Source of the DNA: a candidate division FCPU426 bacterium
GTDB taxonomy: Bacteria; Oederibacteriota; JAAXVQ01; JAUVAV01
Reading direction: 5' to 3'
DNA: 64,000 bases
Assembly (NCBI GenBank): GCA_030591525.1
Contig: JAUVAV010000011.1
Location: 309-64,308, forward strand
The notes beneath the pieces are model-generated. The model made no database searches. It saw only the letters and a list, made by a program, of their open reading frames with translations, and was not told the DNA's origin. This document shows positions 1 through 64,000 of the stretch, piece by piece. Positions within the stretch are counted from its first letter, which is position 1; each line of letters opens with the position of its first letter. Position numbers and translations under genes: made by a program.

Positions 1-3000
1 AACGGTTCCGGGCATGGGACCGAGTTTGACAAGGAGACGCTGACCCCGGTATCGCAGGTGTTGAAGATTAGTCCATACTTGACAGCCGAACTGCAGGCCG
101 TGGCTGCTGAATTTGGCGCTGACATTGCGCAGCATGGCACCTCGGGAAGCGATGATGCGGAGCTGACGGACTTGTCCAAGGCAGGGGTTATCAAGTTCAA
201 CATTGCAACCAATTACCAGCAGCTCATATTGAATGTGCTGGCCTTGGTGGATAGCGGATTGCAAGGCAGAGCGCTGATGGCTGAAGTTATTGCCGACGCG
301 CCGGCCCTGATGAGCGGGCTGCATGAGGGCACGCGGGAGAAGATCCAGAGTCTGGCCAAGACGTTTAAAGCCAATCCCGCGGCAGCCGAAGAAAAAGCGA
401 CTGACAGCCTGTTCGTGAAGTTCATGAAGAAGACATTTGCTTGGGGTGTGAAGAAAGGCAAGATCAAGGAGAGCTCGGAAAAGGGCGATATCGGCAAAGT
501 ACTGGCCAAGGAGTTTAAGCGGGTATTTGGAGCCATGAATGAGGGTCTGCGCGCACTGGCATTCGGTAAATCAGAAGCTTCCATGGATTTATCCCGAGCC
601 AAAGTTAAAACCTCAGTCGTCCAGACGGGCGGAGCGGATACGCTAAAAGTAATTGTTACCTTGGCCAGTGGAGCCACGGGTCATTTCGTCGTCCCGGCGG
701 GAACTTCCACGGGCGAAGATGAGGCCAAGACTGTTCCGGTTCCCGAGTCCATTGAGAATGTGGCTAAAATACACGAAAGAGTAGTTGCAGCAGGTCTGAG
801 AGCCGATCAAGTTGTGGAAATCGGCCAATTGATTTTGAAAATGCAGGAAGAAGAGGAACTGGGCGCGCAGGCTACTCTGGGTTACCAGATGGCAGCAGCC
901 TGGGCCGCGGCCAGTGAGATGGGTATAGCGCCTTATGAATTCATTCGCCAACTGGTTCCGGATATCGCGTCCCACGGTGCTCTGAAGACCGTGATACAGC
1001 ATAACATCACGAATGGCGGCGAGCACGCGGACAACAGTCTGGATATGCAGGAGTTTATGATTGTTCCGGTGGGTAAAACCATAGCGGACAATAATGCAAT
1101 GTGCCTAAGGATTGATAAAGAACTCGGCGGAATTTATATTGCCCTGGGATTGCAAGCCAAGACGGATGATCAGGGAGTAGGAGAACTGCGCGGTAAAGAA
1201 GGCGGTTATAAAATTCCGAATCTGACTACAGAGAAGCTGCAGGAAATTTATGCTTCCATAGAAAACTATAATATTAACAATCTTGATTTAAAGCAGCTAA
1301 AGCGGGAGGGAGTCGGTGTTCATGAGTTTGTGTTAAATTGTAAGATCGCTGCTATTAAAAACGCGGGGTACACGCCTTCGACATCAAAAGAACCAGGCAC
1401 TGCCTCTCTGGCTTTGGATGCTGCTGCTACTTCCATGTTAGTTAAAGACACGGATGATAAATATCATTACGAAGGCCGTGAGATTTCATCAGAAAAATTG
1501 GTTGAGATCTATGCCGGATGGGTCAAAAAATATCCGATTGACTCGATTGAGGATGGTCTGGGTGAAAATGATTGGGACGGCTGGATGAATTTGATTGAGA
1601 GAGTCGGAGACAAGGTTCTGCTGATCGGTGATGATAATTTGGTCACGCAGGCCGGCCGATTAACTTATTTCATAGAATTGATGGATGGAAAAGGCTTTAT
1701 TAAAAACGGCAAAGTGACTAAGAAAATCGGTATTCTGATCAAACTGAATCAAAACGGATTCTTAACCACTGGCTACAATGATCCCAAAGACGGTTATCTT
1801 GGAACCTTGGAAGTCATCCGCTTGGCCAGGAGTTACGGAATCGAAGTAATTGTCTCACACCGGTCAAAAGAAGCTGAACCTGAAGAAAATGAAGTATCCA
1901 TTGCTGAACTGGCGGCCGGGGTTAATGCCTATGCTTTAAAGTCGGGTGATTTTGTTCAAAAAATCCGTGCGGTCAAAGAAGCGCGATTGGCAGCGATTGA
2001 TAAAGAAATACGACAAAAAATGGAAACAACCGGCGGCGGTCACATAATTATGAGTTCATTATTAGCCCCCGCGCTGGGACTGGGAGCAGTGCTTGGTTTA
2101 ATTGACATAGTTTCCGGCCAGCCGACCACCGGTCAGGTGGCAACGGCAGCGCCTGAGTTGACGGAAATTCTGACCAGTACTGGGATAGTGCCTGCGATTT
2201 TGGGGCTGGTGGTTGTGCTCGGAATTACGTCGGCAGTTTGGCTTAGAAGCAAGCTGCGACCCGCGGCAACAGCAACTTTGGAAGCGGAGCCAGTGTCATC
2301 CCAAACTGCGCCAACAACAGAAACTTTACCGACGCTGGATACCGAAGGTCTTATTGCCGGTACTCTGGGAGTGAATGAGCCATATATGATAGAGATTTGG
2401 GGAGGCTTTAAGTTCTTACATGGTGTGCATGGCGACATGATAAAACTGGGTGCTTGGGTGATGAATCGTCTGACATCTGCAAGAACAGTTAATATCGCCG
2501 CCGCAAATAATAACACGGGAATTAGGTCCTTGCTGGCCAGGGCTCTCATGGAGAAAACGAAAGAGTTCAACTATGCCGAGGGTATCTCTTTGGGTGTGAG
2601 TGCAAAGTTGCAGGGGAGTTATACGACGAATGATTTTAAAGGCATCGAAACCATCGGAATATCGGCATCTGTACTGGCCATATTAGAACAGGGACGGGGA
2701 ACAGGAAGGATAGCAGGATTGAAATACCTGGTGGCTGAGGCTCTATTGATCCATACAGTGAAGTATCAAGTTGTGGATTATAACCGGACGGTGCGCGCGC
2801 GTGAGGGTATGGCGGCGGAGTTTGTGACACAGACTGCCGATGATCTACAGGCAATCAATGCTGCGGCTATAAATGCACTTTCAGCTACTCGCTTGAGTCC
2901 TGAAGTATTGGCAAAGGCAGAAGACGGCGCAGTGACATTTACGCCGGCTATGCTGGTGGAAGCTATTACAGCCCTTACGCCGGATCGTTCCGGTCTGCAG

Positions 3001-4371
3001 GAAAAGGTACAGAGCGCGATCAACGAGGCACTGGAAACCGGAGCAGGGCTCGAAATGCAGGGCTTGCTGGAGGCATTGATGAGCGAAGAGGCTCAGAGTG
3101 TGCCAGAGCTAAAAGTTTTGGCAAGCCTGCGAGAAGATATGACAACGCCTGCCGAGAGCGCGACACTCTTGTCATCCTTGCTTGGCATGCTTAAAGGCCA
3201 AAGCGTGGACATGGCGGCTGGGAAAACTGATGAGAGCATCAAAACTGTCAATGTTATTGGCGGAATATCAGAGGCGACAGCAGATATTATGCTGAAAATG
3301 ATCGAGAATGCGAGAGATGCCGGAGCCGACACGAAGATATTGGACGCCTTGCAGAAAGCAGTCAAGGCTTCGCAGGGTCAGACTGCGGATAGTATGGCTG
3401 CCTTGCCCATAGATGCAGGCCGGTTATTGGCAAGCATTATCGAGCAGGCGAGGACGCAAACCGCGGCTGATTCATACATCGGTGAAAATGCCCAGGGATT
3501 AAAATTGCATGTCGCTGGCATTGGCTGGCGGACGGTCGAGATTATAGAAGGCGTAAACGTACAAGTGCCCGTATTAGCAGCGGCCAAGACCAAACTGCAG
3601 CAAGTAAATATTGCCGAAATGTTTGCTCAGGCTGAGCAGGGTGTGGTTTCAGAAGGTGTGCAGCTCAGCGTGTTTAGTCAGGCCGCAGCTCTGCCGGAGC
3701 AGATTACAGATTCAACCCTAACGCAAACCCTAACGCAAAAGCTATGGTCTGCGGGGCTGGCAAGCTTGAGCCGGGTCAGTATACTGCCGCAGACGGCGCG
3801 AAGTTACCTTGGATATAGAGCAATGAGGTTGGATCCGGCCGGCCAGCTGTGGAAAGTCATCGAAACCCTCCAGAGCGAGCCGGACCTGATGAAGGCGGGT
3901 ATGGTGCAAGATTTGGCTGGAATTAATAGCAAAGCCGACGCGCTGGAATTCCTCAATAAGAATACCGCGCTGTCCATTGCACTGCGTCAGATGTTCACAG
4001 CGGCTGATGCGAAAGCGTTTTACGTTGCGCAGGCCAAGGTAGGGAGTTGCCTGACCAACCGTATCAGCCCGGCGTGGGTGGGAATCACAGCCGCGCCAGT
4101 GGCTGCGGAACCTGCCATGGATATGCTCAACGCTCAGTTCTTCACCAAGTTCTTGAGTGCTTTGGGCCTGAAGATGATGGCCATCGGGCATGTGGATGCC
4201 ACTGGTATGAAGCTCGAGCTGCCGCAATCCATGATTGACGTGATTGGATTCAAGGCCAAGGTTGGTACCTTGGTGGATAAGTGGGAGAAATTGCCAACCA
4301 CCATCTACTATCATGCACTCCAGATGTTGCTGAGAAACGGTCTGCGGATGTCAGTAGAAGTTGCGGCGTAA
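1..4371 (+). CDS. 5'-truncated large modular protein (>1456 aa): class II fructose-bisphosphate aldolase C-terminal part + enolase domain + hydrophobic segments + C-terminal domain shared with ORF 40631
   Basis: Frame open from base 1 (NGSGHG...QHGTSG...GVIKFNIAT, class II aldolase motifs). Enolase motifs PAGTSTG, NGGEHADN, QEFM, GKEGG, SIEDG, GDD, IKLNQ, SHRS, KSG at ~580-2030. Two hydrophobic stretches at ~2050-2245. Ends VEVAA. Confidence 0.85.
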   Translation, partial: NGSGHGTEFDKETLTPVSQVLKISPYLTAELQAVAAEFGADIAQHGTSGSDDAELTDLSKAGVIKFNIATNYQQLILNVLALVDSGLQGRALMAEVIADAPALMSGLHEGTREKIQSLAKTFKANPAAAEEKATDSLFVKFMKKTFAWGVKKGKIKESSEKGDIGKVLAKEFKRVFGAMNEGLRALAFGKSEASMDLSRAKVKTSVVQTGGADTLKVIVTLASGATGHFVVPAGTSTGEDEAKTVPVPESIENVAKIHERVVAAGLRADQVVEIGQLILKMQEEEELGAQATLGYQMAAAWAAASEMGIAPYEFIRQLVPDIASHGALKTVIQHNITNGGEHADNSLDMQEFMIVPVGKTIADNNAMCLRIDKELGGIYIALGLQAKTDDQGVGELRGKEGGYKIPNLTTEKLQEIYASIENYNINNLDLKQLKREGVGVHEFVLNCKIAAIKNAGYTPSTSKEPGTASLALDAAATSMLVKDTDDKYHYEGREISSEKLVEIYAGWVKKYPIDSIEDGLGENDWDGWMNLIERVGDKVLLIGDDNLVTQAGRLTYFIELMDGKGFIKNGKVTKKIGILIKLNQNGFLTTGYNDPKDGYLGTLEVIRLARSYGIEVIVSHRSKEAEPEENEVSIAELAAGVNAYALKSGDFVQKIRAVKEARLAAIDKEIRQKMETTGGGHIIMSSLLAPALGLGAVLGLIDIVSGQPTTGQVATAAPELTEILTSTGIVPAILGLVVVLGITSAVWLRSKLRPAATATLEAEPVSSQTAPTTETLPTLDTEGLIAGTLGVNEPYMIEIWGGFKFLHGVHGDMIKLGAWVMNRLTSARTVNIAAANNNTGIRSLLARALMEKTKEFNYAEGISLGVSAKLQGSYTTNDFKGIETIGISASVLAILEQGRGTGRIAGLKYLVAEALLIHTVKYQVVDYNRTVRAREGMAAEFVTQTADDLQAINAAAINALSATRLSPEVLAKAEDGAVTFTPAMLVEAITALTPDRSGLQEKVQSAINEALETGAGLEMQGLLEALMSEEAQSVPELKVLASLREDMTTPAESATLLSSLLGMLKGQSVDMAAGKTDESIKTVNVIGGISEATADIMLKMIENARDAGADTKILDALQKAVKASQGQTADSMAALPIDAGRLLASIIEQARTQTAADSYIGENAQGLKLHVAGIGWRTVEIIEGVNVQVPVLAAAKTKLQQVNIAEMFAQAEQGVVSEGVQLSVFSQAAALPEQITDSTLTQTLTQKLWSAGLASLSRVSILPQTARSYLGYRAMRLDPAGQLWKVIETLQSEPDLMKAGMVQDLAGINSKADALEFLNKNTALSIALRQMFTAADAKAFYVAQAKVGSCLTNRISPAWVGITAAPVAAEPAMDMLNAQFFTKFLSALGLKMMAIGHVDATGMKLELPQSMIDVIGFKAKVGTLVDKWEKLPTTIYYHALQMLLRNGLRMSVEVAA

Positions 4372-4390
4372 TTACTCAAGGCCACGGCGG

Positions 4391-4789
4391 GTAGGGGCGA
4401 CGCATGCGTCGCCCCTACAATAAATTCAAAATACCTTTGCATTTGTAGGGGCAACCCCCTGTGGTTGCCCATCTGTGTGACGCAAAATTCCCGGGCGGGT
4501 TTGGAATCCGCCCCTACGAAAACCAACATACCTAATTTATGCAAACCGTAGGGGCAACCCCCAGTGGTTGCCCATCCGTGTGACGCAAAATCCCCAGGCG
4601 GGCACGGGGGCCCGCCCCTACAAAAATCCAACCTACCTAATTTATGCAACCGTAGGGGCCGGCTTCCATAGCTGGCCCTTGGATTTAAAACCACGCAAAT
4701 CATACAAAGGGCGGGTTTGGAACCCGCCCCTACGAAAACTAACATACCTAATTTATGCAAACCGTAGGGGCAACCCCCTGTGGTTGCCC
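4391..4789. repeat. Tandem array of GTAG-type REP palindromes/REP doublets (REPIN/BIME-like)
   Basis: Perfect 28-bp palindrome at 4391-4418. Doublets GTAGGGGC...GCCCCTAC at 4445-4517, 4548-4621 and 4652-4733, and a half unit at 4764-4789, separated by a conserved linker containing tacctaatttatgcaa. Confidence 0.85.
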
Positions 4790-4815
4790 ATCCCCCCCCT
4801 CAACATAAAAAAATA

Positions 4816-4860
4816 TTGACAAATAATTAGGACTATCATATAAAATTAGGCGAGGCATAA
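4816..4860 (+). promoter_or_regulatory. sigma70 promoter of regulator-feoB with candidate DtxR-family operator
   Basis: TTGACA (4816)-17 bp-TATAAA (4839). TTAGG-cgagg-CATAA at 4846-4860 resembles TTAGG..CCTAA boxes. Confidence 0.6.
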
Positions 4861-4884
4861 AAACGAATAGAAGAGGTGGTACTT

Positions 4885-5340
4885 ATGGCGCAGTCAAAGA
4901 CCTGGCGGAAATTGAGCTCCAGTCTGGAGGATTATCTGGAAGCGCTTTTCCATATTGTTGCGGTGAAACGCGCGGCCAAGGCCAAGGATCTGGCTTCTCG
5001 TCTAAAGGTTAAGGCGGCCTCGGTAACCGGGGCTTTGCATTTACTGGCCGCGAAAAAGCTGATTAATTACGCGCCTTATGATGTGATTACTTTGACTCCC
5101 AAGGGCGAGGAAATGGCAAGGGATGTAATCCGTCGTCACAGCGCGCTGAAAGATTTTTTTGTTAAAGTCCTGAAAATTCCGGAATCGGAAGCTGACGAAT
5201 CAGCCTGTAGAATGGAACACGGTATATCTCCGGTTATTTTAAAGCGGTTGGTTCAATTTATGGGGTTTGTGGAACATAACCCCTCCCAGAGTAAGGCTTG
5301 GATTGAAAAATTCGAGGTATTTTGCGGGAAGAAAAAATAG
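4885..5340 (+). CDS. DtxR/MntR-family metal-dependent repressor
   Basis: SLEDYLEAL, HTH (AKDLASRLKVKAASVTGAL), LTPKG, RRH, ACRMEHGIS motifs. No C-terminal FeoA/SH3 domain. Confidence 0.92.
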   Translation: MAQSKTWRKLSSSLEDYLEALFHIVAVKRAAKAKDLASRLKVKAASVTGALHLLAAKKLINYAPYDVITLTPKGEEMARDVIRRHSALKDFFVKVLKIPESEADESACRMEHGISPVILKRLVQFMGFVEHNPSQSKAWIEKFEVFCGKKK

Positions 5341-5366
5341 ATTACATATTTACTCGAGGTGTTTAT

Positions 5367-7499
5367 ATGAAAAAGAAAATTACTATTGCCCTGGCGGGTA
5401 ATCCGAATTCGGGCAAAACCACTATTTTTAACAATTTGACTGGAAGCCGGCAGCATGTGGGGAATTATCCGGGCGTAACGGTTGAAATAAAAGAAGGAAC
5501 CTGCCAATGTCAGGATACTGAGATTAGAGTGGTTGACCTTCCCGGGACCTATAGCCTGACCGCCAACTCACTCGATGAATTGGCGGCCAGAAACTATATT
5601 GTTCGGGAAAAGCCCGATGTAGTAGTGAATATTCTGGATTCCTGCACCCTGGAGCGGAATTTATACTTAACCACGCAAATCATGGAATTAGGGGTACCCC
5701 TGGTTCTGGTTTTTAACATGAGCGATGAAGCTAAATGCCGGGGCCTGGAATTTGATATAGACCAGCTCTCAAAATTGCTGGGGGCTCCCATTGTCAGAAG
5801 TGTGGGAAATAAAGGGGAAGGCACCAAGGAACTGGTGGAGGCGGTCCTGGCTGTTGCGGCTCAGCCCCAGGGCCGGGAAGATATAAAAATTAATTATGGC
5901 CGGGATATTGAGAAAGAACTGGCTAAAATACAAAAACTGGTGGAAAGAGGAATGGGCCAAGATCGGCCAGAGTCGGTTCGCTGGCTGGCCATCAAGCTTC
6001 TGGAAAAGGACAAGGAAGTAAGCCGGCAGATTACTTCGCCGGAATTGCAGTCGGCCGTGGAACGGAGCGCGGAGCATTTGAAAAAATTGCTCGGAGATCA
6101 TCCGGAAAATCTGATCGCAGACCGGAGATACGGCTTTATCTCCGGCGCCTGCCAGGAAGCCGTGCAGAGTTCGGCAGAGATCCGGCACGAATTGTCGGAT
6201 AAAATCGATACGGTTCTTATCAATCGTTTTTTAGGTTTCCCGATATTTTTGGGTTTAATGTTTCTGGTTTTCCATTTCACATTTACCCTGGGCAATCCGG
6301 CCATGGAATTGGTGGAAGCTATGTTCGGATGGATGGGAAAGGTGATAACCGGCTGGTGGCCCGTGGGAACGGAGAGCTGGGTCCAGTCACTGCTGGTGGA
6401 CGGCATTATCGGCGGAGTGGGCGGAGTGGTGATATTTCTGCCGAATATTATCTTTTTATTTTTAGCCATCGCGCTCCTGGAAGATACGGGCTATATGGCG
6501 CGGGCCGCCTTTATCATGGATCGCTTAATGCACAAGATCGGTCTTCACGGAAAAAGCTTTATCCCCATGATGATCGGGCTGGGCTGTTCGATTCCGGCCA
6601 TTATGGCTACCCGTACCCTGGCGGGCCGGCAGGACCGTCTCACTACCATGATGGTTGTCCCCTTGATGAGCTGCGGCGCCAGACTTCCGATTTATACGTT
6701 GATTGCGCCGGCTTTCTTTCCGCAAGTCTGGCAGGCGCCCGTGGTCATGATTATGTATCTAACCGGCGCGCTATTAGCCATTATTGGCGCCAAGGTTCTC
6801 AGGTTCACGGTATTCAAAGGTGAATCAACCCCCTTTGTGATGGAACTTCCGCCGTACCGGGTCCCGACTATGAAAAGCCTGTTTAATCATACCTGGGAGC
6901 GGGCCTGGATGTATCTTAAAAAGGCCGGTACTGTTATCCTGGCCATTTCCATAGCGCTCTGGGTATTAACCAGCTATCCTAAAAAACCGGACTCGAAAGA
7001 AGTGCCGAATAACCCGGTTGTTAATACGCTTGAGAAAAGCGCAATAACAAGCGAAGATTCTATCCTGGAAAAACAGCATCAGTCTCAGGCCGAAGATTTA
7101 GCCTATTCTTTTGCCGGGCGCATAGGTCATCTGCTCGAGCCTTTGCTGAAACCCATGGGATTTGACTGGAGGATCGGTACGGCCTTGATGGGCGCGTTTG
7201 CGGCCAAGGAGGTTTTTGTGGCCCAGATGGGCATTGTTTTTGCCGTGGGCGAGGCGGATGAGGAATCTGATACCCTGCGGGAGAAACTTCAGCGGAATTA
7301 CACTCCGCTGGTGGGGATTTGCATCATGCTTTTTTGCCTGATTTCAGCCCCGTGTATGGCTACTATAGCAGTTACCTGGCAGGAGAGCGGTTCCTGGAAA
7401 TGGGCGCTCTTTCAGCTGGGCGGGCTCACGCTTCTGGCTTACGTGTTGACTTTGATGGTGTATCAGACCGGAATTCTTCTGGGGTTCGGAAGCGGGTAG
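5367..7499 (+). CDS. feoB: Ferrous iron transporter FeoB
   Basis: GNPNSGKT, VGNYPGVTV, DLPG, NMSD GTPase motifs. LEDTGYMAR, ELPPYR, AKEV, CMAT membrane motifs. ATG 5367 follows GAGGT. Confidence 0.97.
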   Translation: MKKKITIALAGNPNSGKTTIFNNLTGSRQHVGNYPGVTVEIKEGTCQCQDTEIRVVDLPGTYSLTANSLDELAARNYIVREKPDVVVNILDSCTLERNLYLTTQIMELGVPLVLVFNMSDEAKCRGLEFDIDQLSKLLGAPIVRSVGNKGEGTKELVEAVLAVAAQPQGREDIKINYGRDIEKELAKIQKLVERGMGQDRPESVRWLAIKLLEKDKEVSRQITSPELQSAVERSAEHLKKLLGDHPENLIADRRYGFISGACQEAVQSSAEIRHELSDKIDTVLINRFLGFPIFLGLMFLVFHFTFTLGNPAMELVEAMFGWMGKVITGWWPVGTESWVQSLLVDGIIGGVGGVVIFLPNIIFLFLAIALLEDTGYMARAAFIMDRLMHKIGLHGKSFIPMMIGLGCSIPAIMATRTLAGRQDRLTTMMVVPLMSCGARLPIYTLIAPAFFPQVWQAPVVMIMYLTGALLAIIGAKVLRFTVFKGESTPFVMELPPYRVPTMKSLFNHTWERAWMYLKKAGTVILAISIALWVLTSYPKKPDSKEVPNNPVVNTLEKSAITSEDSILEKQHQSQAEDLAYSFAGRIGHLLEPLLKPMGFDWRIGTALMGAFAAKEVFVAQMGIVFAVGEADEESDTLREKLQRNYTPLVGICIMLFCLISAPCMATIAVTWQESGSWKWALFQLGGLTLLAYVLTLMVYQTGILLGFGSG

Positions 7500-7547
7500 A
7501 AAGTGGCAAAGACTGGATTCGCTAAGGTGGTCTAAGTTCATTCAGTT

Positions 7548-7575
7548 GTAGGGGCGTTTAATTAAACGCCCCTAC
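7548..7575. repeat. 28-bp perfect GTAG REP palindrome
   Basis: gtaggggcgtttaattaaacgcccctac; identical copy at 30451-30478. Confidence 0.85.
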
Positions 7576-7600
7576 GCTAAGGCTTGATATTATTCATTTA

Positions 7601-7762
7601 TTGCTGTCCAAATTAATCTGGATACCGGCTTTCGCCGGTATGACAAGCTAAGGCAGAGTCTAAAAATGGTTGTCATTCCGGCATGATTTTAGCCGGAATC
7701 CAAAAAAGCATTGTAATAAAAGAAAAAATACTTCCTGGGCCCCGGCTTCCGCCGGGGTGACG
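7601..7762. repeat. TGTCATTCCG-type palindromic repeat element
   Basis: 7601-7702 is near-identical to 35948-36049. Hairpins ataccggc/gccggtat, attccggc/gccggaat and ccccggc/gccgggg. Confidence 0.75.
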
Positions 7763-7829
7763 AGCTTAACTTGCTTTTCCGCAACAGAAACGAGGAACAC
7801 TGTACCCGGGAACCGGCTTAAAGGGGGTA

Positions 7830-8783
7830 ATGGAAAACGTTATGAAAATGAAAAAAACAATATTCGGTTTATTGATTTTATCCGGTCTATGGTTCGCAGT
7901 TTATATTGTTAATGAAACCCCGTTTTTATACCGGGAATCGGAAAGATATACCCTGCCGGAAATTACCGGTTTGCAATCACCTGATGCCGCTCCGATATCA
8001 CATACTGATCCATCCCATGAAACTCTGATAATATTTTATCATGGATATAAAAAGACCCCGCATAATTTTAAAAAAATCGCTGAAATTTTGGCGGAAAAAT
8101 ACGATGTTATAGTGCCGCTTTATCCGGGACATGGAACTACAGAAGAAGATTTTAAAAAGACTAATTTCGACCAGTGGTACGCCTTGGCTAAAGACATATA
8201 TCAGGAAAACCGGAAAAAATACCGCCAGGTATATGTGGGAGGGTTATCCATGGGCGGCATGATAGCCTTGCGAATAGGCGAGGAGTATAATTCCGGGTTG
8301 GCGCCGGATGGGATAATTTCACTGGGGGCCCCGGTTTTTCTAAATGATATTATAGGGCATGGTATTTTATATGATTGGCGGCTTTATTTCAGCCGTTTCG
8401 CCGCGTGGTTTTTATCCGAGTTAAAGGAGACTATGGAAATAGTTGATAAGGATGGAGCCGAGGGGCCGGAGTATGAAGGCAAAAATTTCCCCCCGCAGGT
8501 GCATAGTATGAAGCTGGCCATGCATAGTACTAAACGGGATTTATATAAAATACAGTCGCCGCTGCTGCTGATGCATTCCAAGGGCGATAAAACCGTGCCG
8601 TTTGAAAATCTCAATTATATTGCCGGGCAGGTTTCTTCCGGCTTTATCCGGACGCGGATCTTTGATTTGAGATCCTGGAAGCATAACCGGCATATGCTGA
8701 CGCTTTATCACTCCACCCGGGAAGCGGTATTACGTGAGATAGAAGGATTTATAGAGCGGACCGCGTTTTTGAGCGGGGAATAA
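7830..8783 (+). CDS. Exported or membrane-anchored alpha/beta hydrolase (carboxylesterase/monoacylglycerol lipase-like)
   Basis: N-terminal hydrophobic segment; HGY, YPGHGT, nucleophile GLSMGG, GDKTVP, late His. Start could be 7842 or 7848. Confidence 0.85.
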   Translation: MENVMKMKKTIFGLLILSGLWFAVYIVNETPFLYRESERYTLPEITGLQSPDAAPISHTDPSHETLIIFYHGYKKTPHNFKKIAEILAEKYDVIVPLYPGHGTTEEDFKKTNFDQWYALAKDIYQENRKKYRQVYVGGLSMGGMIALRIGEEYNSGLAPDGIISLGAPVFLNDIIGHGILYDWRLYFSRFAAWFLSELKETMEIVDKDGAEGPEYEGKNFPPQVHSMKLAMHSTKRDLYKIQSPLLLMHSKGDKTVPFENLNYIAGQVSSGFIRTRIFDLRSWKHNRHMLTLYHSTREAVLREIEGFIERTAFLSGE

Positions 8784-8802
8784 GGGGCGCACGGGTAAAA
8801 GC

Positions 8803-8841
8803 TTGACATATCAGATTGATTATCGTATACTTTATCGTATG
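8803..8841 (+). promoter_or_regulatory. vapBC promoter, probably leaderless, with direct-repeat operator
   Basis: TTGACA (8803)-17 bp-TATACT (8826). ATG lies 7 bp after the -10. TTATCGTAT repeated at 8820 and 8832. Confidence 0.65.
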
Positions 8842-9054
8842 AAAGTGACGGCCCTGATCCCTAATAAAATAGTAAATGAAGTGAGGCAATATGCGGGCGG
8901 TAGTACTTTGACCGAAAGCCTTATTGTTGCTCTGAAAGAATGGCTGGCGCTTAAAAAGATAATTGCCTTAAATCGGTCGATTGAGAAGCTGCCCCTTCAA
9001 TTTAACGAAGAAACTTCCGCTTATAAGATACGCTTGCATAATCGTAAAAGATGA
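8839..9054 (+). CDS. vapB: Putative VapB-type (ribbon-helix-helix) antitoxin
   Basis: 71 aa MKVTALIP...TLTESLIVALKEWL; ATGA overlap with the downstream PIN gene. Confidence 0.75.
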   Translation: MKVTALIPNKIVNEVRQYAGGSTLTESLIVALKEWLALKKIIALNRSIEKLPLQFNEETSAYKIRLHNRKR

Positions 9055-9428
9055 TAATCCTGGATACATCCGTTTGGATAGAATTTCTGAAAGGCAAAAG
9101 ATCGTATTTTACAGCAATAAAAGCGCTATTGGAAAATCGACAAATATTGGCAATAGAGTGTGTTTTTGGCGAGTTATTGCAAGGCGCAAAAAATAAAAGG
9201 GAGCGTGAAACAATTGTCCTTTATTGGGATAACCTGCCCAAGGTTAATGATGAGGAACTTTGGATTGAAGCTGGTAAATATTCTTTCGCGCATAGGCTGA
9301 TTTCTAAAGGCGTAGGGTTGATAGATTGCGTGATTATTGTTGCCGCGCGCCGGGAAAATGCGCGGATTTGGTCAATTGATAAAAAGCTTAATTTCTTGCT
9401 GAAAAAAGAAGAAAAGTACGTTATATAG
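9051..9428 (+). CDS. vapC: PIN-domain toxin (VapC)
   Basis: ILDTSVWIE, GELLQG, GLIDCVI, WSIDKKL acidic PIN motifs. Confidence 0.9.
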   Translation: MIILDTSVWIEFLKGKRSYFTAIKALLENRQILAIECVFGELLQGAKNKRERETIVLYWDNLPKVNDEELWIEAGKYSFAHRLISKGVGLIDCVIIVAARRENARIWSIDKKLNFLLKKEEKYVI

Positions 9429-9441
9429 AATATACCGCTCA

Positions 9442-9469
9442 GTAGGGGCGCACGGCCGTGCGCCCCTAC
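9442..9469. repeat. 28-bp perfect GTAG REP palindrome between convergent genes
   Basis: gtaggggcgcacggccgtgcgcccctac. Confidence 0.85.
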
Positions 9470-10488
9470 TACATATTCCCCCGCAAAACCTCCGCATACA
9501 AAGCCACCAGCTGATTACGAATTGCCTGCTTGTCAAACTGGGTTAATAAAATCCGCGAAATATCCCTGGCTTTTTGGCGGAAAGCCTTATCCGCGGCAAT
9601 GCGTTTGGTCAGGCGGATGAATTCATTGGTATCCCCGGCTTTGAGATAGGGATGTTTATAAAGCTGAACGTACTCGGGAATATCCCGGAAAATAACCGGC
9701 AGTCCGGCGGCCGCGGCTTCCAGCGGAACCAGGGGACAATTTTCCTGGTAACTGGGGAAGAGCAGGAGATCAACGGCGTTGTAAATTGCCGGCATGTCAT
9801 TAAGTTCGAAAAGCCCGGGGAATTTAACATGTTCGCCCGCAGCTGCAATCCGCCGATTTAATTTGGCAATGCCCTCGGTCATAAGACCAAAGGGACGTCC
9901 GCCGGCCCATACAAAAGTCAATTCCGGGAAGGCTTCGGCAATGTCCAGAAAATCTTCCACTCCTTTGCGGCCTTGCAGTTGGCCGACACCCAGCACGACG
10001 AAAGAATTTTCGGATAACCCCAGCAGCTTGCGGCCTTGGGCGCGCAATTCAGAAGTGGGAGCGAATTTATCAACCGGGATGGGATTGCCAATCCGCACAA
10101 TGCGGGTATTAGCTTTAAGCTCGCGAATGGCGGATTCCACCATGGGCGAGATGGCGATGCAGACGTCCGCGTAGGAATAAACCCGGCGGAAATACCAGCG
10201 CACAAAAGGCATAAAGAGCTTCCAGCAGGGCAGGGATCCTTTAATGGAATCCGGAATGACATGCACCGTAAATATTTTGCGTCCGGGATAGCGGCGTCCT
10301 TTCCAGAAATAATACGGACCGTAAGTGTGCGCGTGCAGAACATCGCCCCAGCCTTGGCCGTTGACCACGACTTCAATATCATCATTCAGCTTGAGCAGAT
10401 CCACGCAGTCAATAAAAGCGGTATGCACGCCTTGGCCTTTAATAACAAATTCGGTTTCGGAAAGCACATGAATACGAGATTTTTTCAC
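9469..10488 (-). CDS. GT4 glycosyltransferase (diacylglycerol glycosyltransferase-like)
   Basis: GQGVHTAF, HAHTYGP, GVGQLQGRKG, FPSYQENCPLVPLEAAAAG (E-x7-E). Confidence 0.88.
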   Translation of the reverse strand: MKKSRIHVLSETEFVIKGQGVHTAFIDCVDLLKLNDDIEVVVNGQGWGDVLHAHTYGPYYFWKGRRYPGRKIFTVHVIPDSIKGSLPCWKLFMPFVRWYFRRVYSYADVCIAISPMVESAIRELKANTRIVRIGNPIPVDKFAPTSELRAQGRKLLGLSENSFVVLGVGQLQGRKGVEDFLDIAEAFPELTFVWAGGRPFGLMTEGIAKLNRRIAAAGEHVKFPGLFELNDMPAIYNAVDLLLFPSYQENCPLVPLEAAAAGLPVIFRDIPEYVQLYKHPYLKAGDTNEFIRLTKRIAADKAFRQKARDISRILLTQFDKQAIRNQLVALYAEVLRGNM

Positions 10489-10611
10489 TTAAAATTCCTT
10501 TAATATGGGTTTAAAAAAAACATATTATCATATTAAGGTCATTGCTGTAATGGAAAATGTGGGTTATGTGTAAATGTGAAATTGCGATTCGCGGGTATGT
10601 ATTGTGATTTC

Positions 10612-10683
10612 GTAGGGGCGGGTTCCAAACCCGCCCATCGTGAGATTTGTAACCACGGGCCGGCATGGAAGCCGGCCCCCTAC
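10612..10683. repeat. GTAG REP doublet (REPIN-like)
   Basis: gtaggggcgggttccaaacccgccc ... gggccggcatggaagccggccccctac; same unit types as the 4.4-4.8 kb array. Confidence 0.8.
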
Positions 10684-10746
10684 AAATGCAAAAGGCGCAA
10701 AGATGATGTTTTTCCTGCGCCCCCTATGGCTAACCGTAAAAAAATA

Positions 10747-10789
10747 TTGACAAAAATAAGCCTTCCATAATAAAATAAGGCATGCCTAA
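10747..10789 (+). promoter_or_regulatory. Promoter of the receptor/Ton/chelatase operon with candidate DtxR-family operator
   Basis: TTGACA (10747), TAAAAT (10771), near-palindrome TAAGG-CATG-CCTAA at 10776-10789. Layout resembles the 4816 promoter. Confidence 0.6.
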
Positions 10790-10875
10790 TAAAGGCGGCT
10801 TTTTTTTGTTTAATAAGTAAGGCGCAACAAAAAATACAAGGAGCGCCAAAAATAAAAAAAGAAAAGGAGAAAAAA

Positions 10876-13065
10876 ATGCAAGAGAAAAAAGTTAAAGCAG
10901 TAAAATTATTCAGTGCAGCATTATTGTCAATGGCGGTTTTATATCAAGGAACCGTGGCGGCCCGGGTGCAGGGAATACAGGAATATAGAATGGAGCAGGT
11001 GGTGGTGACTGGGACGAAATCGAAACGGGTGCTTTCTGACGTTCCGGTGCGCACAGAAGTTATCACGGCCGAGGATCTGGAATTAAAAGGCGCGGTTAAT
11101 TTATACGAAGCCCTGGACGGCGTACCGGGTATCAGGGTGGAAGAGCAATGTTCTTACTGCAATTTTTCCATGGTGCGCATGCAGGGCTTGTCCGGGGATA
11201 ATGTCCAGATCCTGATTGACGGTCAGCCGATTTATACCGGCCTGGCGGCGGTCTATGGTTTGCAGCAGATACCGGCTTCCAGTATCGAGCGTATCGAGGT
11301 GGTCAAGGGCGCCGGCTCTGCCCTTTACGGCAGCAAGGCGGTCTCCGGGGTGATAAATGTAATCACTAAAAAGCCGGGTAAAAAGCCTTCCCTGGAGGTT
11401 GCCACCAGTTTGGGGACGCATAATACTAATAATTACTCCATGAATGCTTCGGCCCGGTTTAATGAAAAGGTGGATATCCTGATTACCGGGCAAAAAAGCA
11501 GCGGCGATATCATTGATGAAAATCAGGATATGGCATCCGACCGCGTATGGAGCAACAATATGTCCAATACGTTTAAAGTAAATATTCATGATATTTTTGG
11601 CCGGGATGTTATTCAGGTTAACGGCCGGTTTATTGAAGAGGCCAGAAAAGGCGGTGAACTGCCGGATGCCTATCTAAATCCTTTTAACGAGGGAAGCGAA
11701 CATATCAATACTATCCGGCAGGAAGCTTCGCTGGGTTATAGCCGGGATTTTGACGCCGGCCAGGCATGCGATTTTAATTTTACCTATACCCGGCATAATC
11801 GTGATGCCACCAATGACACCTTTCTCGGTGACTTCCTTGACATTAACGGGAATTATCCCACTAGCGACCTGCTTCTGCCCTATCTGGCCGGCGAGACGCT
11901 TTATTTTGCGGATACCAATTTTACCCAGCCCTTTACGGCCGGCGGAGAGCATCGCCTTCTGGGCGGGGTGTCATTTAGCCATAATTACCTTAAAGAGAGC
12001 GGCATGTATGTGATTGTGGATGATACGGATCCGAATTATGGGTCGCCCTATAAGTCCCACAGCTTTAAAGAGGCTGATGATTGGGGCCTTTACATCCAGG
12101 ATGAGTGGGCCCTAATGGAAAATTTGGAATTGGTGATCGGCGGACGCTATGACAGGCATAAGTCCAAAAGTATATTCAGCGGAGGCGAGGAACTGGGGCT
12201 TTTGCCGAGGGAACTGGTTTTTGAGGCGGATTCCTTTATGCCGCGCAGCGGCCTGATGGTCAAGCCGCTCCCGGAAATGACGGTCCGGGCGGCCATTGGC
12301 CAGGGATTCAGGGTGCCGTTTGGATTTGCCGAAGACCTGCACCTTTGCAGCGGATCACCCCGGGTTTTTAAAAGCGAGAACTTAAAGGCGGAAAAATCCA
12401 TCAGCTATAACGCAAGTATTGATTATGGGCGGGCCTGGTATAACCTCAGCCTGAATATTTTTAGAACCGATCTTACTGATAAAATAGATTTAGCAGACGC
12501 GGAAGACGGCAGCCCGGCCGCAAGCCTGGGCTATGATTATGTATGGGAGAATCTGGGCAAGGCCTATACCCAGGGGCTGGAACTGGGCGCGGAGCTGAGT
12601 CCGCTTAATAACTTGATTTTGAAAGCGGATTTTACCTGCACTGACGCTCAGTACCAGGAGGCGCGCGGAGATTGGGAGAATCATCCGGTCCATGGCGATA
12701 AATATTTCGCAGATAGCAAATATATTTCGCGGGTTCCCCAATTTTCAGCCGGTGCCGATGTTGTCGCACAGCCGGGGAGTTGGAAATTTTTCGCCGGCCT
12801 TGACCTGATTGGGCCGCAATACATTGATTACAATGCCAATGATGACGTGGAGGATCCGGCCAGCGAAATAGTAAAGACCGATTCCTATATGATTATGAAC
12901 TTGAGCGCAGCCTATACTTTCCAGGAGATAGGTTTAACCCTGTTGGCCGGGGCGAAGAATCTATGGGATGAAAGACAGACTGATAAGCGGCCGGATGACG
13001 CCGCCTTTATTTACAAACCCCTGACCGGCCGCATTTTATATGCCGGAGCTAAAATAGCGTTTTAA
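10876..13065 (+). CDS. TonB-dependent outer-membrane receptor 1
   Basis: Signal peptide, TonB box (EQVVVTG), plug (ILIDG, IERIEVVKGAGSALYG, GVINVITK), C-terminal F. CSYC in the plug. Confidence 0.95.
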   Translation: MQEKKVKAVKLFSAALLSMAVLYQGTVAARVQGIQEYRMEQVVVTGTKSKRVLSDVPVRTEVITAEDLELKGAVNLYEALDGVPGIRVEEQCSYCNFSMVRMQGLSGDNVQILIDGQPIYTGLAAVYGLQQIPASSIERIEVVKGAGSALYGSKAVSGVINVITKKPGKKPSLEVATSLGTHNTNNYSMNASARFNEKVDILITGQKSSGDIIDENQDMASDRVWSNNMSNTFKVNIHDIFGRDVIQVNGRFIEEARKGGELPDAYLNPFNEGSEHINTIRQEASLGYSRDFDAGQACDFNFTYTRHNRDATNDTFLGDFLDINGNYPTSDLLLPYLAGETLYFADTNFTQPFTAGGEHRLLGGVSFSHNYLKESGMYVIVDDTDPNYGSPYKSHSFKEADDWGLYIQDEWALMENLELVIGGRYDRHKSKSIFSGGEELGLLPRELVFEADSFMPRSGLMVKPLPEMTVRAAIGQGFRVPFGFAEDLHLCSGSPRVFKSENLKAEKSISYNASIDYGRAWYNLSLNIFRTDLTDKIDLADAEDGSPAASLGYDYVWENLGKAYTQGLELGAELSPLNNLILKADFTCTDAQYQEARGDWENHPVHGDKYFADSKYISRVPQFSAGADVVAQPGSWKFFAGLDLIGPQYIDYNANDDVEDPASEIVKTDSYMIMNLSAAYTFQEIGLTLLAGAKNLWDERQTDKRPDDAAFIYKPLTGRILYAGAKIAF

Positions 13066-13070
13066 GCGAT

Positions 13071-13136
13071 GGGGGGACGTTCTCAATTTAACAACTTAAT
13101 TGTCTCTTTAAGTTGTTAAATTGAGAACGTCCCCCC
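13071..13136. repeat. Perfect 29-bp inverted repeat with 8-nt loop, intra-operonic
   Basis: ggggggacgttctcaatttaacaacttaa / ttaagttgttaaattgagaacgtcccccc. Confidence 0.9.
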
Positions 13137-13153
13137 GCTATAAGAGGAAAGAG

Positions 13154-14026
13154 ATGATGATCCGAAAAAGAGAAAATAAAAGGGATGCCGGCATAAGAGT
13201 CTTGGCGCTGGCTTTGTCCGCCATGGCATGCTGCCTAGGTGTTTGCGCTGCCCAGGAGGGTTTGCCTGATCAGCATAAAGAACTGTACCAAGCGCACAAA
13301 ATAACGTATCGCGAATCGCATAAGGCGGTCGCGCTTACCCGGACCTTGGAAAGCCTGGCGGAAAAACTGGCGCGCCTTCAGCAGCAGGTGGAAATGGAGA
13401 AACAATCCTGGCAGGAGGAAAAGGCCAACCTGGAACAAACATTCAAACTTCTGCGTAAAGAGAAAACCCTGCTGGAAAAAGAAATCCGCACTACGAAAAA
13501 AAATAAAAATACTCAAAGGGCTGAGCGCGCGCAGTGGCTGGAGGAAGAACGGCGGTATACAAAGGTTTTGGGAAATTGCGGTCCCACGCTGAGCCGGGCG
13601 GAAGCGAATTTATTAAAATGGCAAAAGCGTTTGCCGCCGGCTTTGCTCTTGCTTCTGAAAAAGCAGTTCAACCGACTGAACCGCAGCCATGAGCGGTCCG
13701 TGTCGCAAAGGCTGCAATTGGTTCTGAATTTATACGGAAAAATCGAAGGATTTCAGCATAGGGCACATTTGGTCAGGGAGGTTTTAACCATAAAGGGAGG
13801 GCGGAAAAAAGAATTTGATGTGCTTTACCTGGGCTTGGCGCAGGGATTTGCCGTCAGCCGGGACAACCAACAAGCCGGTCTGGGACGTCCGGACATAGGA
13901 ACCTGGAACTGGGACTGGCATCCGGAATTGATAGGTAAGATACGGCTAAGTATGGACTATTACCGGCATAATAAAACCGCGGATTTTGTGCTCTTGCCCC
14001 TGCGCATTAACAAGGAATTGCCATGA
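13154..14026 (+). CDS. DUF3450-like coiled-coil protein of TtpC-type TonB systems
   Basis: Signal peptide, long coiled coil, SQRLQ, VLYLGLAQ, W-x-W, LP motifs; position before the long ExbB. Confidence 0.7.
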   Translation: MMIRKRENKRDAGIRVLALALSAMACCLGVCAAQEGLPDQHKELYQAHKITYRESHKAVALTRTLESLAEKLARLQQQVEMEKQSWQEEKANLEQTFKLLRKEKTLLEKEIRTTKKNKNTQRAERAQWLEEERRYTKVLGNCGPTLSRAEANLLKWQKRLPPALLLLLKKQFNRLNRSHERSVSQRLQLVLNLYGKIEGFQHRAHLVREVLTIKGGRKKEFDVLYLGLAQGFAVSRDNQQAGLGRPDIGTWNWDWHPELIGKIRLSMDYYRHNKTADFVLLPLRINKELP

Positions 14027-15411
14027 AGCGGCTATTAACGCTGATTTCAATGCTGGCCATTATTCAAACCATTGGGACGTCTGCCGGGGCGGGCAATAAA
14101 TTGGATCAGGCTGTTCTGGCCCTGGAAGCGGACATTAAAAAAGCGAGCTCCCAATTAACGGAGCTCCGCAAGCGGCATTCCGCGGAGCGGATCATGCTGA
14201 GCCGCAGGATCGCCGAATTGGAAAGCGGAATTATTCCCCTCAGGGAAAAGCGGCAGGAGCTGAAAGATATAATCTGGATGAAGGAGACCGGTTATCAGCA
14301 GTTGCAGGCTCGGGCAGGTTCTTTAAAAGAAGAGGTGAGTTTCTGCGCCTCCCTGCTCTCGGAGTATTACCGGGAGATGACGGTCCGCATGACCTTGGCA
14401 GAGGAAAACCATTTAAAAGAAACCAGGCCGGAGATTGACCGGGTTTTGAGGGCAGAATCTTCGGAAACCGTGCTGGAGGGCATTCAGCCCATGCTGGATA
14501 TGATCAGCCATCAAAACCAAGTTAACCTGGGCGGGACAGTCTTTAAAGGACAGGCTTTGGATAAAAACGGTTTGCTCTATTCCGGAACTTTTGTCCGGGC
14601 CGGACCAATTGATTTTTTTGTGGATGATAAAGGAAAGACAGCGGGTCTGACCGGCTTAAACCCGGGAAGTGCCATTCCGCAAATTATATTAGGATTAAAC
14701 GCGGAGAATCTGCAGGACCTGGCTCTTGGCCGCGAAGCCGAGGTATTGCTGGATTTTACCTTGGGCGAAGCTATAAAGGTGAAACAGCATAAAAAATCCT
14801 GGTTCCAGCATATCCGGGCCGGCGGGATTGTCATGATTCCCATATTGGGACTGGGCCTGCTCTGTCTGGGAGTGGCGATTCGGAAATTCATTGAACTGCG
14901 GAAATTAAAAACCCATGTAGAACCGGTTATCGCCAATGTTCTGGCTTTTATTCATCGCGGCGATATTCAGCAGGCCGGGAACGAAGCCCGGAAAGCGGGA
15001 GCGCCGATTGCGCCGGTTTTGGCCGAAGGCGTACACCATTATAACGCGCCTCAGGAGCATATTGAGGAAATAATGCATGAACAGATTTTAAGCCAAATTC
15101 CGGCCCTGGAAAAAAACCTTCCGGTTTTAGCCGTATCAGCCGCGGTCTTGCCGCTTTTAGGTCTGTTAGGCACGGTTACCGGTATGGTCCATACTTTTGA
15201 CCTGATGGCGATTTTCGGAACCGGCAAAGTAAACCTGCTTTCCGGGGGTATCAGCGAGGCCTTGATCACAACGGAATTCGGTCTGATAACCGCCATTCCC
15301 GCACTCCTGGTTCACGCTTATTTATCAAAGCGGGTTAAAACCGTGGTCCATACCATGGAACAAACCGCGATTGCTTTTGTGAATGGATTGCATATCAGGA
15401 AGAAAAAATGA
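14023..15411 (+). CDS. Long MotA/TolQ/ExbB protein (TtpC-like)
   Basis: Signal peptide and N-terminal extension, then GGIVMIPI, PLLGLLGTVTGM, GISEALITTEFGL. Confidence 0.88.
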   Translation: MKRLLTLISMLAIIQTIGTSAGAGNKLDQAVLALEADIKKASSQLTELRKRHSAERIMLSRRIAELESGIIPLREKRQELKDIIWMKETGYQQLQARAGSLKEEVSFCASLLSEYYREMTVRMTLAEENHLKETRPEIDRVLRAESSETVLEGIQPMLDMISHQNQVNLGGTVFKGQALDKNGLLYSGTFVRAGPIDFFVDDKGKTAGLTGLNPGSAIPQIILGLNAENLQDLALGREAEVLLDFTLGEAIKVKQHKKSWFQHIRAGGIVMIPILGLGLLCLGVAIRKFIELRKLKTHVEPVIANVLAFIHRGDIQQAGNEARKAGAPIAPVLAEGVHHYNAPQEHIEEIMHEQILSQIPALEKNLPVLAVSAAVLPLLGLLGTVTGMVHTFDLMAIFGTGKVNLLSGGISEALITTEFGLITAIPALLVHAYLSKRVKTVVHTMEQTAIAFVNGLHIRKKK

Positions 15412-16034
15412 ATAACCTGATAGAGAGTTTCCAGTACTGGATCAAAGGTGGCTGGCTGCTTATTCCCCTGGCCGGAGTCTGCATATTTATCTGGTACTAC
15501 TTTATAAAAATGAATGGGCGTTTAAAAAAACTTCTGTCCGCGCCCGAGGGTATAGAAGACGAACTGCAGGAGGAATTGGCCAGGAGCCATAGCTGGAGCC
15601 GGGTAAAACCTCCGGCTTTGGGCCAGGCTTGCCGAATAAACTACATGATCGCTTATGCCATTGAAAGGCTCAGACAAGGCCGGGATTTAATCCATATCTT
15701 CAGCGAGATGAGACAAAAAGAGTTTGCGCCTTTTGAGCGTGATCTGGCCGTGCTGAGCGCGCTGGTAACTTCCGCCCCTTTGCTGGGATTGCTGGGCACA
15801 GTGTTCGGCATGGTTAATACCTTTTCAGCCATTGCGGAACGGTCCAGCCAAACCACGGAATTAATGGCCTCGGGGATCAGCCAGGCCCTGATTACCACCC
15901 AATTTGGCCTGATTATCGCGATTCCCGGCATTTTCGGCATTTCCTTGCTGCGGAAAAAACTGCAACAGGTAGAGGTGCGTTTTTCAGCATTGCAAATTCA
16001 CTTTTCTTTAGGCCTGCACCGGAGGGGGCAATGA
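15408..16034 (+). CDS. exbB: ExbB proton-channel protein
   Basis: APLLGLLGTVFGM, GISQALITTQFGLIIAIP. Confidence 0.88.
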   Translation: MNNLIESFQYWIKGGWLLIPLAGVCIFIWYYFIKMNGRLKKLLSAPEGIEDELQEELARSHSWSRVKPPALGQACRINYMIAYAIERLRQGRDLIHIFSEMRQKEFAPFERDLAVLSALVTSAPLLGLLGTVFGMVNTFSAIAERSSQTTELMASGISQALITTQFGLIIAIPGIFGISLLRKKLQQVEVRFSALQIHFSLGLHRRGQ

Positions 16035-16432
16035 ACCGTCATCGATATTTACAATCTTCGGACTCGGTGGAGATCAATATATCGCCATTGATTGATATGA
16101 TGTTTTTACTGCTGATATTTTTTATCGTGACCACTGCTTTTGTGGAAGAGATTGGCATACAAATCCAGAAACCCAAGGCTGCCAGCGCGCAAAATCTGGA
16201 AAAGCAAAGCATCATGCTGGGAGTTTCGGAAAACGGCGGCGTAATTTATGGCGGTAATGAAATCGGGCTGAGCGGTGTTCGCGCTTTAGTATCCCGCCTG
16301 CTGAAAGACCGGGAGCGGCCCGTGATTATTATTGCCGACACCCAGAGCCGGAGCGGAATAGTAGTGGATGTGATAGATGAATGCAAACTGGCCGGAGCCA
16401 AACAGGTAAGTATTGCCACGGAGGCGGAATGA
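16031..16432 (+). CDS. exbD: ExbD
   Basis: INISPLIDMMFLLLIFFIVT; IIAD...VVDVIDECKLAG. Confidence 0.92.
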   Translation: MNRHRYLQSSDSVEINISPLIDMMFLLLIFFIVTTAFVEEIGIQIQKPKAASAQNLEKQSIMLGVSENGGVIYGGNEIGLSGVRALVSRLLKDRERPVIIIADTQSRSGIVVDVIDECKLAGAKQVSIATEAE

Positions 16433-17079
16433 ACCCCCCCAGGTTGTATTGTCCGGATATGGGACCGAAGTGGAGCTATAAGGTGGCAATTGCCGGTATT
16501 CTGATTACTCTGGGCATTTTTTTATCATTGCCCCTGCTCGATATGCTGGTTCGTCAGAAAAAACGGCTTAAAATTCGCCAGGTCTCGGTCACGGAGATAC
16601 GCAAGACATTGCCGCGTATTCCGCCGCCCATAAGAAAAAGGACAAAAGCCTGGAAGCCTAAGTTGGCCGAGCCCCGGCAGAGTCTCGCCATGACGCGAAT
16701 TAATGCCGCTTTGAGCCTGGAACCGGGCTTCGGGGATTTCAGCCTGAATTTTGGGCCATCCCTGATGGCAGGGGCCGGGGATCTGGTTTTTGATATTTCC
16801 GAGGTGGACCAACCACCCCGGGGAGTATTTACAATGTTGCCGATATATCCCCTGGCCGCGAAGTTAAAAAACTTGAAGGGCCGGGTAGTGCTGGCATTTG
16901 TTGTCAAGGGTGACGGCACGGTTGACCGGATAGCAGTCCAATCCGCATCGCCCGCCGGTGTGTTTGAGCAGGCAGCGATTAATGCGGTAAAAAAGTGGCG
17001 GTTTAAACCGGGGACCAGGAGGGGCAAGCCCGTGGCCACGCGGGTTATTCAGCCCCTGGAGTTTAGTTTGGAGAGATAG
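16429..17079 (+). CDS. tonB: TonB energy transducer
   Basis: N-terminal TM, Pro-rich linker, YPLAAK..GRV, FEQAAINAVKKWRFKP. ATG overlaps the exbD stop. Confidence 0.9.
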   Translation: MNPPRLYCPDMGPKWSYKVAIAGILITLGIFLSLPLLDMLVRQKKRLKIRQVSVTEIRKTLPRIPPPIRKRTKAWKPKLAEPRQSLAMTRINAALSLEPGFGDFSLNFGPSLMAGAGDLVFDISEVDQPPRGVFTMLPIYPLAAKLKNLKGRVVLAFVVKGDGTVDRIAVQSASPAGVFEQAAINAVKKWRFKPGTRRGKPVATRVIQPLEFSLER

Positions 17080-17089
17080 GGAGAAGAAA

Positions 17090-18412
17090 ATGCGAATAAG
17101 AAATATACCCATCCGCTGCCTTTTATTTGTATGTGTGTTTGGGATCCCAATGTTTTTACACGCTGAACGCGGCTATTCCGGCGATAAAATGCCGGAGTCA
17201 AGCGAGCCTAAGGTTACCACGCAGGAAGCGGAAATATTAAATCGGATTTCAGCAGCAATTAAAAAAGATCAAGAAATTCCTGAAATAATTGAATTTCTTA
17301 AATCCCGGATTAAGCATGATTCAAGTCCGGCTCTGGATTTTGCTTTGGGAAACCTTTGTTTTCAGTCCGGCGAATTGAAAAAAGCTGAATCAGCTTACCG
17401 GGCGGCGTTGAAAAAAATGCCGGCTTTTTCCCGGGCGCGGGCGAATCTGGCGAGAGTTATGCTCCAACAGGGTGAAAGCGATACGGCCTTAAAGGAATTG
17501 CAATCCTTGCTTCTGCGCGGAGCGGTTAAACCTTCGACCATGACATTGCTGGGATACACATATTTAATAAAGGGCGAACCAATTCCGGCTGAATCCGCCT
17601 ACCGGCAGGCGCTGCTGTATAAACCTGATGATGTTAATGCCTATTTAGGATTGGCCAAATCCTTGCTGGAACAAGAACGTTATAAAGAGTCGGGAAAAAT
17701 CCTGGAAGACGTGATTGAGGAATTTCCCTTGCGGGGAGAATTATGGTCTCTTTTGGCAAATACCCGCCTGGCTTTGGAACAGCCCATGCGCGCGATCGCG
17801 GCCCTGGAGAGCGCCCGGCGGCTGGAAGCAGCTTCGCCTGAAGCGCTGGCGACCCTGGGCGACCTGTTGATAAACCAGGGCCAACCCCATGCGGCCCGGG
17901 AAGTCTATGACGAAGCTTTTGCTAAAGAAAAGCCCTCGATTGACAGATTATTGCGCGCCATTGACGCATTCCTGATGGTCAGAGATACCATGGGCGTGAG
18001 CGCCATGCTGAAGCGGGCCAGGGTTCTGGAAAAAAAGGTGTTATTAACCGCTGCTCAGCGTAAAAAAATACATTGGCAATCGGCCCGGGAGGCTCAAATC
18101 AATGGCAAAATAAGAGAGGCTTTAAAAGCCTATCAACAGCTTCTGGAAGAAGATCCGCTGAATACCCGGGTCTTGCTGGCAATGGGTGATATCTACCAGG
18201 AGGAAAAGGAGTACGAGCGGGCCCTTTTAGCCTATGAACGGGCCGGCCGGCTGGGGGAGATGAAGATTACAGCGCTTATCCGGCAGGCCCGGGTCGAGGT
18301 GAAACGGGGGAATTATCAACGGGCCATTGAGCATCTGGAAGAGGCCCAGTATCTGCAGCCCCAGCCGCACGTGGCTAAATATCTTGAGCAGGTCAGGCGC
18401 TTGGTGAGGTAA
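17090..18412 (+). CDS. Exported TPR protein (TtpD-like)
   Basis: Signal peptide; repeated TPR patterns (LGN..F..G...AE.AY..AL...P). Confidence 0.85.
   Translation: MRIRNIPIRCLLFVCVFGIPMFLHAERGYSGDKMPESSEPKVTTQEAEILNRISAAIKKDQEIPEIIEFLKSRIKHDSSPALDFALGNLCFQSGELKKAESAYRAALKKMPAFSRARANLARVMLQQGESDTALKELQSLLLRGAVKPSTMTLLGYTYLIKGEPIPAESAYRQALLYKPDDVNAYLGLAKSLLEQERYKESGKILEDVIEEFPLRGELWSLLANTRLALEQPMRAIAALESARRLEAASPEALATLGDLLINQGQPHAAREVYDEAFAKEKPSIDRLLRAIDAFLMVRDTMGVSAMLKRARVLEKKVLLTAAQRKKIHWQSAREAQINGKIREALKAYQQLLEEDPLNTRVLLAMGDIYQEEKEYERALLAYERAGRLGEMKITALIRQARVEVKRGNYQRAIEHLEEAQYLQPQPHVAKYLEQVRRLVR
18283..18397 (+). repeat. 115-bp direct repeat, copy 1 (3' end of the TPR gene)
   Basis: 4 mismatches relative to 27497-27611. 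Confidence 0.92.
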
Positions 18413-18422
18413 GGAATAAAAT

Positions 18423-19106
18423 ATGTGGCTGTTTTTAATACTTCTGTTCATTCTGGGCTGGCTGCACAGCATGGTAAATCTTTCGCTGCTGAAAAAGCGC
18501 AGATATATCCTTATTTTCGCCCTGGGACTGTCGGCAATCAGCTATGGGCTGTTCCCCTTGGCGATTAAAATAAATGTGCAGACAATAAATCAAGCCATGC
18601 GTGACGCGAATATATTGAGTTTAGCCTGTACCTATCAAATTATCGAGGCTTTGGCGATTATGCTGCTGGCCCTGGTTTTAATTAAAAGTCACTATGGCGG
18701 GAAAGCAGCCGTTATTCCGGAATCGTCGGCTTTATTTCCATCCGGGGTTTTTCTGGGCGGCGTATTTATTTTCCAGGTGTATTTTTTTAATGTTATCCAT
18801 GATTTTCCGTTTCCCATAGCGGCTTTGATATTTTCACTGTTAATCCTGGCGATTGTTGGGGCATCGTCCTGGGTGATCCGGAACTTGATTTCAAGTTGGG
18901 CATGGCGGGTTGAAATTAAAATTCTGCTCTCGTTTTTCCAGATGGTATTGGCCATGTTTATTCCGCTGGTTGTGGCTGGCATGCGTACTAATGCGCAAGG
19001 ATATAAAATGAATGCCGTGGCGACCATAGTTACTTTAACTTGCATGATGATTCCGGTGATATTGGGGTTTAGCTTGAAAAGGTATTACTGTCAGGAGAAT
19101 ATATAA
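18423..19106 (+). CDS. Polytopic membrane protein (HmuT-like by position)
   Basis: About 7 hydrophobic segments; precedes the MotA-like, DUF2149 and CobN genes. Confidence 0.65.
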   Translation: MWLFLILLFILGWLHSMVNLSLLKKRRYILIFALGLSAISYGLFPLAIKINVQTINQAMRDANILSLACTYQIIEALAIMLLALVLIKSHYGGKAAVIPESSALFPSGVFLGGVFIFQVYFFNVIHDFPFPIAALIFSLLILAIVGASSWVIRNLISSWAWRVEIKILLSFFQMVLAMFIPLVVAGMRTNAQGYKMNAVATIVTLTCMMIPVILGFSLKRYYCQENI

Positions 19107-19699
19107 TGTTGATATTGACCAATACGCTCTATTTTGTGTCCACCGCGCTGCTCATACCGGTGATTGTTTTGCTGCTGCTGGCTTTTATATATGCCTTGAT
19201 AATGATAGGGGGATTTTACGGGGTGTATATTCAGCGCCTGAGATTCAAGCAGGCGAAAAAGCGGCTTCTGGAAAGAATCAGGCAAAGCGATATTCGCAGG
19301 ATGGATTTCAGCGGTATTGCCGAACATAACCAGCCGTTTTTAAATGGGTTAAGAAAATTAGCCCAGACTGCGTGGCATCCGGTCCATGGCGGGAAAATAA
19401 TCACTGATCAGGAACTCGAAGGAGCCAGGGAACTGGAGGGCGCGAAAATTCTGATGCGTATCGGGCCCATGCTGGGACTTATGGGGACTTTGATCCCCAT
19501 GGGGCCGGCCCTGGCCGGGCTGGCCGCCGGGGATATTGCGGCCATGGCTACGAATATGCAGATTGCTTTTTCCACGACTGTGGTCGGGATATTTGTAGGC
19601 GCAATTGGTTTTGGCGCGCAAATGGTAAAACAGCGCTGGATGATTGAAGACATAAGAGATCTTCGGTACGTTTTTGATTTGGCTTTGGGTGGGCAATAA
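19106..19699 (+). CDS. MotA/TolQ/ExbB-family protein (HmuU-like)
   Basis: RIGPMLGLMGTLIPMGPALAGLAAGD, NMQIAFSTTVVG: the subtype found beside CobN-like chelatases. Confidence 0.85.
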   Translation: MLILTNTLYFVSTALLIPVIVLLLLAFIYALIMIGGFYGVYIQRLRFKQAKKRLLERIRQSDIRRMDFSGIAEHNQPFLNGLRKLAQTAWHPVHGGKIITDQELEGARELEGAKILMRIGPMLGLMGTLIPMGPALAGLAAGDIAAMATNMQIAFSTTVVGIFVGAIGFGAQMVKQRWMIEDIRDLRYVFDLALGGQ

Positions 19700-19702
19700 A
19701 TC

Positions 19703-20032
19703 ATGGCGCGCAGAGCGGGTATTTTCGAGCAATTGCAGGAAACGGATAATGATCCCTTGAGCGGCATGGCTAATCTCTTTGATTTGGCCATGGTCTTCGC
19801 GGTCGCCCTGATGGTGGCCATGGTGGTATATTTCAAGCTGCCGGAATTGCTTTCATCCGATGATTTTACCATGATCAAGAATGCCGGAAAGGAAAATATG
19901 GAGATCATTGTTAAAAAAGGCCGGGAAATAACCAAATACAAAGGCACGCAAAACCAGGGTCAGGGCAAAGGAAAACGCGTAGGCGCGGCCTATGAGCTGG
20001 AAGACGGCCGGATTATTTACGTGCCGGAGTAG
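19703..20032 (+). CDS. DUF2149 protein (HmuV-like)
   Basis: DPLSGMANLFDLAMVFAVALM, IKNAG, G.G.RVG.AY.L.DG.IIYVPE. Confidence 0.88.
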   Translation: MARRAGIFEQLQETDNDPLSGMANLFDLAMVFAVALMVAMVVYFKLPELLSSDDFTMIKNAGKENMEIIVKKGREITKYKGTQNQGQGKGKRVGAAYELEDGRIIYVPE

Positions 20033-20065
20033 AGGGCACATTATTCAACCTGAAAGGATTACTGA

Positions 20066-23000
20066 ATGAAGACAATCATGGTAAATATTATGGGATTGCT
20101 TAAAAAACCATATATCATTGCCGGTCTTTTAGCCATCGGGTTGGCCGGCGCGGTCTATGTGAAATTCATCAGCCCGACCAACCTAGCTTTCATTAATTTC
20201 ACGGATTCACAATACGCGCAGATACTTCAGGTGAAGGGCAATCCCTTTATACGGGTGAAACGCATCTCGTTCAAACCGGAAAAAACACCTGGTTTGAAAA
20301 AGTATACGGCTATCTATATTTTCGGCATGGGCCTGAACCTGAATGAAAAGCAGATGAAAAGCATCCGGGCGGCTATGAATAAAGGAAGCAAAGTATATGT
20401 CTATGCAGCTACCAGCAGCGGTAGTGATTTGACCAATCTGGCGGGAGATAATCTGAAATATGTTGAAGCCTGTTTCAGTAATGGCGGGCGCAGGAATATG
20501 CACGCCCTGTTGAATTACAGCCGCCGGATATTTGATGGAAAAACATTGTTCGGCCGGCCGTTGGCAGAGCCGCAAATCATACCCCATGATGTCTTTTTCC
20601 ATCTGGGCGAGGAAGAGTTTTTTGCTGATTACAAAAAGTATCAGGAATTTTACGAGACCAAGGGGTATTACAAACCTGAAGGCGCGAAGATTTGTATCCT
20701 GACGACTAATCTCGGCCCCAGAAACCGGAATAACCGGGCCGCGGTGGATGCCCTGATAAGGGATTTAGAGGCGCGCGGCATGAATGTTTATCCGGCAGCC
20801 GGGTTCATGCAACGCCTGGATTTCCTGAAAGCCGTGAATCCGGATTTGGCCGTGTTGATGCCGCATGGACGGCTGGCCATGGGCCGGGCGGCTGAAGCCG
20901 TCGCTTATCTTGGAGAGAAAAATATTCCCTTGCTTTGTCCGATTCATATCTTTGGCCCCTATGATGAGTGGCTAAAGGACCAACAGGGCATGGCCGGGGG
21001 CATGCTGAGCCAGAGCATTGTTATGCCGGAGTTGGACGGCGGGATTGATCCTTATGTCATTGGCGCTCAGTTTAAAAACAAAGATGGATTGTATGTTTTC
21101 CAACCCATACCGGAAAGGATTAAACGGTTTGGCCGGCGGGTGGAAAATTGGATCAGATTGCAGCGCCTGCCGAATTCTGGAAAAAAAGTGGCGATTGTCT
21201 ATTACAAAGGTCCGGGTTTAAACGCCATGTCAGCCGGCGGTCTGGAAGTAGGACCATCGATGCTGAATGTGCTCCGTCATTTGAAACAACGGGGGTTTAA
21301 TACCGGCGTTTTGCCGGAAAATAACCAGGTCTTGATGGAGCGGATTCAAAAAGAAGGCCCGGTTTTGGGCGCTTACGCCAAGGGGTCTTTTCAAAAATAT
21401 TTAGATAATGGAAATCCAAAACTAATTCCCGTGCCAACCTATTCCGCCTGGTGTCAACAGCAGCTGAAACCGGAAATGGTCAAAGATATAGAAGCAAATT
21501 ACGGGCCGGCTCCGGGAGCATATATGCAAGTTACCAAAGGCGAGGAGAGATATATTGCAGTAGCCCGGATCCGGTTCGGCAATGTGGTTATCCTGCCCCA
21601 GCCTTTGCCCGGATATGGCGATAATGAATCCAAACTGATTCATGGGATCAAAAAAGCGCCGCCCCATTCATATGTGGCTGCTTATCTCTGGGCAAAAAAC
21701 GGGTTTAAAGCGGACGCGATTGTTCATTTCGGCACGCACGGCAGCCTGGAATTTACGCCCTGGAAACAGGCGGCCCTGTCGCAATATGATTGGCCGGACG
21801 CGTTGATCGGCGATTTGCCGCATCCCTATATTTATGTGATCAACAATATCGGCGAGGCCATGATAGCCAAGCGCAGAAGCTATGCGGTTATTGCTTCGCA
21901 CCTGACCCCGCCGTTTACCGAGGCGGACCTGTACGGAAAATTATCAGAGCTTCACAATGCCCTGCACAGCTATTTCAGCACGGAGAGCAAGGCATTAAAG
22001 CAGGAATACCGGGAAACCATCAAGACCTTGGTTTATAAAATGGAACTGCATAAAGACCTGGAATTAGAGGAAAAAGAAAAAGGCGCTTTGCCGGAAGCGG
22101 CCATTCATAAAATACATAATCATATTCATGCGCTGGAACAGGAAAAAATCACCCGCGGGCTTTATACCCTTGGCAGGAGTTACCGCCAAACGGATGTTTA
22201 TGAAACCGTAAGACTAATGGCCATTGATGCGATCGCGTACAGCCGGGCCGGGCTGGACTTATTACAAGGAAAGATAAAAGCAGAGGATATGGAAAACCAA
22301 CACAAGTTTGACAAAATGTACCGCCAAAAGGCTTATGCCGTTATTGACAATATCCTGCTGCACAATTATTCTCCTGCCGGATATCTGGACAAGCAGGACC
22401 TGGAGCAGCTGGCTGCCTGGGAAAAACTGCATGCCAGACCCAGCGATGACGAAATGATGGCCAGCATGATGGCCATGGCAATGGACAGCCAGGGTAAGAA
22501 GAAAAAAACGCCGGAAAAAGCGAAAAAAACCGATCTTGGCCGGTTGAAAGTTCTGGTACTGGAAATAGCGCCTGATCCAAAAAAACAAGAATTTATTTTA
22601 TCCCTGAAAAACGGGAAAAACTTTACGCGTGTATCCGCTCTTTTAGATCCGGAAAGCATGAAAAAAGCGGTTAAGGTCGTAAAGTGCGTTCCTGCCATGA
22701 GGGAAAAACTTGAACTTTTTAAGGATCCAAATATGCTGGAACTGGTCGGTCTTATGCAGAATTCGAAGAGCCGCGAGACGGTGTTTAATCTGCTGGAGGA
22801 TAAGAACATGCGCGCGCAGATCCGGGATGAACAAAAAAAGCTGAAGGAGCAGGCGGTCTTAAAAGCCCTGGAACCGGATTATACCCGGGATATATTTCTG
22901 GCGATAAAGCCGGAAAAATACCGGCCAACGATTGCCGGCTGGCACAAAAACCGCTTACTGGTTTTTAAGAACCATATCGGCTTTTACCTTGAAAATAAAG

Positions 23001-24820
23001 ACCTGGCCGGCGAAATCGCCAGGACCGGAAATAAAGACGCCCGGGCATTGGCGGCAGTCTTACGAAGCGGGAAAGCGCTGGGAGCGGTTAAGGAGTCTGC
23101 CCGTCTGGCAGATAAGAAAATTGCAGAATGGGAAGCCCGGGAGGCGGATTATGTTGCGGCTGTGCGGACATACCGCGATACGCTTTTTTCAATCAAAGAT
23201 TATCATGCTGCTTTGGAAAAATCGACGCAAGCAGAGATGGCGGCCATCACGCGGGCCTTGTCCGGCGGATATTTATCCCCATCCTCAGGCGGAGATCCGA
23301 TCGGCAATCCCCGGTCAGTTCCGACCGGACGGAATCTTTTTGCCATTGACGCGGAAAAAACGCCGACCAAAGAAGCCTGGAAGGTTGGAGTAAAACTGGC
23401 GGATGCCTTAATCGCCGCCAGGCTCAGCCGGACTGGCAAGTATCCGCAAAAAGCGGCATTTACTTTATGGGGAGGCGAATTTATCCGCGCGAAAGGGATT
23501 AACCTGGCCCAGATATTTTACCTGCTGGGCGTGGAACCTGTGAGGAATTCCCGGGGATCTGTCCATGATGTCAGGCTGATACCCATGGAAAAATTGAAGC
23601 GGCCAAGGATAGATGTAGTTGTGCAGACTTCGGGTCAGTTCCGGGATATAGCGGCCTCGCGGGTTTATTTGATAAATAAAGCCGTGGAACTGGCCGGCCG
23701 GGCTGATGATGGGGACCAATATGAAAACCATGTAAAAGCCGGAACCATCAAAGCCGAGGCAATTATGAAAGCCAAAGGTCTTTCGCCTGAGCAGGCCAGA
23801 AAATTCGCCGCAGCCCGGGTGTTCGGCGGAGTCAATGGAAATTACGGAACAGCCATCATGGGCAAGGTGGAATCAGGCGATAAATGGGAAGACGAAAAAG
23901 AAATCACCGATCAATATTTAAAAAACATGGGAGCGGTTTATACCAAAGAAAATTGGGGGTTTTATCAGGCCGGAATTTTCGAAGGCGCTTTGCAAAACAC
24001 GGATACAGTGGTGCATCCTCGTTCTTCCAACACTTATGGTCCATTATCCCTGGATCATTACTATGAATTTATGGGAGGTCTCAACGCGGTAGTGCGCCAG
24101 GTTACGGGCAACGACCCCGAGGCATTCTTTAATGACCTGCGCAACCGCTATAACCCACGGGTTCAGGGCGTAAAAGAAGCCATCTGGGTGGAAGCCAGAA
24201 CCACGATATTTAATCCCAAGTATATCAAGGATCTCCAGGCCGGCGGGGCCTCGTCGGCCGAGGTGTTCGCGGAAACGGTCCGCAATACTTATGGATGGAA
24301 TGTGATGAAACCAAACGCGATTGACAAGGAAATATGGGAGGGGATTGAGTCAGTCTATATTCAGGATAAATATAAACTGGGCATGGAAAAGTACTTTCGG
24401 GATAAGAATCCTTACGCTTTGCAGGAGATAACCGCAGTCATGCTGGAGACTATTCGCAAGGGCTACTGGCAGCCCGATGCGGCGGTCATTAAGCGTATCG
24501 CTGAATTACATGCCAGGCTGGTGATAGATCATAAAGCCGGATGCAGCGGGTTTGTATGCGATAACGCGAAATTGCAAGCCATGATTCAAAATGCGCTGAA
24601 GCCGGAAATGAAAGCGGATTATAAACGGCAGATTGATTCAGCCAGGGTGGGAGAAACAGGAGAGAAGAAAAAGGGAATGGAATTGAAAAAAGAAAAGATG
24701 AGCCTGGAGAAGGTCAAGGAGCTGGTTAAGGAAAACATAACTACGGTTGTGGCAGTGTTTATAATTCTATTGCTGTTTTCCGCGGCCGTGATTGTCGGCA
24801 TGGCCAGACATAGAAAATAG
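20066..24820 (+). CDS. CobN/magnesium-chelatase-H family protein, membrane-anchored (HmuS/BtuS-like)
   Basis: PELDG, HFGTHGSLEF, AKRRS, PTGRNL, RPRIDVVVQTSGQFRD, EARTTIFNPKYI, CSGFVCDN. TM segments at both termini. Confidence 0.92.
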   Translation: MKTIMVNIMGLLKKPYIIAGLLAIGLAGAVYVKFISPTNLAFINFTDSQYAQILQVKGNPFIRVKRISFKPEKTPGLKKYTAIYIFGMGLNLNEKQMKSIRAAMNKGSKVYVYAATSSGSDLTNLAGDNLKYVEACFSNGGRRNMHALLNYSRRIFDGKTLFGRPLAEPQIIPHDVFFHLGEEEFFADYKKYQEFYETKGYYKPEGAKICILTTNLGPRNRNNRAAVDALIRDLEARGMNVYPAAGFMQRLDFLKAVNPDLAVLMPHGRLAMGRAAEAVAYLGEKNIPLLCPIHIFGPYDEWLKDQQGMAGGMLSQSIVMPELDGGIDPYVIGAQFKNKDGLYVFQPIPERIKRFGRRVENWIRLQRLPNSGKKVAIVYYKGPGLNAMSAGGLEVGPSMLNVLRHLKQRGFNTGVLPENNQVLMERIQKEGPVLGAYAKGSFQKYLDNGNPKLIPVPTYSAWCQQQLKPEMVKDIEANYGPAPGAYMQVTKGEERYIAVARIRFGNVVILPQPLPGYGDNESKLIHGIKKAPPHSYVAAYLWAKNGFKADAIVHFGTHGSLEFTPWKQAALSQYDWPDALIGDLPHPYIYVINNIGEAMIAKRRSYAVIASHLTPPFTEADLYGKLSELHNALHSYFSTESKALKQEYRETIKTLVYKMELHKDLELEEKEKGALPEAAIHKIHNHIHALEQEKITRGLYTLGRSYRQTDVYETVRLMAIDAIAYSRAGLDLLQGKIKAEDMENQHKFDKMYRQKAYAVIDNILLHNYSPAGYLDKQDLEQLAAWEKLHARPSDDEMMASMMAMAMDSQGKKKKTPEKAKKTDLGRLKVLVLEIAPDPKKQEFILSLKNGKNFTRVSALLDPESMKKAVKVVKCVPAMREKLELFKDPNMLELVGLMQNSKSRETVFNLLEDKNMRAQIRDEQKKLKEQAVLKALEPDYTRDIFLAIKPEKYRPTIAGWHKNRLLVFKNHIGFYLENKDLAGEIARTGNKDARALAAVLRSGKALGAVKESARLADKKIAEWEAREADYVAAVRTYRDTLFSIKDYHAALEKSTQAEMAAITRALSGGYLSPSSGGDPIGNPRSVPTGRNLFAIDAEKTPTKEAWKVGVKLADALIAARLSRTGKYPQKAAFTLWGGEFIRAKGINLAQIFYLLGVEPVRNSRGSVHDVRLIPMEKLKRPRIDVVVQTSGQFRDIAASRVYLINKAVELAGRADDGDQYENHVKAGTIKAEAIMKAKGLSPEQARKFAAARVFGGVNGNYGTAIMGKVESGDKWEDEKEITDQYLKNMGAVYTKENWGFYQAGIFEGALQNTDTVVHPRSSNTYGPLSLDHYYEFMGGLNAVVRQVTGNDPEAFFNDLRNRYNPRVQGVKEAIWVEARTTIFNPKYIKDLQAGGASSAEVFAETVRNTYGWNVMKPNAIDKEIWEGIESVYIQDKYKLGMEKYFRDKNPYALQEITAVMLETIRKGYWQPDAAVIKRIAELHARLVIDHKAGCSGFVCDNAKLQAMIQNALKPEMKADYKRQIDSARVGETGEKKKGMELKKEKMSLEKVKELVKENITTVVAVFIILLLFSAAVIVGMARHRK

Positions 24821-24832
24821 GGGATTGAGGTT

Positions 24833-24982
24833 ATGGAAACCAAAAAGGAAATCAGCCGGGATATGCTGGATGAAATTGTTCAATCAATCCAGTGGATAAA
24901 ATACGGGGAGGTGAGGATTATCGTTCATGATTCGAAGATTGTACAAATAGAAAAAATCGAAAAAAAACGCTTTCAAAACTAA
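24833..24982 (+). CDS. DUF2292 (YezD/OscA-like) micro-protein, 49 aa (absent from the ORF track)
   Basis: METKKEISRDMLDEIVQSIQWIKYGEVRIIVHDSKIVQIEKIEKKRFQN; pattern I.YG.V.I.VHD..IVQIE..EK.R; GAGG upstream. Confidence 0.85.
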   Translation: METKKEISRDMLDEIVQSIQWIKYGEVRIIVHDSKIVQIEKIEKKRFQN

Positions 24983-24995
24983 ACCAACCTGAAAA

Positions 24996-25064
24996 CCGAC
25001 CACGTCTGTGGAGATTAACAAGCGGCCCATCCGGAAATGCCCACTGGAAAACCAGAGAATTCCG
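24996..25064 (+). promoter_or_regulatory. Twin covarying hairpin motif in the leader of receptor 2
   Basis: CCGA-CCAC-gtct-GTGG-AGA (24996-25014) and CCCA-CTGG-aaaa-CCAG-AGA (25040-25058). Confidence 0.5.
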
Positions 25065-25098
25065 AAAAGAATATATCTAAAAAACGAGGAGGAGTGAA

Positions 25099-27114
25099 AT
25101 GCGAAAGTACATTACAGTATTAGCCATGCTGGGTGTGATTGCATGGGGAATGCCGGCAGTGGCGCAGCAGGAGATGGAGACAACGCCGGTGGCGGAACAA
25201 ACAGCGCCGGTGGCGGAACAAACAGCGCCGGTGGCGGAACAAACAGCGCCGATGGCGGAACAAGCAGCGCCGGCGGCGGAACAAGCAGCGCCGGCGGCGG
25301 ATTCCGCCGCTTCGGCAGAGAAAGAAATACCGAGTTTTCATTTAGATAAGATGGTGATCTCAGCCACTAAAACTGAGCACAAACTAGGCGATGTGCCAGT
25401 GGCAACCGAGATCATAACGCAGGAAGATATTCAGGCCAGAGGCGCAAAAACGGTTCAGGATGCGCTGCGGGGTCTGGCAGGGATAAAGATCAACAAATCG
25501 TGCGGCAGTTGGGGAGATAAAGGCAAAATAGAAATCCACGGCATGGACGCAAGTCAGACGCTTATTCTCGTGGACGGACAGAGAGCCGTTGGCGGGCATG
25601 CCAACGCTGTTGACCTTAACCAAATACCCGTGGAAATGATAGAAAGAATAGAGATTGTCAAAGGGCCCGGTTCCGCGCTTTATGGCAGCGATGCCATGGC
25701 CGGGGTGGTAAATATCATTACCAAATCAGCTCCGGATAAACCACGAATTTCAGTAGGAACATCCCTGGGCAGCCGGCAAACCCAAATCTATGAAGCCGGC
25801 GGCGGGATAAAGGCCGGAGATTTCGGCATCGGTGATTTCGGTGTGGACGTGAATTATACGCAACGACAATCAGACGGTATTAACGCAGAAACAGACAGGT
25901 ACATCGAGGACATGGTACAGGGGACTGTGCAATATTCATTTATGCCCCAAGCGAAATTGGCTGTCAAACCGTTTTACTCAAAAAACAAGATGGATTATGA
26001 AGGCCGCAATCAGGAGCGCCTGGGTCTGAATGCACTGTTTGATTGGTCTCCGGATAAATATTCCAAATTGAATTTCCGGGGCGGCTGGTTTAATTATCAG
26101 CATTATACTGAAGATAAAAGTACCGATTACACCGGCAATGATTATGATGCTGAAATCAATTACAACCATACTCTGTTTGAACACTACACGCTTACCGGCG
26201 GATACTCGTATTACAGCAAAAAACTAGACGATCCCGGCAAAGCTTATTCAGCGGATCAGATCCTGCATAGCGGACTGTTGCAGGCGGAATTGAATTTTGC
26301 TCCAGTGACAGCTGTTTTGGGAGCCAGGCTTGACAATCATGATCTTTGGGGAGCAGAAATTAATCCCAAAGGCAGCTTAATGTACAAGGTCATAGATGGT
26401 CAGGAAGCTTTGAGATTGAGAGCGTCGGTGGGAACCGCGTTTCGCGCTCCCAGTCTGGTCAAATTGTACGCTGATGGCTGGCGGATGGGACCTTGGGTAG
26501 TCAGGGCGAATCCTGATCTTAAGCCTGAGAAATCCATCGGTTATCAGGCAGGCGCGGAATACAATATGTCCACTTTGCTGCTGGCCAAAGTGGTGTACTT
26601 TTGCAATGAAATCAAGGATTTGATTAATTACCAAACGGATGTTGAAGTAATTCCGCAGCCATTCGGGCCTCCGATAATGAGAATGTATATGGACTGGGAC
26701 AATGTCAGTGAAGCTATGACGAGAGGTATCGAATACAGCCTGGCCGGTCACCCGATGGATAAGCTGTACCTCAAGTTAGGATACACTTTTATGTGGACCG
26801 AGGATAAAGAAACCGGAAAAGAATTGACCTACAAGCCTCAACATAAGCTGGATTTTAGCGCCAGTTACCGCATTCCCTTTATTGATGTGCTGCTGGTGGC
26901 TGAAGCGGAATATGTCGGCAAACGTTTTGCGGACGAGGCCAATGAAGACCCGCTGGGTGCGTACACTCTGTTGAATTTAGCCTTGTCCCGTAGTTTGCTT
27001 GACAATGCTGATGTGTTTGTCCGGGCGGATAATCTTACCGGCGAGAAAGATATCGCGGACGAATATGATATTGACGGCACCGTAGTGCTCGCTGGTTTGA
27101 AAGTGAAGTTCTAA
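25099..27114 (+). CDS. TonB-dependent receptor 2 (BtuB/CirA-like)
   Basis: Strong SD, signal peptide, DKMVISAT, ILVDG, IERIEIVKGPGSALYG, GTAFRAP, NPDLKPEKS, C-terminal F. Confidence 0.95.
   Translation: MRKYITVLAMLGVIAWGMPAVAQQEMETTPVAEQTAPVAEQTAPVAEQTAPMAEQAAPAAEQAAPAADSAASAEKEIPSFHLDKMVISATKTEHKLGDVPVATEIITQEDIQARGAKTVQDALRGLAGIKINKSCGSWGDKGKIEIHGMDASQTLILVDGQRAVGGHANAVDLNQIPVEMIERIEIVKGPGSALYGSDAMAGVVNIITKSAPDKPRISVGTSLGSRQTQIYEAGGGIKAGDFGIGDFGVDVNYTQRQSDGINAETDRYIEDMVQGTVQYSFMPQAKLAVKPFYSKNKMDYEGRNQERLGLNALFDWSPDKYSKLNFRGGWFNYQHYTEDKSTDYTGNDYDAEINYNHTLFEHYTLTGGYSYYSKKLDDPGKAYSADQILHSGLLQAELNFAPVTAVLGARLDNHDLWGAEINPKGSLMYKVIDGQEALRLRASVGTAFRAPSLVKLYADGWRMGPWVVRANPDLKPEKSIGYQAGAEYNMSTLLLAKVVYFCNEIKDLINYQTDVEVIPQPFGPPIMRMYMDWDNVSEAMTRGIEYSLAGHPMDKLYLKLGYTFMWTEDKETGKELTYKPQHKLDFSASYRIPFIDVLLVAEAEYVGKRFADEANEDPLGAYTLLNLALSRSLLDNADVFVRADNLTGEKDIADEYDIDGTVVLAGLKVKF
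25184..25301 (+). repeat. 21-bp coding tandem repeat (~5.6 copies, APVAEQT)
   Basis: cgccggtggcggaacaaacag repeated, drifting to cgccggcggcggaacaagcag. Confidence 0.92.
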
Positions 27115-27125
27115 CCGATAGTTAT

Positions 27126-27153
27126 GTAGGGGCGATTCGCGAATCGCCCCTAC
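27126..27153. repeat. 28-bp perfect GTAG REP palindrome
   Basis: gtaggggcgattcgcgaatcgcccctac. Confidence 0.85.
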
Positions 27154-27168
27154 TATCCGGAGGTGAGT

Positions 27169-27402
27169 ATGGAAATAATTAAAATTGTCGATTCGCAAAG
27201 GAATGTATGTTTTTTGAAATTGCCTGAGGCCTGGCTCAGGCGGCCAAAACCCACTGATTTCCGTTTTCTGGATATTGAAAAGCGCGAATTCATAAGTAAG
27301 AAGGTCTGCGGATCGCTGCTGGAAGTTATGGCGCAACGCCATAACGCCTTGTGCGGCCTGGGCCACAAATGCCCGCGCATGCTGGGGTTTAATTTGAATT
27401 GA
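27169..27402 (+). CDS. Small hypothetical Cys/His-containing protein (77 aa)
   Basis: GGAGGT just upstream of the ATG; 4 Cys and 2 His; no family recognised. Confidence 0.45.
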   Translation: MEIIKIVDSQRNVCFLKLPEAWLRRPKPTDFRFLDIEKREFISKKVCGSLLEVMAQRHNALCGLGHKCPRMLGFNLN

Positions 27403-27443
27403 AGGCCATAAAGGGGATGATATAGAGTTCAACCTGAGGGAGG

Positions 27444-27626
27444 ATGAGGAAAATGAATATTGACGGCGATATTGATGAGGCAGCGCTTAAAAAAACGCAG
27501 GCCCGGGTAGAGGTGGAACGGGGGAATTATCAACGGGCCATTGAACATCTGGAAGAGGCCCAGTATCTGCAGCCCCAGCCGCACGTGGCCAAATATCTTG
27601 AGCAGGTCAGGAGAATGGTTAAATAA
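27444..27626 (+). pseudogene. Duplicated 3' fragment of the TPR gene (or single-TPR mini-protein); contains direct repeat copy 2 (27497-27611)
   Basis: QARVEVERGNYQRAIEHLEEAQYLQPQPHVAKYLEQVRR is almost identical to the end of 17090-18412. Confidence 0.75.
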
Positions 27627-27758
27627 AAAAAAACCGCCGGGCCCCGGGCTTTGCCCGGGTTTGGGGACAGGTAGCATTGCTTATATTCATGTTGATTTCC
27701 GGTTGTTTTTTAAATATAGTCTCTTTAAAATGGATGAAGTAATAAAAAGCGGTGCATA

Positions 27759-28406
27759 GTGAAGATGAAATTTAAACATTTTATTACAAAATTGCTTGAT
27801 CTTGGTGCCGGGTTTTATGATCCTCTTATAGGATTGACTCTGGCGGAGAAGGAATTCAGAGAAAAGCTTCTGGAATTGGCGCATTTAAAAGGCAATGAAA
27901 AAGTTCTTGATATAGCGTGTGGAACCGGCACTTTTGCTCTGATGATCGCTGAAGCCCTGGACAGAGGTTATGTCTTTGCCATAGATATATCCACTAGAAT
28001 GGTGGAAACAGCTAAAAAGAAAGCAGAACAAAATAACTTTAAAATAGACTATAAGGTGGGAAGTTCCCTGGAGTTGCCATATAACAGCAATGAGTTCGAT
28101 CTAGTATTTACCAGCTTGATGTTTCATCATTTGGATTATGGAGAAAAAGCCCGGACTTTGTGCGAAATTTATCGGGTGCTTAAACCAGACGGGATGTATC
28201 TTTCGGTAGAATTTGGAGAATTTCCAACAGATGTTTTTCATCGCGCGATTCTCGGATTAACGCGATCATCCGGTACTCTGCATGGAATATATCCATGCCG
28301 CTTAATGGAAGCTGCAGGATTTTATATTGATGGCGAGATGGAAGGGCCGGCGCTTGCCGGACACCATAAGACAAAATACCGGGTACTAAGGAAAAGACTT
28401 ATTTAA
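27759..28406 (+). CDS. Class I SAM-dependent methyltransferase (UbiE-like)
   Basis: VLDIACGTG, AIDIS, LPY..NEFDLV, EIYRVLKPDG. Confidence 0.88.
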   Translation: MKMKFKHFITKLLDLGAGFYDPLIGLTLAEKEFREKLLELAHLKGNEKVLDIACGTGTFALMIAEALDRGYVFAIDISTRMVETAKKKAEQNNFKIDYKVGSSLELPYNSNEFDLVFTSLMFHHLDYGEKARTLCEIYRVLKPDGMYLSVEFGEFPTDVFHRAILGLTRSSGTLHGIYPCRLMEAAGFYIDGEMEGPALAGHHKTKYRVLRKRLI

Positions 28407-28489
28407 GGAGATACTCATTTATGACGGTTTTTTACAAGCGGTCAAGGTAAATTGAAGCCTCCAGAAGCATTACCGGGAAAAGGTGTAAT

Positions 28490-29248
28490 ATGGAAAAAAT
28501 AGATTTATTGTTTGCATTTGCCCTAACCACTGCGGCCGGGCTCTGTACCGGCATAGGCAGCGCCATTGCCTTTTTCATCCGGAAGCCAAAATACTCCTAT
28601 TTAGCGGTTTTATTGGGTTTTTCCGCGGGGGTAATGATATATATTTCTTTTGCAGAACTGCTCAGGGAAGCGATTGATAAAATCGGTTTTTCCACGGCTA
28701 ATGTCTACTTTTTCATCGGATTTATCTTCATAGCGATAATCGATATATCAATTCCGCACAGCTATATTGCTGAGAAAGCAGCGAAAGACAAGAATAATCT
28801 AAAGCGAGCCGGGCTTTTTTTAGCCCTGGGAATCGGGATTCATAATTTGCCGGAAGGGTTAGCTACTTTTGTCAGCGCATCTACAGGAGATATGAGATTA
28901 AGTCTGTCGATTGCCGCTGCTATTGCCATCCATAATATTCCCGAGGGTATCTCTGTCTCAGCGCCAATTTTTTATGCTACCAGAAGCCGTAAAAAGGCGT
29001 TTTTATACTCATTCGCATCCGGCCTGGCAGAGCCGGTAGGCGCATTAATTGGATATGTTTTGCTTCTGCCTTTTATATCCCGGGAACTTATTATGGGTCT
29101 TTTGGCTTTTGTGGCAGGTATTATGGTCTATATCAGCCTTGATGAGCTGCTGCCCCTTGCTCACAAATATGGGAAGGAGCATCATGTATTGATGGGACTG
29201 GCATTAGGAATGGCGGTTATGGCTTTTAGTCTCTGGATGCTTCGCTGA
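28490..29248 (+). CDS. zupT: ZIP-family metal transporter ZupT
   Basis: GFSAGVMIYISF.EL, IHNLPEG, IHNIPEG, SGLAEPVG, AGIMVYISLDELLP. Confidence 0.93.
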   Translation: MEKIDLLFAFALTTAAGLCTGIGSAIAFFIRKPKYSYLAVLLGFSAGVMIYISFAELLREAIDKIGFSTANVYFFIGFIFIAIIDISIPHSYIAEKAAKDKNNLKRAGLFLALGIGIHNLPEGLATFVSASTGDMRLSLSIAAAIAIHNIPEGISVSAPIFYATRSRKKAFLYSFASGLAEPVGALIGYVLLLPFISRELIMGLLAFVAGIMVYISLDELLPLAHKYGKEHHVLMGLALGMAVMAFSLWMLR

Positions 29249-29400
29249 TTATTTGAAAAAAATGATATAGGGTACCCCACCTTAGACGGTCACTTACACT
29301 ACATCAGTAACCGGTTACCCCGTCTCTACCCTTACCCTGGCGTCAACCGCAGCTGGTGAGTTGGTGAGCGGGTAATGCCTATATCCTGGAGTTCTTCATC

Positions 29401-30390
29401 TCATTCCACAAAAGTATAAATCAAGCCCAAGGTCAGGGTTTTCTTGATTTGGCGGAGGGGCGAGATGTCTTTATCATAGAACCACTGGATATTAAAAGCC
29501 ACGTTGAGGTATTTCGATATGCTGGCGGTAAAGAGATTATCCCAGCGCACATCGATTTGATCCGAGGCTTTTAAATTGGAGAAAATTTCCAGTTTGGAAG
29601 TGAAGGCCAGTATATCCGAGAATTTCAGACTCAAGTCAGTTACGGACTCCAGCCCGTACTCATGCTTGATTTTCTCGATTTCCCGGGTGTCAGGATTATC
29701 GGCATAGGGATGCGGAAATTGATTGGTGATGGTTTGCTTGGCGGCAAAACCGAGGCGGGTTTTAAAGAATCCGTCCCGGGCATATCCCACGCCTAAACTT
29801 TCGGTGCAGTAGCCGGGATCCATGAAATTCGAGATTGCGAGCTTGGCATCATTCGTGTATTCATATCCGGTGGTGAACTGAGTCTCGCCCTTTACAGCCA
29901 GAAAAGGGCTGATTGCGATTTTTAGTTTGTAATTGAACACGCTCTCCAGCTTGATCTCATCCACAGATTTTTTCAGTTCTTCGGCGCCGGCCCTGATTTG
30001 GCCGAAGGCCAATTTTCCGGTGTTGGACCAGTTATACTTTTCCTGATCATTGATATAGTTTCCCAGGAGGGTGACCTGCCAGGAAAGCGAATCCTCCCCG
30101 CCTTGCGACCAGTTGTCAAAGGAGTTCTGGGCCAGGTTTAGCCGGCCGATTATCTCCGGTTTCCAGCCGTAATTAGAGTTGGCGGATTCTTTGGCAGTCA
30201 AAACATCGGTGGTTGATGCCTGGGGTTCGGCGGGCGTTGGGGGAGCGGATGTTTCTGCGGCCGCGCTTTCCGGAGTTGTCTGGACAGCCGGCGTATCCAC
30301 GGGAGCGATTTCCTGTACGGTTTGAGCCCATCCGGAGGATGAAGTAGACATTAGCAAAAAGAAGAGTATTGAAAGGAATATGTTTTTCAT
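29401..30390 (-). CDS. DUF3078-like outer-membrane beta-barrel protein
   Basis: Signal peptide, Pro/Ala/Thr linker, NWSQGGE, KSVDEI, TQFTTGY, FMDPGY, alternating C-terminal strands. Confidence 0.75.
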   Translation of the reverse strand: MKNIFLSILFFLLMSTSSSGWAQTVQEIAPVDTPAVQTTPESAAAETSAPPTPAEPQASTTDVLTAKESANSNYGWKPEIIGRLNLAQNSFDNWSQGGEDSLSWQVTLLGNYINDQEKYNWSNTGKLAFGQIRAGAEELKKSVDEIKLESVFNYKLKIAISPFLAVKGETQFTTGYEYTNDAKLAISNFMDPGYCTESLGVGYARDGFFKTRLGFAAKQTITNQFPHPYADNPDTREIEKIKHEYGLESVTDLSLKFSDILAFTSKLEIFSNLKASDQIDVRWDNLFTASISKYLNVAFNIQWFYDKDISPLRQIKKTLTLGLIYTFVE

Positions 30391-30450
30391 TATAGAGTCT
30401 CCTTGTTTTTTGAAATATCTTAACCGTTTGTTATGGCGAATTCCGAAGTT

Positions 30451-30478
30451 GTAGGGGCGTTTAATTAAACGCCCCTAC
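30451..30478. repeat. 28-bp perfect GTAG REP palindrome
   Basis: Identical to 7548-7575. Confidence 0.85.
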
Positions 30479-30705
30479 ATTCCCTGGGTGGCAAATCCCG
30501 GCTTGCTGGAGGTTGAAAAAATCACGAAATATTCAAGTGCGGGAAAACAAATAATTGTATGTTTAGCATAAAAACATGGCAGGGTCAATTACATATTTTT
30601 ATTTACCGCTCTTTAATTTATTGATACTATTAGCCTTTAGGCTTTTGCCCACACTAAAAGTGGTAATCGAAAAAGGACTGAATCTATTTTGAGAAAGGCC
30701 GGATA

Positions 30706-32025
30706 ATGGATAAACCAACTGAATTTCGGGTTTACGCCAGCAGTTATAATCCTAAAGTAATGGTTTTACGTATCCAGGGATTTATTGACGTAAACGCGGC
30801 TCCGGATTTTGTGCGGGAGCTGGAAAAGCTGCTGAAAACCGGACATTTTCGTATTCTGGTCGATATGGCCGAGGTTACCTATATAAGTTCGGCCGGAATT
30901 GGAGTTTTTGTGGGGATGCTGGAAGCGGCCCGTTCCGGAGAAGAAGGAGACATTAAAGTCTGCCGGGCGGCCCCCAAGTTGATGAAGGTTTTTGAGGCCA
31001 TTGGATTAAAATATATGATGGATTTCCTGGCGAAGGAGTCCGAAGTGGAATTTTGGGGCAAACCGCCCAAGATAATGGAACGGCTGGATAATTTCCATAT
31101 TTCCTTGGTTGACAACGAGGTGTTTTGCGGACAAGAATTCGTCCTCCGGGTGGAGGCCCGGGATGCCGACCGGAATATTATCTGGAATTATCGCGGCGAA
31201 CCACGGTTAATCGTGAACAGCGGCCTGGTATTGCCTCGCAAACTGGCAGGTTTCCAGGCGGGTGTTTGGGAAGGCAAGGTCGTAGTCACGGATTCCGGAA
31301 TGTTAACCCTGATTCTGGTGGATGAACAGACTGAAAGTCGTTTGGATATTCTCGTAAAGGAGAAACCTCATAAAGCGAAATTTCCTTGTGCGATTACCTG
31401 CCGCTGTTGCGGTCAGGTGGCGCAGGTGAGGGGAATGGATATATACCGCTGCCGGCATTGCAACGAGATAGTATATGTCGATGCCTGGGCGCATCTTCTG
31501 ACGCTTAAGTCCGGAAGCCGGGCCCGGCGGATCAAGTCCCGCTATAAGGGTATGGAGTTGAAAATCAACGGGGATGTTAATTACCTGAATGCCATCCGGA
31601 GATTTATTAATAGTTTATGTGAACAGGAGAACCTGGACGAACTTACGACCAATGCGGTGATACTCACTACCGAAGAAGCGCTGCTTAATATTATCGAGCA
31701 TGGGAATAATTTTGATCCCCGCCAGATGCTGAAAATAAAGCTGAGTTTCCAGAAAAAGCAATTAACCGTACAAATCCGCGACTACGGAGATCCGCATGAT
31801 GTCACCCAACATCAAAGCGTATCCATCAAGTCCTGTATCCGGAAAGGCATGAAAGGCGGAGTGGGCGGCGTGTTGATAAACAAGCTAATGGACCGGGTTA
31901 CCTATCGGAGCTATGAAAATTATAATCAACTTAACCTGGTTAAACGCTATCCCGTGGCCCCCGGGCGGCGCCGGAAAAGCGGCTCCTCTGCGGAACCGGC
32001 AGTGACATCTTTCCAGTCGGCGTAA
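30706..32025 (+). CDS. Fusion: STAS anti-anti-sigma + beta-rich domain + Cys4 ribbon + RsbW-type HATPase kinase
   Basis: G.ID...AP, YISSAGIG; CRCC...CRHC; EEALLNIIEHG, DYG, GGVGGVLINKLMD. Confidence 0.85.
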   Translation: MDKPTEFRVYASSYNPKVMVLRIQGFIDVNAAPDFVRELEKLLKTGHFRILVDMAEVTYISSAGIGVFVGMLEAARSGEEGDIKVCRAAPKLMKVFEAIGLKYMMDFLAKESEVEFWGKPPKIMERLDNFHISLVDNEVFCGQEFVLRVEARDADRNIIWNYRGEPRLIVNSGLVLPRKLAGFQAGVWEGKVVVTDSGMLTLILVDEQTESRLDILVKEKPHKAKFPCAITCRCCGQVAQVRGMDIYRCRHCNEIVYVDAWAHLLTLKSGSRARRIKSRYKGMELKINGDVNYLNAIRRFINSLCEQENLDELTTNAVILTTEEALLNIIEHGNNFDPRQMLKIKLSFQKKQLTVQIRDYGDPHDVTQHQSVSIKSCIRKGMKGGVGGVLINKLMDRVTYRSYENYNQLNLVKRYPVAPGRRRKSGSSAEPAVTSFQSA

Positions 32026-32029
32026 TAGT

Positions 32030-32656
32030 ATGCCCAGATTCAGCCGATGGCCGGCAGGGATTTTTACAGCGGCGGGGATAATATTTCCGGTTTTGCTGGG
32101 TCTGCCTGTCAGCGGTTTAACCCATCCCCATCTCTTTGTGGATTACGAGCTTTTTTTTGTTTTTAATGATAAGGGGCTGACCGGCATAAAAGAAAGATGG
32201 ACTTTTGACGAGATGTTCAGCACCATGGTCAGGGAAGAATACGACCGGGACCGTAATAAGATCTTCGATTCCACGGAGATACTGGAGATTGAACGAACCG
32301 CTTTTTCAAATTTGGAGAATTTCGACTATTTTACCTTTATCCGGATAGGCCGGGAGGAATTAACCGTTAAAGGGGTAGGGGAGTTTACGGCCGACATCCA
32401 TGAGGAAAGGGTAAGATATACTTTTTTTGTTCCTTGCCCGGTGCCCGCCACGGAGCATTTTAAAAGCCTGCAAGTTTCGATTTTCGACAAGTCCTATTAT
32501 ACGGCCCTGCAAATGGCGGATGATAAGCTGATTTTACAGGGCGCGGAACCGTATTATTCCGTGGAAACCAAGATTAAGCGGGCGAAGGAATTTATTTGCT
32601 ATGAGGAAGATGGATTTCCCGAGACCGTGGTAATCCGATTTAAGCGCCGGCCATGA
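32030..32656 (+). CDS. DUF1007 periplasmic protein
   Basis: Signal peptide then HPHLFVD, WTFDEMFS, FDKSYY. Confidence 0.85.
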   Translation: MPRFSRWPAGIFTAAGIIFPVLLGLPVSGLTHPHLFVDYELFFVFNDKGLTGIKERWTFDEMFSTMVREEYDRDRNKIFDSTEILEIERTAFSNLENFDYFTFIRIGREELTVKGVGEFTADIHEERVRYTFFVPCPVPATEHFKSLQVSIFDKSYYTALQMADDKLILQGAEPYYSVETKIKRAKEFICYEEDGFPETVVIRFKRRP

Positions 32657-32659
32657 GAT

Positions 32660-32700
32660 GTAACCTGTCAGTCATAGTACCAACATGACTGACAGGTTAC
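32660..32700. repeat. Perfect 16-bp stem-loop
   Basis: gtaacctgtcagtcat-9 nt-atgactgacaggttac, directly after the DUF1007 stop. Confidence 0.75.
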
Positions 32701-32778
32701 GAAGCATTTGAACCTTGAACATAGATAATAATATTCAAATGCGATCAATTTTCGGTTTTCTATTCTCAACGCTTGATT

Positions 32779-32927
32779 CCAGGAGTTTGAGTATTTAGTC
32801 TGATTTTTTTAATTCCTGAGCAATAGAGCAATAGAAAATAGACCGCAATTGAGTTTTTCTATTGCTCTATTCTCAATTGCTCTGGAGTTTGAGCAATTAA
32901 TCTATGACTAATTGCTCAAACTCCTAG
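32779..32927. mobile_element. CTAG-ended MITE-like element, copy A
   Basis: Imperfect terminal inverted repeats c(c/t)aggagtttgag...ctcaaactcctag; approximately the reverse complement of 40144-40300. A degenerate partial copy precedes it (~32701-32770). Confidence 0.7.
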
Positions 32928-32948
32928 TACCGTAAGTGAAAGGCTGCC

Positions 32949-33854
32949 ATGAAGTCCTTGTTTTTATTGCTGTCACTGGCCTGGCTTTTAGGAGCGTCTC
33001 CGCTGTATGCCGGCGTAAATCCCTTTATGGCCGGAACCGGGGACCGGACGGCGATCAAGCCCAGAGCGGGAAAAATCATCCTGTTCCAGCCCCTGGTTAA
33101 TTTCAGTCACCGGGTCCAGAAGGAACTCAGAATTAAAATAACGGCTTTTGGCCGGGACATACGCCGCCATCCCGGCGGGAAATCTTTTTGGTGTTTTTTA
33201 CTTCTGGCTTTTGCTTACGGCATAGTTCACGCTTTGGGGCCGGGGCATGGAAAAACTATTGTTACGTCCTATTTTTTATGGCGGCCGGGAAGTATGCGCC
33301 AAGGATTTCTGCTGGGCAACTTGATAGCTTTTGTCCATGTTTTTTCGGCTGTAATACTGGTGATGACGCTGTATTACGTTTTAAAAAAGAGCGGCCTGAC
33401 CTCATTTGAGGGTTGGAGTCACAAACTCCAGACTATCAGTTATTCCCTATTAATGGTTCTGGGGTTTTTCCTGGCCTGGCGGGCTGGGATTGAGTTTAAA
33501 GCTGGGAGGTCCCCAACGGAAAAGGCCCCTTCCACGGACACCGGTATGAAAAACTTGATGATTACCGGCTTGATCACGGGAATGATCCCTTGTCCCGGTG
33601 CGGCCATCATACTTTCCTTTGCCATTATTGTGGGTATCCTATGGCCGGGTTTATGGGCCATGGTGTGCGTGGCTTTGGGCATGGGAATTACTACCTCCAG
33701 TTTTGCTCTGGTTACGATCTTATCCCGCAGAACCATCCTCCGGTTGGCGAACCGGAATTCTAAAATGCTAATGCTGTCCCACGCTATCTTGTCCTGGAGT
33801 GGAGCTCTGGTCATCATAGCCCTCAGCCTGCTTTTACTGATTGAACAGCTTTAA
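32949..33854 (+). CDS. RcnA/NiCoT-like nickel/cobalt transporter
   Basis: AFAYGIVHALGPGHGKTI, GMIPCPGA; usual partner of DUF1007. Confidence 0.87.
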   Translation: MKSLFLLLSLAWLLGASPLYAGVNPFMAGTGDRTAIKPRAGKIILFQPLVNFSHRVQKELRIKITAFGRDIRRHPGGKSFWCFLLLAFAYGIVHALGPGHGKTIVTSYFLWRPGSMRQGFLLGNLIAFVHVFSAVILVMTLYYVLKKSGLTSFEGWSHKLQTISYSLLMVLGFFLAWRAGIEFKAGRSPTEKAPSTDTGMKNLMITGLITGMIPCPGAAIILSFAIIVGILWPGLWAMVCVALGMGITTSSFALVTILSRRTILRLANRNSKMLMLSHAILSWSGALVIIALSLLLLIEQL

Positions 33855-33897
33855 AAAGGTAATATATTAGCCGTTCGTTATGGCATCATCAGCAATT

Positions 33898-34021
33898 GTA
33901 GGGGCGTTTAATATGTTAACCGCGAATTCCCCTGTTTTGTCATTCCGAGGAAGCGAAGCGAACGAGGAATCTCTTTGAAAACTAGGGGTTTTAGAGATTC
34001 CTCGCTTTGCTCGGAATGACA
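33898..34021. repeat. Half GTAG REP followed by a TGTCATTCCG-type palindromic element
   Basis: gtaggggcgtttaat is truncated at 33912. tgtcattccgag/ctcggaatgaca (33938/34010) encloses cgaggaatctct/agagattcctcg. Confidence 0.7.
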
Positions 34022-34075
34022 TTTTGGAAAGAAAAAGCTTATTGGAAACAGTCCCTAAAAAAGCCCTGTTCCGTT

Positions 34076-35866
34076 TCAGCCGGGGGGGGAATTATCGGAG
34101 AGAGGATGAGGCCGGGATAAACAGCGGTTGTCTTTTAAAAGCGCGGTAAATTCCGGCGCGGGTATGGGACGAGAAAAAAGATATCCCTGAAATTCATCGC
34201 AGCCCAAGTTGGTCAGAAAATCCAATTGCTTTTCATCCTCTACCCCTTCGGCGGTTACCTTGACCTTTAAACTGTGGGCCATGTAAGTTATGGTTGTGAC
34301 AATGGCGGTATCGTCGGTATTGGTAAGGCACTCCTTAACGAAAGAGCGATCGATTTTCAGGGTGTTAATGGGAAAACGTTTCAGATAGGTCAGTGAGGAA
34401 TAGCCGGTGCCAAAATCGTCGATAGCGATCTTGATCCCTTTTTTATTTAACCAGCGCAGAATCATGGAAGTGACGCTTACATCTTTCATGAGAATGCTTT
34501 CCGTGAGTTCCAATTCCAGTAAGCGGGGATCCATTCCGGTCTGGTGGCATACGTCCAGAACCATTTCTACCAGTTCCGGTTCCTGGAATTGACGTCCGGA
34601 AAGATTAACTCCGATTCGCAGGGGCGGAAATCCCAGGTTTTGCCAGGCGATGTTTTGGAGGCAAGCGGTTCTTAAGACCCATTTTCCTATGGGAACAATC
34701 ATGCCGGTTTCCTCGGCGAGAGGAATAAATTGATCCGGCATGATCATGCCGGTAGTCGGATGCTGCCAGCGCAGCAGTGCTTCCATTCCGGTTATCCGGC
34801 CGGTTCGTAAGCTGACTTGCGGCTGATAATAAACCTGGAATTCCTCCCGCTCCAGGGCGTGACGCATGGCGGTTTCCATGGAAAGGCGCTTGAGGGCGCT
34901 GGCGTTGAGTTGGGAAGTATAAAATTTATAATGGTTGCGGCCGGAGTTTTTGGCCTCGTTTAAGGCCGTATCGGCGTTTTTCAACAGGGACATATGATCC
35001 TCGCCGTCCTCCGGATAAAGGCAGATTCCAATGCTGGCATTAATTTGCAGTTCGTGGTTTTCACATAGAAAAGGTTCTTGCAGTGCTTCCATCAGGGTTT
35101 TGATTCTATTCAGAGCTTCGCGGAAATTATTAATATGGGGGAATAGCACGATGAATTCATCTTGCCCCATACGGGCCAGCGTATCGCCTTCCTGCAGATT
35201 TTCGCTCAAGCGCTTAGCGACGAGTTGCAGTAATTGATCTCCAATTATATGTCCCAGGGTGTCGTTGATAACCTTAAACCGGTCCAGATCCAGCAAGGCT
35301 ACGGCTGTCTGGTGTCCTAAAAGGTGGGCTTCTTCCAATGCCAGCTTAAGGCGGTCATTAAAAAGCGAACGGTTGGGCAGACCGGTAAGGGGATCATAAA
35401 ACGCCAGGTGTTCGATTAATTGTTCAGACCGCTTGTGAACGGTGATGTCTTCCAGGTAACAGAGATAGTATGAAATTTGTCCTGGCGGATTCAGCAAGGG
35501 TTTTAAGGTGGCGAGACCCCAGAATAATTCTCCGTTTTTCTTGCGCAGGCGGAATTCACCCGCCCATTTCTCGCCGGCGGTGATAGTATTCCATATTTTT
35601 TTGTAATCGTCAGTGTTCTGCTTGCCGGGATAAAAAAAGTTTAAATTAAGTTTGAGAATTTCCTCGACGGTATAACCGGTGAGCTGGGCAAAACGGGTGT
35701 TGGCGTATTTAATATCTCCCTGGCTGTCAGCTACTACTACGGTGATAGGACAATGTTCTATAGTGCTGGAAAGCAAGTGAAATTGGGATGGGGGTTTTAA
35801 TTTTTTAATAAAGGACAATAATTCATGAGGAGTCTTTGGAGTTTTCTCGTCTGTGGCCATATGCAT
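34076..35866 (-). CDS. PAS-GGDEF-EAL c-di-GMP enzyme with GQDEF variant
   Basis: PAS/PAC, DPLTGLPNR, DLDRFK.INDTLGH, RMGQDEF, EALLRW, ELELTES, DDFGTGYS, KIDRSF, AEGVE, QGYLFS. Confidence 0.93.
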   Translation of the reverse strand: MHMATDEKTPKTPHELLSFIKKLKPPSQFHLLSSTIEHCPITVVVADSQGDIKYANTRFAQLTGYTVEEILKLNLNFFYPGKQNTDDYKKIWNTITAGEKWAGEFRLRKKNGELFWGLATLKPLLNPPGQISYYLCYLEDITVHKRSEQLIEHLAFYDPLTGLPNRSLFNDRLKLALEEAHLLGHQTAVALLDLDRFKVINDTLGHIIGDQLLQLVAKRLSENLQEGDTLARMGQDEFIVLFPHINNFREALNRIKTLMEALQEPFLCENHELQINASIGICLYPEDGEDHMSLLKNADTALNEAKNSGRNHYKFYTSQLNASALKRLSMETAMRHALEREEFQVYYQPQVSLRTGRITGMEALLRWQHPTTGMIMPDQFIPLAEETGMIVPIGKWVLRTACLQNIAWQNLGFPPLRIGVNLSGRQFQEPELVEMVLDVCHQTGMDPRLLELELTESILMKDVSVTSMILRWLNKKGIKIAIDDFGTGYSSLTYLKRFPINTLKIDRSFVKECLTNTDDTAIVTTITYMAHSLKVKVTAEGVEDEKQLDFLTNLGCDEFQGYLFSRPIPAPEFTALLKDNRCLSRPHPLSDNSPPG

Positions 35867-35947
35867 CCTCGATTATATACCCGAACCGCCGGGGTTGATG
35901 CTTTTGGTACGGAAAATCTTCGGACAACTACTTGACTATGCAACTCA

Positions 35948-36058
35948 TTGCTGTCTAAATTAATCTGGATACCGGCTTTCGCCGGTATGACAAGCTAAGG
36001 CAAAGTCAAAAAATGGATGTCATTCCGGCATGATTTTAACCGGAATCCAGTTTGGACA
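35948..36058. repeat. TGTCATTCCG-type element, second copy
   Basis: Near-identical to 7601-7702; bounded by tgtctaaa...tttggaca. Confidence 0.75.
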
Positions 36059-36102
36059 CACATATATAAAATTATGATAACAATATAATATGCAATTTTC
36101 AA

Positions 36103-36859
36103 CTAAAATACTTCATGCTTTCCCAGATATCGCCACTGTCCGATCGGCAGCTTGCCAAGCGTGACGGCTCCGATCCGCACGCGTTTGATAGCTGTTACTT
36201 CAAGTTTGACTTGTTGGCACATGCGTCTAATCTGGCGTTTCCGGCCTTCGTTTAGAATAAATTGAAGTTGGTCAGGGTTAAGCAGTTTTACGCGCGCTGC
36301 TTTCAGGGGACGACCGTCCAGTGCCAGTCCGAATTTTAATAGCTTGACAGCTTGGTCTGTGAGATGGCCCTTAAAGCGTACGAGGTATTCCTTTTCCAGT
36401 CTCGACGGGGAGCCAACCAGCTTGCCGGGCGATGCGCCCGTCCTGTGTCAGGACCAGCAGTCCCTGGGAATTGATATCCAACCGGCCGGCCGGTGCGAGG
36501 CCTTTCAGATGGCCGGGCTTAAATTGCAACGGGGAGGTATCTTGGGGAAAACGAGTCTCAGGTTTGATCAAGGAAATCGCGGGCGCATACCCTTTTTCCG
36601 GCTGGGCAGAAACCACGCCCAGGGGTTTATTAAGTAAAATAGTCACCGTCTGATTTTGTCTGGCTAGGGCGCGGGTGTCCAGAACTACTTTCTGATGAGG
36701 ATAGACTTTCGTTCCCAGAGTGTTTATAGGAAGATTGTCCACGTATACCCAGCCTCGTTCAATATAATTATCCGCTTCGCGCCGGGAACAGAGTCCGGTT
36801 TGCACCATTAGTTTTGAGAGCCGGATGGTTTTTGCCGGGGCGGGATGTTTATTGGTCAT
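36103..36859 (-). pseudogene. rRNA pseudouridine synthase (RsuA/RluB/RluF family) with a +1 frameshift near 36421
   Basis: [20 protein letters not shown] in one frame. [16 protein letters not shown]...NEGRKRQIRRMC...KRVRIG...GQWRYL continues in the next frame to TAG at 36103. Confidence 0.85.
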
Positions 36860-36924
36860 TTTTATATCCAATCTTTAGCCTGGGTATGGTCTAAAACATA
36901 AACATGTTTATGTTCAGGTAGTGG

Positions 36925-36952
36925 GTAGGGGCAAGGCATGCCTTGCCCCTAC
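36925..36952. repeat. 28-bp perfect GTAG REP palindrome
   Basis: gtaggggcaaggcatgccttgcccctac. Confidence 0.85.
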
Positions 36953-37030
36953 TGTGACTAAAAAAAATCAAGAAAATTCAATCTAATTATGATATAGTAT
37001 CAAAAAAATCGAGAGTAAAGAAGGACTATC

Positions 37031-37684
37031 GTGCACCGGTTAATCATGGTTTTTATTCCATTCGCGGTCCTGCTGGTTCGACTGCTCGGCTTAACTATGC
37101 GCATCAGACTGGTTGATCCCTTCGGAGCATCACCGCAGGCCGGAAAAAGAATCCCCATTATTTATGCTTTTTGGCATAATCAGCAACTCCTTTCCACATT
37201 TTATTTTCGCGGTTTTGGGGTTCGGGTTTTAGTTTCCCGTTCCCGGGATGGAGACTATATTGCCAGAACCCTGCACAGTTTGGGATTCGGGACAGTCCGG
37301 TCATCTACCAGCCAAGGAAAGGTTAATGCCTTGCGTGGGCTGGCCCGGGAACTTAAAAAAGGCTTTAATGTTGCGATTACTCCGGACGGGCCTAGGGGTC
37401 CGGTATATCAGGCGCAGCCCGGCGCGGTTTTTCTAGCCGCGATGTCAGGGTATCAGGTAGTGCCGATTGGGTCTGCGGTAGACCGGGTCTGGAGGCTGCG
37501 TTCCTGGGATGGTTTTGAAATTCCCAAGCTCTTCAGCCGGGCGGTATTTTTTTTCGGTGAACCGTTGGATATACCCCGAAAGCTGGACCAGGCTCAAACT
37601 CAGGAATGGACAACCAAGTTACAGAATTGCTTGAACGAGGCGCAAAAAAAGGCAGTGGAAATAAATCAGACACCAGGGGTTTGA
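37031..37684 (+). CDS. DUF374 lysophospholipid acyltransferase-family protein
   Basis: IYAFWH, LVSRSRDGD, AITPDGPRGP, SWDGFEIP. Confidence 0.88.
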   Translation: MHRLIMVFIPFAVLLVRLLGLTMRIRLVDPFGASPQAGKRIPIIYAFWHNQQLLSTFYFRGFGVRVLVSRSRDGDYIARTLHSLGFGTVRSSTSQGKVNALRGLARELKKGFNVAITPDGPRGPVYQAQPGAVFLAAMSGYQVVPIGSAVDRVWRLRSWDGFEIPKLFSRAVFFFGEPLDIPRKLDQAQTQEWTTKLQNCLNEAQKKAVEINQTPGV

Positions 37685-37810
37685 GCAATTAGTCGGTTTT
37701 TTTGAGAATAGATAATAGAAAGTAGACCGCATTTGAGATATTTTATCTAATTTCTACTATCGAATCTCAAATGCTCTGGAGCCTGAGCAACTAATCGCTC
37801 AGGCTCCTAG
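37673..37810. mobile_element. CTAG-ended MITE-like element, copy B
   Basis: ccaggggtttgagcaattagtc ... gctcaggctcctag; internal tagaccgca shared with copy A. Confidence 0.65.
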
Positions 37811-38001
37811 GAGACGACTTTTTTAACTTTATTCGAGCGGAGACAACGAGTGCAAACCATTACCCGGCGTACTACGCCATTAATTTCAGCGCGTACTTTT
37901 TGAAGATTAGGTTCCCAGCGCCGTTTGGTATGCCGCATGGAATGAGAAACTTTAAAACCAACCTGGTGGGTTTTATTGCAAATTACACATTTGACTGGCA
38001 T
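37807..38001 (-). CDS. rpmB: 50S ribosomal protein L28 (Cys4 zinc-binding form)
   Basis: CVICNK..G.KVSHS..TKRRWEPNLQ...VCTRCLRS. Confidence 0.95.
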   Translation of the reverse strand: MPVKCVICNKTHQVGFKVSHSMRHTKRRWEPNLQKVRAEINGVVRRVMVCTRCLRSNKVKKVVS

Positions 38002-38070
38002 TAAGATAACACCTTTCATTAAAATAGAATGGAATTTATAACATGAAAGCCGCCGTATGACAAGCAGAAA

Positions 38071-40143
38071 ATGAAAAATTTACTAAATTTAAAAGATTCT
38101 GTTCAAGACTTAAAAGGCGTTGGTCCGCAGCGGGCGCGGCTGTTGAATAAATTGGGCGTTGGGACGGTGGAGGATCTTATTCGCTATTTTCCCCGGGCCT
38201 GGCAGGATCGGTGTCATTTAACTGAAATCCGGGCCCTTGAATCCGGGGCAATTACCACTCTCTGCGGCCTGGTTCGCAGGCGATCGACTTTCAGAGTGCG
38301 TTCGAATTTCAATATTACACGTATAGTCTTGGAAGATCAAACCGGACGGATCGAGGCTACCTGGTTCAATCAGCCTTACATGCGGAACCGCTTTCAGGAT
38401 GGGCAGCGTGTTATGGTTCATGGGAAGGTGGAATTTAACCGCGCCTGGCGTATCATGAATCCTGAGTATGAAATACTGGAGGATGAAACAGAAAATCCGA
38501 TCCACACCGGGCGCATTGTGCCGATATATCCCCTGACTGAAAAACTTACCCAGCGCGTATTGCGAAGCACTGTATATAATGTGCTGTCCCGGCTTCCGCA
38601 ATCTCTGCCTGAGATAATTCCACCAACCGTAGTACGTAAAAATAATTTTCCTTCCCCTGGCCGGGCTGTCAACGACATTCATTTTCCGCCAAATTTTCAG
38701 GCCCGGGACCAGGCCCGGCAACGGCTGGTCTGGGAAGAACTTTTGCTGCAACAGCTGGTCGTAGGGCGTTTGAGACACCGATACCAAGAGTCAAAAGGCA
38801 CGGCTTTAAAAAGGGACGGAGCCGGGCTGGAAAAATTCACCTCCCATTTGCCCTTTGAACTGACTTCCGCGCAAGTCCGGGCCCGGGACCAGATTTTTCA
38901 TGATCTGGTTTCATCCCGGCCCATGCACCGGTTATTGCAAGGGGATGTCGGGTCTGGCAAGACTATTATAGCCGTATTAGCCATGCTTTTGGCGGTTGAT
39001 TCCGGACGGCAGGCGGCCCTGATGGCGCCCACTGAGGTTTTGGCTGCCCAGCATTATATGAGTATTAAACAGCTGCTTGATCCTTGCGGCGTCAATATAG
39101 AATTGATTACTTCAGGAGGTACGGCCCCGGAGCGGCGCCGTATTCATGAGCGCTTGGCCGGCGGGGAGATCAACCTTGCCGTGGGAACACATGCCCTGAT
39201 CCAGCAGTCCGTGGTTTTTAATCATCTCGCCCTGGCAGTTATAGATGAACAGCATCGCTTCGGTGTTGAGCAGCGCGCCATGCTTAGAGCCAAGGGCCAA
39301 CAGCCGCATGTGTTGGTTATGACCGCGACTCCCATACCTCGCACCCTGTCCATGACAGTGTATGGCGATCTGGATGTAACTACTATTAATGAACTGCCCC
39401 CGGGAAGGAGGCCGGTTCAAACCAGATGGCTGGCCCGCGCTGAGGGCCGGACCGCCTATGAACAGGCGGCGCGCGCGGCAGAGAGCGGCCGGCAGGTGTA
39501 TGTGATTTTTCCCTTGATTGAAGAATCCGAAAAAATGGATTTAAAAGCTTTGAATTCGGAATACGAGCATCTGTGTCAAAGGTTTAAGGGCCGGAAACTT
39601 GGTCTGCTGCATGGGCGGATGAAAACGTACGATAAGGAAAAAGTCATGGCAAAATTCAGGGCAGGAGAGATAGAAATACTGGCCGCGACCACTGTGGTTG
39701 AAGTCGGGGTGGATGTTCCGAATGCCACTGTTATGGTAATAGAAAACGCTGACCGGTTCGGTCTGGCACAGCTGCATCAGCTTCGGGGCCGGATAGGCCG
39801 GGGCGAACATGAGGGGTTTTGTTTCTTAATAGCTGATCCGGGCACGGCTGAGGGAAGGGCGAGGATGGAAATCATGACCCGCGTAACGGACGGATTTCAG
39901 CTGGCTGAGGAGGACCTGGCTCTGCGCGGTCCGGGTGAATTTTTGGGCCTGCGCCAGCACGGTCTGCCGGAGTTTAAGCTGGCCGATTTGTTACGGGATG
40001 CAGCCTGCCTCGTGGAAGCCAGAGAAGCAGCCCAGGAGATTATCCGGCAGGATCCTGATTTACAGAAGCCGGAAAACCGTGAACTAGGACAAGTTTATGC
40101 GGCCATTTACGGAGAACGTGAGAGCCGGGTCAGGTCTGGTTAA
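38071..40143 (+). CDS. recG: ATP-dependent DNA helicase RecG
   Basis: LKGVGP, WFNQPY, LLQGDVGSGKT, DEQHRFG, TATPIPRTL, QLHQLRGRIGRG, RGPGE. Confidence 0.98.
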   Translation: MKNLLNLKDSVQDLKGVGPQRARLLNKLGVGTVEDLIRYFPRAWQDRCHLTEIRALESGAITTLCGLVRRRSTFRVRSNFNITRIVLEDQTGRIEATWFNQPYMRNRFQDGQRVMVHGKVEFNRAWRIMNPEYEILEDETENPIHTGRIVPIYPLTEKLTQRVLRSTVYNVLSRLPQSLPEIIPPTVVRKNNFPSPGRAVNDIHFPPNFQARDQARQRLVWEELLLQQLVVGRLRHRYQESKGTALKRDGAGLEKFTSHLPFELTSAQVRARDQIFHDLVSSRPMHRLLQGDVGSGKTIIAVLAMLLAVDSGRQAALMAPTEVLAAQHYMSIKQLLDPCGVNIELITSGGTAPERRRIHERLAGGEINLAVGTHALIQQSVVFNHLALAVIDEQHRFGVEQRAMLRAKGQQPHVLVMTATPIPRTLSMTVYGDLDVTTINELPPGRRPVQTRWLARAEGRTAYEQAARAAESGRQVYVIFPLIEESEKMDLKALNSEYEHLCQRFKGRKLGLLHGRMKTYDKEKVMAKFRAGEIEILAATTVVEVGVDVPNATVMVIENADRFGLAQLHQLRGRIGRGEHEGFCFLIADPGTAEGRARMEIMTRVTDGFQLAEEDLALRGPGEFLGLRQHGLPEFKLADLLRDAACLVEAREAAQEIIRQDPDLQKPENRELGQVYAAIYGERESRVRSG

Positions 40144-40300
40144 CTAGGAGTTTGAGCAATTAGTCTATGACTAATTGCTCAAACTCCAGAGCAATTGAGA
40201 ATTGAACAATAGAGCAATAGAAAAACTCAATTGCGGTCTATTTTCTATTGTTCAATTGCTCAGGAAATAAAAAAAACAGACTAAATGCTCAGGCTCCTAG
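40144..40300. mobile_element. CTAG-ended MITE-like element, copy C
   Basis: ctaggagtttgagcaattagtc ... gactaaatgctcaggctcctag, starting immediately after the recG stop. Confidence 0.72.
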
Positions 40301-40327
40301 TGTCGTGTCTCATAAATTCCATTAATA

Positions 40328-40442
40328 TGTCACCCCGGTGTGATTGTAGCCGGGGTCCAGAAAAACATTATTTTTTACGGATAAAGTCCCTGGATTCCTC
40401 GGCCTGTCCTGGACGTAGCCGAAGGATTCCCACGGAATGACA
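40328..40442. repeat. TGTCA-type palindromic element (divergent)
   Basis: tgtcaccccgg...ccggggtcca ... ctggattcc ... cggaatgaca. Confidence 0.55.
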
Positions 40443-40524
40443 TTATTTTTTCCGCCGAGAATGATTCAAAACGCAACGCAACAAATAATACAATAATAAA
40501 TAAAGAATATTAACGAAACGAATG

Positions 40525-40553
40525 TTGAAAAGCATTTGTGCTTATGATATAAT
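40525..40553 (+). promoter_or_regulatory. sigma70 promoter of the 1511-aa gene
   Basis: TTGAAA-17 bp-TATAAT with extended TGn. Confidence 0.65.
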
Positions 40554-40630
40554 ATAACAAGTGCCAAAAGCTATATTTTAAAGATCATCTAATCAATTTT
40601 ATCAATCCTAAATTTATATGAAAGAAAATT

Positions 40631-43600
40631 ATGCAAAAATTCAAATCTTTTTTACCAATATCAGTTCAGCCCGGCTCTCCAGGCCTGCGCTGGACAAAAA
40701 TAACCGCTCTGCTGCTGGCAATCACCTTGGTCTTTCCTCATTTGGCATGGGCTTTTGAATATATTAATCTTTCCAACCCTAAGGTAATGATTTTTAATAA
40801 CCGGCCGGTTGAGATTCCTAAAAAAATCGGCAAAATAAGCAGGACTTTTCATGGCCAGGACCAATTGGTTATTCATATTGAGGACCTGCACTGTAATTAC
40901 GAAATTCAATCCAATATAGCTAAAATCATTGATCACCTGGCCCGTTGGCATACCCTCCGGCTGGTAACTATGGAAGGAGCCGACAAGCCGGTCAATGTAG
41001 CCAAGTTGTCTGCTTTTCCCATAGAGGCCGTGAAAAAAGAGGTTGGAGAGTATTTTATTAAACAGGGAAAAATATCCGGGGCCGAGTTTTATGCGGCTAC
41101 GGGACGCTATCCTATTGACCTGGAAGGAATAGAGAATCCTGAGCATTACCGGCAAGGACGCGAATTGGTCTCAGGCTTTCTTAATAATGAAAGTCAGGGA
41201 TATGTGCATGATTTAAGAGACATGCTGGAGGAGTTAAAGAAATGCATCTATAGTCCGGAATTATTTAAATTTGACGCGAAAAAGACCGCCTGGCGTGAGG
41301 GCCGTATTTCCAGCTTGAAATACTGCATCTTTTTAAAGCAACGCGCTGTTCGCTCCGGTCTGAAAGGTTTTCCACTAATCAAACGCTATGTATCCCGGGG
41401 AGAGGAAGTACTCTGGCCGGGACTGGACCCGGATCAGCTTTACCAGGAGATTGAGCGTCTGGACGGAATTCTGCGCGCAGGGCTTTACACCAGGACAGAG
41501 CAGCGCGAACTCGATCAGCACCAGCGCCGGCTGGACATAATGGAGAAACTTTTAAATATCTCTGCCACGCCCGTTGAATTGGCCGAGTATCAAGAACATG
41601 CCCCGGCCTTTCAAATCAAGAATTTTCAGGATTTTATCCAGGGTTATGCGGCAGGTAAAAAATATCCCTGGGATCCCGGTATTTACGGGTTGGACCGCTG
41701 GCTCGAAAAAGCCCGGGCTTTTTATGCGAATGCCGATCAGCGCAGCCTGGATTTTATAACAAATCTTCTCGCCCGCATGGAGCATTACCAGGCCCAAATA
41801 GCGGTCCTGATAACCGGCGGTTATCATACCCCAATGGTGTTGGAAGAGCTTGAGCAGCGCAATATTTCCTTTATTTCAGTACAACCCGGTTTAACCCGCC
41901 AGGATTTAGTTAATCCCTATTTTTCACTGTTAAGAGAGCAACGTACGCCGCTGGAGAAGCTGCTGAGCCAGGATCAAAAGGTTATAGCCCTGGAACCCTT
42001 TTTTGCGCAATGGGATAAAATCAGGATCAAGGCGGATCAGCTTCCTGCGGAAGTTCGCTTGGGTTATGACCTGTTGGAAATGACCTTAAAACTGGATTAT
42101 ATTCATTACTTGCAGGAAAAAGGAGTTGCCGGACTGGAAGGCCTGCAAGCCGAGTATAGGCAAGAGATTGCGGAATACGAGAAAAACAGCCAACGGATCA
42201 AGCTGAATTTAAACCGCGTCTTGGCCGGGGACCGGTTTTTTGCCGTGCCCTTTGAGGGAGCATCCTATTTTGCCGTGCTGAGTTTGCCGGGACAGAGCCC
42301 GGTGTCCGGCGCTTTCCAGACCATGCTGATCAAGGATGATCTTGAATTAACTTTTTACCATAAGCCAGAGTGGAATGTCATGGCCGAAAAAATTAAAGAC
42401 CAGCCGATTTATGATGCCTCCCACGCCCTGGTCCGCAGACGTCTTCTCCAGGCTGTGTGCCCGGGAGGGGAGCCTGTGATTTTTGCCGGGGAATGGCTTG
42501 CGCCCCGCATTCTAAATTGGATGAAGCGCCGGTCGCAACAGGGGAAAATATTACCGGCCAAAATAGAGCGGACATTGACCAATCCGGCCGGCGGATTGGT
42601 CATTAAATTAGGACTGGGATTAGGCCGGGCGATCTTTGGGAATCAGAAAATTATGCAGCAGCTTATTTTATTCTTTCCGGTTTTGTCGGCTAATGACAAT
42701 AAAACCGGAAACCGGATGGCCAAGAAGACCGGCGAAGAGGAAAATATTGCTATTATTCAAGAAACCGCAGCTTATCGGCTTTTGGAGACACTGGGGCTTT
42801 TAGCGATAGAGAACAACCCGGCAGTAGTAATTGAAGAGACTGTGAAATATCCTGAATATACTGTCCGCAGGATCCGAATTCCTGAACGTGCAGATACTAC
42901 AAAGCCTCCGCGGGGATTGGAAATTCTCCAGAATGAAATAGCCGATATTGTTCGGTTTGACCTTTTGTATAATAGGGAAAATCAACTTATTGCGATATTT
43001 CCAGCCTTGCCCCTTGAGACAAATTCGAAATCAACCCACATAGCTTATAATGGTATAATAAAATATTTTGATTTGGGAGAATACTATTTAAAGGATTCTG
43101 AGATAACTGTTCCGGAAATAGAAGGCAAGTGGGAAAAGATGTACGCTGAAAGCGAGTCGAATATCCGGCTGATTAAAAGCTATCTTAAGCTTGTACTAGG
43201 CAAGAAAGCCTCGTCAGCCCTTATGATTGATTGTGAGTGTGGAAAGCGACCTTATGCCTATATATCAGTGGATCGGGAAACTGGAAAATGGCAAGCATAT
43301 GAAGTGGGAATGCAATACAAAAAGCACCCGGATGTAAAGCCGCATCTAAATAGAGAAGAAATTATTATTCCGGTTTATCCGACAGTTTATTCGCCGGGTA
43401 ATCCTGTGGCCGATGTTGATGATGGATATTATAACTATATTTATAAGCATATGGGATTAAGGTTGGACCATAAAGTCATGGTAGTAGGACCGGGTTCAGG
43501 GTCGGATACATGGACGATTTCCCGGAAGACCGGGGGGAAGGTCTGGGCAGTGGGGATTAATCCTTTAGAGGTTGCGAATACGGTTCAAACCGCCGTGATA

Positions 43601-45166
43601 GGCGGATTTGAAGTGGACGCTGTAGTTGGTAATAATATTATCGATGAAATGGGCCATTCCGTATTTCCCGGCCAAAAATTCAACCGGATTGTTTGGTGTA
43701 TGCCTCATTTTAGTCACCGGAGTTTGGGTTTTAGCGGACGCCATCCCTCGTTTTCCGAGTTTTGGGATCCTGATTTTGAAGGAGAGGTTTTAAAGCGATT
43801 TGTAAAAGGTTTGCCATTATTACTTGAACCGGACGGTTATGCCATTATCTGGAATAAAAATATCCCCGATACCATGCTGCAATCTTTCGAAGGAGTGAAG
43901 ATCGAAAAAGTGGAGAGCATGGTTTATAAGATTATTCTAACCGAACCCGCATCAGCAAGCGTCAACAGACCGCGGATCCATCCTGGAATGTTTAACCTGC
44001 CTTTTTATATCCGGCATTTAAAAATTTTGCAGCACTGGCGTCTGCCGCGCGCGCTTGGGATGTTTATCCTGGCTAGTGGATGGCTGCTGGTCCAGACGGC
44101 GTGCCGAGCCTTTCCCCGGCTGAAAATTTCCGGAACGGATAAGGACTTGGACCCTGATTCGAGTAAGGAACTTAATTTAATGAAGCTCCGCCACGGCATG
44201 CCTGGAGTCCGTTTCCGGACGCTTTCCGGAAGATCATGGTGGAAAATATGGGGAATGATTACAGGGCTTTACCGTGAGAATGAACAGACTCCGGCTACTA
44301 TTTACGCATACCCGCCCTGGCTTAAGCTTATCCAGGCGCCTGAACTAAAAGCTAAGGGTTCTCTGGAATCCAGATTGGCCGGATGGCGTTATGCCTTGAC
44401 CAGGCGTCTGCTTGATAATTGTTTGGCTTACCACAGGGTGGATTATCTCAATTCCGGGACCGGATTCTGGGAGCGGAACCTGGATAAATTATTCAGGCGT
44501 GATATTCCCGCCTTGGCAAGACACACTCTTGCCAGGCACGAGATTCCGGGATTCGGCACGAGGATGGTGCGCCTGGCAGCAGTGAAATTACCCTGGCTGG
44601 CGGGATTCGGGAAGTCCCTGCGTTTATCTATACTCAAAGCGTATCCGGACTGGGAAATTAAAAAAATACTCGAGAGCATTAAGGCAGGATATCCGAAAGG
44701 CATGACGCCGAACTGCCTGGATGGTCTGGCCGGACAATTCAACCGCCCCGAATCCGGGGTTTACCAGGCCTACCAGGATATGGTCCGGGCATCGCCCAAA
44801 AAGTTTACGCAGGAACAAACGGAATTTTTCAGACAACTAAGAAACTTCATGCTGCCGAATCAGACCGATGTTCCGGAGCGAATGCCGGATAATATCGCAA
44901 TTTACCTGGAATTGATTTCCCGCCTGGATTTTGGTCCGTCATTTGAAATCGGGCGCTGGTCTCTACATGACCAAGTACCTGGATATTTAAAAGGCCGGAT
45001 AATATCCTTGCCCATAAGCATGAAAAACAGCCCGGGAGCAAGAGAACTCATAGTGATTATCAGCATGCTTCGCAGGTTTCAACCCTGGATAATCTTAAAT
45101 AATAAAACTATGGAAGAGATACTCTATCCCCGCAATACTCCCTGTATCTTTGAACAGGCTGCGTAA
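40631..45166 (+). CDS. 1511-aa exported modular protein: signal peptide, ~400-aa N-terminal domain, methyltransferase-fold cargo, C-terminal domain shared with ORF1
   Basis: ITALLLAITLVFPHLAWA|F; IEDLHC, MEGA, QRS, TGGYH; VYPTVYSP, VVGPGSG, AVGINP, IVWCMPHF; ends FEQAA. Confidence 0.85.
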   Translation: MQKFKSFLPISVQPGSPGLRWTKITALLLAITLVFPHLAWAFEYINLSNPKVMIFNNRPVEIPKKIGKISRTFHGQDQLVIHIEDLHCNYEIQSNIAKIIDHLARWHTLRLVTMEGADKPVNVAKLSAFPIEAVKKEVGEYFIKQGKISGAEFYAATGRYPIDLEGIENPEHYRQGRELVSGFLNNESQGYVHDLRDMLEELKKCIYSPELFKFDAKKTAWREGRISSLKYCIFLKQRAVRSGLKGFPLIKRYVSRGEEVLWPGLDPDQLYQEIERLDGILRAGLYTRTEQRELDQHQRRLDIMEKLLNISATPVELAEYQEHAPAFQIKNFQDFIQGYAAGKKYPWDPGIYGLDRWLEKARAFYANADQRSLDFITNLLARMEHYQAQIAVLITGGYHTPMVLEELEQRNISFISVQPGLTRQDLVNPYFSLLREQRTPLEKLLSQDQKVIALEPFFAQWDKIRIKADQLPAEVRLGYDLLEMTLKLDYIHYLQEKGVAGLEGLQAEYRQEIAEYEKNSQRIKLNLNRVLAGDRFFAVPFEGASYFAVLSLPGQSPVSGAFQTMLIKDDLELTFYHKPEWNVMAEKIKDQPIYDASHALVRRRLLQAVCPGGEPVIFAGEWLAPRILNWMKRRSQQGKILPAKIERTLTNPAGGLVIKLGLGLGRAIFGNQKIMQQLILFFPVLSANDNKTGNRMAKKTGEEENIAIIQETAAYRLLETLGLLAIENNPAVVIEETVKYPEYTVRRIRIPERADTTKPPRGLEILQNEIADIVRFDLLYNRENQLIAIFPALPLETNSKSTHIAYNGIIKYFDLGEYYLKDSEITVPEIEGKWEKMYAESESNIRLIKSYLKLVLGKKASSALMIDCECGKRPYAYISVDRETGKWQAYEVGMQYKKHPDVKPHLNREEIIIPVYPTVYSPGNPVADVDDGYYNYIYKHMGLRLDHKVMVVGPGSGSDTWTISRKTGGKVWAVGINPLEVANTVQTAVIGGFEVDAVVGNNIIDEMGHSVFPGQKFNRIVWCMPHFSHRSLGFSGRHPSFSEFWDPDFEGEVLKRFVKGLPLLLEPDGYAIIWNKNIPDTMLQSFEGVKIEKVESMVYKIILTEPASASVNRPRIHPGMFNLPFYIRHLKILQHWRLPRALGMFILASGWLLVQTACRAFPRLKISGTDKDLDPDSSKELNLMKLRHGMPGVRFRTLSGRSWWKIWGMITGLYRENEQTPATIYAYPPWLKLIQAPELKAKGSLESRLAGWRYALTRRLLDNCLAYHRVDYLNSGTGFWERNLDKLFRRDIPALARHTLARHEIPGFGTRMVRLAAVKLPWLAGFGKSLRLSILKAYPDWEIKKILESIKAGYPKGMTPNCLDGLAGQFNRPESGVYQAYQDMVRASPKKFTQEQTEFFRQLRNFMLPNQTDVPERMPDNIAIYLELISRLDFGPSFEIGRWSLHDQVPGYLKGRIISLPISMKNSPGARELIVIISMLRRFQPWIILNNKTMEEILYPRNTPCIFEQAA

Positions 45167-45170
45167 GATG

Positions 45171-45203
45171 GGAGCCTGAGCGACTAAATGCTCAAGCTCC
45201 TAG
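45171..45203. repeat. Minimal terminal-repeat hairpin of the CTAG MITE family
   Basis: ggagcctgagcgactaaatgctcaagctcctag. Confidence 0.65.
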
Positions 45204-45229
45204 GAATCTTCTTTTATCGAAAATTAGGC

Positions 45230-45258
45230 TTGTCAGCCGTGGAGAGCTTCTTTATAAT
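45230..45258 (+). promoter_or_regulatory. sigma70 promoter
   Basis: TTGTCA-17 bp-TATAAT upstream of the receiver gene. Confidence 0.6.
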
Positions 45259-45287
45259 AAATCATCCTGATACCGGAGGAGACTTAG

Positions 45288-45683
45288 ATGGGCGGTTCTG
45301 AAAAGGTTGACAAAATATTAATCATTGAAGATGAACCGGATATCATGGAATTGGTGGAAGTTATGCTTTCCAGCGATGAAAATTACCAACTGCTGAAAGC
45401 TACGGACGGACAGGAAGGTCTGGAACTGGCCATGTCGGAGAAGCCCGACCTTGTGCTGCTGGATATTATGCTGCCTAAGCTGGATGGTTATGAGATCTGC
45501 CGCCGTCTGAAAGGAACCCCGGAAACTGCCCATATACTGATAGTCATGTTGACAGCCTTTGGCCAGAAACGGGAGATCGAGGCGGGCTACAAACTTAAAG
45601 CCGATGATTATATTGTCAAGCCTTTTGAGCCGCTCAAACTCCGTCAACGGGTTAAAAAAATTCTTGCCGAACGTGTGAAATAA
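45288..45683 (+). CDS. Single-domain response regulator receiver
   Basis: ILIIEDE, PDLVLLDIMLPKLDG, MLTA, YIVKPF. Confidence 0.92.
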   Translation: MGGSEKVDKILIIEDEPDIMELVEVMLSSDENYQLLKATDGQEGLELAMSEKPDLVLLDIMLPKLDGYEICRRLKGTPETAHILIVMLTAFGQKREIEAGYKLKADDYIVKPFEPLKLRQRVKKILAERVK

Positions 45684-45694
45684 AGCCGACGGGT

Positions 45695-46255
45695 ATGCGA
45701 ATTATTGCCGGCCAATATCGCGGACAAATATTGAAAACGCCGCGCGGCTTAAAAGTCCGCCCCACGCTGAGCCGGATACGTGAATCTCTTTTTAATATTT
45801 TAGCTTCCCGGATTGAGGACTCGCGCTTCCTGGAATTATACGCGGGTTCCGGAAGTGTCGGCCTGGAAGCCTTGAGCCGGGGCAGCCGGCAGGTGGTCAT
45901 GGTGGAAGCCGATAGGGTTATCGCAAGCATCCTTTCGGATAATATATCGCGCCTTGATTCCCGGGGAACTGTCACAGAAATAAAAGTTTGTCCAGCCCGG
46001 CAGGCGGTGGAGCAACTGGCCGGGCGGAAAGCAGAATTCGATATTATTTTTTTAGATCCGCCTTATGCCCGGGAGGAGATTAAAACTTTGGGAACTGTCG
46101 GCCGGCTGGACCGGCTTATGGCGCCCCAAGGCATGTTGATTCTTCAGCACAGCAGCCGTGAATCTATACCGGAAGCCTGGGCCGGCTGCCGGAAATTACG
46201 TTCCCGTAAGTATGGTGAAACCACTTTGACCTTTTTTGAGGCCTTGCCTGGTTGA
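45695..46255 (+). CDS. rsmD: 16S rRNA m2G966 methyltransferase RsmD
   Basis: MRIIAG, RPT..RIRESLFN, LYAGSG.VGLEALSRG, FLDPPY, KYGET. Confidence 0.95.
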   Translation: MRIIAGQYRGQILKTPRGLKVRPTLSRIRESLFNILASRIEDSRFLELYAGSGSVGLEALSRGSRQVVMVEADRVIASILSDNISRLDSRGTVTEIKVCPARQAVEQLAGRKAEFDIIFLDPPYAREEIKTLGTVGRLDRLMAPQGMLILQHSSRESIPEAWAGCRKLRSRKYGETTLTFFEALPG

Positions 46256-46280
46256 TTTCGGCCAATAAGTTAAGGAGCCT

Positions 46281-48017
46281 ATGAAAAAACTATTTAAAAC
46301 CATTCTACTGACCGTATTTTGTGCCGGAAGCGTTCTTTACCCGGCCTGCTATGGTACGGCCGAGAAAAAAATCTCGGATTCCAAGCTGGCCAAGATCAAG
46401 CACGAGCTTAAAACCGGACTACAGTATAAGCGGATTCTGATAATCGAGGCTTTAGGCAGGGATGGGAGTCTGAAAGCCGGCGAATTAATTATCGAAGCCA
46501 TGTTGCGGGACCGTTCCCATCCGGTTCGGAGAGCGGCGCAAAGAGTTTTGGCAGACAGTGAGGATCCGCGGATTTATCCCGCGATCCTGGAAGCGCTGGA
46601 TGACCCGAAGCGCCGTGTGCGTCTGGCGGCAATTGATGTCTTGAGGCTGGTCAGGAGTCAGGAAGCGGCCGAAGCGTTGGTGAGGACGGCTGATAAGCAT
46701 GCCAAGGATAAGGAACTGGTCCGTCTGTGCCTGGAAGCGCTGCGGGATCTGGTATACCGGATCGAACCTGCTCCGGAATTTGAAGCCGGCCTGCATCGCT
46801 TGGTTGAACATCGCGACTCCCGGATCCGGTTGACTACCGTGACGATCCTGGGGATTTTAGGACGTTACGAGAGCATGTCCTGCCTGGTGGCGGCCTGGAA
46901 GAAATCCAATCCAAAAATGAAAATCAGGCTGGCGGATGCTTTTGCCAATATCGGACGGGTGGAACCGGTGGACCTGCTGATTAAGGTACTGGATAAAAGA
47001 AACAAAATGCTTTTGATTCACTCTCTTTATGCCCTGGCCCAGATTCAATCCTTTACCGCCCTGGAAAAGATTCATTCCCTGATCCAACGAAACAAGGATG
47101 CCCGGGTACGTATGGCATGCCTGTACGCCTTAATTGAAATACCGGATAAGGATAGTATTCCCGTAGTTTTGCAAATGCTCGAGTCCCGGGATATCTCAGT
47201 ACTGCATTGGGCGGTTTACGCGCTGGGGGAATTGGAAGCTAAATCCGCCGGGCCGGATTTGGAACTAAAGTTATCGCATAAATCCAGTCTGGTGCGTGCT
47301 TCCGCCGCTACGGTTTTGGGCGAACTGGGGATAGCCCAAGCCAGGAATAAACTGGTTGAACTGGTCGCTGATCCGGATGAGAGGCCAGAGGTTAAAATCG
47401 CAGGGGCCAAGGCTTTAATGAGGCTGGGGACCCGGAACATGGCTAATGTTTTTTGGGAGGAACTGAAGCGGCCCAGCCTGGATATTGAAACCCGCCTGGT
47501 CTGCGCCCTGGCTCTGGGGAGCTGTGGGGAACAAAAATACCGGGAGATGCTGGCCCCGGATTTAGAGTCCGTGAATTTTACAGAATCATTGGTGGCGGCC
47601 TTGGCTTTAGGCGTGATGGGTGACCAACGAGCCAAGCCAATATTAATCAAGGCGCTGGAGCATGGTTTCCCGCATATCCGGCGCTACGCGATTATGGGTC
47701 TGGAAGGGATTTCGGACCAGGAAATTATAAAAGCTTTAGCCGAGACGGCCAATGATGACCCTGATCATGTGGTCAGGATTCTCTGCGCTGCCGCTCTGGT
47801 CGCTGCCGGCATTACCGAATATCGCGTGGTGCTTTGGAACGAGCTGGACAATAAGCAAGAGGATATCCGCTCCGAGGCCGTGATAGCGCTGGGCCGCAGC
47901 CTGGACCGGAACACGGCCCGGCAGTTGAAGTGGTATCTCCGGCGCGAACCCTCGGTCCCGGTCCGGCAGACCATCCAGCGCGTATTCCGGGAATGGCGGA
48001 AATCCGGCCGAAACTAA
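46281..48017 (+). CDS. Exported HEAT/PBS-lyase repeat protein
   Basis: N-terminal signal-like segment; repeated VR..A..ALG units. Confidence 0.8.
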   Translation: MKKLFKTILLTVFCAGSVLYPACYGTAEKKISDSKLAKIKHELKTGLQYKRILIIEALGRDGSLKAGELIIEAMLRDRSHPVRRAAQRVLADSEDPRIYPAILEALDDPKRRVRLAAIDVLRLVRSQEAAEALVRTADKHAKDKELVRLCLEALRDLVYRIEPAPEFEAGLHRLVEHRDSRIRLTTVTILGILGRYESMSCLVAAWKKSNPKMKIRLADAFANIGRVEPVDLLIKVLDKRNKMLLIHSLYALAQIQSFTALEKIHSLIQRNKDARVRMACLYALIEIPDKDSIPVVLQMLESRDISVLHWAVYALGELEAKSAGPDLELKLSHKSSLVRASAATVLGELGIAQARNKLVELVADPDERPEVKIAGAKALMRLGTRNMANVFWEELKRPSLDIETRLVCALALGSCGEQKYREMLAPDLESVNFTESLVAALALGVMGDQRAKPILIKALEHGFPHIRRYAIMGLEGISDQEIIKALAETANDDPDHVVRILCAAALVAAGITEYRVVLWNELDNKQEDIRSEAVIALGRSLDRNTARQLKWYLRREPSVPVRQTIQRVFREWRKSGRN

Positions 48018-48059
48018 AAATTATTGACACATGCAATGGAAATAGTGTAATGTTCAAGC

Positions 48060-48226
48060 TTCAATTTCCCCGCTTCTTTCGAGCGGGGAAATTGAATATG
48101 ATCTGTTGATTATATAAAGGTATATCCCGCATTTCGCTTTTTTAGCGAAATGTCCCCGGCTTGAATCATGTATATCAATAATAATCTTCATCTCATGTCA
48201 CGAAGTCAAGCCGGGGATGAAGCGGG
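48060..48226 (+). other. Structured intergenic region upstream of secD
   Basis: Stems 48060-74/48082-96, 48130-38/48144-52, 48153-64/48206-17, and cccgc/gcggg. Confidence 0.45.
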
Positions 48227-48263
48227 TAACATATTAAAAATTTTCAAGGAGGGCCTGCACAGA

Positions 48264-49601
48264 ATGCGATTACGCCAATGGTTGACCGCCCTTACCGTGG
48301 TCTTGGTGATTGCCAGCATTTGGGCCGTTTATCCGCCCTTTGACCTTCATGATAGCGAAGGCGGATTATTAAAAAAAGGCAAGATCAATTTGGGCTTGGA
48401 TCTGCAAGGCGGCATGTACCTTAAACTGGAAGTCGATACCAGCAATCTGCCTCCTGAAATCGAATTGACCGAGGCCCGGGACCGGGCCATCGAGATTCTG
48501 CGGAACCGGGTGGACGCTCTGGGCGTTACCGAGCCTTTAATTACCCGGGAAGGGCAGAAATGGATTGTAATTCAACTGCCGGGCATCAAGGATCCGGAGC
48601 GGGCGGTTAAAATTATCGGCCAGACCGCCCTGCTGGAGTTTAAAATCGTGGATGAGAGCCATCCGCTCACGGATATGATGGACGCGGACGGCAATACCGA
48701 TGCCGCCCGGGTTCCCAGCGGGTATGAGATTCTCAGCGGACGGGAAGGGGATCTCTTTGTATTAAAAACTAAAAAGCTGTTGACCGGCTCCCATCTCGTG
48801 GATGCCAAGGTCCAGATGGACGGCTATGGCCGGCCGATTGTGGCTTTCAAATTCGATAGCGAAGGCGGAAAGCTTTTCGGCGCCATTACCGGTAGTAATG
48901 TCAATAAGCGTTTGGCGATTATTTTAGACAGCCGGGTCTATTCCGCCCCGGTTATTAAAACCCGGATCGGCGGCGGCAGCGGAATTATTGAAGGGCAATT
49001 CAGCCTGGAGGAAGCCAAAGACCTGGCCCTGGTGCTGCGTGCCGGCGCTTTGCCGGCCCCGGTGAATATTATAAATAAATACGTGGTTGGACCAACCTTG
49101 GGGCGTGATTCAGTGCAGAAGGGCAAGCTTTCCTGGATGGTAGGAATTGTAATGGTAGTGCTTTTCATGCTGGTTTATTACCGCACCTCCGGAATAATCG
49201 CCAATATCGCGCTGGTTTTGAATTTTCTTTTCTTGATGGCGCTGCTGGCCGCTTTGCAGGCCACGCTTACCATGCCCGGTATTGCCGCGATAATTTTAGT
49301 CATGGGCATGTCGGTTGATGCCAATGTCCTTATTTTTGAACGTATCCGCGAGGAATTACGCACTGGAAAAACCGTGCGGGCCGCGATTGATTCCGGATAC
49401 GCCAAAGCACTCTGGACGATTGTCGATGCTAATGTGACCACCCTGATTACGGCTTTTATTCTGTATCAATTTGGAACCGGGCCGATCAAGGGTTTTGGCG
49501 TAACCTTGTTATGCGGTATCGCCATCTCGATGTTTACGGCGCTGGTAGTCACGAAACTGATTTTTGACAGCCGCAAGCATTATAAGCGGCTTTCAATATA
49601 A
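48264..49601 (+). CDS. secD: Protein translocase subunit SecD
   Basis: LGLDLQGG, RNRVDALGVTEP, LAIILD, LRAGALPAP, VGPTLG, GMSVDANVLIFERIREE. Confidence 0.97.
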   Translation: MRLRQWLTALTVVLVIASIWAVYPPFDLHDSEGGLLKKGKINLGLDLQGGMYLKLEVDTSNLPPEIELTEARDRAIEILRNRVDALGVTEPLITREGQKWIVIQLPGIKDPERAVKIIGQTALLEFKIVDESHPLTDMMDADGNTDAARVPSGYEILSGREGDLFVLKTKKLLTGSHLVDAKVQMDGYGRPIVAFKFDSEGGKLFGAITGSNVNKRLAIILDSRVYSAPVIKTRIGGGSGIIEGQFSLEEAKDLALVLRAGALPAPVNIINKYVVGPTLGRDSVQKGKLSWMVGIVMVVLFMLVYYRTSGIIANIALVLNFLFLMALLAALQATLTMPGIAAIILVMGMSVDANVLIFERIREELRTGKTVRAAIDSGYAKALWTIVDANVTTLITAFILYQFGTGPIKGFGVTLLCGIAISMFTALVVTKLIFDSRKHYKRLSI

Positions 49602-49629
49602 AGTTTTTACTTAGGAGGAGTAATAGCTT

Positions 49630-50544
49630 ATGCTGCAAATTATAAGGGATTCCCACATTAATTTCATGCGGATCCGCCGGGTGGCTTTTATTATTTCCGG
49701 CGTATTCATGCTGGTTGCAGCCTTTGCCATGGTGCAGTTAATCCGGGGACAAGCCAATATGGGCGTGGATTTTGCGGGCGGGACCAGTATTGAAGTGGAA
49801 TTTGGAAAGCCTATTTTAGCGGATCACCTGCGGCAAGCCATGAATGTCCCGGAATTTAAAAACGTTAGTCAGCAATATGTCCGGGAGGCGGGCCGGAACA
49901 AGTACATGCTGCGGGTTCTGGCTCCGGATTTACCTACCGAGAAAGTAAGCACCCGGGTAATGGAAGTATTGCAGGCGGATTTTCAGGATAATTCGGTTAC
50001 CTTACTGGCCTCGGAAGATGTAGGTCCCACGGTCTCAGCCCATTTGCGCCAGCAAGCTTTGTACGCGGTTTTTTGGGCCGTGATTATGATCATTTTGTAT
50101 ATCTGGTGGCGTTTTGACTTCCGGTTTGCCGTAGCCGCCACAGTGACGACTTTTCATGACGTGTTGACGATTATCGGAATTTTCATACTAATGCGTTATG
50201 AAATCAGCTGGATATTGATAACCGCTTTATTAACGATTGCAGGATATTCGCTCAATGATACTATAGTCGTCTTTGACCGCATTCGCGAGAATCTGCGGCA
50301 CCGCCGCAAAGAGGATTTTCAAAAAGTCGTGAATTCCAGTATTAACGAGACCTTGTCGCGTACCATCATTACTTCGGCTACGACCCTGGTAGTAGTGCTC
50401 GCGCTTTTCTTCCTCGGCGGAGAAGTCATCCATGCCTTTTCTTTGGCCATGCTTATGGGTATTCTGGTCGGCACCTATTCCTCGATATTTGTGGCCAGTA
50501 ATATTCTGGTGGAATGGCATTCGCGCGATCCCATACGCCGGTAG
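49630..50544 (+). CDS. secF: Protein translocase subunit SecF
   Basis: GVDFAGG, VGPTV, FHDV, GYSLNDTIVVFDRIREN, TLSRTIITS, GTYSSIFVA. Confidence 0.97.
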   Translation: MLQIIRDSHINFMRIRRVAFIISGVFMLVAAFAMVQLIRGQANMGVDFAGGTSIEVEFGKPILADHLRQAMNVPEFKNVSQQYVREAGRNKYMLRVLAPDLPTEKVSTRVMEVLQADFQDNSVTLLASEDVGPTVSAHLRQQALYAVFWAVIMIILYIWWRFDFRFAVAATVTTFHDVLTIIGIFILMRYEISWILITALLTIAGYSLNDTIVVFDRIRENLRHRRKEDFQKVVNSSINETLSRTIITSATTLVVVLALFFLGGEVIHAFSLAMLMGILVGTYSSIFVASNILVEWHSRDPIRR

Positions 50545-50679
50545 AATTTAAGCGTAGGGGCCGGTTTATTTATTTCCATGTTTGATAATGTCCTCCAAAT
50601 GCGCTATACTTAAAAAGAGGATGGCGCATACTTTCTTAATGCTTCCGTATATTATTTTTTCTTTCCGGTGTGATAAAAA

Positions 50680-51393
50680 ATGAAACCTTGGCTGCTTACG
50701 ACATGTATTTTTATAGGACTGCTCTCCGGCTGCGGTGGAAGTGAAATTCCCCAAAGAAACGCTGAATTTCAGAAACCCCGGGATGCGGTTAAATCTTACT
50801 ATGATTACCGCCGTCTCGAGCGGGCGGGAGTCAAAACCCTGAAATTAAGGACAATTAATTTTGACCGTACGGTTTCTTTGGCCTATTATCTCTACGTTAT
50901 TGCCCAGGCGTTTGAACATTTCGAACGAGACTCGGATGCTATAAAATTATACCTTCGGCTCTTGGTCCATTATCCTTTATTATATGAAGGCAGCCAGTTA
51001 GGAGTTATGGCGGAGAATCGTTTGCGCTGGTTGGTGGGGGATAAGGCCTGGATTATTCCCACTGTGGATGATCTCGTTATACGGCTGGAGCGGGCTTTGA
51101 AAAACCGTGACATTAAAGCAGTAGCCGGTCTTATTTCACGGGATTTCGGATTTGGACGCACTTACCAGGATCGTTTTGCCGTAACTAGCCAGGATGGCGT
51201 TGAGTTAATAGACGAGGGATTTAAGCATCTTGACCACTTGACCGTGGAAATCGTCGGAGAGCAGAATGATGAAGAAGTGCTTTTAAAAACCACGGGTTGG
51301 GATAAGGGACGGAAAACCTGGTATTTTGCCCTGCATAAAAATCAACGCCTTCAAGGCTGGGAATGGAAACTGGCTTATTGGGAACAAAAGTAG
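50680..51393 (+). CDS. Hypothetical lipoprotein
   Basis: Lipobox LSGC after a hydrophobic stretch; one TPR-like segment. Confidence 0.7.
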   Translation: MKPWLLTTCIFIGLLSGCGGSEIPQRNAEFQKPRDAVKSYYDYRRLERAGVKTLKLRTINFDRTVSLAYYLYVIAQAFEHFERDSDAIKLYLRLLVHYPLLYEGSQLGVMAENRLRWLVGDKAWIIPTVDDLVIRLERALKNRDIKAVAGLISRDFGFGRTYQDRFAVTSQDGVELIDEGFKHLDHLTVEIVGEQNDEEVLLKTTGWDKGRKTWYFALHKNQRLQGWEWKLAYWEQK

Positions 51394-51543
51394 TGGTTTT
51401 TCAGGCCTCCCGGCCCTCCTGATTATTCCTTGAAGAGTTGCATCCCTTGCATTGACAAATACCGTACAATATTGCTAGACTACTGCCTAATATTATAATC
51501 AGGCTGAAAATTCTAAGTTTTTTAAAAACAAAGGAGAATCATA

Positions 51544-53049
51544 GTGGCGGAGAAAGATTATATCCAGCAGCGTTTAGATAAGATTAAAAAGATTAGGGAA
51601 TCAGGAATTGAACCCTATGCGTATAAGTATTCCCGTTCGCATACCTCGAATAAAATTCAGGAAACCTTTTCCCGGCTCCAGGGGGAGGAACAATCCGATG
51701 TTTCAGTAGGGGTGGTGGGACGGCTGGCGGCATATCGGGCCCATGGCAAAACTATTTTCATCCAACTCCAGGATGAAACCGGACGCGTGCAGGTTTATTT
51801 TCGGGCGGATGAATTAGGTCCGGAGCGGTTTGAACTGGTTAAGCAGCTGGATGTGGGTGATTTCCTGGGAGCCAAGGGATCGGTTTTCCGGACCCGGACC
51901 GGTGAACTGACGATTCGGGCGGCGGATTTTGCCCTATTGGCCAAGGCAATCAGGCCCATGCCGGAAAAATGGCATGGCTTAAAAGATGTGGAGCTCCGCT
52001 ACCGTCAGCGTTATCTGGATATTCTGTCCAATGAACATTCCCGAAATATTTTTATGGTCCGTTCCCGGGTGGTTAAGGAAATCCGGAACTATCTGGATAA
52101 CCTGGGATTTATGGAGGTGGAAACACCTATGATGCAGCCTTTGCCCGGGGGAGCGGCGGCCCGGCCGTTTATGACGCACCATAATGCCCTGAATCGCGAT
52201 CTCTACCTGCGCGTTGCGCCCGAACTTTACCTGAAACGGTTATTAGTGGGCGGTTTCGAAAAAATCTTCGAGATGAATCGTAGTTTTCGGAACGAGGGCA
52301 TCAGTACCATGCATAACCCGGAATTCACCATGCTGGAAATTTACCAGGCGTACGTGGACGGGAATGCCATGATGGAATTAATGGAGAAACTTGTGCTGTA
52401 CCTGGTAAAGACCATGCACGGCGGCCAGACGCTCAGCTATCAGGGGCAGGATTTGGATTTAAAGGTACCTTGGCATCGCCTGGGTTATACTGATGCCATT
52501 AAGGAGCAGACCGGGATCGACATATGGCAACAGACTCCGGAACGCCTGGTTGCGATATGCCAAGAGCATGGCCTGGAACCTCCGGCCAAGGCGGGGCGTG
52601 TGGAATTGGTGGAACTGCTTTTCGAGTCATTGGTCGAGCCGAAACTCATCCAGCCGACCTTTATCATTGATTTCCCCCTGGAATTATCGCCGCTGGCCAA
52701 ACAAAAGGCCGGTGCGCCGGACTTTGCCGACCGCTTTGAGCCTTACCTGGCCGGACATGAGATTGCCAATGGTTTTTCGGAATTAAATGATCCTCTGGAG
52801 CAGCGCAGACGCTTTGAGCTTCAGATGCAGAAACGGGCCCAGGGTGACGAAGAAGCTCAAATGCTGGATGAGGATTTTATCCGGGCTTTGGAATACGGAA
52901 TGCCGCCCGCCGGGGGGCTGGGTATTGGCATTGACCGGCTGGTCATGCTATTGACGGATTCCGCTTCCATCCGGGAGGTTATTTTATTTCCCCAACTGCG
53001 CCAGGCTGCCAATGTCCGGAATGAACCGGACAATCCGGAAAAGGAGTAA
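51544..53049 (+). CDS. lysS: Lysyl-tRNA synthetase (class II)
   Basis: RYRQRYLD, GGAAARPF, YLRVAPELYLKRL, FRNEG, HNPEFT, YGMPPAGGLGIGIDRL. Confidence 0.98.
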   Translation: MAEKDYIQQRLDKIKKIRESGIEPYAYKYSRSHTSNKIQETFSRLQGEEQSDVSVGVVGRLAAYRAHGKTIFIQLQDETGRVQVYFRADELGPERFELVKQLDVGDFLGAKGSVFRTRTGELTIRAADFALLAKAIRPMPEKWHGLKDVELRYRQRYLDILSNEHSRNIFMVRSRVVKEIRNYLDNLGFMEVETPMMQPLPGGAAARPFMTHHNALNRDLYLRVAPELYLKRLLVGGFEKIFEMNRSFRNEGISTMHNPEFTMLEIYQAYVDGNAMMELMEKLVLYLVKTMHGGQTLSYQGQDLDLKVPWHRLGYTDAIKEQTGIDIWQQTPERLVAICQEHGLEPPAKAGRVELVELLFESLVEPKLIQPTFIIDFPLELSPLAKQKAGAPDFADRFEPYLAGHEIANGFSELNDPLEQRRRFELQMQKRAQGDEEAQMLDEDFIRALEYGMPPAGGLGIGIDRLVMLLTDSASIREVILFPQLRQAANVRNEPDNPEKE

Positions 53050-53052
53050 GCG

Positions 53053-54306
53053 GTGGGGCTCTCTTTTGAGGCCTATATAGCCGGACGCTATCTTAAGGCC
53101 AAACGCAAGGAAACCTTTATTTCCCTTATTTCAGTTATCTCAGTGGCGGGTGTAGCTCTGGGTGTAATGGCTCTGATTGTGGTTATGTCGGTTATGAACG
53201 GCTTCCGTCAGGATATCCGCCAAAGAATCATCGGGACTAAGGCGCATGTAATGATCGCCAGTTATGACCAGGGAGGTATTGATAACTGGAAGAACGTGCT
53301 GGAGAAAGCAGAAAATCATCCCAAGGTCAGGGCGGTTTCTCCTTATTTGGCCAACCAGGTTATGCTTAAAAATGAAAACCATATCCAGGGAGTACTGCTA
53401 TGGGGCGTGGATCCGGAAAAGGAAACCAGGGTAACGCAGCTAGGCAAACATCTCAAGAGCGGAAAGGTCAAGGATCTCAACCGGCCTCCGGTTCCCGGGC
53501 CCAATCCGCTGCGGGGGCGGGGTATAATTCTGGGCGTGGAAGTGGCGAGAAAACTCGGATTGCTGACCGGTGATGAGGTGACAGTGATCGCCCCGGTTTT
53601 TAAGGTTTCGGCCGCAGGCACGGTTCCCAAGGTTGCGACTTTCATAGTGGTTGGCATATTCGAGGCCGGGATGTATGAATACGATGCCACTTTCTCCTAC
53701 GTTTCACTGGACACGGCCCAGAGATTATTTGAGCAGCCCGGCCAGGTCAATGGTATGGCAATAAAAGTTGAGGATGTCATGCAGGCCCGGCAAGTGGCAC
53801 AGGAGCTTCAGGCCCTGGGCACGGATTACTGGGCCCGGGATTTTATGAACCTGAACCGCAACCTGGCCACGGCCTTGAGAATTGAAAAAATCATGATGTT
53901 TATTATCTTAATCATGATTGTCATGGTGGCGGCTTTTAATATTGCCTCCACCCTGATCATGGTGGTAATGGAAAAAAAGAAGGATATCGGCATATTGAAG
54001 GCCATGGGAGCCGGCCGCCGCTCCATTATGCGGATCTTCGTGCTGGAAGGCGCTTTTATCGGCCTGGGGGGGACGATTTTGGGTCTGGCCGGCGGTTTAA
54101 TAACCTGCTTGCTGCTTAAACTTTATCCTTTGCGTATTCCCGGAGGAGGGAGTGTTTATTATATAGAAAAATTGCCCATAGCCACCCAGGTTGCGGATGT
54201 GATGCTGATTACCCTATTAACCTTGGCAGTATGCTTATTATCAACGATGTATCCCGCCTGGCAGGCGTCCCGTCTTGAGCCGGTTGAGGTTATCCGTTAT
54301 GAATAA
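53053..54306 (+). CDS. lolE: Lipoprotein-releasing ABC permease (LolC/E family)
   Basis: GVALGVMALIVVMSVMNGF, VAAFNI, EKKKDIGILKAMG, YPAWQAS, IRYE. Confidence 0.9.
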   Translation: MGLSFEAYIAGRYLKAKRKETFISLISVISVAGVALGVMALIVVMSVMNGFRQDIRQRIIGTKAHVMIASYDQGGIDNWKNVLEKAENHPKVRAVSPYLANQVMLKNENHIQGVLLWGVDPEKETRVTQLGKHLKSGKVKDLNRPPVPGPNPLRGRGIILGVEVARKLGLLTGDEVTVIAPVFKVSAAGTVPKVATFIVVGIFEAGMYEYDATFSYVSLDTAQRLFEQPGQVNGMAIKVEDVMQARQVAQELQALGTDYWARDFMNLNRNLATALRIEKIMMFIILIMIVMVAAFNIASTLIMVVMEKKKDIGILKAMGAGRRSIMRIFVLEGAFIGLGGTILGLAGGLITCLLLKLYPLRIPGGGSVYYIEKLPIATQVADVMLITLLTLAVCLLSTMYPAWQASRLEPVEVIRYE

Positions 54307-54973
54307 GGCGGTTCTTCAAATTCAAGAGCTGACTAAGACCTTTAGCTTAGGCGAGACCTGCTTACAGGTTCTTAAGGGAATTAATTTAACCGTATCGGCC
54401 GGAGAGATAGTGGCGATTGTCGGTCCCTCCGGTGCGGGCAAGAGCACTCTGCTGAATATTGCCGGAGGACTTCTGCGTCCTTCGTCCGGCTCGGTCCGGC
54501 TTTCGGAACAAGCAGTTTTTACTTGCAGCGGAGAGAGGCTTTCGTGGATCCGAAACCGGCTGGTCGGTTTTGTCTTTCAAATGCACCATCTTTTACCGGA
54601 ATTTTCGGCTATGGAGAATGTTGCCATGCCCGGCCGGATTGCGGGGCAAAGCCGGGCCTCGGCGAACCAGCGGGCCCGGGACCTGCTTAAGCAGGTGGGA
54701 TTGGAAGGACGCTGGAAGCACCGTCCCGGGGAGTTATCCGGGGGGGAACAGCAGCGCGTGGCCATTGCCCGCGCCCTGTTTAATCAGCCGGGTTTGCTGC
54801 TGGCCGATGAACCGACCGGGGATCTGGACGGTACGACCGCGCGGGAAATTTTTCAGCTGCTGATGAAATTTAACCGGGAACGGGGTCAAACCCTTGTAGT
54901 GGTAAGCCATAATCCTGAATTGGCAAGGGAGGCGGATCGCGTTATCACCTTGCAGGACGGCAGGATAGTATGA
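54299..54973 (+). CDS. lolD: Lipoprotein-releasing ABC ATPase
   Basis: GPSGAGKS, GFVFQMHHLL, LSGGEQQR, ADEPTG. Confidence 0.9.
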   Translation: MNKAVLQIQELTKTFSLGETCLQVLKGINLTVSAGEIVAIVGPSGAGKSTLLNIAGGLLRPSSGSVRLSEQAVFTCSGERLSWIRNRLVGFVFQMHHLLPEFSAMENVAMPGRIAGQSRASANQRARDLLKQVGLEGRWKHRPGELSGGEQQRVAIARALFNQPGLLLADEPTGDLDGTTAREIFQLLMKFNRERGQTLVVVSHNPELAREADRVITLQDGRIV

Positions 54974-54995
54974 AATATAAAAGGAGTGGATATTA

Positions 54996-55502
54996 ATGCT
55001 GTGCCAGATATGCCATGCCGAAGAAGCCACGGTTTATTTGATCGAGACTATCAATAATAAGCATACTACCATGCACATTTGCGAAAGTTGTGCGCAAAAA
55101 CGGCATTTGGGAGAAATCCTGTCCAAGCCGGCTTTGGCGATGCATGAACTGCTGACCGCTATTCTACAGTTGGGAAGCGCGCCCATAACGGAAAAGCAGA
55201 TCTTAAAATGTCCGCGTTGCGGAATGACGTTCAACCGGTTTAAAGAGGTCGGCCGTTTCGGGTGCGCGGAGTGCTACCAGGTTTTTCAGCAAAGTCTGCT
55301 GCCCCTATTCCGCCAGTTTCATCAGGCCGATCAGCACCGCGGGCGTCGCGATAAAAAAAGCGTCACCAGCAAGCGGTTGGAAATCACCAAGCTAAAACAG
55401 CAATTGCAGGATGCCATCGCTAATGAAGATTTTGAAGAGGCGGTAAAGCTGCGCGACAGCATCCGGAAGTTGGAGAGGACTCCACATGAACCGCATCAGT
55501 AA
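54996..55502 (+). CDS. mcsA: McsA activator
   Basis: Four CxxC motifs, GRFGCAECY, C-terminal UVR (EDFEEAVKLRD). Confidence 0.93.
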   Translation: MLCQICHAEEATVYLIETINNKHTTMHICESCAQKRHLGEILSKPALAMHELLTAILQLGSAPITEKQILKCPRCGMTFNRFKEVGRFGCAECYQVFQQSLLPLFRQFHQADQHRGRRDKKSVTSKRLEITKLKQQLQDAIANEDFEEAVKLRDSIRKLERTPHEPHQ

Positions 55503-56541
55503 GTCGTTTTTTCCTCAATGGTTGACTAAAGACCAGGGCGATTATGGCACGGTTATTTCAACCCGGATTCGTTTGGCAAGGAATTTTCAGGATCTCTGTT
55601 TTCCCCAGGCCGCCGGCCCTAAAGAGCAGGAAAAGGCACTTCAGAGGATCGAGGCCTTTACCCGGCAAAATGTCCAGTTGCGCCTTAAGTTACAAAGGCT
55701 TCAGGACCAGGATGAAACTCAACGCGGACTGCTGTTTGAGCGGGGACTGATCAGTATGGCGTCTGTCCAGGAACCGGACAAGATAGCCCTGGCCTGCACT
55801 CCGGGTCAAAATATATCCCTGTTGATTAACGAGGAGGATCATCTTAGGATTCAAGTGATGCAGGAAGGAGAAGGGCTGACCACGGCTCTGGAAACAGCTC
55901 AGGACCTGGACGATAGCTTGGGCAGCAAGTTGTCTCTGGCCTGTCATCGCCAATTTGGTTTCCTGACCGCTTGTCCTACTAATGTCGGGACCGGTCTGCG
56001 GGCTTCCGTAATGCTTCACCTTCCAGCCTTGGCCCTGACCCGGGGAATTGTCCAGATGCTAAAGGCCGTCCTGCATATTGGTCTGGCGGTTAGGGGATTT
56101 TACGGGGAAGAGACCGAATTAAGAAGCGTGTTTTTTCAGATCAGCAACCACATGACTTTGGGACGTACCGAGGAGGAAATAATTAAACATTTGGCCGGGG
56201 TAGTGCGCCAGGTGGTGGAACGGGAAGAAGAAGCGCGCCGGATATTGCTTAAGGAAAAGCGCCAACTACTCGAAGATAAAGTAGGCCGGGCGCTGGGAAT
56301 TCTTACCGGCTGCCGGATGTTAGGGCTCGAAGAAGCCTTGGATCTGCTTTCCGCCGTCCGGCTGGGTATGGAAACCGGGGTCATTGAACGCATTAAAAAA
56401 CCGGTGTTAAATGAGATGCTGCTCTTAGTGCAGCCGGCTCATCTTCAGGCCTTCGCCGGAAAGTCCATGAAGGCTGAGGAGCAAATGGCCTGGAGGGCCG
56501 AGTTAATAAGGAAAAGGTTGAAATTGGGGAAGAAGAGTTAA
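55486..56541 (+). CDS. mcsB: Protein arginine kinase McsB
   Basis: STRIRLARN, INEEDHLRIQ, LTACPTNVGTGLRASVMLHLP, FQISN.TLG. Confidence 0.95.
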   Translation: MNRISKSFFPQWLTKDQGDYGTVISTRIRLARNFQDLCFPQAAGPKEQEKALQRIEAFTRQNVQLRLKLQRLQDQDETQRGLLFERGLISMASVQEPDKIALACTPGQNISLLINEEDHLRIQVMQEGEGLTTALETAQDLDDSLGSKLSLACHRQFGFLTACPTNVGTGLRASVMLHLPALALTRGIVQMLKAVLHIGLAVRGFYGEETELRSVFFQISNHMTLGRTEEEIIKHLAGVVRQVVEREEEARRILLKEKRQLLEDKVGRALGILTGCRMLGLEEALDLLSAVRLGMETGVIERIKKPVLNEMLLLVQPAHLQAFAGKSMKAEEQMAWRAELIRKRLKLGKKS

Positions 56542-56581
56542 GACATGATATTATTAACCAGACGGTTAATTTCAAAGGAGG

Positions 56582-59020
56582 ATGAACCAAATGTTCGATA
56601 AATTTACCGAACGTGCCAAGAAAGTTGTGAATTTGTCACGCGAAGAGGCCGCCCGGCTGGGGCATGATTATATCGGGACCGAGCATCTGCTGCTGGGATT
56701 GATTAAAGAGGGCGGCGGTGTGGCTACCGCGGTGTTGGAGAATCTCGGATTGGATTTGGAACGAATAAAACTGGAAGTGGAAAAAGCCCTGACCATGGGA
56801 GGAGGAACGCTTACTTTCGGGGAAGTGCCTTTTACTCCGCGCGCCAAAAAAGTTCTGGAATTGGCGGTCGAGGAGTCCCAGGCTTTAGGACATAATTATA
56901 TCGGGACCGAGCATCTGCTCCTGGGTTTGATCAGAGAGGGGGAGGGAATAGCCTATCAAGTTTTTGAACAGTGCAACCTGCGCCTGGAAAAGGCCCGTGA
57001 GATGACCATCTACCTGTTGGGCGGAAATCTGCCGAAATATTTCCCGGCTCAGACTAAAACCAATACCCCGACCCTGGATTCTTTCGGCCGGGATTTAACC
57101 CAACTGGCCCGGGAGAACAAGCTGGATCCTGTAATCGGCCGGGAGGATGAAATCGAAAGGGTTATCCAGATTCTCTGCCGGAGAACTAAAAACAATCCGG
57201 TATTAATCGGGGAGCCGGGAGTGGGTAAGACCGCGATTGCCGAGGGACTGGCCCAGAAGCTGGTAACCGGCAATATTCCGGAACTCCTGGAGGGCAAACG
57301 AATTGTTACTCTGGATTTGGCCGCAGTCGTGGCTGGGACAAAATATCGCGGTGAATTTGAGGAGCGTCTGAAAACCATAATGCAGGAAATTAAATTGGCT
57401 TCTGCGAGCATATTTTTATTTATCGACGAACTGCATACTCTGGTGGGAGCCGGCGCGGCCGAGGGGGCGATTGACGCCTCGAACATGCTAAAGCCCGTGT
57501 TGGCCCGCGGGGAGCTGCAATGTATTGGCGCGACCACCATGGATGAATACCGGAAGCATATTGAGAAGGATGGAGCTTTGGAACGCCGGTTTCAGCCGAT
57601 CAAGGTGGAGGCGCCTACAGCGGAACAGGCCATTTTAATCCTCAAGGGTCTGCGCGACCGGTATGAGGCCCATCATCGCGTGCATTTTACCGATGGTGCT
57701 CTGATAGCTTCGGTCCGGCTCTCGGATCGCTATATCTCGGGGCGGCTTTTGCCGGATAAGGCTATCGATGTCATGGATGAAGCCGGAGCCAAGGCCCGCT
57801 TATCTTCCTCCATTACGCCGACTGATTTAAAGGAAATAGAGAAGCAGATCGTGAATATTAACCAGGAAAAAGAGGCGGCTATCAAAGCTCAGGAATTTGA
57901 ACTGGCTGCCGGTTTGCGTGACAGCATTAAGGAATTGCGCCTGAAAAAAGAGGAGAAAAAACGGTCTTGGGAGAAATCCCGGAACCAAAAAGTCAGCGAG
58001 GTTACGGAAGAGGATATCGCCAAGATTATCAGTAAATGGACCGGGGTTCCGGTATTCAAATTGGAGGAAAAAGAGTCCGCCAAATTGCTGCGCATGGAGG
58101 AGGAGCTGCATAAGCGGATTGTCGGGCAGGAGGAAGCTATCGGCGCGGCTTCGCGTTCCATCCGCCGGTCCCGGGCCGGTGTGGCTGATCCCAAAAGGCC
58201 GATTGGTTCATTTATATTCTTAGGGCCCACCGGGGTAGGGAAAACCGAGATGGCCCGGGCCTTGGCGGAGTTTCTTTTTGAGGATGAAAATACCTTGATC
58301 CGCATTGATATGTCGGAATATATGGAGAAATTCGCGGTTTCCCGCCTGGTCGGCGCGCCGCCGGGATATATCGGGCATGACGAAGGCGGACAGCTGACCG
58401 AGAAAGTACGGCGGAACCCCTATTCCGTGGTACTCTTTGATGAAGTTGAGAAGGCTCACCCGGATGTTTTTAATATTTTGCTCCAGGTGCTGGAGGACGG
58501 CCGTTTGACCGACAACAACGGCCGCACGGTTGATTTTAAAAATACGGTTGTGATTATGACGAGTAATATCGGCGCCCGTCTGATTGACAAGGGGGGCGTC
58601 CTGGGATTTCAGTCACCCGCAATTGAGTCAGCTTACCAGGATATGCGGGCCAAAGTAATGTCCGAAGTAAAAAAGGTTTTTAATCCGGAATTCCTGAACC
58701 GGGTGGATGAGGTTATTGTTTTTCATAATTTAGAGAAAAAACATCTGCAGAAGATTGTGGATCTGCTGCTGAGCAAGGTGAACGCTCGTCTGGAGGAGAA
58801 AAAAGTTAAACTGATACTGACGCCGGAGGTAAAAGAATTGCTGATTGAAAAGGGTTATTCTCCCCAAATGGGAGCGCGTCCTTTGAAGCGGAGCGTGCAG
58901 CGTTTGCTGGAAGATCCGCTGGCCGAGAAAATTTTAAAATGCGAACTCAAACCGGGCGATGAAATTCATGCGCTTTGCCGGGAAGATAGGATAGAGTTCG
59001 AGGTTAAAGTCGAGGCTTAG
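56582..59020 (+). CDS. clpC: Clp ATPase ClpC
   Basis: Double Clp-N, GEPGVGKT, short UVR M-domain, [19 protein letters not shown] loop. Confidence 0.96.
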
Positions 59021-59024
59021 TTCT

Positions 59025-62000
59025 TTGGCTGGTCCTTCCGCACGCAAAAAAAGGTCATCGCCCGACCCGCATCACCTGCCTTCGGGGAGGATTCAAAAAG
59101 TCCGCCATCCTTTGATAACTCCGGCTTTATTTTTCCTGGGGGCGGGGCTGATAGTTGGCGGTTTATGGATCGTTTCTTCCAGCGGTCTGGTCGCCAATCA
59201 TCTGAAGCCGCGGCTGGAAGTTGAGCTTTCCCGGGCTTTAAACCGGAAAGTCACCATCGGCCGGCTGGAAGGCCTGCTGTTTAACCGTTTAATCCTAAAA
59301 AATGTGACAGTATCGTCACGGGCGAAAGATTCGGAAACGCTGGATATTTCGATTAACCGGGTGGTAGTCCGGTACTCACTTTGGGATATCCTGGTAAGGA
59401 AACGCTCACCGGCCGAGAGTCTTCACCAGATTCAATTAATTCGTCCCCTAATTGAGTTTGAGCGTTCACCCGAAGGTGAATGGAAGGGTCCGGACCTTAT
59501 GTCCCTTCCCCGGCGCCGGTACACGGCTGGTCCCGGCATACCTCCGCCCATGGTTCCGGCGATTAAAATATCCCTGTTGGCCGGAGAGATCAGGCTCACC
59601 GATGCCGCGCATACGGCCAGTATCAGGAATCTGCGCGGTTTATTGAATCTCAAGGATCCTTCCGCCGTCCGCCTCTTTCTTTCCGGGCGCACTGACCGGC
59701 ACCGCCTGCAAAACATTAAAATTTCCGGTATGCTGGATCTCAACCAACAAGCTTACCGGCTGAACCTTAAAGCCACGCGGGTCGGTTTGCGTCCCTTTGA
59801 AAGAGTCGCTAAAGTTACCGGTTATTTCGAAATCATGAGAGGACATGCGGACCTGGAGCTTAAAGTACGCTCCGGCAAGGCCCGGTCTCAGGCTTTAATT
59901 CCCGGGGCCCGCGTGGACGGGAAACTGGTGCTGTATGATGTAACCGGGAAAACTTCTTTACTGGCCAGGCCCTTGCAGAATGTATTCGGCGTGGCCCATC
60001 TGGCTGATAACCAATTAACCATAAAAAATATGCAGGCCATTTTTGGGAAGACCACCTGGTCCGGCCGGGGAAGTATTAAAAATTTTGAAAAACCCAGGTT
60101 GAATATCAAGGTCCAGAGTGAAAATTTGGATCTGGCCGATTTAATCGAATCCTTTCCGCGTTTATCCCAGCTGCGGGCCAGTGGTTCCGGGAAAGCTGTG
60201 ATTTCGATCAAGGGGCAGGCGCCGGACCTGGCATTCACCGGGACTTTTAAAATACCCCAGGGAGAAATCGGTAATTTAAAAATCCGGAAGTTTGAGACGA
60301 TCTCGCGTTTTCACAATAACGAGCTTCGTCTGCTCAGGGCCCGCGGGGTTTTTGCCCGCGGCTGGATTGAGGGAAGCGGACGTATTCTTTTTTCCGAAGC
60401 CGGTTCGGAGCCTGGCCGGATAGATTTTCACGGAAGCGCCCAAAGCCTGGCGGCGAAAGATATAGCCTCCCTGTTCGGCCTGAAGGCAATACAAGGCCGG
60501 CTTGACGGCATACTTGATTTAAAAGGCCGGCTGGACCGGCCCATACTGAAAGGCAGCCTCTCCTCCTCCCGGATTAAAATTGCTAAGATGAATTTTAAAA
60601 AGGTTAAGGGACGCATGGAATACCGGCACAATGTTCTTAATCTCGACCTGAAAAGCGATTGGGAAAATATGACAGCCGTACGGCTAAGAGTGCAGGGAGA
60701 ACACCGGGAGCCGGGCTGGGCGCTTAAAAAACTGAGGATTACCCAAGGCCGGCAGGAATTACTGGCGGCTGAGGGGGACTGGAGCATTGCCCGGGCCGGA
60801 GTGTTTGCCGGCTGGGTCCGGACCAGCGATCTGCCGATTAAAAATATTACCTTTTTACCGGATACGGTCGGCCATTTGCAGGGAAAGCTTAATTTTAAAG
60901 GCCGGCTGGACGGCGCTTTTGAGCGTCCCTGTTTGGCCGGGCGTTTCCATACCCAGGGTATGCTGCGCGTGAAGGGGCGCAAACTCGACGCTCAAGGCGA
61001 GATAGCCCTTTCGCCTGAGAAAATCGAATTGAAAAAAGTATATTTGGACCGCAAACGTATCCGTCTCTCGGGTTGGATGGATTTAAAAAAGCCGGTAAAG
61101 CTTCAGGGGAACTTAGTTATGCAAAAGGTTGATTTTGAAAAGCTTGCGGCCTTAGGCGGAGCAAGGTTCGGGCAGAGCCGGCTGCGAGGCCAAACCAGCG
61201 GGAAGGTGAGCCTGACCGGATCTTTAAAAGCGCTTAAATCTAAAGGGATAGTAACCTTCGCCGGATTGGAGTGGGCCGGCGTTTCCGCCGACTCCGGCAG
61301 CCTGGAATTTTCCTCCAGCGGCCGGCGGTTGTGGATTAAAAAACTGGAAATGCTCCAAAGGGGCGGTAAATTCAATGCGGTGCTGGAAACCGACATGAAA
61401 AAAACCGGTCGGTTTTTTCAGATCCTGGCCTGGACGGAAGCCTTTAAAATCGGGAAGAGAAAATGGACGGGTGATCTGAAGATTGACGGCACTTGTGATC
61501 ATCGTTCCCTGGAACCGGAATATTCGGGAAAGCTGACACTGGATCATTTGGAGGTCGATGGAGAGGTTTTACCTTCTGCGGAAGGTGATTTAGTCCTGGC
61601 TGGAAAAAAAATAAATCTGAAGCAGTTTCAATGGGGGAAAGCTTTGTCCGGTTCCGGAGAATTCAACTTCGGATCAGAACCGGGAGGAACTTTTCAGCTA
61701 ATGCTGGAAAATTCCAACCTGGCCTCCGTACGGGCGCTGATAGCTCCGGGAAAAGGTGCCCTCTGTGAACCTCTTTCCGGGAGCGTGCAACTGATTCTAA
61801 ACCGCCGGCAGCTCAATGGCAAAGCTCATTTGAATGCCGGGCAGAGTGAAATCCGGTGTGAATTTAACAGTTTATTTTCCGAAGCCGGTAAACTTGGCGC
61901 CTGTGGTGGTCATATAAAAATGCGGGATATGCGGACCCCGACGGTTTTTGATCTAGGTCTGTTAGCTGAGCCGAAAAACGCTCCGCAAGGAACGATTTCC

Positions 62001-64000
62001 GGCCGAATTGATTTCCAAGGACCGGCCGGCCGGCTGAAAGCATTATCCGGCGAAGTGGATTTTTCGGATTTTGAATTAGGCTATTGGCATTTCAAAGAAT
62101 TGAAAACCGCTTGGGAAGCGAATGATAAAACCGTGAAAATAATAAAGCTGGAAGGCCGGCAACCCCTGGGCAGCCTGAAGGTATCGGCGGGATCCATGCA
62201 TTTTAAGCCGGGCGGACGGCATATGCTTGATCTGGATTTAAAAGCGGAAAATTTCCATTTTTTTTTGAGGCGGTTTCACGGAGAATTTAAATTAAAGGGC
62301 ACCCTGGGCTTAAAACCCGTACATGACCTGCGGTTGGAAGTTGCCAGTCCGGATTTTGGTTTGGATAAATATGTTTTTGGGGATTTTAGGGCCCGGGTTC
62401 AATACCGGGGAGAAAACCTGAGCATACGCACGCCGCCGGATTGTCCTTTTCCTATTGTGGGTGATTTAAGTCTTCCTCCCGGCGGAGCCGTGATTTTTAA
62501 ACGTTTAACCATCTCGGACGCCCGGCATAACTATCAATGCATCAACGCCACCGGTAGGATTGACGGCGAGGGCACCTCGGATTTCCTGGTGGAAGTTCAT
62601 GACGTTCCGGCGGATATGATTGCGCGCTGCCTGGGCTGGCCCCAGCCCTGGACCGGAATTGCCAACGGCAGCGTACATTATACCGACCCGCAGCATATAC
62701 CCCATATCCGGATCAATCCCAAGATCGAGAATGGCAGCGTGATCGGCCTGCCTTTTGACGTATTCTACGGCGATCTTGTAATCGACCATGACTGGCTTCA
62801 TTTCCGGGGACCGGAAGGAGCAGCCGTGCTTCGGCGTTACGGGAAATATACCATGGCTTTAACCGGGAAAATTCCTATGCCGCAGGGCGAGGCTGCGATG
62901 GAAAGAATGAAGGGAATGGAAATGGATGTCCGGTTGTCCATGCCGGAAGGGGATTTGTCATACCTGGTTTTTGTCCCGCATATTGCTTCGGCTCACGGGA
63001 AAAGCAGCTTGGAACTGAAGCTCCGGGGAACCATGGAATATCCCAGTCTCTCGGGCCAGGCCCAGATACGGGGCGGCACGATCGCGCCCCGGCTGTATAC
63101 CCCGGAGATTAGAAATATTTATGCTGGCCTTAAATTTAAAGATAATAAAATGTTTATACAGCAGATGGAAGGCCGGATCGGAGAAGGAATTTTAAAAGTC
63201 ACGGCCGGCGCCCCGGCGCCCTGGGCCTGCATTTTCCGGCGTTTGCAGCCCCATCAACTCAACCTCGTACTGGATTCGGGAGAAGAAAGTCTAAGCCTGG
63301 ATGCCACGAGTGATTATGAATTTGTGTCCGCCGACGTGAAGCTGAACGTCTCGCTAGGCGGAACCCTGGAGGAGCCGATTATCGGCGGAAGCATGGAATT
63401 GGCAAAGGGCCAGTTTACTTATCCCCCCCGGGCACTGAGCGAATATGCCAGGGAAATCGACGGAGCCGCGACCCGTTATGATAAACTTACGCTTATCAGC
63501 CACCAGAACTTCTGGTTCTACAATGACGTGGTGCGGGCGCAAATTGCGCCTGACAATTTAGTGGTTTTAAACGGCGGCAAGCATGATTTTTCCGGGGAAG
63601 GCCAAGTGGAGATAACCAAAGGATCTTTTTCATATTTGGATACTGATTTTAAGCTGGATCCCAACGAGAAGACCCAGGTGATTCTTCAGGGACGCGAAAA
63701 ACCCCGCCTGCGGGGTCTGGCTAAAACCGTTCTTCGTGATGTTCAGATCAGAGATGAAGGATGCCGGCGGGACGCCACGATTTATCTGAGAGTGCACGGA
63801 GAAATCGGAGCCTTAACCGCCGAATTTAAGTCGGATCCGGAAATGACCAAGGCCCAGATAGTATCCTTGCTGACACTGGGTGAAGATTTTTCCAGTTGGT
63901 CCGGGGAAGAAGTCGACCAAAAAATCCGATCGGGCGGAGCCGGCTTGAAAGACATTCCTCCCGTGCTGGGAAGATGGGCCGGAAAGCTCCTGGGACGCCA
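59025..64000 (+). CDS. tamB: TamB/AsmA-like protein, >1650 aa, 3'-truncated (absent from the ORF track)
   Basis: TTG start after GAGG; N-terminal TM then AsmA-like LSRALNRKVTIGRL. The same frame at the window end gives SDPEMTKAQIVSLLTLG (DUF490-like). Both ends were translated by hand; continuity between them is inferred from the ORF track showing no terminated ORF in this frame. Confidence 0.8.
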   Translation, partial: MAGPSARKKRSSPDPHHLPSGRIQKVRHPLITPALFFLGAGLIVGGLWIVSSSGLVANHLKPRLEVELSRALNRKVTIGRLEGLLFNRLILKNVTVSSRAKDSETLDISINRVVVRYSLWDILVRKRSPAESLHQIQLIRPLIEFERSPEGEWKGPDLMSLPRRRYTAGPGIPPPMVPAIKISLLAGEIRLTDAAHTASIRNLRGLLNLKDPSAVRLFLSGRTDRHRLQNIKISGMLDLNQQAYRLNLKATRVGLRPFERVAKVTGYFEIMRGHADLELKVRSGKARSQALIPGARVDGKLVLYDVTGKTSLLARPLQNVFGVAHLADNQLTIKNMQAIFGKTTWSGRGSIKNFEKPRLNIKVQSENLDLADLIESFPRLSQLRASGSGKAVISIKGQAPDLAFTGTFKIPQGEIGNLKIRKFETISRFHNNELRLLRARGVFARGWIEGSGRILFSEAGSEPGRIDFHGSAQSLAAKDIASLFGLKAIQGRLDGILDLKGRLDRPILKGSLSSSRIKIAKMNFKKVKGRMEYRHNVLNLDLKSDWENMTAVRLRVQGEHREPGWALKKLRITQGRQELLAAEGDWSIARAGVFAGWVRTSDLPIKNITFLPDTVGHLQGKLNFKGRLDGAFERPCLAGRFHTQGMLRVKGRKLDAQGEIALSPEKIELKKVYLDRKRIRLSGWMDLKKPVKLQGNLVMQKVDFEKLAALGGARFGQSRLRGQTSGKVSLTGSLKALKSKGIVTFAGLEWAGVSADSGSLEFSSSGRRLWIKKLEMLQRGGKFNAVLETDMKKTGRFFQILAWTEAFKIGKRKWTGDLKIDGTCDHRSLEPEYSGKLTLDHLEVDGEVLPSAEGDLVLAGKKINLKQFQWGKALSGSGEFNFGSEPGGTFQLMLENSNLASVRALIAPGKGALCEPLSGSVQLILNRRQLNGKAHLNAGQSEIRCEFNSLFSEAGKLGACGGHIKMRDMRTPTVFDLGLLAEPKNAPQGTISGRIDFQGPAGRLKALSGEVDFSDFELGYWHFKELKTAWEANDKTVKIIKLEGRQPLGSLKVSAGSMHFKPGGRHMLDLDLKAENFHFFLRRFHGEFKLKGTLGLKPVHDLRLEVASPDFGLDKYVFGDFRARVQYRGENLSIRTPPDCPFPIVGDLSLPPGGAVIFKRLTISDARHNYQCINATGRIDGEGTSDFLVEVHDVPADMIARCLGWPQPWTGIANGSVHYTDPQHIPHIRINPKIENGSVIGLPFDVFYGDLVIDHDWLHFRGPEGAAVLRRYGKYTMALTGKIPMPQGEAAMERMKGMEMDVRLSMPEGDLSYLVFVPHIASAHGKSSLELKLRGTMEYPSLSGQAQIRGGTIAPRLYTPEIRNIYAGLKFKDNKMFIQQMEGRIGEGILKVTAGAPAPWACIFRRLQPHQLNLVLDSGEESLSLDATSDYEFVSADVKLNVSLGGTLEEPIIGGSMELAKGQFTYPPRALSEYAREIDGAATRYDKLTLISHQNFWFYNDVVRAQIAPDNLVVLNGGKHDFSGEGQVEITKGSFSYLDTDFKLDPNEKTQVILQGREKPRLRGLAKTVLRDVQIRDEGCRRDATIYLRVHGEIGALTAEFKSDPEMTKAQIVSLLTLGEDFSSWSGEEVDQKIRSGGAGLKDIPPVLGRWAGKLLGR

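Follow-up and report, generated by a model that had tools for sequence, protein, structure and literature searches.

A divergent enolase and an aldolase-like domain at the end of a probable giant multi-enzyme gene in a candidate division FCPU426 bacterium

The analysed stretch of DNA (64,000 nucleotides; the window) begins with an aldolase-like domain and a complete, divergent enolase, and its positions 1-4371 are very probably the C-terminal quarter of one gene of ~6,000 residues whose start lies on another contig of the assembly (C78). The reading that we prefer, tentatively and at a little short of even probability, is that this gene encodes a membrane-anchored polyenzyme of ~6,000 codons whose modules are cytoplasmic and form a second C3/C6 line. 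The initial annotation had presented the region as a two-enzyme oddity; it appears instead to be the tail of a large polyenzyme of a kind already reported in preprints on Omnitrophota.

Frame 1 was open from the first base of the window to a stop codon at 4369-4371, and stayed open up to the first base of its contig (C81), 308 nt upstream of the window, for a total of ~4.7 kb at the contig start, where it runs off the 5' end. Within the window, it encodes the last third of an aldolase-like domain, an enolase, a two-helix hairpin and a C-terminal module, in this order (Table 1). The proposed fusion of both enzymes with membrane helices was thus borne out by a continuous frame, and all motifs originally quoted for the region were recovered once each in frame 1, at or near the positions first assigned to them. 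The two hydrophobic helices noted after the enolase were likewise found. Over this part and the N-terminal fragment on C78, a hydrophobicity scan listed 11 segments, one of them inside a PGK-like region, and at least 10 segments were taken as membrane helices.

Table 1 Features of the giant gene in the window, by nucleotide position.
Feature	Position	Strand	Remark
C-terminal part of giant gene	1..4371	+	1,456 codons plus stop; open frame
Class II aldolase-like domain, last third	1..276	+	Pfam PF01116; NGSGHG, QHGTSG, KFNIAT
Linker or helical stretch	277..570	+	no family above noise in Pfam
Complete enolase domain, N-terminal capping domain and barrel	571..2043	+	Pfam, PDB matches, AF2, Foldseek
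Clade-specific insertion in enolase, ~44 residues	1213..1341	+	unaligned to solved enolases
Hydrophobic helix a, hairpin after enolase	2044..2103	+	aa 682-701
Hydrophobic helix b, same hairpin	2185..2241	+	aa 729-747
C-terminal module (C-module), ~680 aa	2338..4368	+	common to the ortholog in G001 and to P0161

The three aldolase motifs were present as annotated (nt 1-18, 130-147 and 193-210, respectively), and the Pfam family F_bP_aldolase matched at aa 30-84 above its gathering score, marginally with the window alone (26.4 bits against a cut-off of 25.5) and at 44 bits (C81:159-584; profile positions 131-253 of 277) once the 308 upstream bases were added. As the assembly holds only the last third of the domain, the portion expected to carry the Asp-His motif and the third zinc ligand falls in the unassembled gap; a relative in another assembly (P0012), whose aldolase domain is 63% identical to that of the window, has HGDH at the Asp-His strand position. 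The two putative zinc histidines (in GSGHG and QHGTSG) have counterparts at the aligned positions of the genome's separate fba. Compared with the substrate motif K-x-N-x-D-T-D, KFNIATN keeps the Lys and Asn and has both Asp replaced, and P0008 and P0020 have His where KFNIATN has Asn. All NCBIfam aldolase models matched, at E values of 2e-4 to 4e-3 only, far under their cut-offs. The domain is presumably a zinc aldolase, its specificity being uncertain.

The enolase had been described as apparently intact, and this description held. Both Pfam families were matched (Enolase_N at aa 205-315, 40 bits against a cut-off of 35; Enolase_C at aa 445-678, 141 bits against 21.5), sequence matches to PDB enolases reached E 2e-43, and the AlphaFold (AF2) model of the domain (pLDDT 94.4) retrieved enolases as top PDB matches in Foldseek (TM 0.82-0.88 on target). 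The expected motifs lie at nt 694-711 (PAGTST), 1012-1026 (NGGEH), 1048-1056 (QEF), 1192-1206 (GKEGG), 1414-1425 (LDAA), 1546-1554 (IED), 1627-1635 (GDD), 1738-1752 (IKLNQ), 1855-1866 (SHRS) and 1939-1947 (KSG), and none of the 12 catalytic and metal positions checked is altered. LDAA, IED, GDD and PAGTST align with D243, E287, D315 and S43 of the genome's housekeeping enolase; we take the Asp, Glu and Asp of the first three to be carboxylate ligands of Mg, and the Ser of PAGTST presumably serves the second metal site. Also conserved are the Lys of IKLNQ, the Glu of GKEGG and of QEF, the His of NGGEH, SHRS and the Lys of KSG, which cover the catalytic Lys-Glu pair and the substrate-holding His, Arg, Ser and Lys. 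On the basis of sequence and model, the domain is predicted to be catalytically active (2-PG <-> PEP). The insertions reported as foreign to housekeeping enolase were confirmed, since besides the one of ~44 residues two shorter stretches could not be aligned to solved enolases. The ~44-residue insertion is present in all 17 domains of clade A, whose extracted lengths were 491-516 aa compared to ~425 aa for a canonical enolase. The equivalog model TIGR01060 scored 206 bits, under its 300-bit cut-off, indicating a divergent paralog rather than the housekeeping equivalog.

In a phylogeny, the domain fell into a separate clade (SH-aLRT 100) found only in long multi-enzyme proteins, whose named members are Candidatus Omnitrophota; members of the clade occur in at least 15 representative clusters, the proteins that contain them being 593-3,196 aa long. 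The 12 positions are invariant in all 29 long-protein domains aligned (17/17 in clade A, 2/2 in A2 and 10/10 in B), at an overall identity of only about 50%. In such proteins, the enolase is an old paralog that evolves separately, with constraint on its catalytic residues. Of the 80 matches listed by a pattern search, one belonged to the clade (L027, Candidatus Omnitrophota); as ordinary enolases satisfy one of the two patterns too, the list carries no information on the distribution of the clade. The closest proteins to the genome's housekeeping enolase bore the labels FCPU426 or Firestonebacteria rather than Omnitrophota, and by this single marker and MAG labels the architecture may reach beyond Omnitrophota.

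Further enzymes had been suspected upstream, and they were found on C78, which carries the gene start as an N-terminal fragment of 4,193 aa. It contains a type II GAPDH (115 bits, NF003251), a metallophosphoesterase (Metallophos at 21-23 bits), a PGK-like domain (35 bits) and two circularly permuted TIM domains (187 bits each), with membrane hairpins between them. The motifs SCNTTG, HLGRP, GGNWK, GHSE and AYEP are readable, the last three being those of TIM, whose catalytic Asn/Lys, His and Glu are kept. Because the PGK-like, GAPDH and aldolase-like matches all fall below the NCBIfam cut-offs, the substrates of these three domains are not certain. Class III FBPase was considered for the metallophosphoesterase and rejected, as no FBPase model matched and Metallophos alone did. 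By Pfam, neither fragment has a peptidase domain.

The start of C81 had no exact k-mer overlap (15-127 nt) with any other contig end, so the join to C78 is indirect; we infer it from relatives and from other assemblies. The tail of C78 and the head of C81 align to opposite ends of a single aldolase domain of P0012, where an aldolase is followed by an enolase in the same order as in the window. A genome of the same genus (G001) carries an ortholog on one contig as a single frame of 3,542 aa, which is 80% identical to C78 aa 1-774, 55% to the window enolase and 47% to the window C-module; it comprises PGK-like, TIM-like, enolase and C-module parts, and its cargo differs from that of the window protein. 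Contigs from two other runs reach 877 and 426 nt upstream of C81, and the 30 nt seen of these extensions are in frame without a stop. One metatranscriptome run also contains a 248-nt contig identical over L001:1779-2002, and a second contig shows 20 differences; this was not counted as expression because DNA carry-over is possible.

Ordinary copies of the same enzymes were present elsewhere in the genome: GAPDH, PGK and TIM in a gap-pgk-tpi cluster on C56, fba on C41 and eno on C78, with PGM candidates on C23 and C17. The separate eno and fba genes that the initial annotation had proposed to look for thus both exist, and the enzymes of the giant protein constitute a second set.

The modules at the two ends of the protein resembled no named family. 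For the C-module, which has weaker paralogs within this genome, Pfam gave no match at E<=1, the best ESM Atlas score (0.86) was to unnamed clusters, and an AlphaFold model from 3 sequences was unusable (pLDDT 43). A PPi-PEPCK lobe was discarded as its identity, its ESM Atlas match (rank 20, score 0.81) being within chance. The N-terminal module (N-module) matched unnamed Omnitrophota clusters only in the ESM Atlas (0.89), and a profile built from eight paralogs gave no PDB hit at E<=10 and did not match any Pfam family consistently; a resemblance by eye to the TraB/GumN/TIKI type (DLHC ... TGGYH) is only a lead. The genome has 16 paralog loci with a signal anchor followed by the ~420-aa N-module, the C78 fragment being one of them, and all 16 conserve the anchor and a start with the pattern W[HQ]xPxRRxW..(hydrophobic)..WAFE. 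The window part would belong to this family by virtue of the C78-C81 join.

In the arrangement that we propose, a signal anchor would be followed by the 420-aa N-module and three hydrophobic helices, then by a series of modules (GAPDH-II, metallophosphoesterase, PGK-like, two circularly permuted TIMs and a divergent TIM-like region) that would end with the class II aldolase-like domain, the enolase and the conserved C-module, with two-helix hairpins separating the modules. The enzyme modules would face the cytoplasm, with the hairpins fixing them to the membrane, and would constitute a membrane-bound glycolytic or gluconeogenic C3/C6 line beside the ordinary soluble pathway; the enzyme activities and the topology are predicted rather than observed, as are channelling, if any, and the direction of flux. 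The charge pattern of the hairpins points to this side of the membrane. The 27-residue loop between the helices after the enolase has no K or R, and over four hairpins (three of this protein, one of the G001 ortholog) the loops have none in 50 residues, while the 15-residue flanks hold 25 in 120. The chance of no K or R in 50 residues is ~0.002 at a K/R frequency of ~11.5% and ~0.007 at 9.5%, the frequency of the window part (12.3% for the N-terminal fragment). The helices after the N-module fit the positive-inside rule poorly, with 2 K/R in the 19-residue loop that would lie outside and a net negative flank after the third helix.

An alternative explanation, possible and on balance doubtful, is that the chain is exported or delivered, its modules being periplasmic, at the cell surface or in touch with host or prey contents and its hairpins tethering it from the outer side, where it could turn over sugar phosphates released from another cell. 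The signal anchor at the start of all paralogs is in line with this, as is the complete housekeeping set, since a full duplicate would be expected for another compartment. A K/R-rich n-region and hydrophobic core, like a Sec signal, was found at the start of 20 of 27 long proteins; of 18 such signal-like relatives, 14 have no other hydrophobic segment, and by standard rules their enzymes would be exported. In the accessible part of the literature, the TMHMM prediction for the glycolytic domains of Omnitrophota giants was extracellular, which the authors themselves doubted (10.1101/2023.11.21.568195), and 94% of long proteins fell in membrane or secreted classes. Export is opposed by the uncharged loops and K/R-rich flanks of the hairpins, and nothing in the present analysis points to a host-associated lifestyle for this genome. 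GAPDH and PGK require NAD(P) and ADP/ATP, which are cytoplasmic, and outside a cytoplasm these enzymes would have no cofactor supply. The original suggestion of a chain acting outside its usual compartment was not borne out: the hairpin charges point to the cytoplasm and the relatives' starts to export. Rather unlikely is a bolder form, in which anchor and N-module would be the export and anchoring device of 16 giants and the lower-glycolysis cargo (aldolase, TIM, GAPDH, PGK and enolase, supplemented by the iPGM of a sister protein) would act beyond the cytoplasm of the producer; ATP or PEP could then be harvested, for example, from the contents of an attached or lysed neighbour.

The enzyme folds might also serve as adhesins, binding modules or scaffold. 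Enolase, GAPDH, aldolase, TIM and PGK are known to moonlight on bacterial surfaces, the very set seen here, and the clade-specific insertions of the enolase would suit such a use; the strict conservation of the catalytic residues in the enolase domains despite their overall divergence, together with the retained TIM residues, makes it very improbable and disfavours the moonlighting adhesin suggested at the outset. Less probable still is a chimera of separate genes made by the metagenome assembler, a concern raised earlier for the domain junctions: the gene lies at a contig end and region 1-750 of the contig consists of many short variant unitigs in other runs, but the frame is open throughout, the G001 ortholog and P0012 reproduce the architecture and the aldolase-enolase order in other assemblies, contigs of other runs tile the junction, and the enolase clade recurs in long proteins of many clusters. 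Improbable, to a lesser degree, is a precursor that is cut at or near the hairpins into soluble or singly anchored enzymes. The repeated hairpin linkers of the modular layout would allow cutting, and giant-protein cleavage by C39 or S8 peptidase domains is proposed in the accessible text of West-Roberts et al. (10.1101/2023.11.21.568195), against which stands the lack of a Pfam peptidase domain in both fragments.

Uncultured bacteria encode giant multi-enzyme proteins that rank with the largest features of microbial genomes still lacking an explanation, and the two preprints on these proteins, as far as accessible, are each internally divided on whether the metabolic domains lie inside or outside the cell. 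With ~6,000 aa, simply assayed enzymes, an ortholog in the same genus and short, mappable hairpins, the protein described here makes both sidedness and activity directly testable.

Compared to canonical bacterial Eno (about 430 aa), the window enolase shares the two-domain fold and the 12 catalytic, metal and substrate positions, but is only 32-37% identical, has ~65 extra residues in three insertions and an altered GSxxRSER-type C-terminal motif, falls in a clade of its own and sits in a giant membrane protein. Glycolytic enzymes are also fused in one bacterial polypeptide in what we take to be the bifunctional PGK/TIM of the Thermotoga type (NCBIfam NF010569), which, unlike the window protein, is a soluble two-domain fusion of ~650 aa; the match to this model was limited to the TIM part (333 bits against a cut-off of 883). 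Similarly, the stramenopile TPI-GAPDH fusions with mitochondrial targeting (PMC3527533, accessible part) are a second, fused lower-glycolysis copy with a targeting signal beside an ordinary cytosolic set; they are eukaryotic, soluble and composed of two enzymes only, and their relocation was demonstrated, whereas for the window protein relocation is only a possibility. Giant proteins with glycolytic domains are already known in Omnitrophota from two preprints, cited here from their accessible text. The definition of the archaeovorins (>30,000 aa, genes over 90 kb; West-Roberts et al. 2023, 10.1101/2023.11.21.568195) rests on glycosyltransferase, methyltransferase, hydrolase, peptidase and NUDIX content; SecA_DEAD is present in most of these proteins, and their named enzymes are TIM, GPI, FBPase, PGM/PMM, aldolase and PPDK. 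They resemble the window protein in great length, many membrane helices, divergent sugar-phosphate enzymes, uncertain localisation and separate housekeeping copies. The window protein differs in its ~6,000 aa of almost purely triose-phosphate enzymes; none of the archaeovorin-defining families was found in either fragment, and the accessible archaeovorin text names no enolase, GAPDH or PGK. The catalogue of the "multi-enzyme metabolic cluster" class (Omnitrophota proteins of 10,000 aa or more; 10.64898/2026.06.07.730766) differs in that enolase figures in its main text as a housekeeping marker only. As in that class, however, many enzyme families tile one membrane-associated polypeptide, and there too the cytoplasmic face is debated against the periplasm.

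We confirmed that the window opens within a reading frame that carries an aldolase and an enolase together with two hydrophobic helices, as the initial annotation had proposed; the open frame and the Pfam matches (see table) bear this out, and each enolase and aldolase motif it had quoted was found once, at the position it gave. The window begins at base 309 of its contig (C81), and the 308 bases upstream are also open in frame as far as the contig end and hold no start codon context, so the gene is truncated by the assembly. With these 308 nt added, the aldolase match rose to 44 bits and covered positions 131-253 of the 277 in the Pfam profile. After the two helices come a linker rich in Pro, Thr and Ala and then a region of 680 residues (C-module), for which no Pfam match was found at E<=1. 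In Logan contigs of other sequencing runs, the aldolase-enolase linker was tiled by overlapping contigs, a break in run X1 at 731-749 being bridged by a record of run X5; upstream of the first base of C81, a record of run X4 extends 877 nt and one of X5 426 nt, and the 30 nt shown there are in frame without a stop. The fusion is real, and the window frame is very probably the end part of a far larger polyenzyme. Just 3' of the stop codon, window 4416-4793 contains four copies of a ~105-nt unit, 60-96% alike, which hold palindromes rich in G+C, among them GGGCAACCCCCTGTGGTTGCCC and GGGCGGGTTTGGAATCCGCCC.

Features of the window, of the putative first part of the gene and of related genes in the same genome (window positions unless a contig or locus is named; aa, residues of the window frame).
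Feature	Location	Strand	Details
Giant-gene tail	1-4371	+	frame 1 open from base 1; stop 4369-4371; 1,456 codons
F_bP_aldolase	aa 30-84	+	Pfam 26.4 bits, cut-off 25.5
Enolase_N	aa 205-315	+	Pfam 40 bits
Enolase_C	aa 445-678	+	Pfam 141 bits
Two hydrophobic helices after enolase	aa 682-701, aa 729-747	+	
DtxR-type iron-dependent repressor (154 aa) and full-length FeoB (725 aa)	4876-7499	+	repressor overlaps FeoB start by 19 nt
Long frame, 1,584 aa	20066-24817	+	
Family member	40622-45163	+	1,511 aa; 48% identity to giant gene's signal anchor and N-module
Long frame, 1,824 aa	58995-64000	+	continues beyond window end
N-terminal fragment (P0003)	C78	-	4,193 codons; runs off contig end
Type II GAPDH	C78 frame		NF003251 115 bits, cut-off 185; SCNTTG visible
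Calcineurin-like phosphoesterase	C78 frame		21-23 bits
PGK-like domain	C78 frame		35 bits, Pfam cut-off 27; HLGRP, ENIR visible
Two TIM domains	L004:2484-4184 (C78)	-	187 bits each
Divergent TIM-like stretch	C78 frame		
Sister giant frame, 5,962 aa	L019:29-17914 (C10)	+	N- and C-modules of family
Ordinary enolase, 425 aa	C78:23089-24366		
Class II fba	C41		343-aa frame; 287 bits
GAPDH, PGK, TIM	C56		adjoining
PGM candidates	C23; C17		His_Phos_1 (C23); Metalloenzyme family protein (C17)

Many very long frames were found in this genome, and the putative first part of the gene is a frame on contig C78. Its tail looks like the beginning of a class II aldolase and aligns with residues 366-445 (31% identity, E 4e-5) of P0012, a Candidatus Omnitrophota protein of 2,175 aa in which an aldolase stretched to ~540 aa by inserts precedes two tandem enolases of the window's clade; the head of C81 aligns with residues 745-909 of the same protein (63% identity). 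Because P0012 has ~300 aa between the two aligned parts, with HGDH and IDAS strands and large inserts, we estimate the whole protein at ~6,050 aa (4,193 + ~300 + 1,558). No exact overlap of C81 with any contig of the genome was found, and related frames on C91, C34 and C63 also run off contig ends, with tails that are not aldolase-like. That the two pieces form one gene is supported by the ortholog in a genome of the same genus (G001), a single frame of 3,542 aa on one contig of 12.8 kb. Over its residues 1-784 it shares 80% identity with residues 1-774 of the C78 frame; its PGK-like and TIM-like parts are 42% and 52% identical to those of the C78 frame, and its enolase and C-module 55% and 47% identical to those of the window. 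In place of the GAPDH, phosphoesterase, permuted TIM and aldolase modules, none of which it has, it carries a multi-helix membrane block, so the cargo varies within one genus. G+C content was 0.41-0.44 at window 1001-2000, which codes for the enolase, 0.53-0.55 just before and 0.48-0.56 after it (genome, 0.484), and this dip, together with a cargo unlike that of the same-genus ortholog, hints at module exchange.

The initial annotation had suggested that further enzymes may lie upstream of the window, and the C78 frame supplies GAPDH, PGK-like and TIM domains. Its two TIM domains stand in tandem, each with strands 3-8 ahead of strands 1-2, and the GGNWK strand 1 comes after the C-terminal part; since the TIM of the long protein P0008 has the same strand order in a single copy, the domains are circularly permuted rather than a broken repeat. 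To our knowledge, no natural permuted triosephosphate isomerase has been known. After the GAPDH, a short winged-helix-like stretch (P0003 aa ~1455-1560) gave weak DUF7342, MarR_2, CggR_N and GntR matches (E 0.005-0.2). Directly upstream of the giant gene's start, C78 encodes a circularly permuted YpsA (SLOG) protein and a radical SAM protein (L004:12847-14352, minus strand). Separate eno and fba genes, for which the initial annotation had suggested a search, are both present, as are the other ordinary glycolytic genes of the table, which makes the giant protein a second set.

The embedded enolase appears intact in its catalytic positions. A phmmer search of the domain against PDB sequences returned 67 enolases at E<=1e-10 (best 2.3e-43), aligned in two blocks that are separated by ~44 residues without alignment; there are also two shorter insertions. 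We then aligned 17 window-clade domains (those of the window, of the G001 ortholog, of P0005-P0008 and of P0013-P0021, and the two in P0012) with two sister domains (P0010, P0011), 10 domains of a second long-protein group, five near-canonical fused domains and 31 ordinary enolases (the genome's own and the first 30 of 46 canonical-length matches), leaving out P0022, P0023, P0024, P0027 and P0067 as fragments and also P0009 (near-identical to P0004), P0025 and P0026. Twelve positions, whose catalytic, metal and substrate roles we take to be those of the enolase literature, were checked (S43, H156, E165, E206, D243, E287, D315, K339, H367, R368, S369 and K390 in the genome's own enolase), and all were invariant in 17/17 window-clade, 2/2 sister and 10/10 second-group domains. 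From an alignment of 29 rows, AlphaFold gave a model with a pLDDT of 94.4 and a pTM of 0.93, and its best PDB matches in Foldseek were all enolases (target-normalised TM 0.82-0.88, 27-32% identity).

A HMMER search with the enolase against 1.84 billion representative proteins gave 5,187 matches at E<=1e-3. The top 15 (E<=1e-83, 47-67% identity) all lie within proteins of 593-3,196 aa; below them the matches drop to E~1e-45 and lower, comprising ordinary ~430-aa enolases (33-49% identity), some other long proteins and two short fragments. In a tree of 65 rows and 425 columns (IQ-TREE 'quick', LG+G4, midpoint root only), the window's clade formed one branch (SH-aLRT 100; 99 with P0010 and P0011 added), and a branch of support 100 separated it and the second long-protein group from 36 ordinary or near-canonical enolases, with the genome's own eno falling among the ordinary ones. 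The second group adjoins these 36 in the midpoint-rooted drawing (support 99), and the split between long-protein and ordinary enolases is therefore not a rooted clade. Seven long proteins of 2,679-3,541 aa have the enolase in common, and its partners among the relatives include PGK, TIM-PGK-enolase (~1,500 aa), PGK-GAPDH-TIM-enolase (2,026 aa), PPDK-GAPDH-TIM-PGK-enolase (4,729 aa), enolase-PEPCK, PPDK with iPGM and PGK, transketolase, transaldolase, phosphoketolase, aminotransferase, aldo-keto reductase, PGM/PMM and 6-phosphogluconolactonase. All organism-named members of the clade are labelled Candidatus Omnitrophota or Omnitrophica, and the nearest labels of the housekeeping enolase (L005:2092-3366, minus strand) are Candidatus Firestonebacteria (84%) and candidate division FCPU426 (83%, 81%). 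Among the 41 relatives first searched, a long-frame enolase was found only in this genome and G001; in 38 others enolase matches were confined to frames of 428-590 aa, and one (G031) had no match. Among 99 genomes of the phylum, 2 had a long-protein enolase (E<=1e-40). This pattern points to transfer between phyla or else to loose labels, a single marker gene being thin evidence for either.

The giant gene belongs to a family. Besides the C78 frame itself, 15 other loci of the genome hold a copy of its first 670 residues (29-63% identity), each at the start of a frame of 1,117-6,585 aa. All 16 paralogs share a conserved signal anchor at their N-terminus (a W[HQ]xPxRRxW-type stretch rich in K/R, ~19 hydrophobic residues, then WAFE or WAFD), followed by a ~420-aa N-module. 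Residues D48, H50, E54, E78, E128, E131 and H364 were invariant in the eight sequences aligned (seven of the 16 genome copies and the G001 ortholog). The member at window 40622-45163 has no other hydrophobic segment. Weaker paralogs of the C-module (22-27% identity) lie at frame ends on C10, C34 (two), C8 and C63; beyond this genome, the only occurrences found were those of G001 and P0161, and in P0161 it comes after a GH15-like domain and membrane helices. A match to iPGM_N occurs just once in the genome, in the C10 giant frame, where the order of the iPGM parts looks rearranged because a Metalloenzyme piece precedes iPGM_N. With N- and C-modules shared and the content between them varying, the enzymes look like exchangeable cargo between a common head and tail.

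The sequence also bears on the side of the membrane on which the enzymes would act. The enzyme modules may well lie on the cytoplasmic face, to which we would give slightly less than an even chance. The loops of four hairpins (three here, one of G001) hold no K or R in 50 residues and nine D/E, and the 15-residue flanks hold 25 K/R in 120; zero in 50 has P ~0.002 at a K/R content of ~11.5%, slightly below the 12.3% of the N-terminal fragment, and ~0.007 at the 9.5% of the window's part. With the signal anchor oriented N-in and three helices following the N-module, parity would also place the enzymes inside, and the cofactors of GAPDH and PGK are present in a cytoplasm only. However, the helices after the N-module fit the positive-inside rule imperfectly, and 20 of 27 long proteins have a Sec substrate-like start, 14 of 18 such relatives having no other hydrophobic segment (Kyte-Doolittle 1.6 over 19 residues). 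An alternative explanation, to which these starts point and against which the loop charges and cofactors speak, is that the modules are exported, which we consider somewhat less likely than the cytoplasmic face. As to the direction of flux, we infer only that a gluconeogenic line that supplies the synthesis of sugar nucleotides and glycans would fit, because of the archaeal-type GAPDH, the possible sugar-bisphosphatase and the PPDK or PEPCK of relatives; the NTP_transferase, GH130-like and GH15-like cargo of sister proteins points the same way.

We found no text in the literature, as far as it was available, that places a domain of enolase, GAPDH or PGK within such giants, although preprint supplements may list them, and the available text of Seymour et al. 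2023 and of a survey of huge proteins makes no mention of glycolytic domains. The main value of the giant polyenzyme is as a tractable test case for the activity and membrane side of embedded enzymes. In the text available of West-Roberts et al. 2023 (10.1101/2023.11.21.568195), the Archaeovorin giants of Omnitrophota often carry PPDK and less commonly TIM, GPI, FBPase, PGM/PMM and aldolase, and that of a 2026 preprint (10.64898/2026.06.07.730766) defines 'multi-enzyme metabolic clusters' among proteins of at least 10,000 aa and debates the same membrane-side question. The giant polyenzyme belongs to this known but unexplained kind of protein.

Follow-up and report, generated by a model that had tools for sequence, protein, structure and literature searches.

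A candidate heme-iron harvesting operon joining a TonB2/TonB3-type set to an HmuTUVS-like module in an uncultured cold-seep bacterium

In an uncultured cold-seep bacterium that is not a member of the Bacteroidota, a relative of HmuS, the heme dechelatase of gut bacteria, and a complete outer-membrane energising system share one probably metal-regulated operon. We consider it fairly probable that it is a metal-starvation operon, most likely for iron starvation, encoding a complete heme-iron harvesting pathway in an anaerobe.

Gene order and relatives of the locus

Within the window (the whole stretch of 64,000 nucleotides analysed), ORF listing and Pfam/NCBIfam scans placed 13 co-directional genes on the + strand between 10876 and 27114, with intergenic gaps of -51 to 116 bp and 10 bp between the TPR gene and hmuT. 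These and the associated features are:

4876..5340, + strand: DtxR/MntR-family metal-dependent repressor, overlapping feoB (Pfam Fe_dep_repr_C 81 bits, Fe_dep_repress 42 bits)
5322..7499, + strand: FeoB ferrous-iron transporter (Pfam FeoB_N 214 bits, Gate, FeoB_C)
10747..10776, + strand: top sigma-70-like promoter, TTGACA-18-TAAAAT (11/12 positions match)
10776..10789, no strand: operator-like palindrome TAAGGCATGCCTAA, immediately next to the -10 hexamer
10876..13065, + strand: TonB-dependent receptor 1, which travels with the TonB set (Pfam Plug 92 bits, barrel 170 bits)
13121..14026, + strand: TtpB-like protein, DUF3450 (PF11932, 81 bits, cut-off 32.6)
14023..15411, + strand: TtpC-like long ExbB-family protein, 462 aa (MotA_ExbB at residues 327-446, 106 bits)
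15408..16034, + strand: ExbB (MotA_ExbB, 85 bits)
16031..16432, + strand: ExbD (PF02472, 99 bits)
16381..17079, + strand: TonB (TonB_C 72 bits; one TM helix at 35-53)
17090..18412, + strand: TtpD-like TPR protein (multiple TPR families; N-terminal hydrophobic segment)
18423..19106, + strand: HmuT-like polytopic membrane protein, 227 aa (unmodelled family)
19106..19699, + strand: HmuU-like MotA/ExbB-family proton-channel subunit (PF01618, 33 bits, cut-off 22.9)
19703..20032, + strand: HmuV-like DUF2149 protein (PF09919, 116 bits)
20066..24820, + strand: HmuS-like dechelatase-family protein, 1584 aa, anchored at both ends (CobN-Mg_chel, 1011 bits)
24833..24982, + strand: DUF2292 small protein, a lineage-specific addition (PF10055, 55 bits)
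25099..27114, + strand: TonB-dependent receptor 2, found together with the hmu module in relatives (Pfam Plug and barrel)
27163..27402, + strand: conserved 79-aa four-Cys ORF at the operon end (same-place ORFs in G029 and G027)

The genes that a first-pass annotation had described are thus present, and so is the likeness that it drew to Vibrio TtpC-TonB2: the set running from DUF3450 to TPR has the six-gene order of Vibrio TonB2/TonB3 as published in excerpts of PMC6957404, in which TtpB2 is a DUF3450 protein and a receptor gene heads the TonB3 set, as one does here. Genome-wide there are six TonB_C genes, the operon's TonB among them.

The same 13-gene order is repeated in the sister species G029 (75-96% protein identity) and in G027, from another genus of the host family (28-79%), so that the arrangement is not due to chance. 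A genome search of the host phylum (n=400) returned 99 genomes, and the fused layout was not found at 10 other genome loci or 80 metagenome loci. Orthologs of receptor 1 start the TonB set in G029 (94%), G027 (67%) and the relative G026 (55%), and in G026 this receptor and the TonB set occur without hmu; therefore the TonB-hmu junction is an operon fusion. The six-gene TonB set also occurs with neither receptor 1 nor hmu at three more loci (in G026, G025 and G027), while the hmu genes and receptor 2 have been gained or lost as a block between relatives. The first-pass claim of a hybrid arrangement outside Bacteroidota holds for this host, and its joining of Ton and chelatase modules is supported, given G026, as an operon fusion and not as mechanistic coupling.

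The DUF2292 gene is kept 3' of hmuS in G029 (90%) and G027 (66%) and was not detected among the 80 metagenome loci. The four-Cys ORF, at 51% identity in G029 and 54% in G027 in the same position, has no family match in Pfam or NCBIfam. Further downstream in the window lie a ZIP transporter and a DUF1007/NicO pair.

The HmuS-like enzyme: substrate, topology and direction

In phmmer searches against the PDB, the CobN-like protein scored 1176 bits with HmuS (9d26), compared with 388 for ChlH and 365 and 336 for CobN; on these scores it belongs with HmuS, far nearer than to ChlH or CobN. It retains the HmuS-defining residues listed in excerpts of PMC12583661 (Met79, His254-Gly-Arg, Gln299, His538, Ser1067, Ser1199 and His1209), including the heme ligands as Met88/His267 (HmuS Met79/His254) and the catalytic histidines as His558/His1331 (HmuS His538/His1209), and it carries a Met-rich stretch at the published insertion site. 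Among the 20 sequences of its clade, His254 is present in 20/20 and Met79 in 16/20. In G027 the hmuS gene reads frameshifted. We infer the substrate, reaction direction and topology of the enzyme.

Several observations count against a heme reading. Three cleft residues strictly conserved in Bacteroidota HmuS are changed here (Ser1014 to Gly, Gln1198 to Ser and Trp1202 to Tyr), the enzyme falls outside the Bacteroidota HmuS clade, and the hemophore HmuY has 0 matches in the whole 96%-complete genome. Arg or His takes the place of Met79 in 58/129 family members, so that the family is not uniformly heme-specific. The module might then extract or handle a non-iron metal from another chelate, such as cobalt from corrinoids, the nickel or zinc of porphyrinoids, or the metal of a different metallophore, with a regulator sensing manganese or another metal. 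The altered cleft and the variable Met79 speak for this, as do the ZIP transporter and DUF1007/NicO pair downstream and the P. aeruginosa genes PA1922-PA1925 (a receptor, a CobN-like and an ExbD-like protein), which are under Zur control and rise 45- to 147-fold in expression when zinc is depleted, according to excerpts of PMC4542158. However, the window protein retains both heme ligands; no Rfam family exceeded threshold in the window, and there is thus no cobalamin riboswitch in it; and the ZIP and methyltransferase genes are not kept beside the operon, with no matches at the G029 or G027 locus. We regard this explanation as unlikely. The first-pass annotation had left the substrate open among heme, corrinoid and F430; the conserved Met79/His254 pair, the missing B12 riboswitch and the iron-type look of the regulon narrow that range.

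As to topology, hydropathy places the anchors at residues 17-35 and 1561-1579, and both are present in 117/129 family members. The N-terminal helix has 3.4 K+R residues before it and 1.9 after it, and the C-terminal helix has a net charge of +0.1 before it and a tail of +3.3. By the end anchors and the positive-inside rule the enzyme body is predicted to be periplasmic, in agreement with the earlier proposal. HmuS requires a reductant, NADH in vitro, and a reductant is not obviously supplied in the periplasm, which counts against periplasmic dechelation.

ChlI/D, CobS/T and HmuY families were absent among the 53 window ORFs scanned, as the first-pass annotation had it. Genome-wide, the one strong Mg_chelatase ATPase is of YifB/ComM type and CobT has 0 matches at 96% completeness, while the absence of CobS refers to the 53 window ORFs. 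There is one CobN-family gene and no second. No ALAD or ferrochelatase was found in the genome, and the host is apparently unable to make tetrapyrroles.

These missing enzymes would fit an enzyme working mainly forward, inserting iron into scavenged protoporphyrin IX to make periplasmic heme, or in both directions by supply. The rest of the superfamily are chelatases, and B. fragilis, also without HemH, makes heme from protoporphyrin IX and iron, with both forward and reverse chelatase activities altered in its BtuS1/BtuS2 mutants (excerpts of PMC6460266). However, class I chelatase insertion requires AAA+ partners, none of which were found here, and repressor control shared with iron-uptake genes fits iron scarcity, the worst time to insert iron. 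For HmuS itself dechelation is the direction demonstrated, and the recombinant enzyme stalls at 1-2 turnovers (excerpts of PMC12583661). We therefore consider forward operation the least probable of the explanations weighed here, and return to dechelation.

Receptors and the HmuTUV-like trio

Receptor 2 is a candidate heme importer. It is 75% identical in G029 and 74% in G027, while the G026 locus, which has no hmu genes, lacks it. Of the receptors adjacent to hmu, that of KSB1 matches it best (31% over 561 aa). An unresolved receptor tree does not group it with them, which counts against a heme reading, as does its best model, a B12 receptor (224 bits, cut-off 600). The top NCBIfam match of receptor 1 is a heme/hemoglobin receptor subfamily (165 bits, under the 317 cut-off); both receptors stay below the curated cut-offs for heme receptors in NCBIfam, again counting against heme. 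CirA and BtuB are the nearest solved structures for both; this and the B12-receptor score of receptor 2 also favor the non-iron explanation above.

The HmuT-like protein has no match in Pfam or NCBIfam. At E<=0.001 its family comprises 317 representatives, and 102 scanned members share no common Pfam family (7 families, each hit by a single member, best E 0.0024). The AF2 model is all-helical (pLDDT 92.9), and fold comparison gave no clear match. The HmuU-like protein keeps its GLxGTLIxM and TTV motifs across 12 orthologs, and the HmuV-like protein has one TM helix with Asp27, invariant in 11/11 orthologs, and a short outer domain rich in beta structure. In a profile comparison with hhalign, DUF2149 did not resemble ExbD (probability 2%), which counts against an ExbD-like reading. 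The trio adjoins HmuS-like genes at 10/11 genome loci, the remaining locus being a 4.4-kb fragment; with the enzyme's score to HmuS, this bears out the earlier equation of the four genes with hmuTUVS.

HmuU and HmuV are drawn as an ExbB/ExbD-type energiser in the Fig. 1B legend of PMC12583661 (seen in excerpt), and they might serve receptor 2 in that way, with the Ttp set serving receptor 1 only and no motor on the enzyme, so that the operon would hold a pair of uptake systems working independently. HmuU does fall in the MotA/ExbB family, HmuV shares ExbD's build of one helix with an Asp, and G026 has receptor 1 and the Ttp set alone while hmu and receptor 2 behave as a block. However, an ExbB/ExbD pair depends on a TonB-like protein to reach a receptor, and the hmu block encodes none; a second receptor energiser would be redundant beside a co-transcribed complete TonB system. 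Further, DUF2149 adjoins the HmuS-like gene at all 61 readable flanks (61/61) of the 80 metagenome loci, and its model also matches in the archaeon Methanosarcina acetivorans; archaea are not known to have TonB-dependent receptors. This division of labor seems to us rather improbable, and we infer that HmuUV belong with the enzyme rather than with the receptors.

Probable metal control and the proposed pathway

The promoter at 10747..10776 ranks first of 30 promoter-like sites in 10400-28600. At the operator position G029 carries TAAGGTACGCCTAA. In G027 and G026 the corresponding position, like the region upstream of dtxR-feoB, carries GTTAGA-N4-TCTAAC. All exact GTTAGR-N4-YCTAAC sites in G027 (3/3) fall within the operon locus, with a fourth, one-mismatch site upstream of DUF3793-flavodoxin-hmuT; in G026 the exact sites (2/2) precede receptor 1 and dtxR(-FeoA)-feoB. 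In the host genome the exact form TAAGG-N4-CCTAA has 2 copies, the non-operon copy lying within an ORF. Counting against iron control, 3/12 specified positions of the G027/G026 consensus are changed in the window operator, and a genome-wide operator scan in G000 gave no regulon enrichment. The G027 repressor ortholog lies directly upstream of receptor 1, FeoB orthologs lie upstream of receptor 1 in G027 (58%) and G029 (89%), and on one metagenome contig a DtxR-like gene directly precedes hmuTUVS.

Taken together, the conserved palindrome and the DtxR-like repressor/feoB pair point to iron control, with the DtxR/MntR-family repressor as the probable regulator. Its top NCBIfam match is MntR (75 bits, under its cut-off), and its metal site, aligned to B. 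subtilis MntR, is mixed (Asp19, Cys111, Glu114 and His115). An MntR-like Asp beside a DtxR-like Cys makes manganese possible as its metal, and the MntR models favor the non-iron explanation; against that explanation stand the conserved partner feoB and, in relatives, a flavodoxin gene, which share the operator. The regulator's metal would most plausibly be iron. FeoB is the probable inner-membrane route for released Fe(II), and the use of heme iron by B. fragilis requires FeoAB (excerpts of PMC6460266). Of the earlier proposal that the enzyme feeds FeoB/ZupT, the FeoB half is upheld by the directly upstream dtxR-feoB with operator in G027, while ZupT is not conserved.

On the preferred heme-iron reading, metal scarcity would release the repressor from the promoter-abutting operator, allowing transcription of all 13-14 genes. 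The TonB2/TonB3-type complex (TtpB, TtpC, ExbB, ExbD, TonB and TtpD) would energise both outer-membrane receptors, and receptor 2 would import heme into the periplasm, where the enzyme, fixed to the inner membrane by its terminal helices, would hold it via Met88/His267 and extract Fe(II) at the His558/His1331 site, leaving protoporphyrin IX. Fe(II) would then enter via FeoB, co-encoded with the repressor. HmuU and HmuV, joined by polytopic HmuT, may form a small ExbB/ExbD-like proton channel serving the enzyme and spending the proton gradient on product release or transport or on conformational cycling, which would be the step that isolated HmuS performs poorly. The pmf-driven dechelation that the first-pass annotation thought possible stays hypothetical. 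The novelty of the locus lies in this unusual combination of known components rather than in a new type of machine.

Gene content of the operon and its TonB system

ORF listing and domain scans recovered 13 co-directional genes in the operon, matching the genes listed by the first-pass annotation. Intergenic gaps are small or negative, with 10 bp between the TPR gene and the gene that follows it.

Features of the operon and its surroundings (window coordinates unless a contig or locus is named)
4876-7499: DtxR/MntR-family repressor gene overlapping feoB, upstream of the operon
10776-10789: putative operator palindrome TAAGGCATGCCTAA, abutting the promoter
10876-27114, + strand: the operon, in the order TonB-dependent receptor (receptor 1), DUF3450 protein (TtpB), 462-aa protein with C-terminal MotA/ExbB domain (TtpC), ExbB, ExbD, TonB, TPR protein (TtpD), 227-aa polytopic protein of no family (HmuT-like), 197-aa MotA/ExbB-family protein (HmuU-like), DUF2149 protein (HmuV-like), 1584-aa CobN/Mg-chelatase-family protein (HmuS-like), 49-aa DUF2292 protein, receptor 2
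27163-27402: orf79, 3' of receptor 2, 79 aa, conserved in relatives
G027:C20 24937-25237 (L028/L027 junction) and L042 3185-3621: small ORF with a Cys-rich tail in two relatives, not present in the window

A hydrolase, a PIN toxin pair and a glycosyltransferase are encoded between the repressor-feoB pair and the operon, and the domain scan of the window placed a methyltransferase, a ZIP transporter and a DUF1007/NicO pair downstream of it. The remaining window is housekeeping in character (SecDF, a class II tRNA synthetase, a MacB/FtsX-type ABC transporter, McsB/ClpC). Two very long ORFs occupy 58-4371 and 40631-45166; one encodes 1437 aa with embedded enolase N and C domains and a class II aldolase fragment, and the other 1511 aa without a Pfam family. 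A trio of McsA-like (UVR motif), McsB-like (ATP:guanido phosphotransferase) and ClpC-like genes at 54996-59020, an arrangement best known from Firmicutes, occurs here in a host with outer-membrane receptors. The 16 matching sequencing runs listed are all DNA-type, with no RNA run among them, and three contain at least half of the query words; these three are cold-seep metagenomes of one study, and the source sample may be among them.

By gene order and domain families, the six genes behind receptor 1 follow the published ttpB-ttpC-exbB-exbD-tonB-ttpD order of the Vibrio TonB2 and TonB3 systems (PMC6957404). In Vibrio, TtpB belongs to DUF3450, TtpC is a long member of the ExbB family and TtpD is of the TPR type, and a receptor gene starts the tonB3 operon, as here (PMC6957404). 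The iron-uptake context is likewise shared. Unlike the Vibrio systems, the set in the window belongs to an unrelated candidate phylum, in which DUF3450 scored above its cut-off in 5 of 99 genomes, all of one family, and it is followed by a dechelatase module; further, the Vibrio tonB2 operon has a Fur box (PMC6957404), whereas a DtxR-type palindrome is found here. As for the receptors, a tree of 16 sequences did not single out an HmuR equivalent, and the nearest PDB neighbours of both, CirA and BtuB, were uninformative. The plug of receptor 1 carries a CSYC motif (residues ~90-97, window 11140-11170), with one more Cys in an FRVP...HLCSGSP region, and its weak NCBIfam matches include Cys/Sec-motif receptor families. 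The mature N-terminus of receptor 2 has tandem AEQ(T/A)AP(V/A)-type repeats before the plug (residues 23-68, window 25165-25300), and its orthologs are 15-29 aa shorter.

The HmuS-like enzyme

Searched with phmmer against all PDB sequences, the CobN-like protein scored 1176 bits against 9d26, which is HmuS, the heme dechelatase of Bacteroides thetaiotaomicron (PMC12583661), compared with 388 bits against ChlH and 365 and 336 bits against CobN; its PF02514 match reached 1011 bits. The HmuS study describes site-1 heme as ligated by Met79 and a His254-Gly-Arg motif, and His538 as essential for turnover (PMC12583661). Met88, His267-Gly-Arg and Gln316 of the window protein align to HmuS Met79, His254 (His-Gly-Arg) and Gln299, and its His558 and His1331 correspond to the catalytic or cation-site His538 and His1209. 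The same study reports five cleft residues (Ser1014, Ser1067, Gln1198, Ser1199 and Trp1202) as strictly conserved across its HmuS set (PMC12583661), and all five are present in each of the 5 Bacteroidota locus sequences; the window protein has two of them, retaining Ser1067 and Ser1199 and carrying Gly, Ser and Tyr in place of Ser1014, Gln1198 and Trp1202.

These positions were followed through a family alignment of 129 sequences, comprising the window protein, 8 locus sequences and the best 120 database matches. His538 is present in 129/129, His254 in 128/129 and His1209 in 127/129 members, whereas Met79 occurs in 66 (Arg in 40, His in 18). Met79 thus varies across the family, so that carrying both heme ligands, as the window protein does, is truly discriminating. 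In an unrooted FastTree phylogeny of the 129 sequences, built with no outgroup, the five Bacteroidota-locus enzymes grouped as a clade of their own (support 1.0) that excludes the window protein, the latter falling in a clade of 20 together with a KSB1 sequence (support 0.96), where Met79 is kept in 16 of the 20. The residues kept and changed, along with the separate clade, thus put the window enzyme, as judged from sequence, on the superfamily's HmuS-like branch, where it is a sister form of the Bacteroidota HmuS group rather than a strict member of it. The affinity to HmuS that the first-pass annotation had proposed is borne out by the phmmer scores over ChlH and CobN, with a position outside the Bacteroidota clade in the unrooted tree.

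A Met-rich stretch aligns with that of HmuS at the published insertion site, in an insert region of 260 aa that is Lys-rich (11 Met, 36 Lys) and that measures 52 aa in the sister species (G029). A Lys-rich segment of ~208 aa after the Met-rich stretch (window 22440-23080, ~residues 793-1004) is missing from the 87%-identical protein of that species. Across the 129 relatives the insert length is bimodal, at ~40-55 aa or ~260 aa, and the Lys-rich insert looks like a dispensable module that was repeatedly gained or lost. The hmuS ortholog of G027, a genome from another genus of the same family, lies in two frames, its N-terminal 305 codons being in the other frame (L027, G027:C20 ~13370-13390), which points either to a pseudogene with a frameshift or to a mistake in the assembly of the MAG.

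A hydrophobic helix is present at both ends in 117/129 family members and a strongly hydrophobic internal segment in 0/129; Lys+Arg average 3.4 before the first helix vs 1.9 after it, and the net charge of the tail after the last helix is +3.3 vs +0.1 before it. Because of the end helices and these charge biases, the CobN-like protein fits a predicted N-in/C-in topology with its body in the periplasm, as is also predicted for BtuS1/2 (PMC6460266), so that the anchors and charge distribution of the 129 members agree with the periplasmic location claimed earlier. The window's genome (G000; 2.70 Mb, 91 contigs, 96% complete) holds one CobN-family gene. CobT returned 0 matches in this 96%-complete genome, and its sole strong Mg-chelatase-type ATPase is YifB/ComM-type, the best PF01078 match being of the YifB family (627 bits); the lack of ChlI/D or CobT partners, noted from the window by the first-pass annotation, thus extends to the genome as judged by the PF01078 and CobT models, and a second CobN-family gene was likewise not found. 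No match to ALAD or ferrochelatase was obtained in the window's genome, and the same models were also silent in the B. thetaiotaomicron control genome; with the genome incomplete, this absence is only suggestive of tetrapyrrole auxotrophy.

The cytoplasmic chelatases CobNST and ChlHID share with the window protein a homologous catalytic subunit and the conserved His538/His1209 equivalents. However, they are driven by ATP via AAA+ partners and insert metal, whereas the window protein is membrane-anchored, predicted to be periplasmic and, by the PF01078 and CobT models, without AAA+ partners, and its closest characterised relative removes metal. Compared by description, PA1922-PA1925 of Pseudomonas aeruginosa, a Zur-regulon set of a receptor, the CobN-like PA1923, the ExbD-like PA1924 and PA1925 (PMC4542158), is similar in joining a receptor and a CobN-like protein to small ExbB/ExbD-like partners, without AAA+ proteins and under a metal-starvation regulator, but it is zinc-regulated.

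Among the most similar known systems are the hmuYRSTUV heme-utilisation operons of Bacteroidota (B. thetaiotaomicron, P. gingivalis; BtuS1/BtuS2 of B. fragilis), whose HmuS is membrane-bound; with these the operon shares a receptor, a two-anchor HmuS-type enzyme, a polytopic HmuT, a MotA/ExbB-like HmuU and a DUF2149 HmuV, as well as the kept heme ligands and catalytic histidines, the lack of AAA+ partners, a FeoB link and an apparent tetrapyrrole auxotroph as host. It differs in its phylum and in its order, T-U-V-S-(DUF2292)-R vs S-T-U-V, and HmuY (PF14064) gave 0 matches in the 96%-complete window genome, with a positive B. thetaiotaomicron control. Its enzyme belongs to a separate clade, with a 260-aa insert vs ~100 aa and three cleft residues changed; a DUF2292 gene and the 79-aa Cys ORF are extra, and the operon also contains both a second receptor and a full set of TonB2/3 type; and its setting is DtxR-type, whereas that of the Bacteroidota is Fur-type.

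The HmuT/U/V proteins and the joining of two systems

HmuU carries the MotA/ExbB family signature (PF01618, 33.2 bits vs a cut-off of 22.9), and its TM2/TM3 motifs are conserved in 12/12 orthologs. HmuV, for which a review states no known homology (PMC12094164), combines a single helix, in which Asp27 is invariant, with a short, beta-rich outer part. Comparison of DUF2149 with the ExbD profile gave an hhalign probability of 2%, a DUF2149 profile search of the PDB gave no match, and an AF2 model built from 11 sequences was too poor to compare (pLDDT 60.7); HmuV is therefore ExbD-like in build only, that is, in its one helix and invariant Asp.

No model exists for the family of HmuT, which has 317 representatives. 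No His or Cys is invariant in a nine-sequence alignment of close relatives, and across 102 members nothing is invariant, Pro106 alone being nearly so. Lacking an invariant His or Cys, HmuT is unlikely to act as a heme-binding electron conduit. Its AF2 model is confident (pLDDT 92.9); a Foldseek search of the PDB returned nothing at E<=0.001, and in a wide VIA-align search the top match, to halves of MFS transporters, had a Z of 7.3, which is under the level that the tool considers meaningful for helical bundles; the model thus has no clear structural relative. A link from HmuT to the archaeal DUF2162 (Atlas score 0.87) found no support in Pfam, with matches in 0/4 sequences at E<=10 and in 0/102 at E<=0.01.

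The literature assigns these proteins differing roles. A figure legend in the HmuS study has HmuU/V power HmuR (PMC12583661), whereas a review assigns that task to TonB/ExbB/ExbD and has HmuTUV move heme or iron across the inner membrane (PMC12094164). In the present operon a full TonB system accompanies HmuU/V, a TonB gene is missing from the hmu block itself, and DUF2149 adjoins the enzyme gene wherever the flank is readable; further, recombinant HmuS is reported to stall after 1-2 turnovers (PMC12583661). On these grounds we favour HmuT/U/V as a putative motor serving the enzyme or its product. A bolder version of this motor, which we consider rather doubtful, would make HmuT/U/V a third proton-driven envelope motor beside TonB and Tol, with a periplasmic enzyme rather than an outer-membrane protein as its output; it would replace the AAA+ ATPases of the cytoplasmic class I chelatases, the proton gradient cycling HmuS through porphyrin distortion and product release. 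If this were true, the operon, in which this motor is encoded alongside a full TonB system, would show by a natural example that the two motors are not interchangeable.

A search of the host phylum, which allowed up to 400 genomes, returned 99, so the host does not belong to the Bacteroidota. DUF2149 was found in 3 of these 99 genomes, namely the window's, the sister species and G027, and the whole fused gene order is present in the latter two, in accordance with the earlier proposal of a hybrid arrangement outside Bacteroidota. In G027, dtxR-feoB lies directly upstream and a DUF3793-flavodoxin pair is inserted between the TPR gene and hmuT. A further relative, G026, lacks hmu; there an ortholog of receptor 1 (55% identity) heads the six TonB genes, and toxin-antitoxin and defence genes come next. 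Three further copies of the six-gene set occur without receptor 1. Conversely, hmuT/U/V with the enzyme and a receptor but no Ttp gene were found in genome loci of KSB1, Rhodothermaceae, Ignavibacteria, Victivallaceae and Bacteroidota. Ten of the 11 genome loci contain hmuT/U/V and the enzyme, the eleventh being a fragment, and the Ttp set is confined among them to that of the sister species. Matches to Ttp, ExbB/D, TonB or TPR proteins were absent from all 80 metagenome loci, 38 of which extend at least 8 kb upstream; the hmu genes of these 80 are ordered S-TUV in 56 and TUV-S in 5, and are unreadable in 19.

The fused order in the two relatives, the hmu-less G026 and the Ttp-less loci elsewhere together indicate that the two systems were fused at the operon level and that the fusion became fixed in one lineage, where an hmuTUVS-DUF2292-receptor 2-orf79 block was attached behind an existing receptor 1-TonB operon. 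The first-pass observation is real and its reading largely right; the two-motor join is an operon fusion rather than a demonstrated composite machine. ZupT, which had been linked to the system as a downstream importer, was dropped as a component, as it is not conserved in the relatives' loci.

Putative regulation and implications

Of the promoter-like sites in 10400-28600, TTGACA-18-TAAAAT (10747-10776) ranks best, and the putative operator abuts it. The sister species has TAAGGTACGCCTAA at the equivalent place; it also has a complete second site at a point where only a half-site remains in the window. In G027 and G026 the operator takes the form GTTAGA-N4-TCTAAC. All three exact matches in G027 (3.6 Mb) fall in its hmu locus (two upstream of receptor 1, one upstream of dtxR), and a one-mismatch site lies in the 58-bp gap 5' of DUF3793-flavodoxin-hmuT; both exact matches in G026 lie upstream, one of receptor 1 and the other of the dtxR(-FeoA)-feoB operon. 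An operator-like site also precedes the DUF3793-flavodoxin pair in the sister species, where the pair is located just downstream of orf79 (L049 3744-5048; in G027 it lies inside the operon, L027 15946-17076). A tblastn search of the window's genome for this pair returned nothing at E<=1e-5. On a metagenome contig (L050), a DtxR-like gene is directly upstream of hmuTUVS. From these putative sites in G026, G027 and G029 and the gene order of L050, a DtxR-family regulon of feoB, the receptors, the TonB set, hmu and flavodoxin is likely, and a flavodoxin in such a regulon would fit the expected iron-sparing response.

The window's own operator and the consensus of G027 and G026 disagree at three specified positions. 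A loose operator pattern gave 19 matches genome-wide in G000 vs 70 in a base-permuted control, and hence no enrichment; two other strict-looking matches in G000 fall in coding or ORF-dense sequence, and operator-like sites on G027:C15 sit in an MMPL/LolA/TetR cluster. Aligned to solved MntR, the metal site of the repressor pairs an Asp that we take as MntR-like with a Cys that we take as DtxR-like. Given this mixed site, sensing of Mn is possible. Heme is most likely the substrate and iron most likely the trigger.

At 10783-10806 in the 5' leader, TGCCTAATAAAGGCG and the T run behind it resemble a terminator hairpin that overlaps the right half of the operator; the sister species has this hairpin and T run too. 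The element may serve in attenuation or may simply result from the palindrome, and none of the Rfam families reached its gathering threshold anywhere in the window. GC-rich palindromic repeat units of the GTAGGGGC...GCCCCTAC type crowd the intergenic 4372-4815 and 10560-10700, with several copies before dtxR and before receptor 1. The small ORF listed for G027 and G026 lies between two operators upstream of receptor 1 and encodes a hydrophobic helix with a Cys-rich tail, presumably akin to FeoB-associated Cys-rich membrane peptides.

HmuS was demonstrated as an anaerobic heme dechelatase only in 2025 (PMC12583661), and the system has been called primarily (PMC12583661) or characteristically (PMC12094164) one of Bacteroidota. 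The enzyme family comprises 838 proteins at E<=1e-10 among 7999 scored candidates; its named relatives, from Omnitrophota, Planctomycetota, Verrucomicrobia, Acidobacteria, Muirbacterium, Hyphomicrobiales and Bacteroidota, are nearly all annotated as 'cobaltochelatase subunit CobN'. The locus and these relatives extend the enzyme with its T/U/V partners well outside Bacteroidota, here to an anoxic cold-seep setting. The fusion joins two known systems in a lineage-specific way and is not a new class. It provides a compact test bed that unites a regulator, an Fe(II) importer, an energiser, two receptors, the enzyme and a putative accessory motor, and a clean natural genetic argument that HmuU/V do something besides energising the receptor. 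The operator common to flavodoxin and hmu in two relatives bears on how heme iron is reduced, a published proposal being that HmuS-bound heme is reduced by a flavodoxin. The practical gain is a better annotation of 'CobN' proteins in anaerobes and a sharper hypothesis for HmuTUV.
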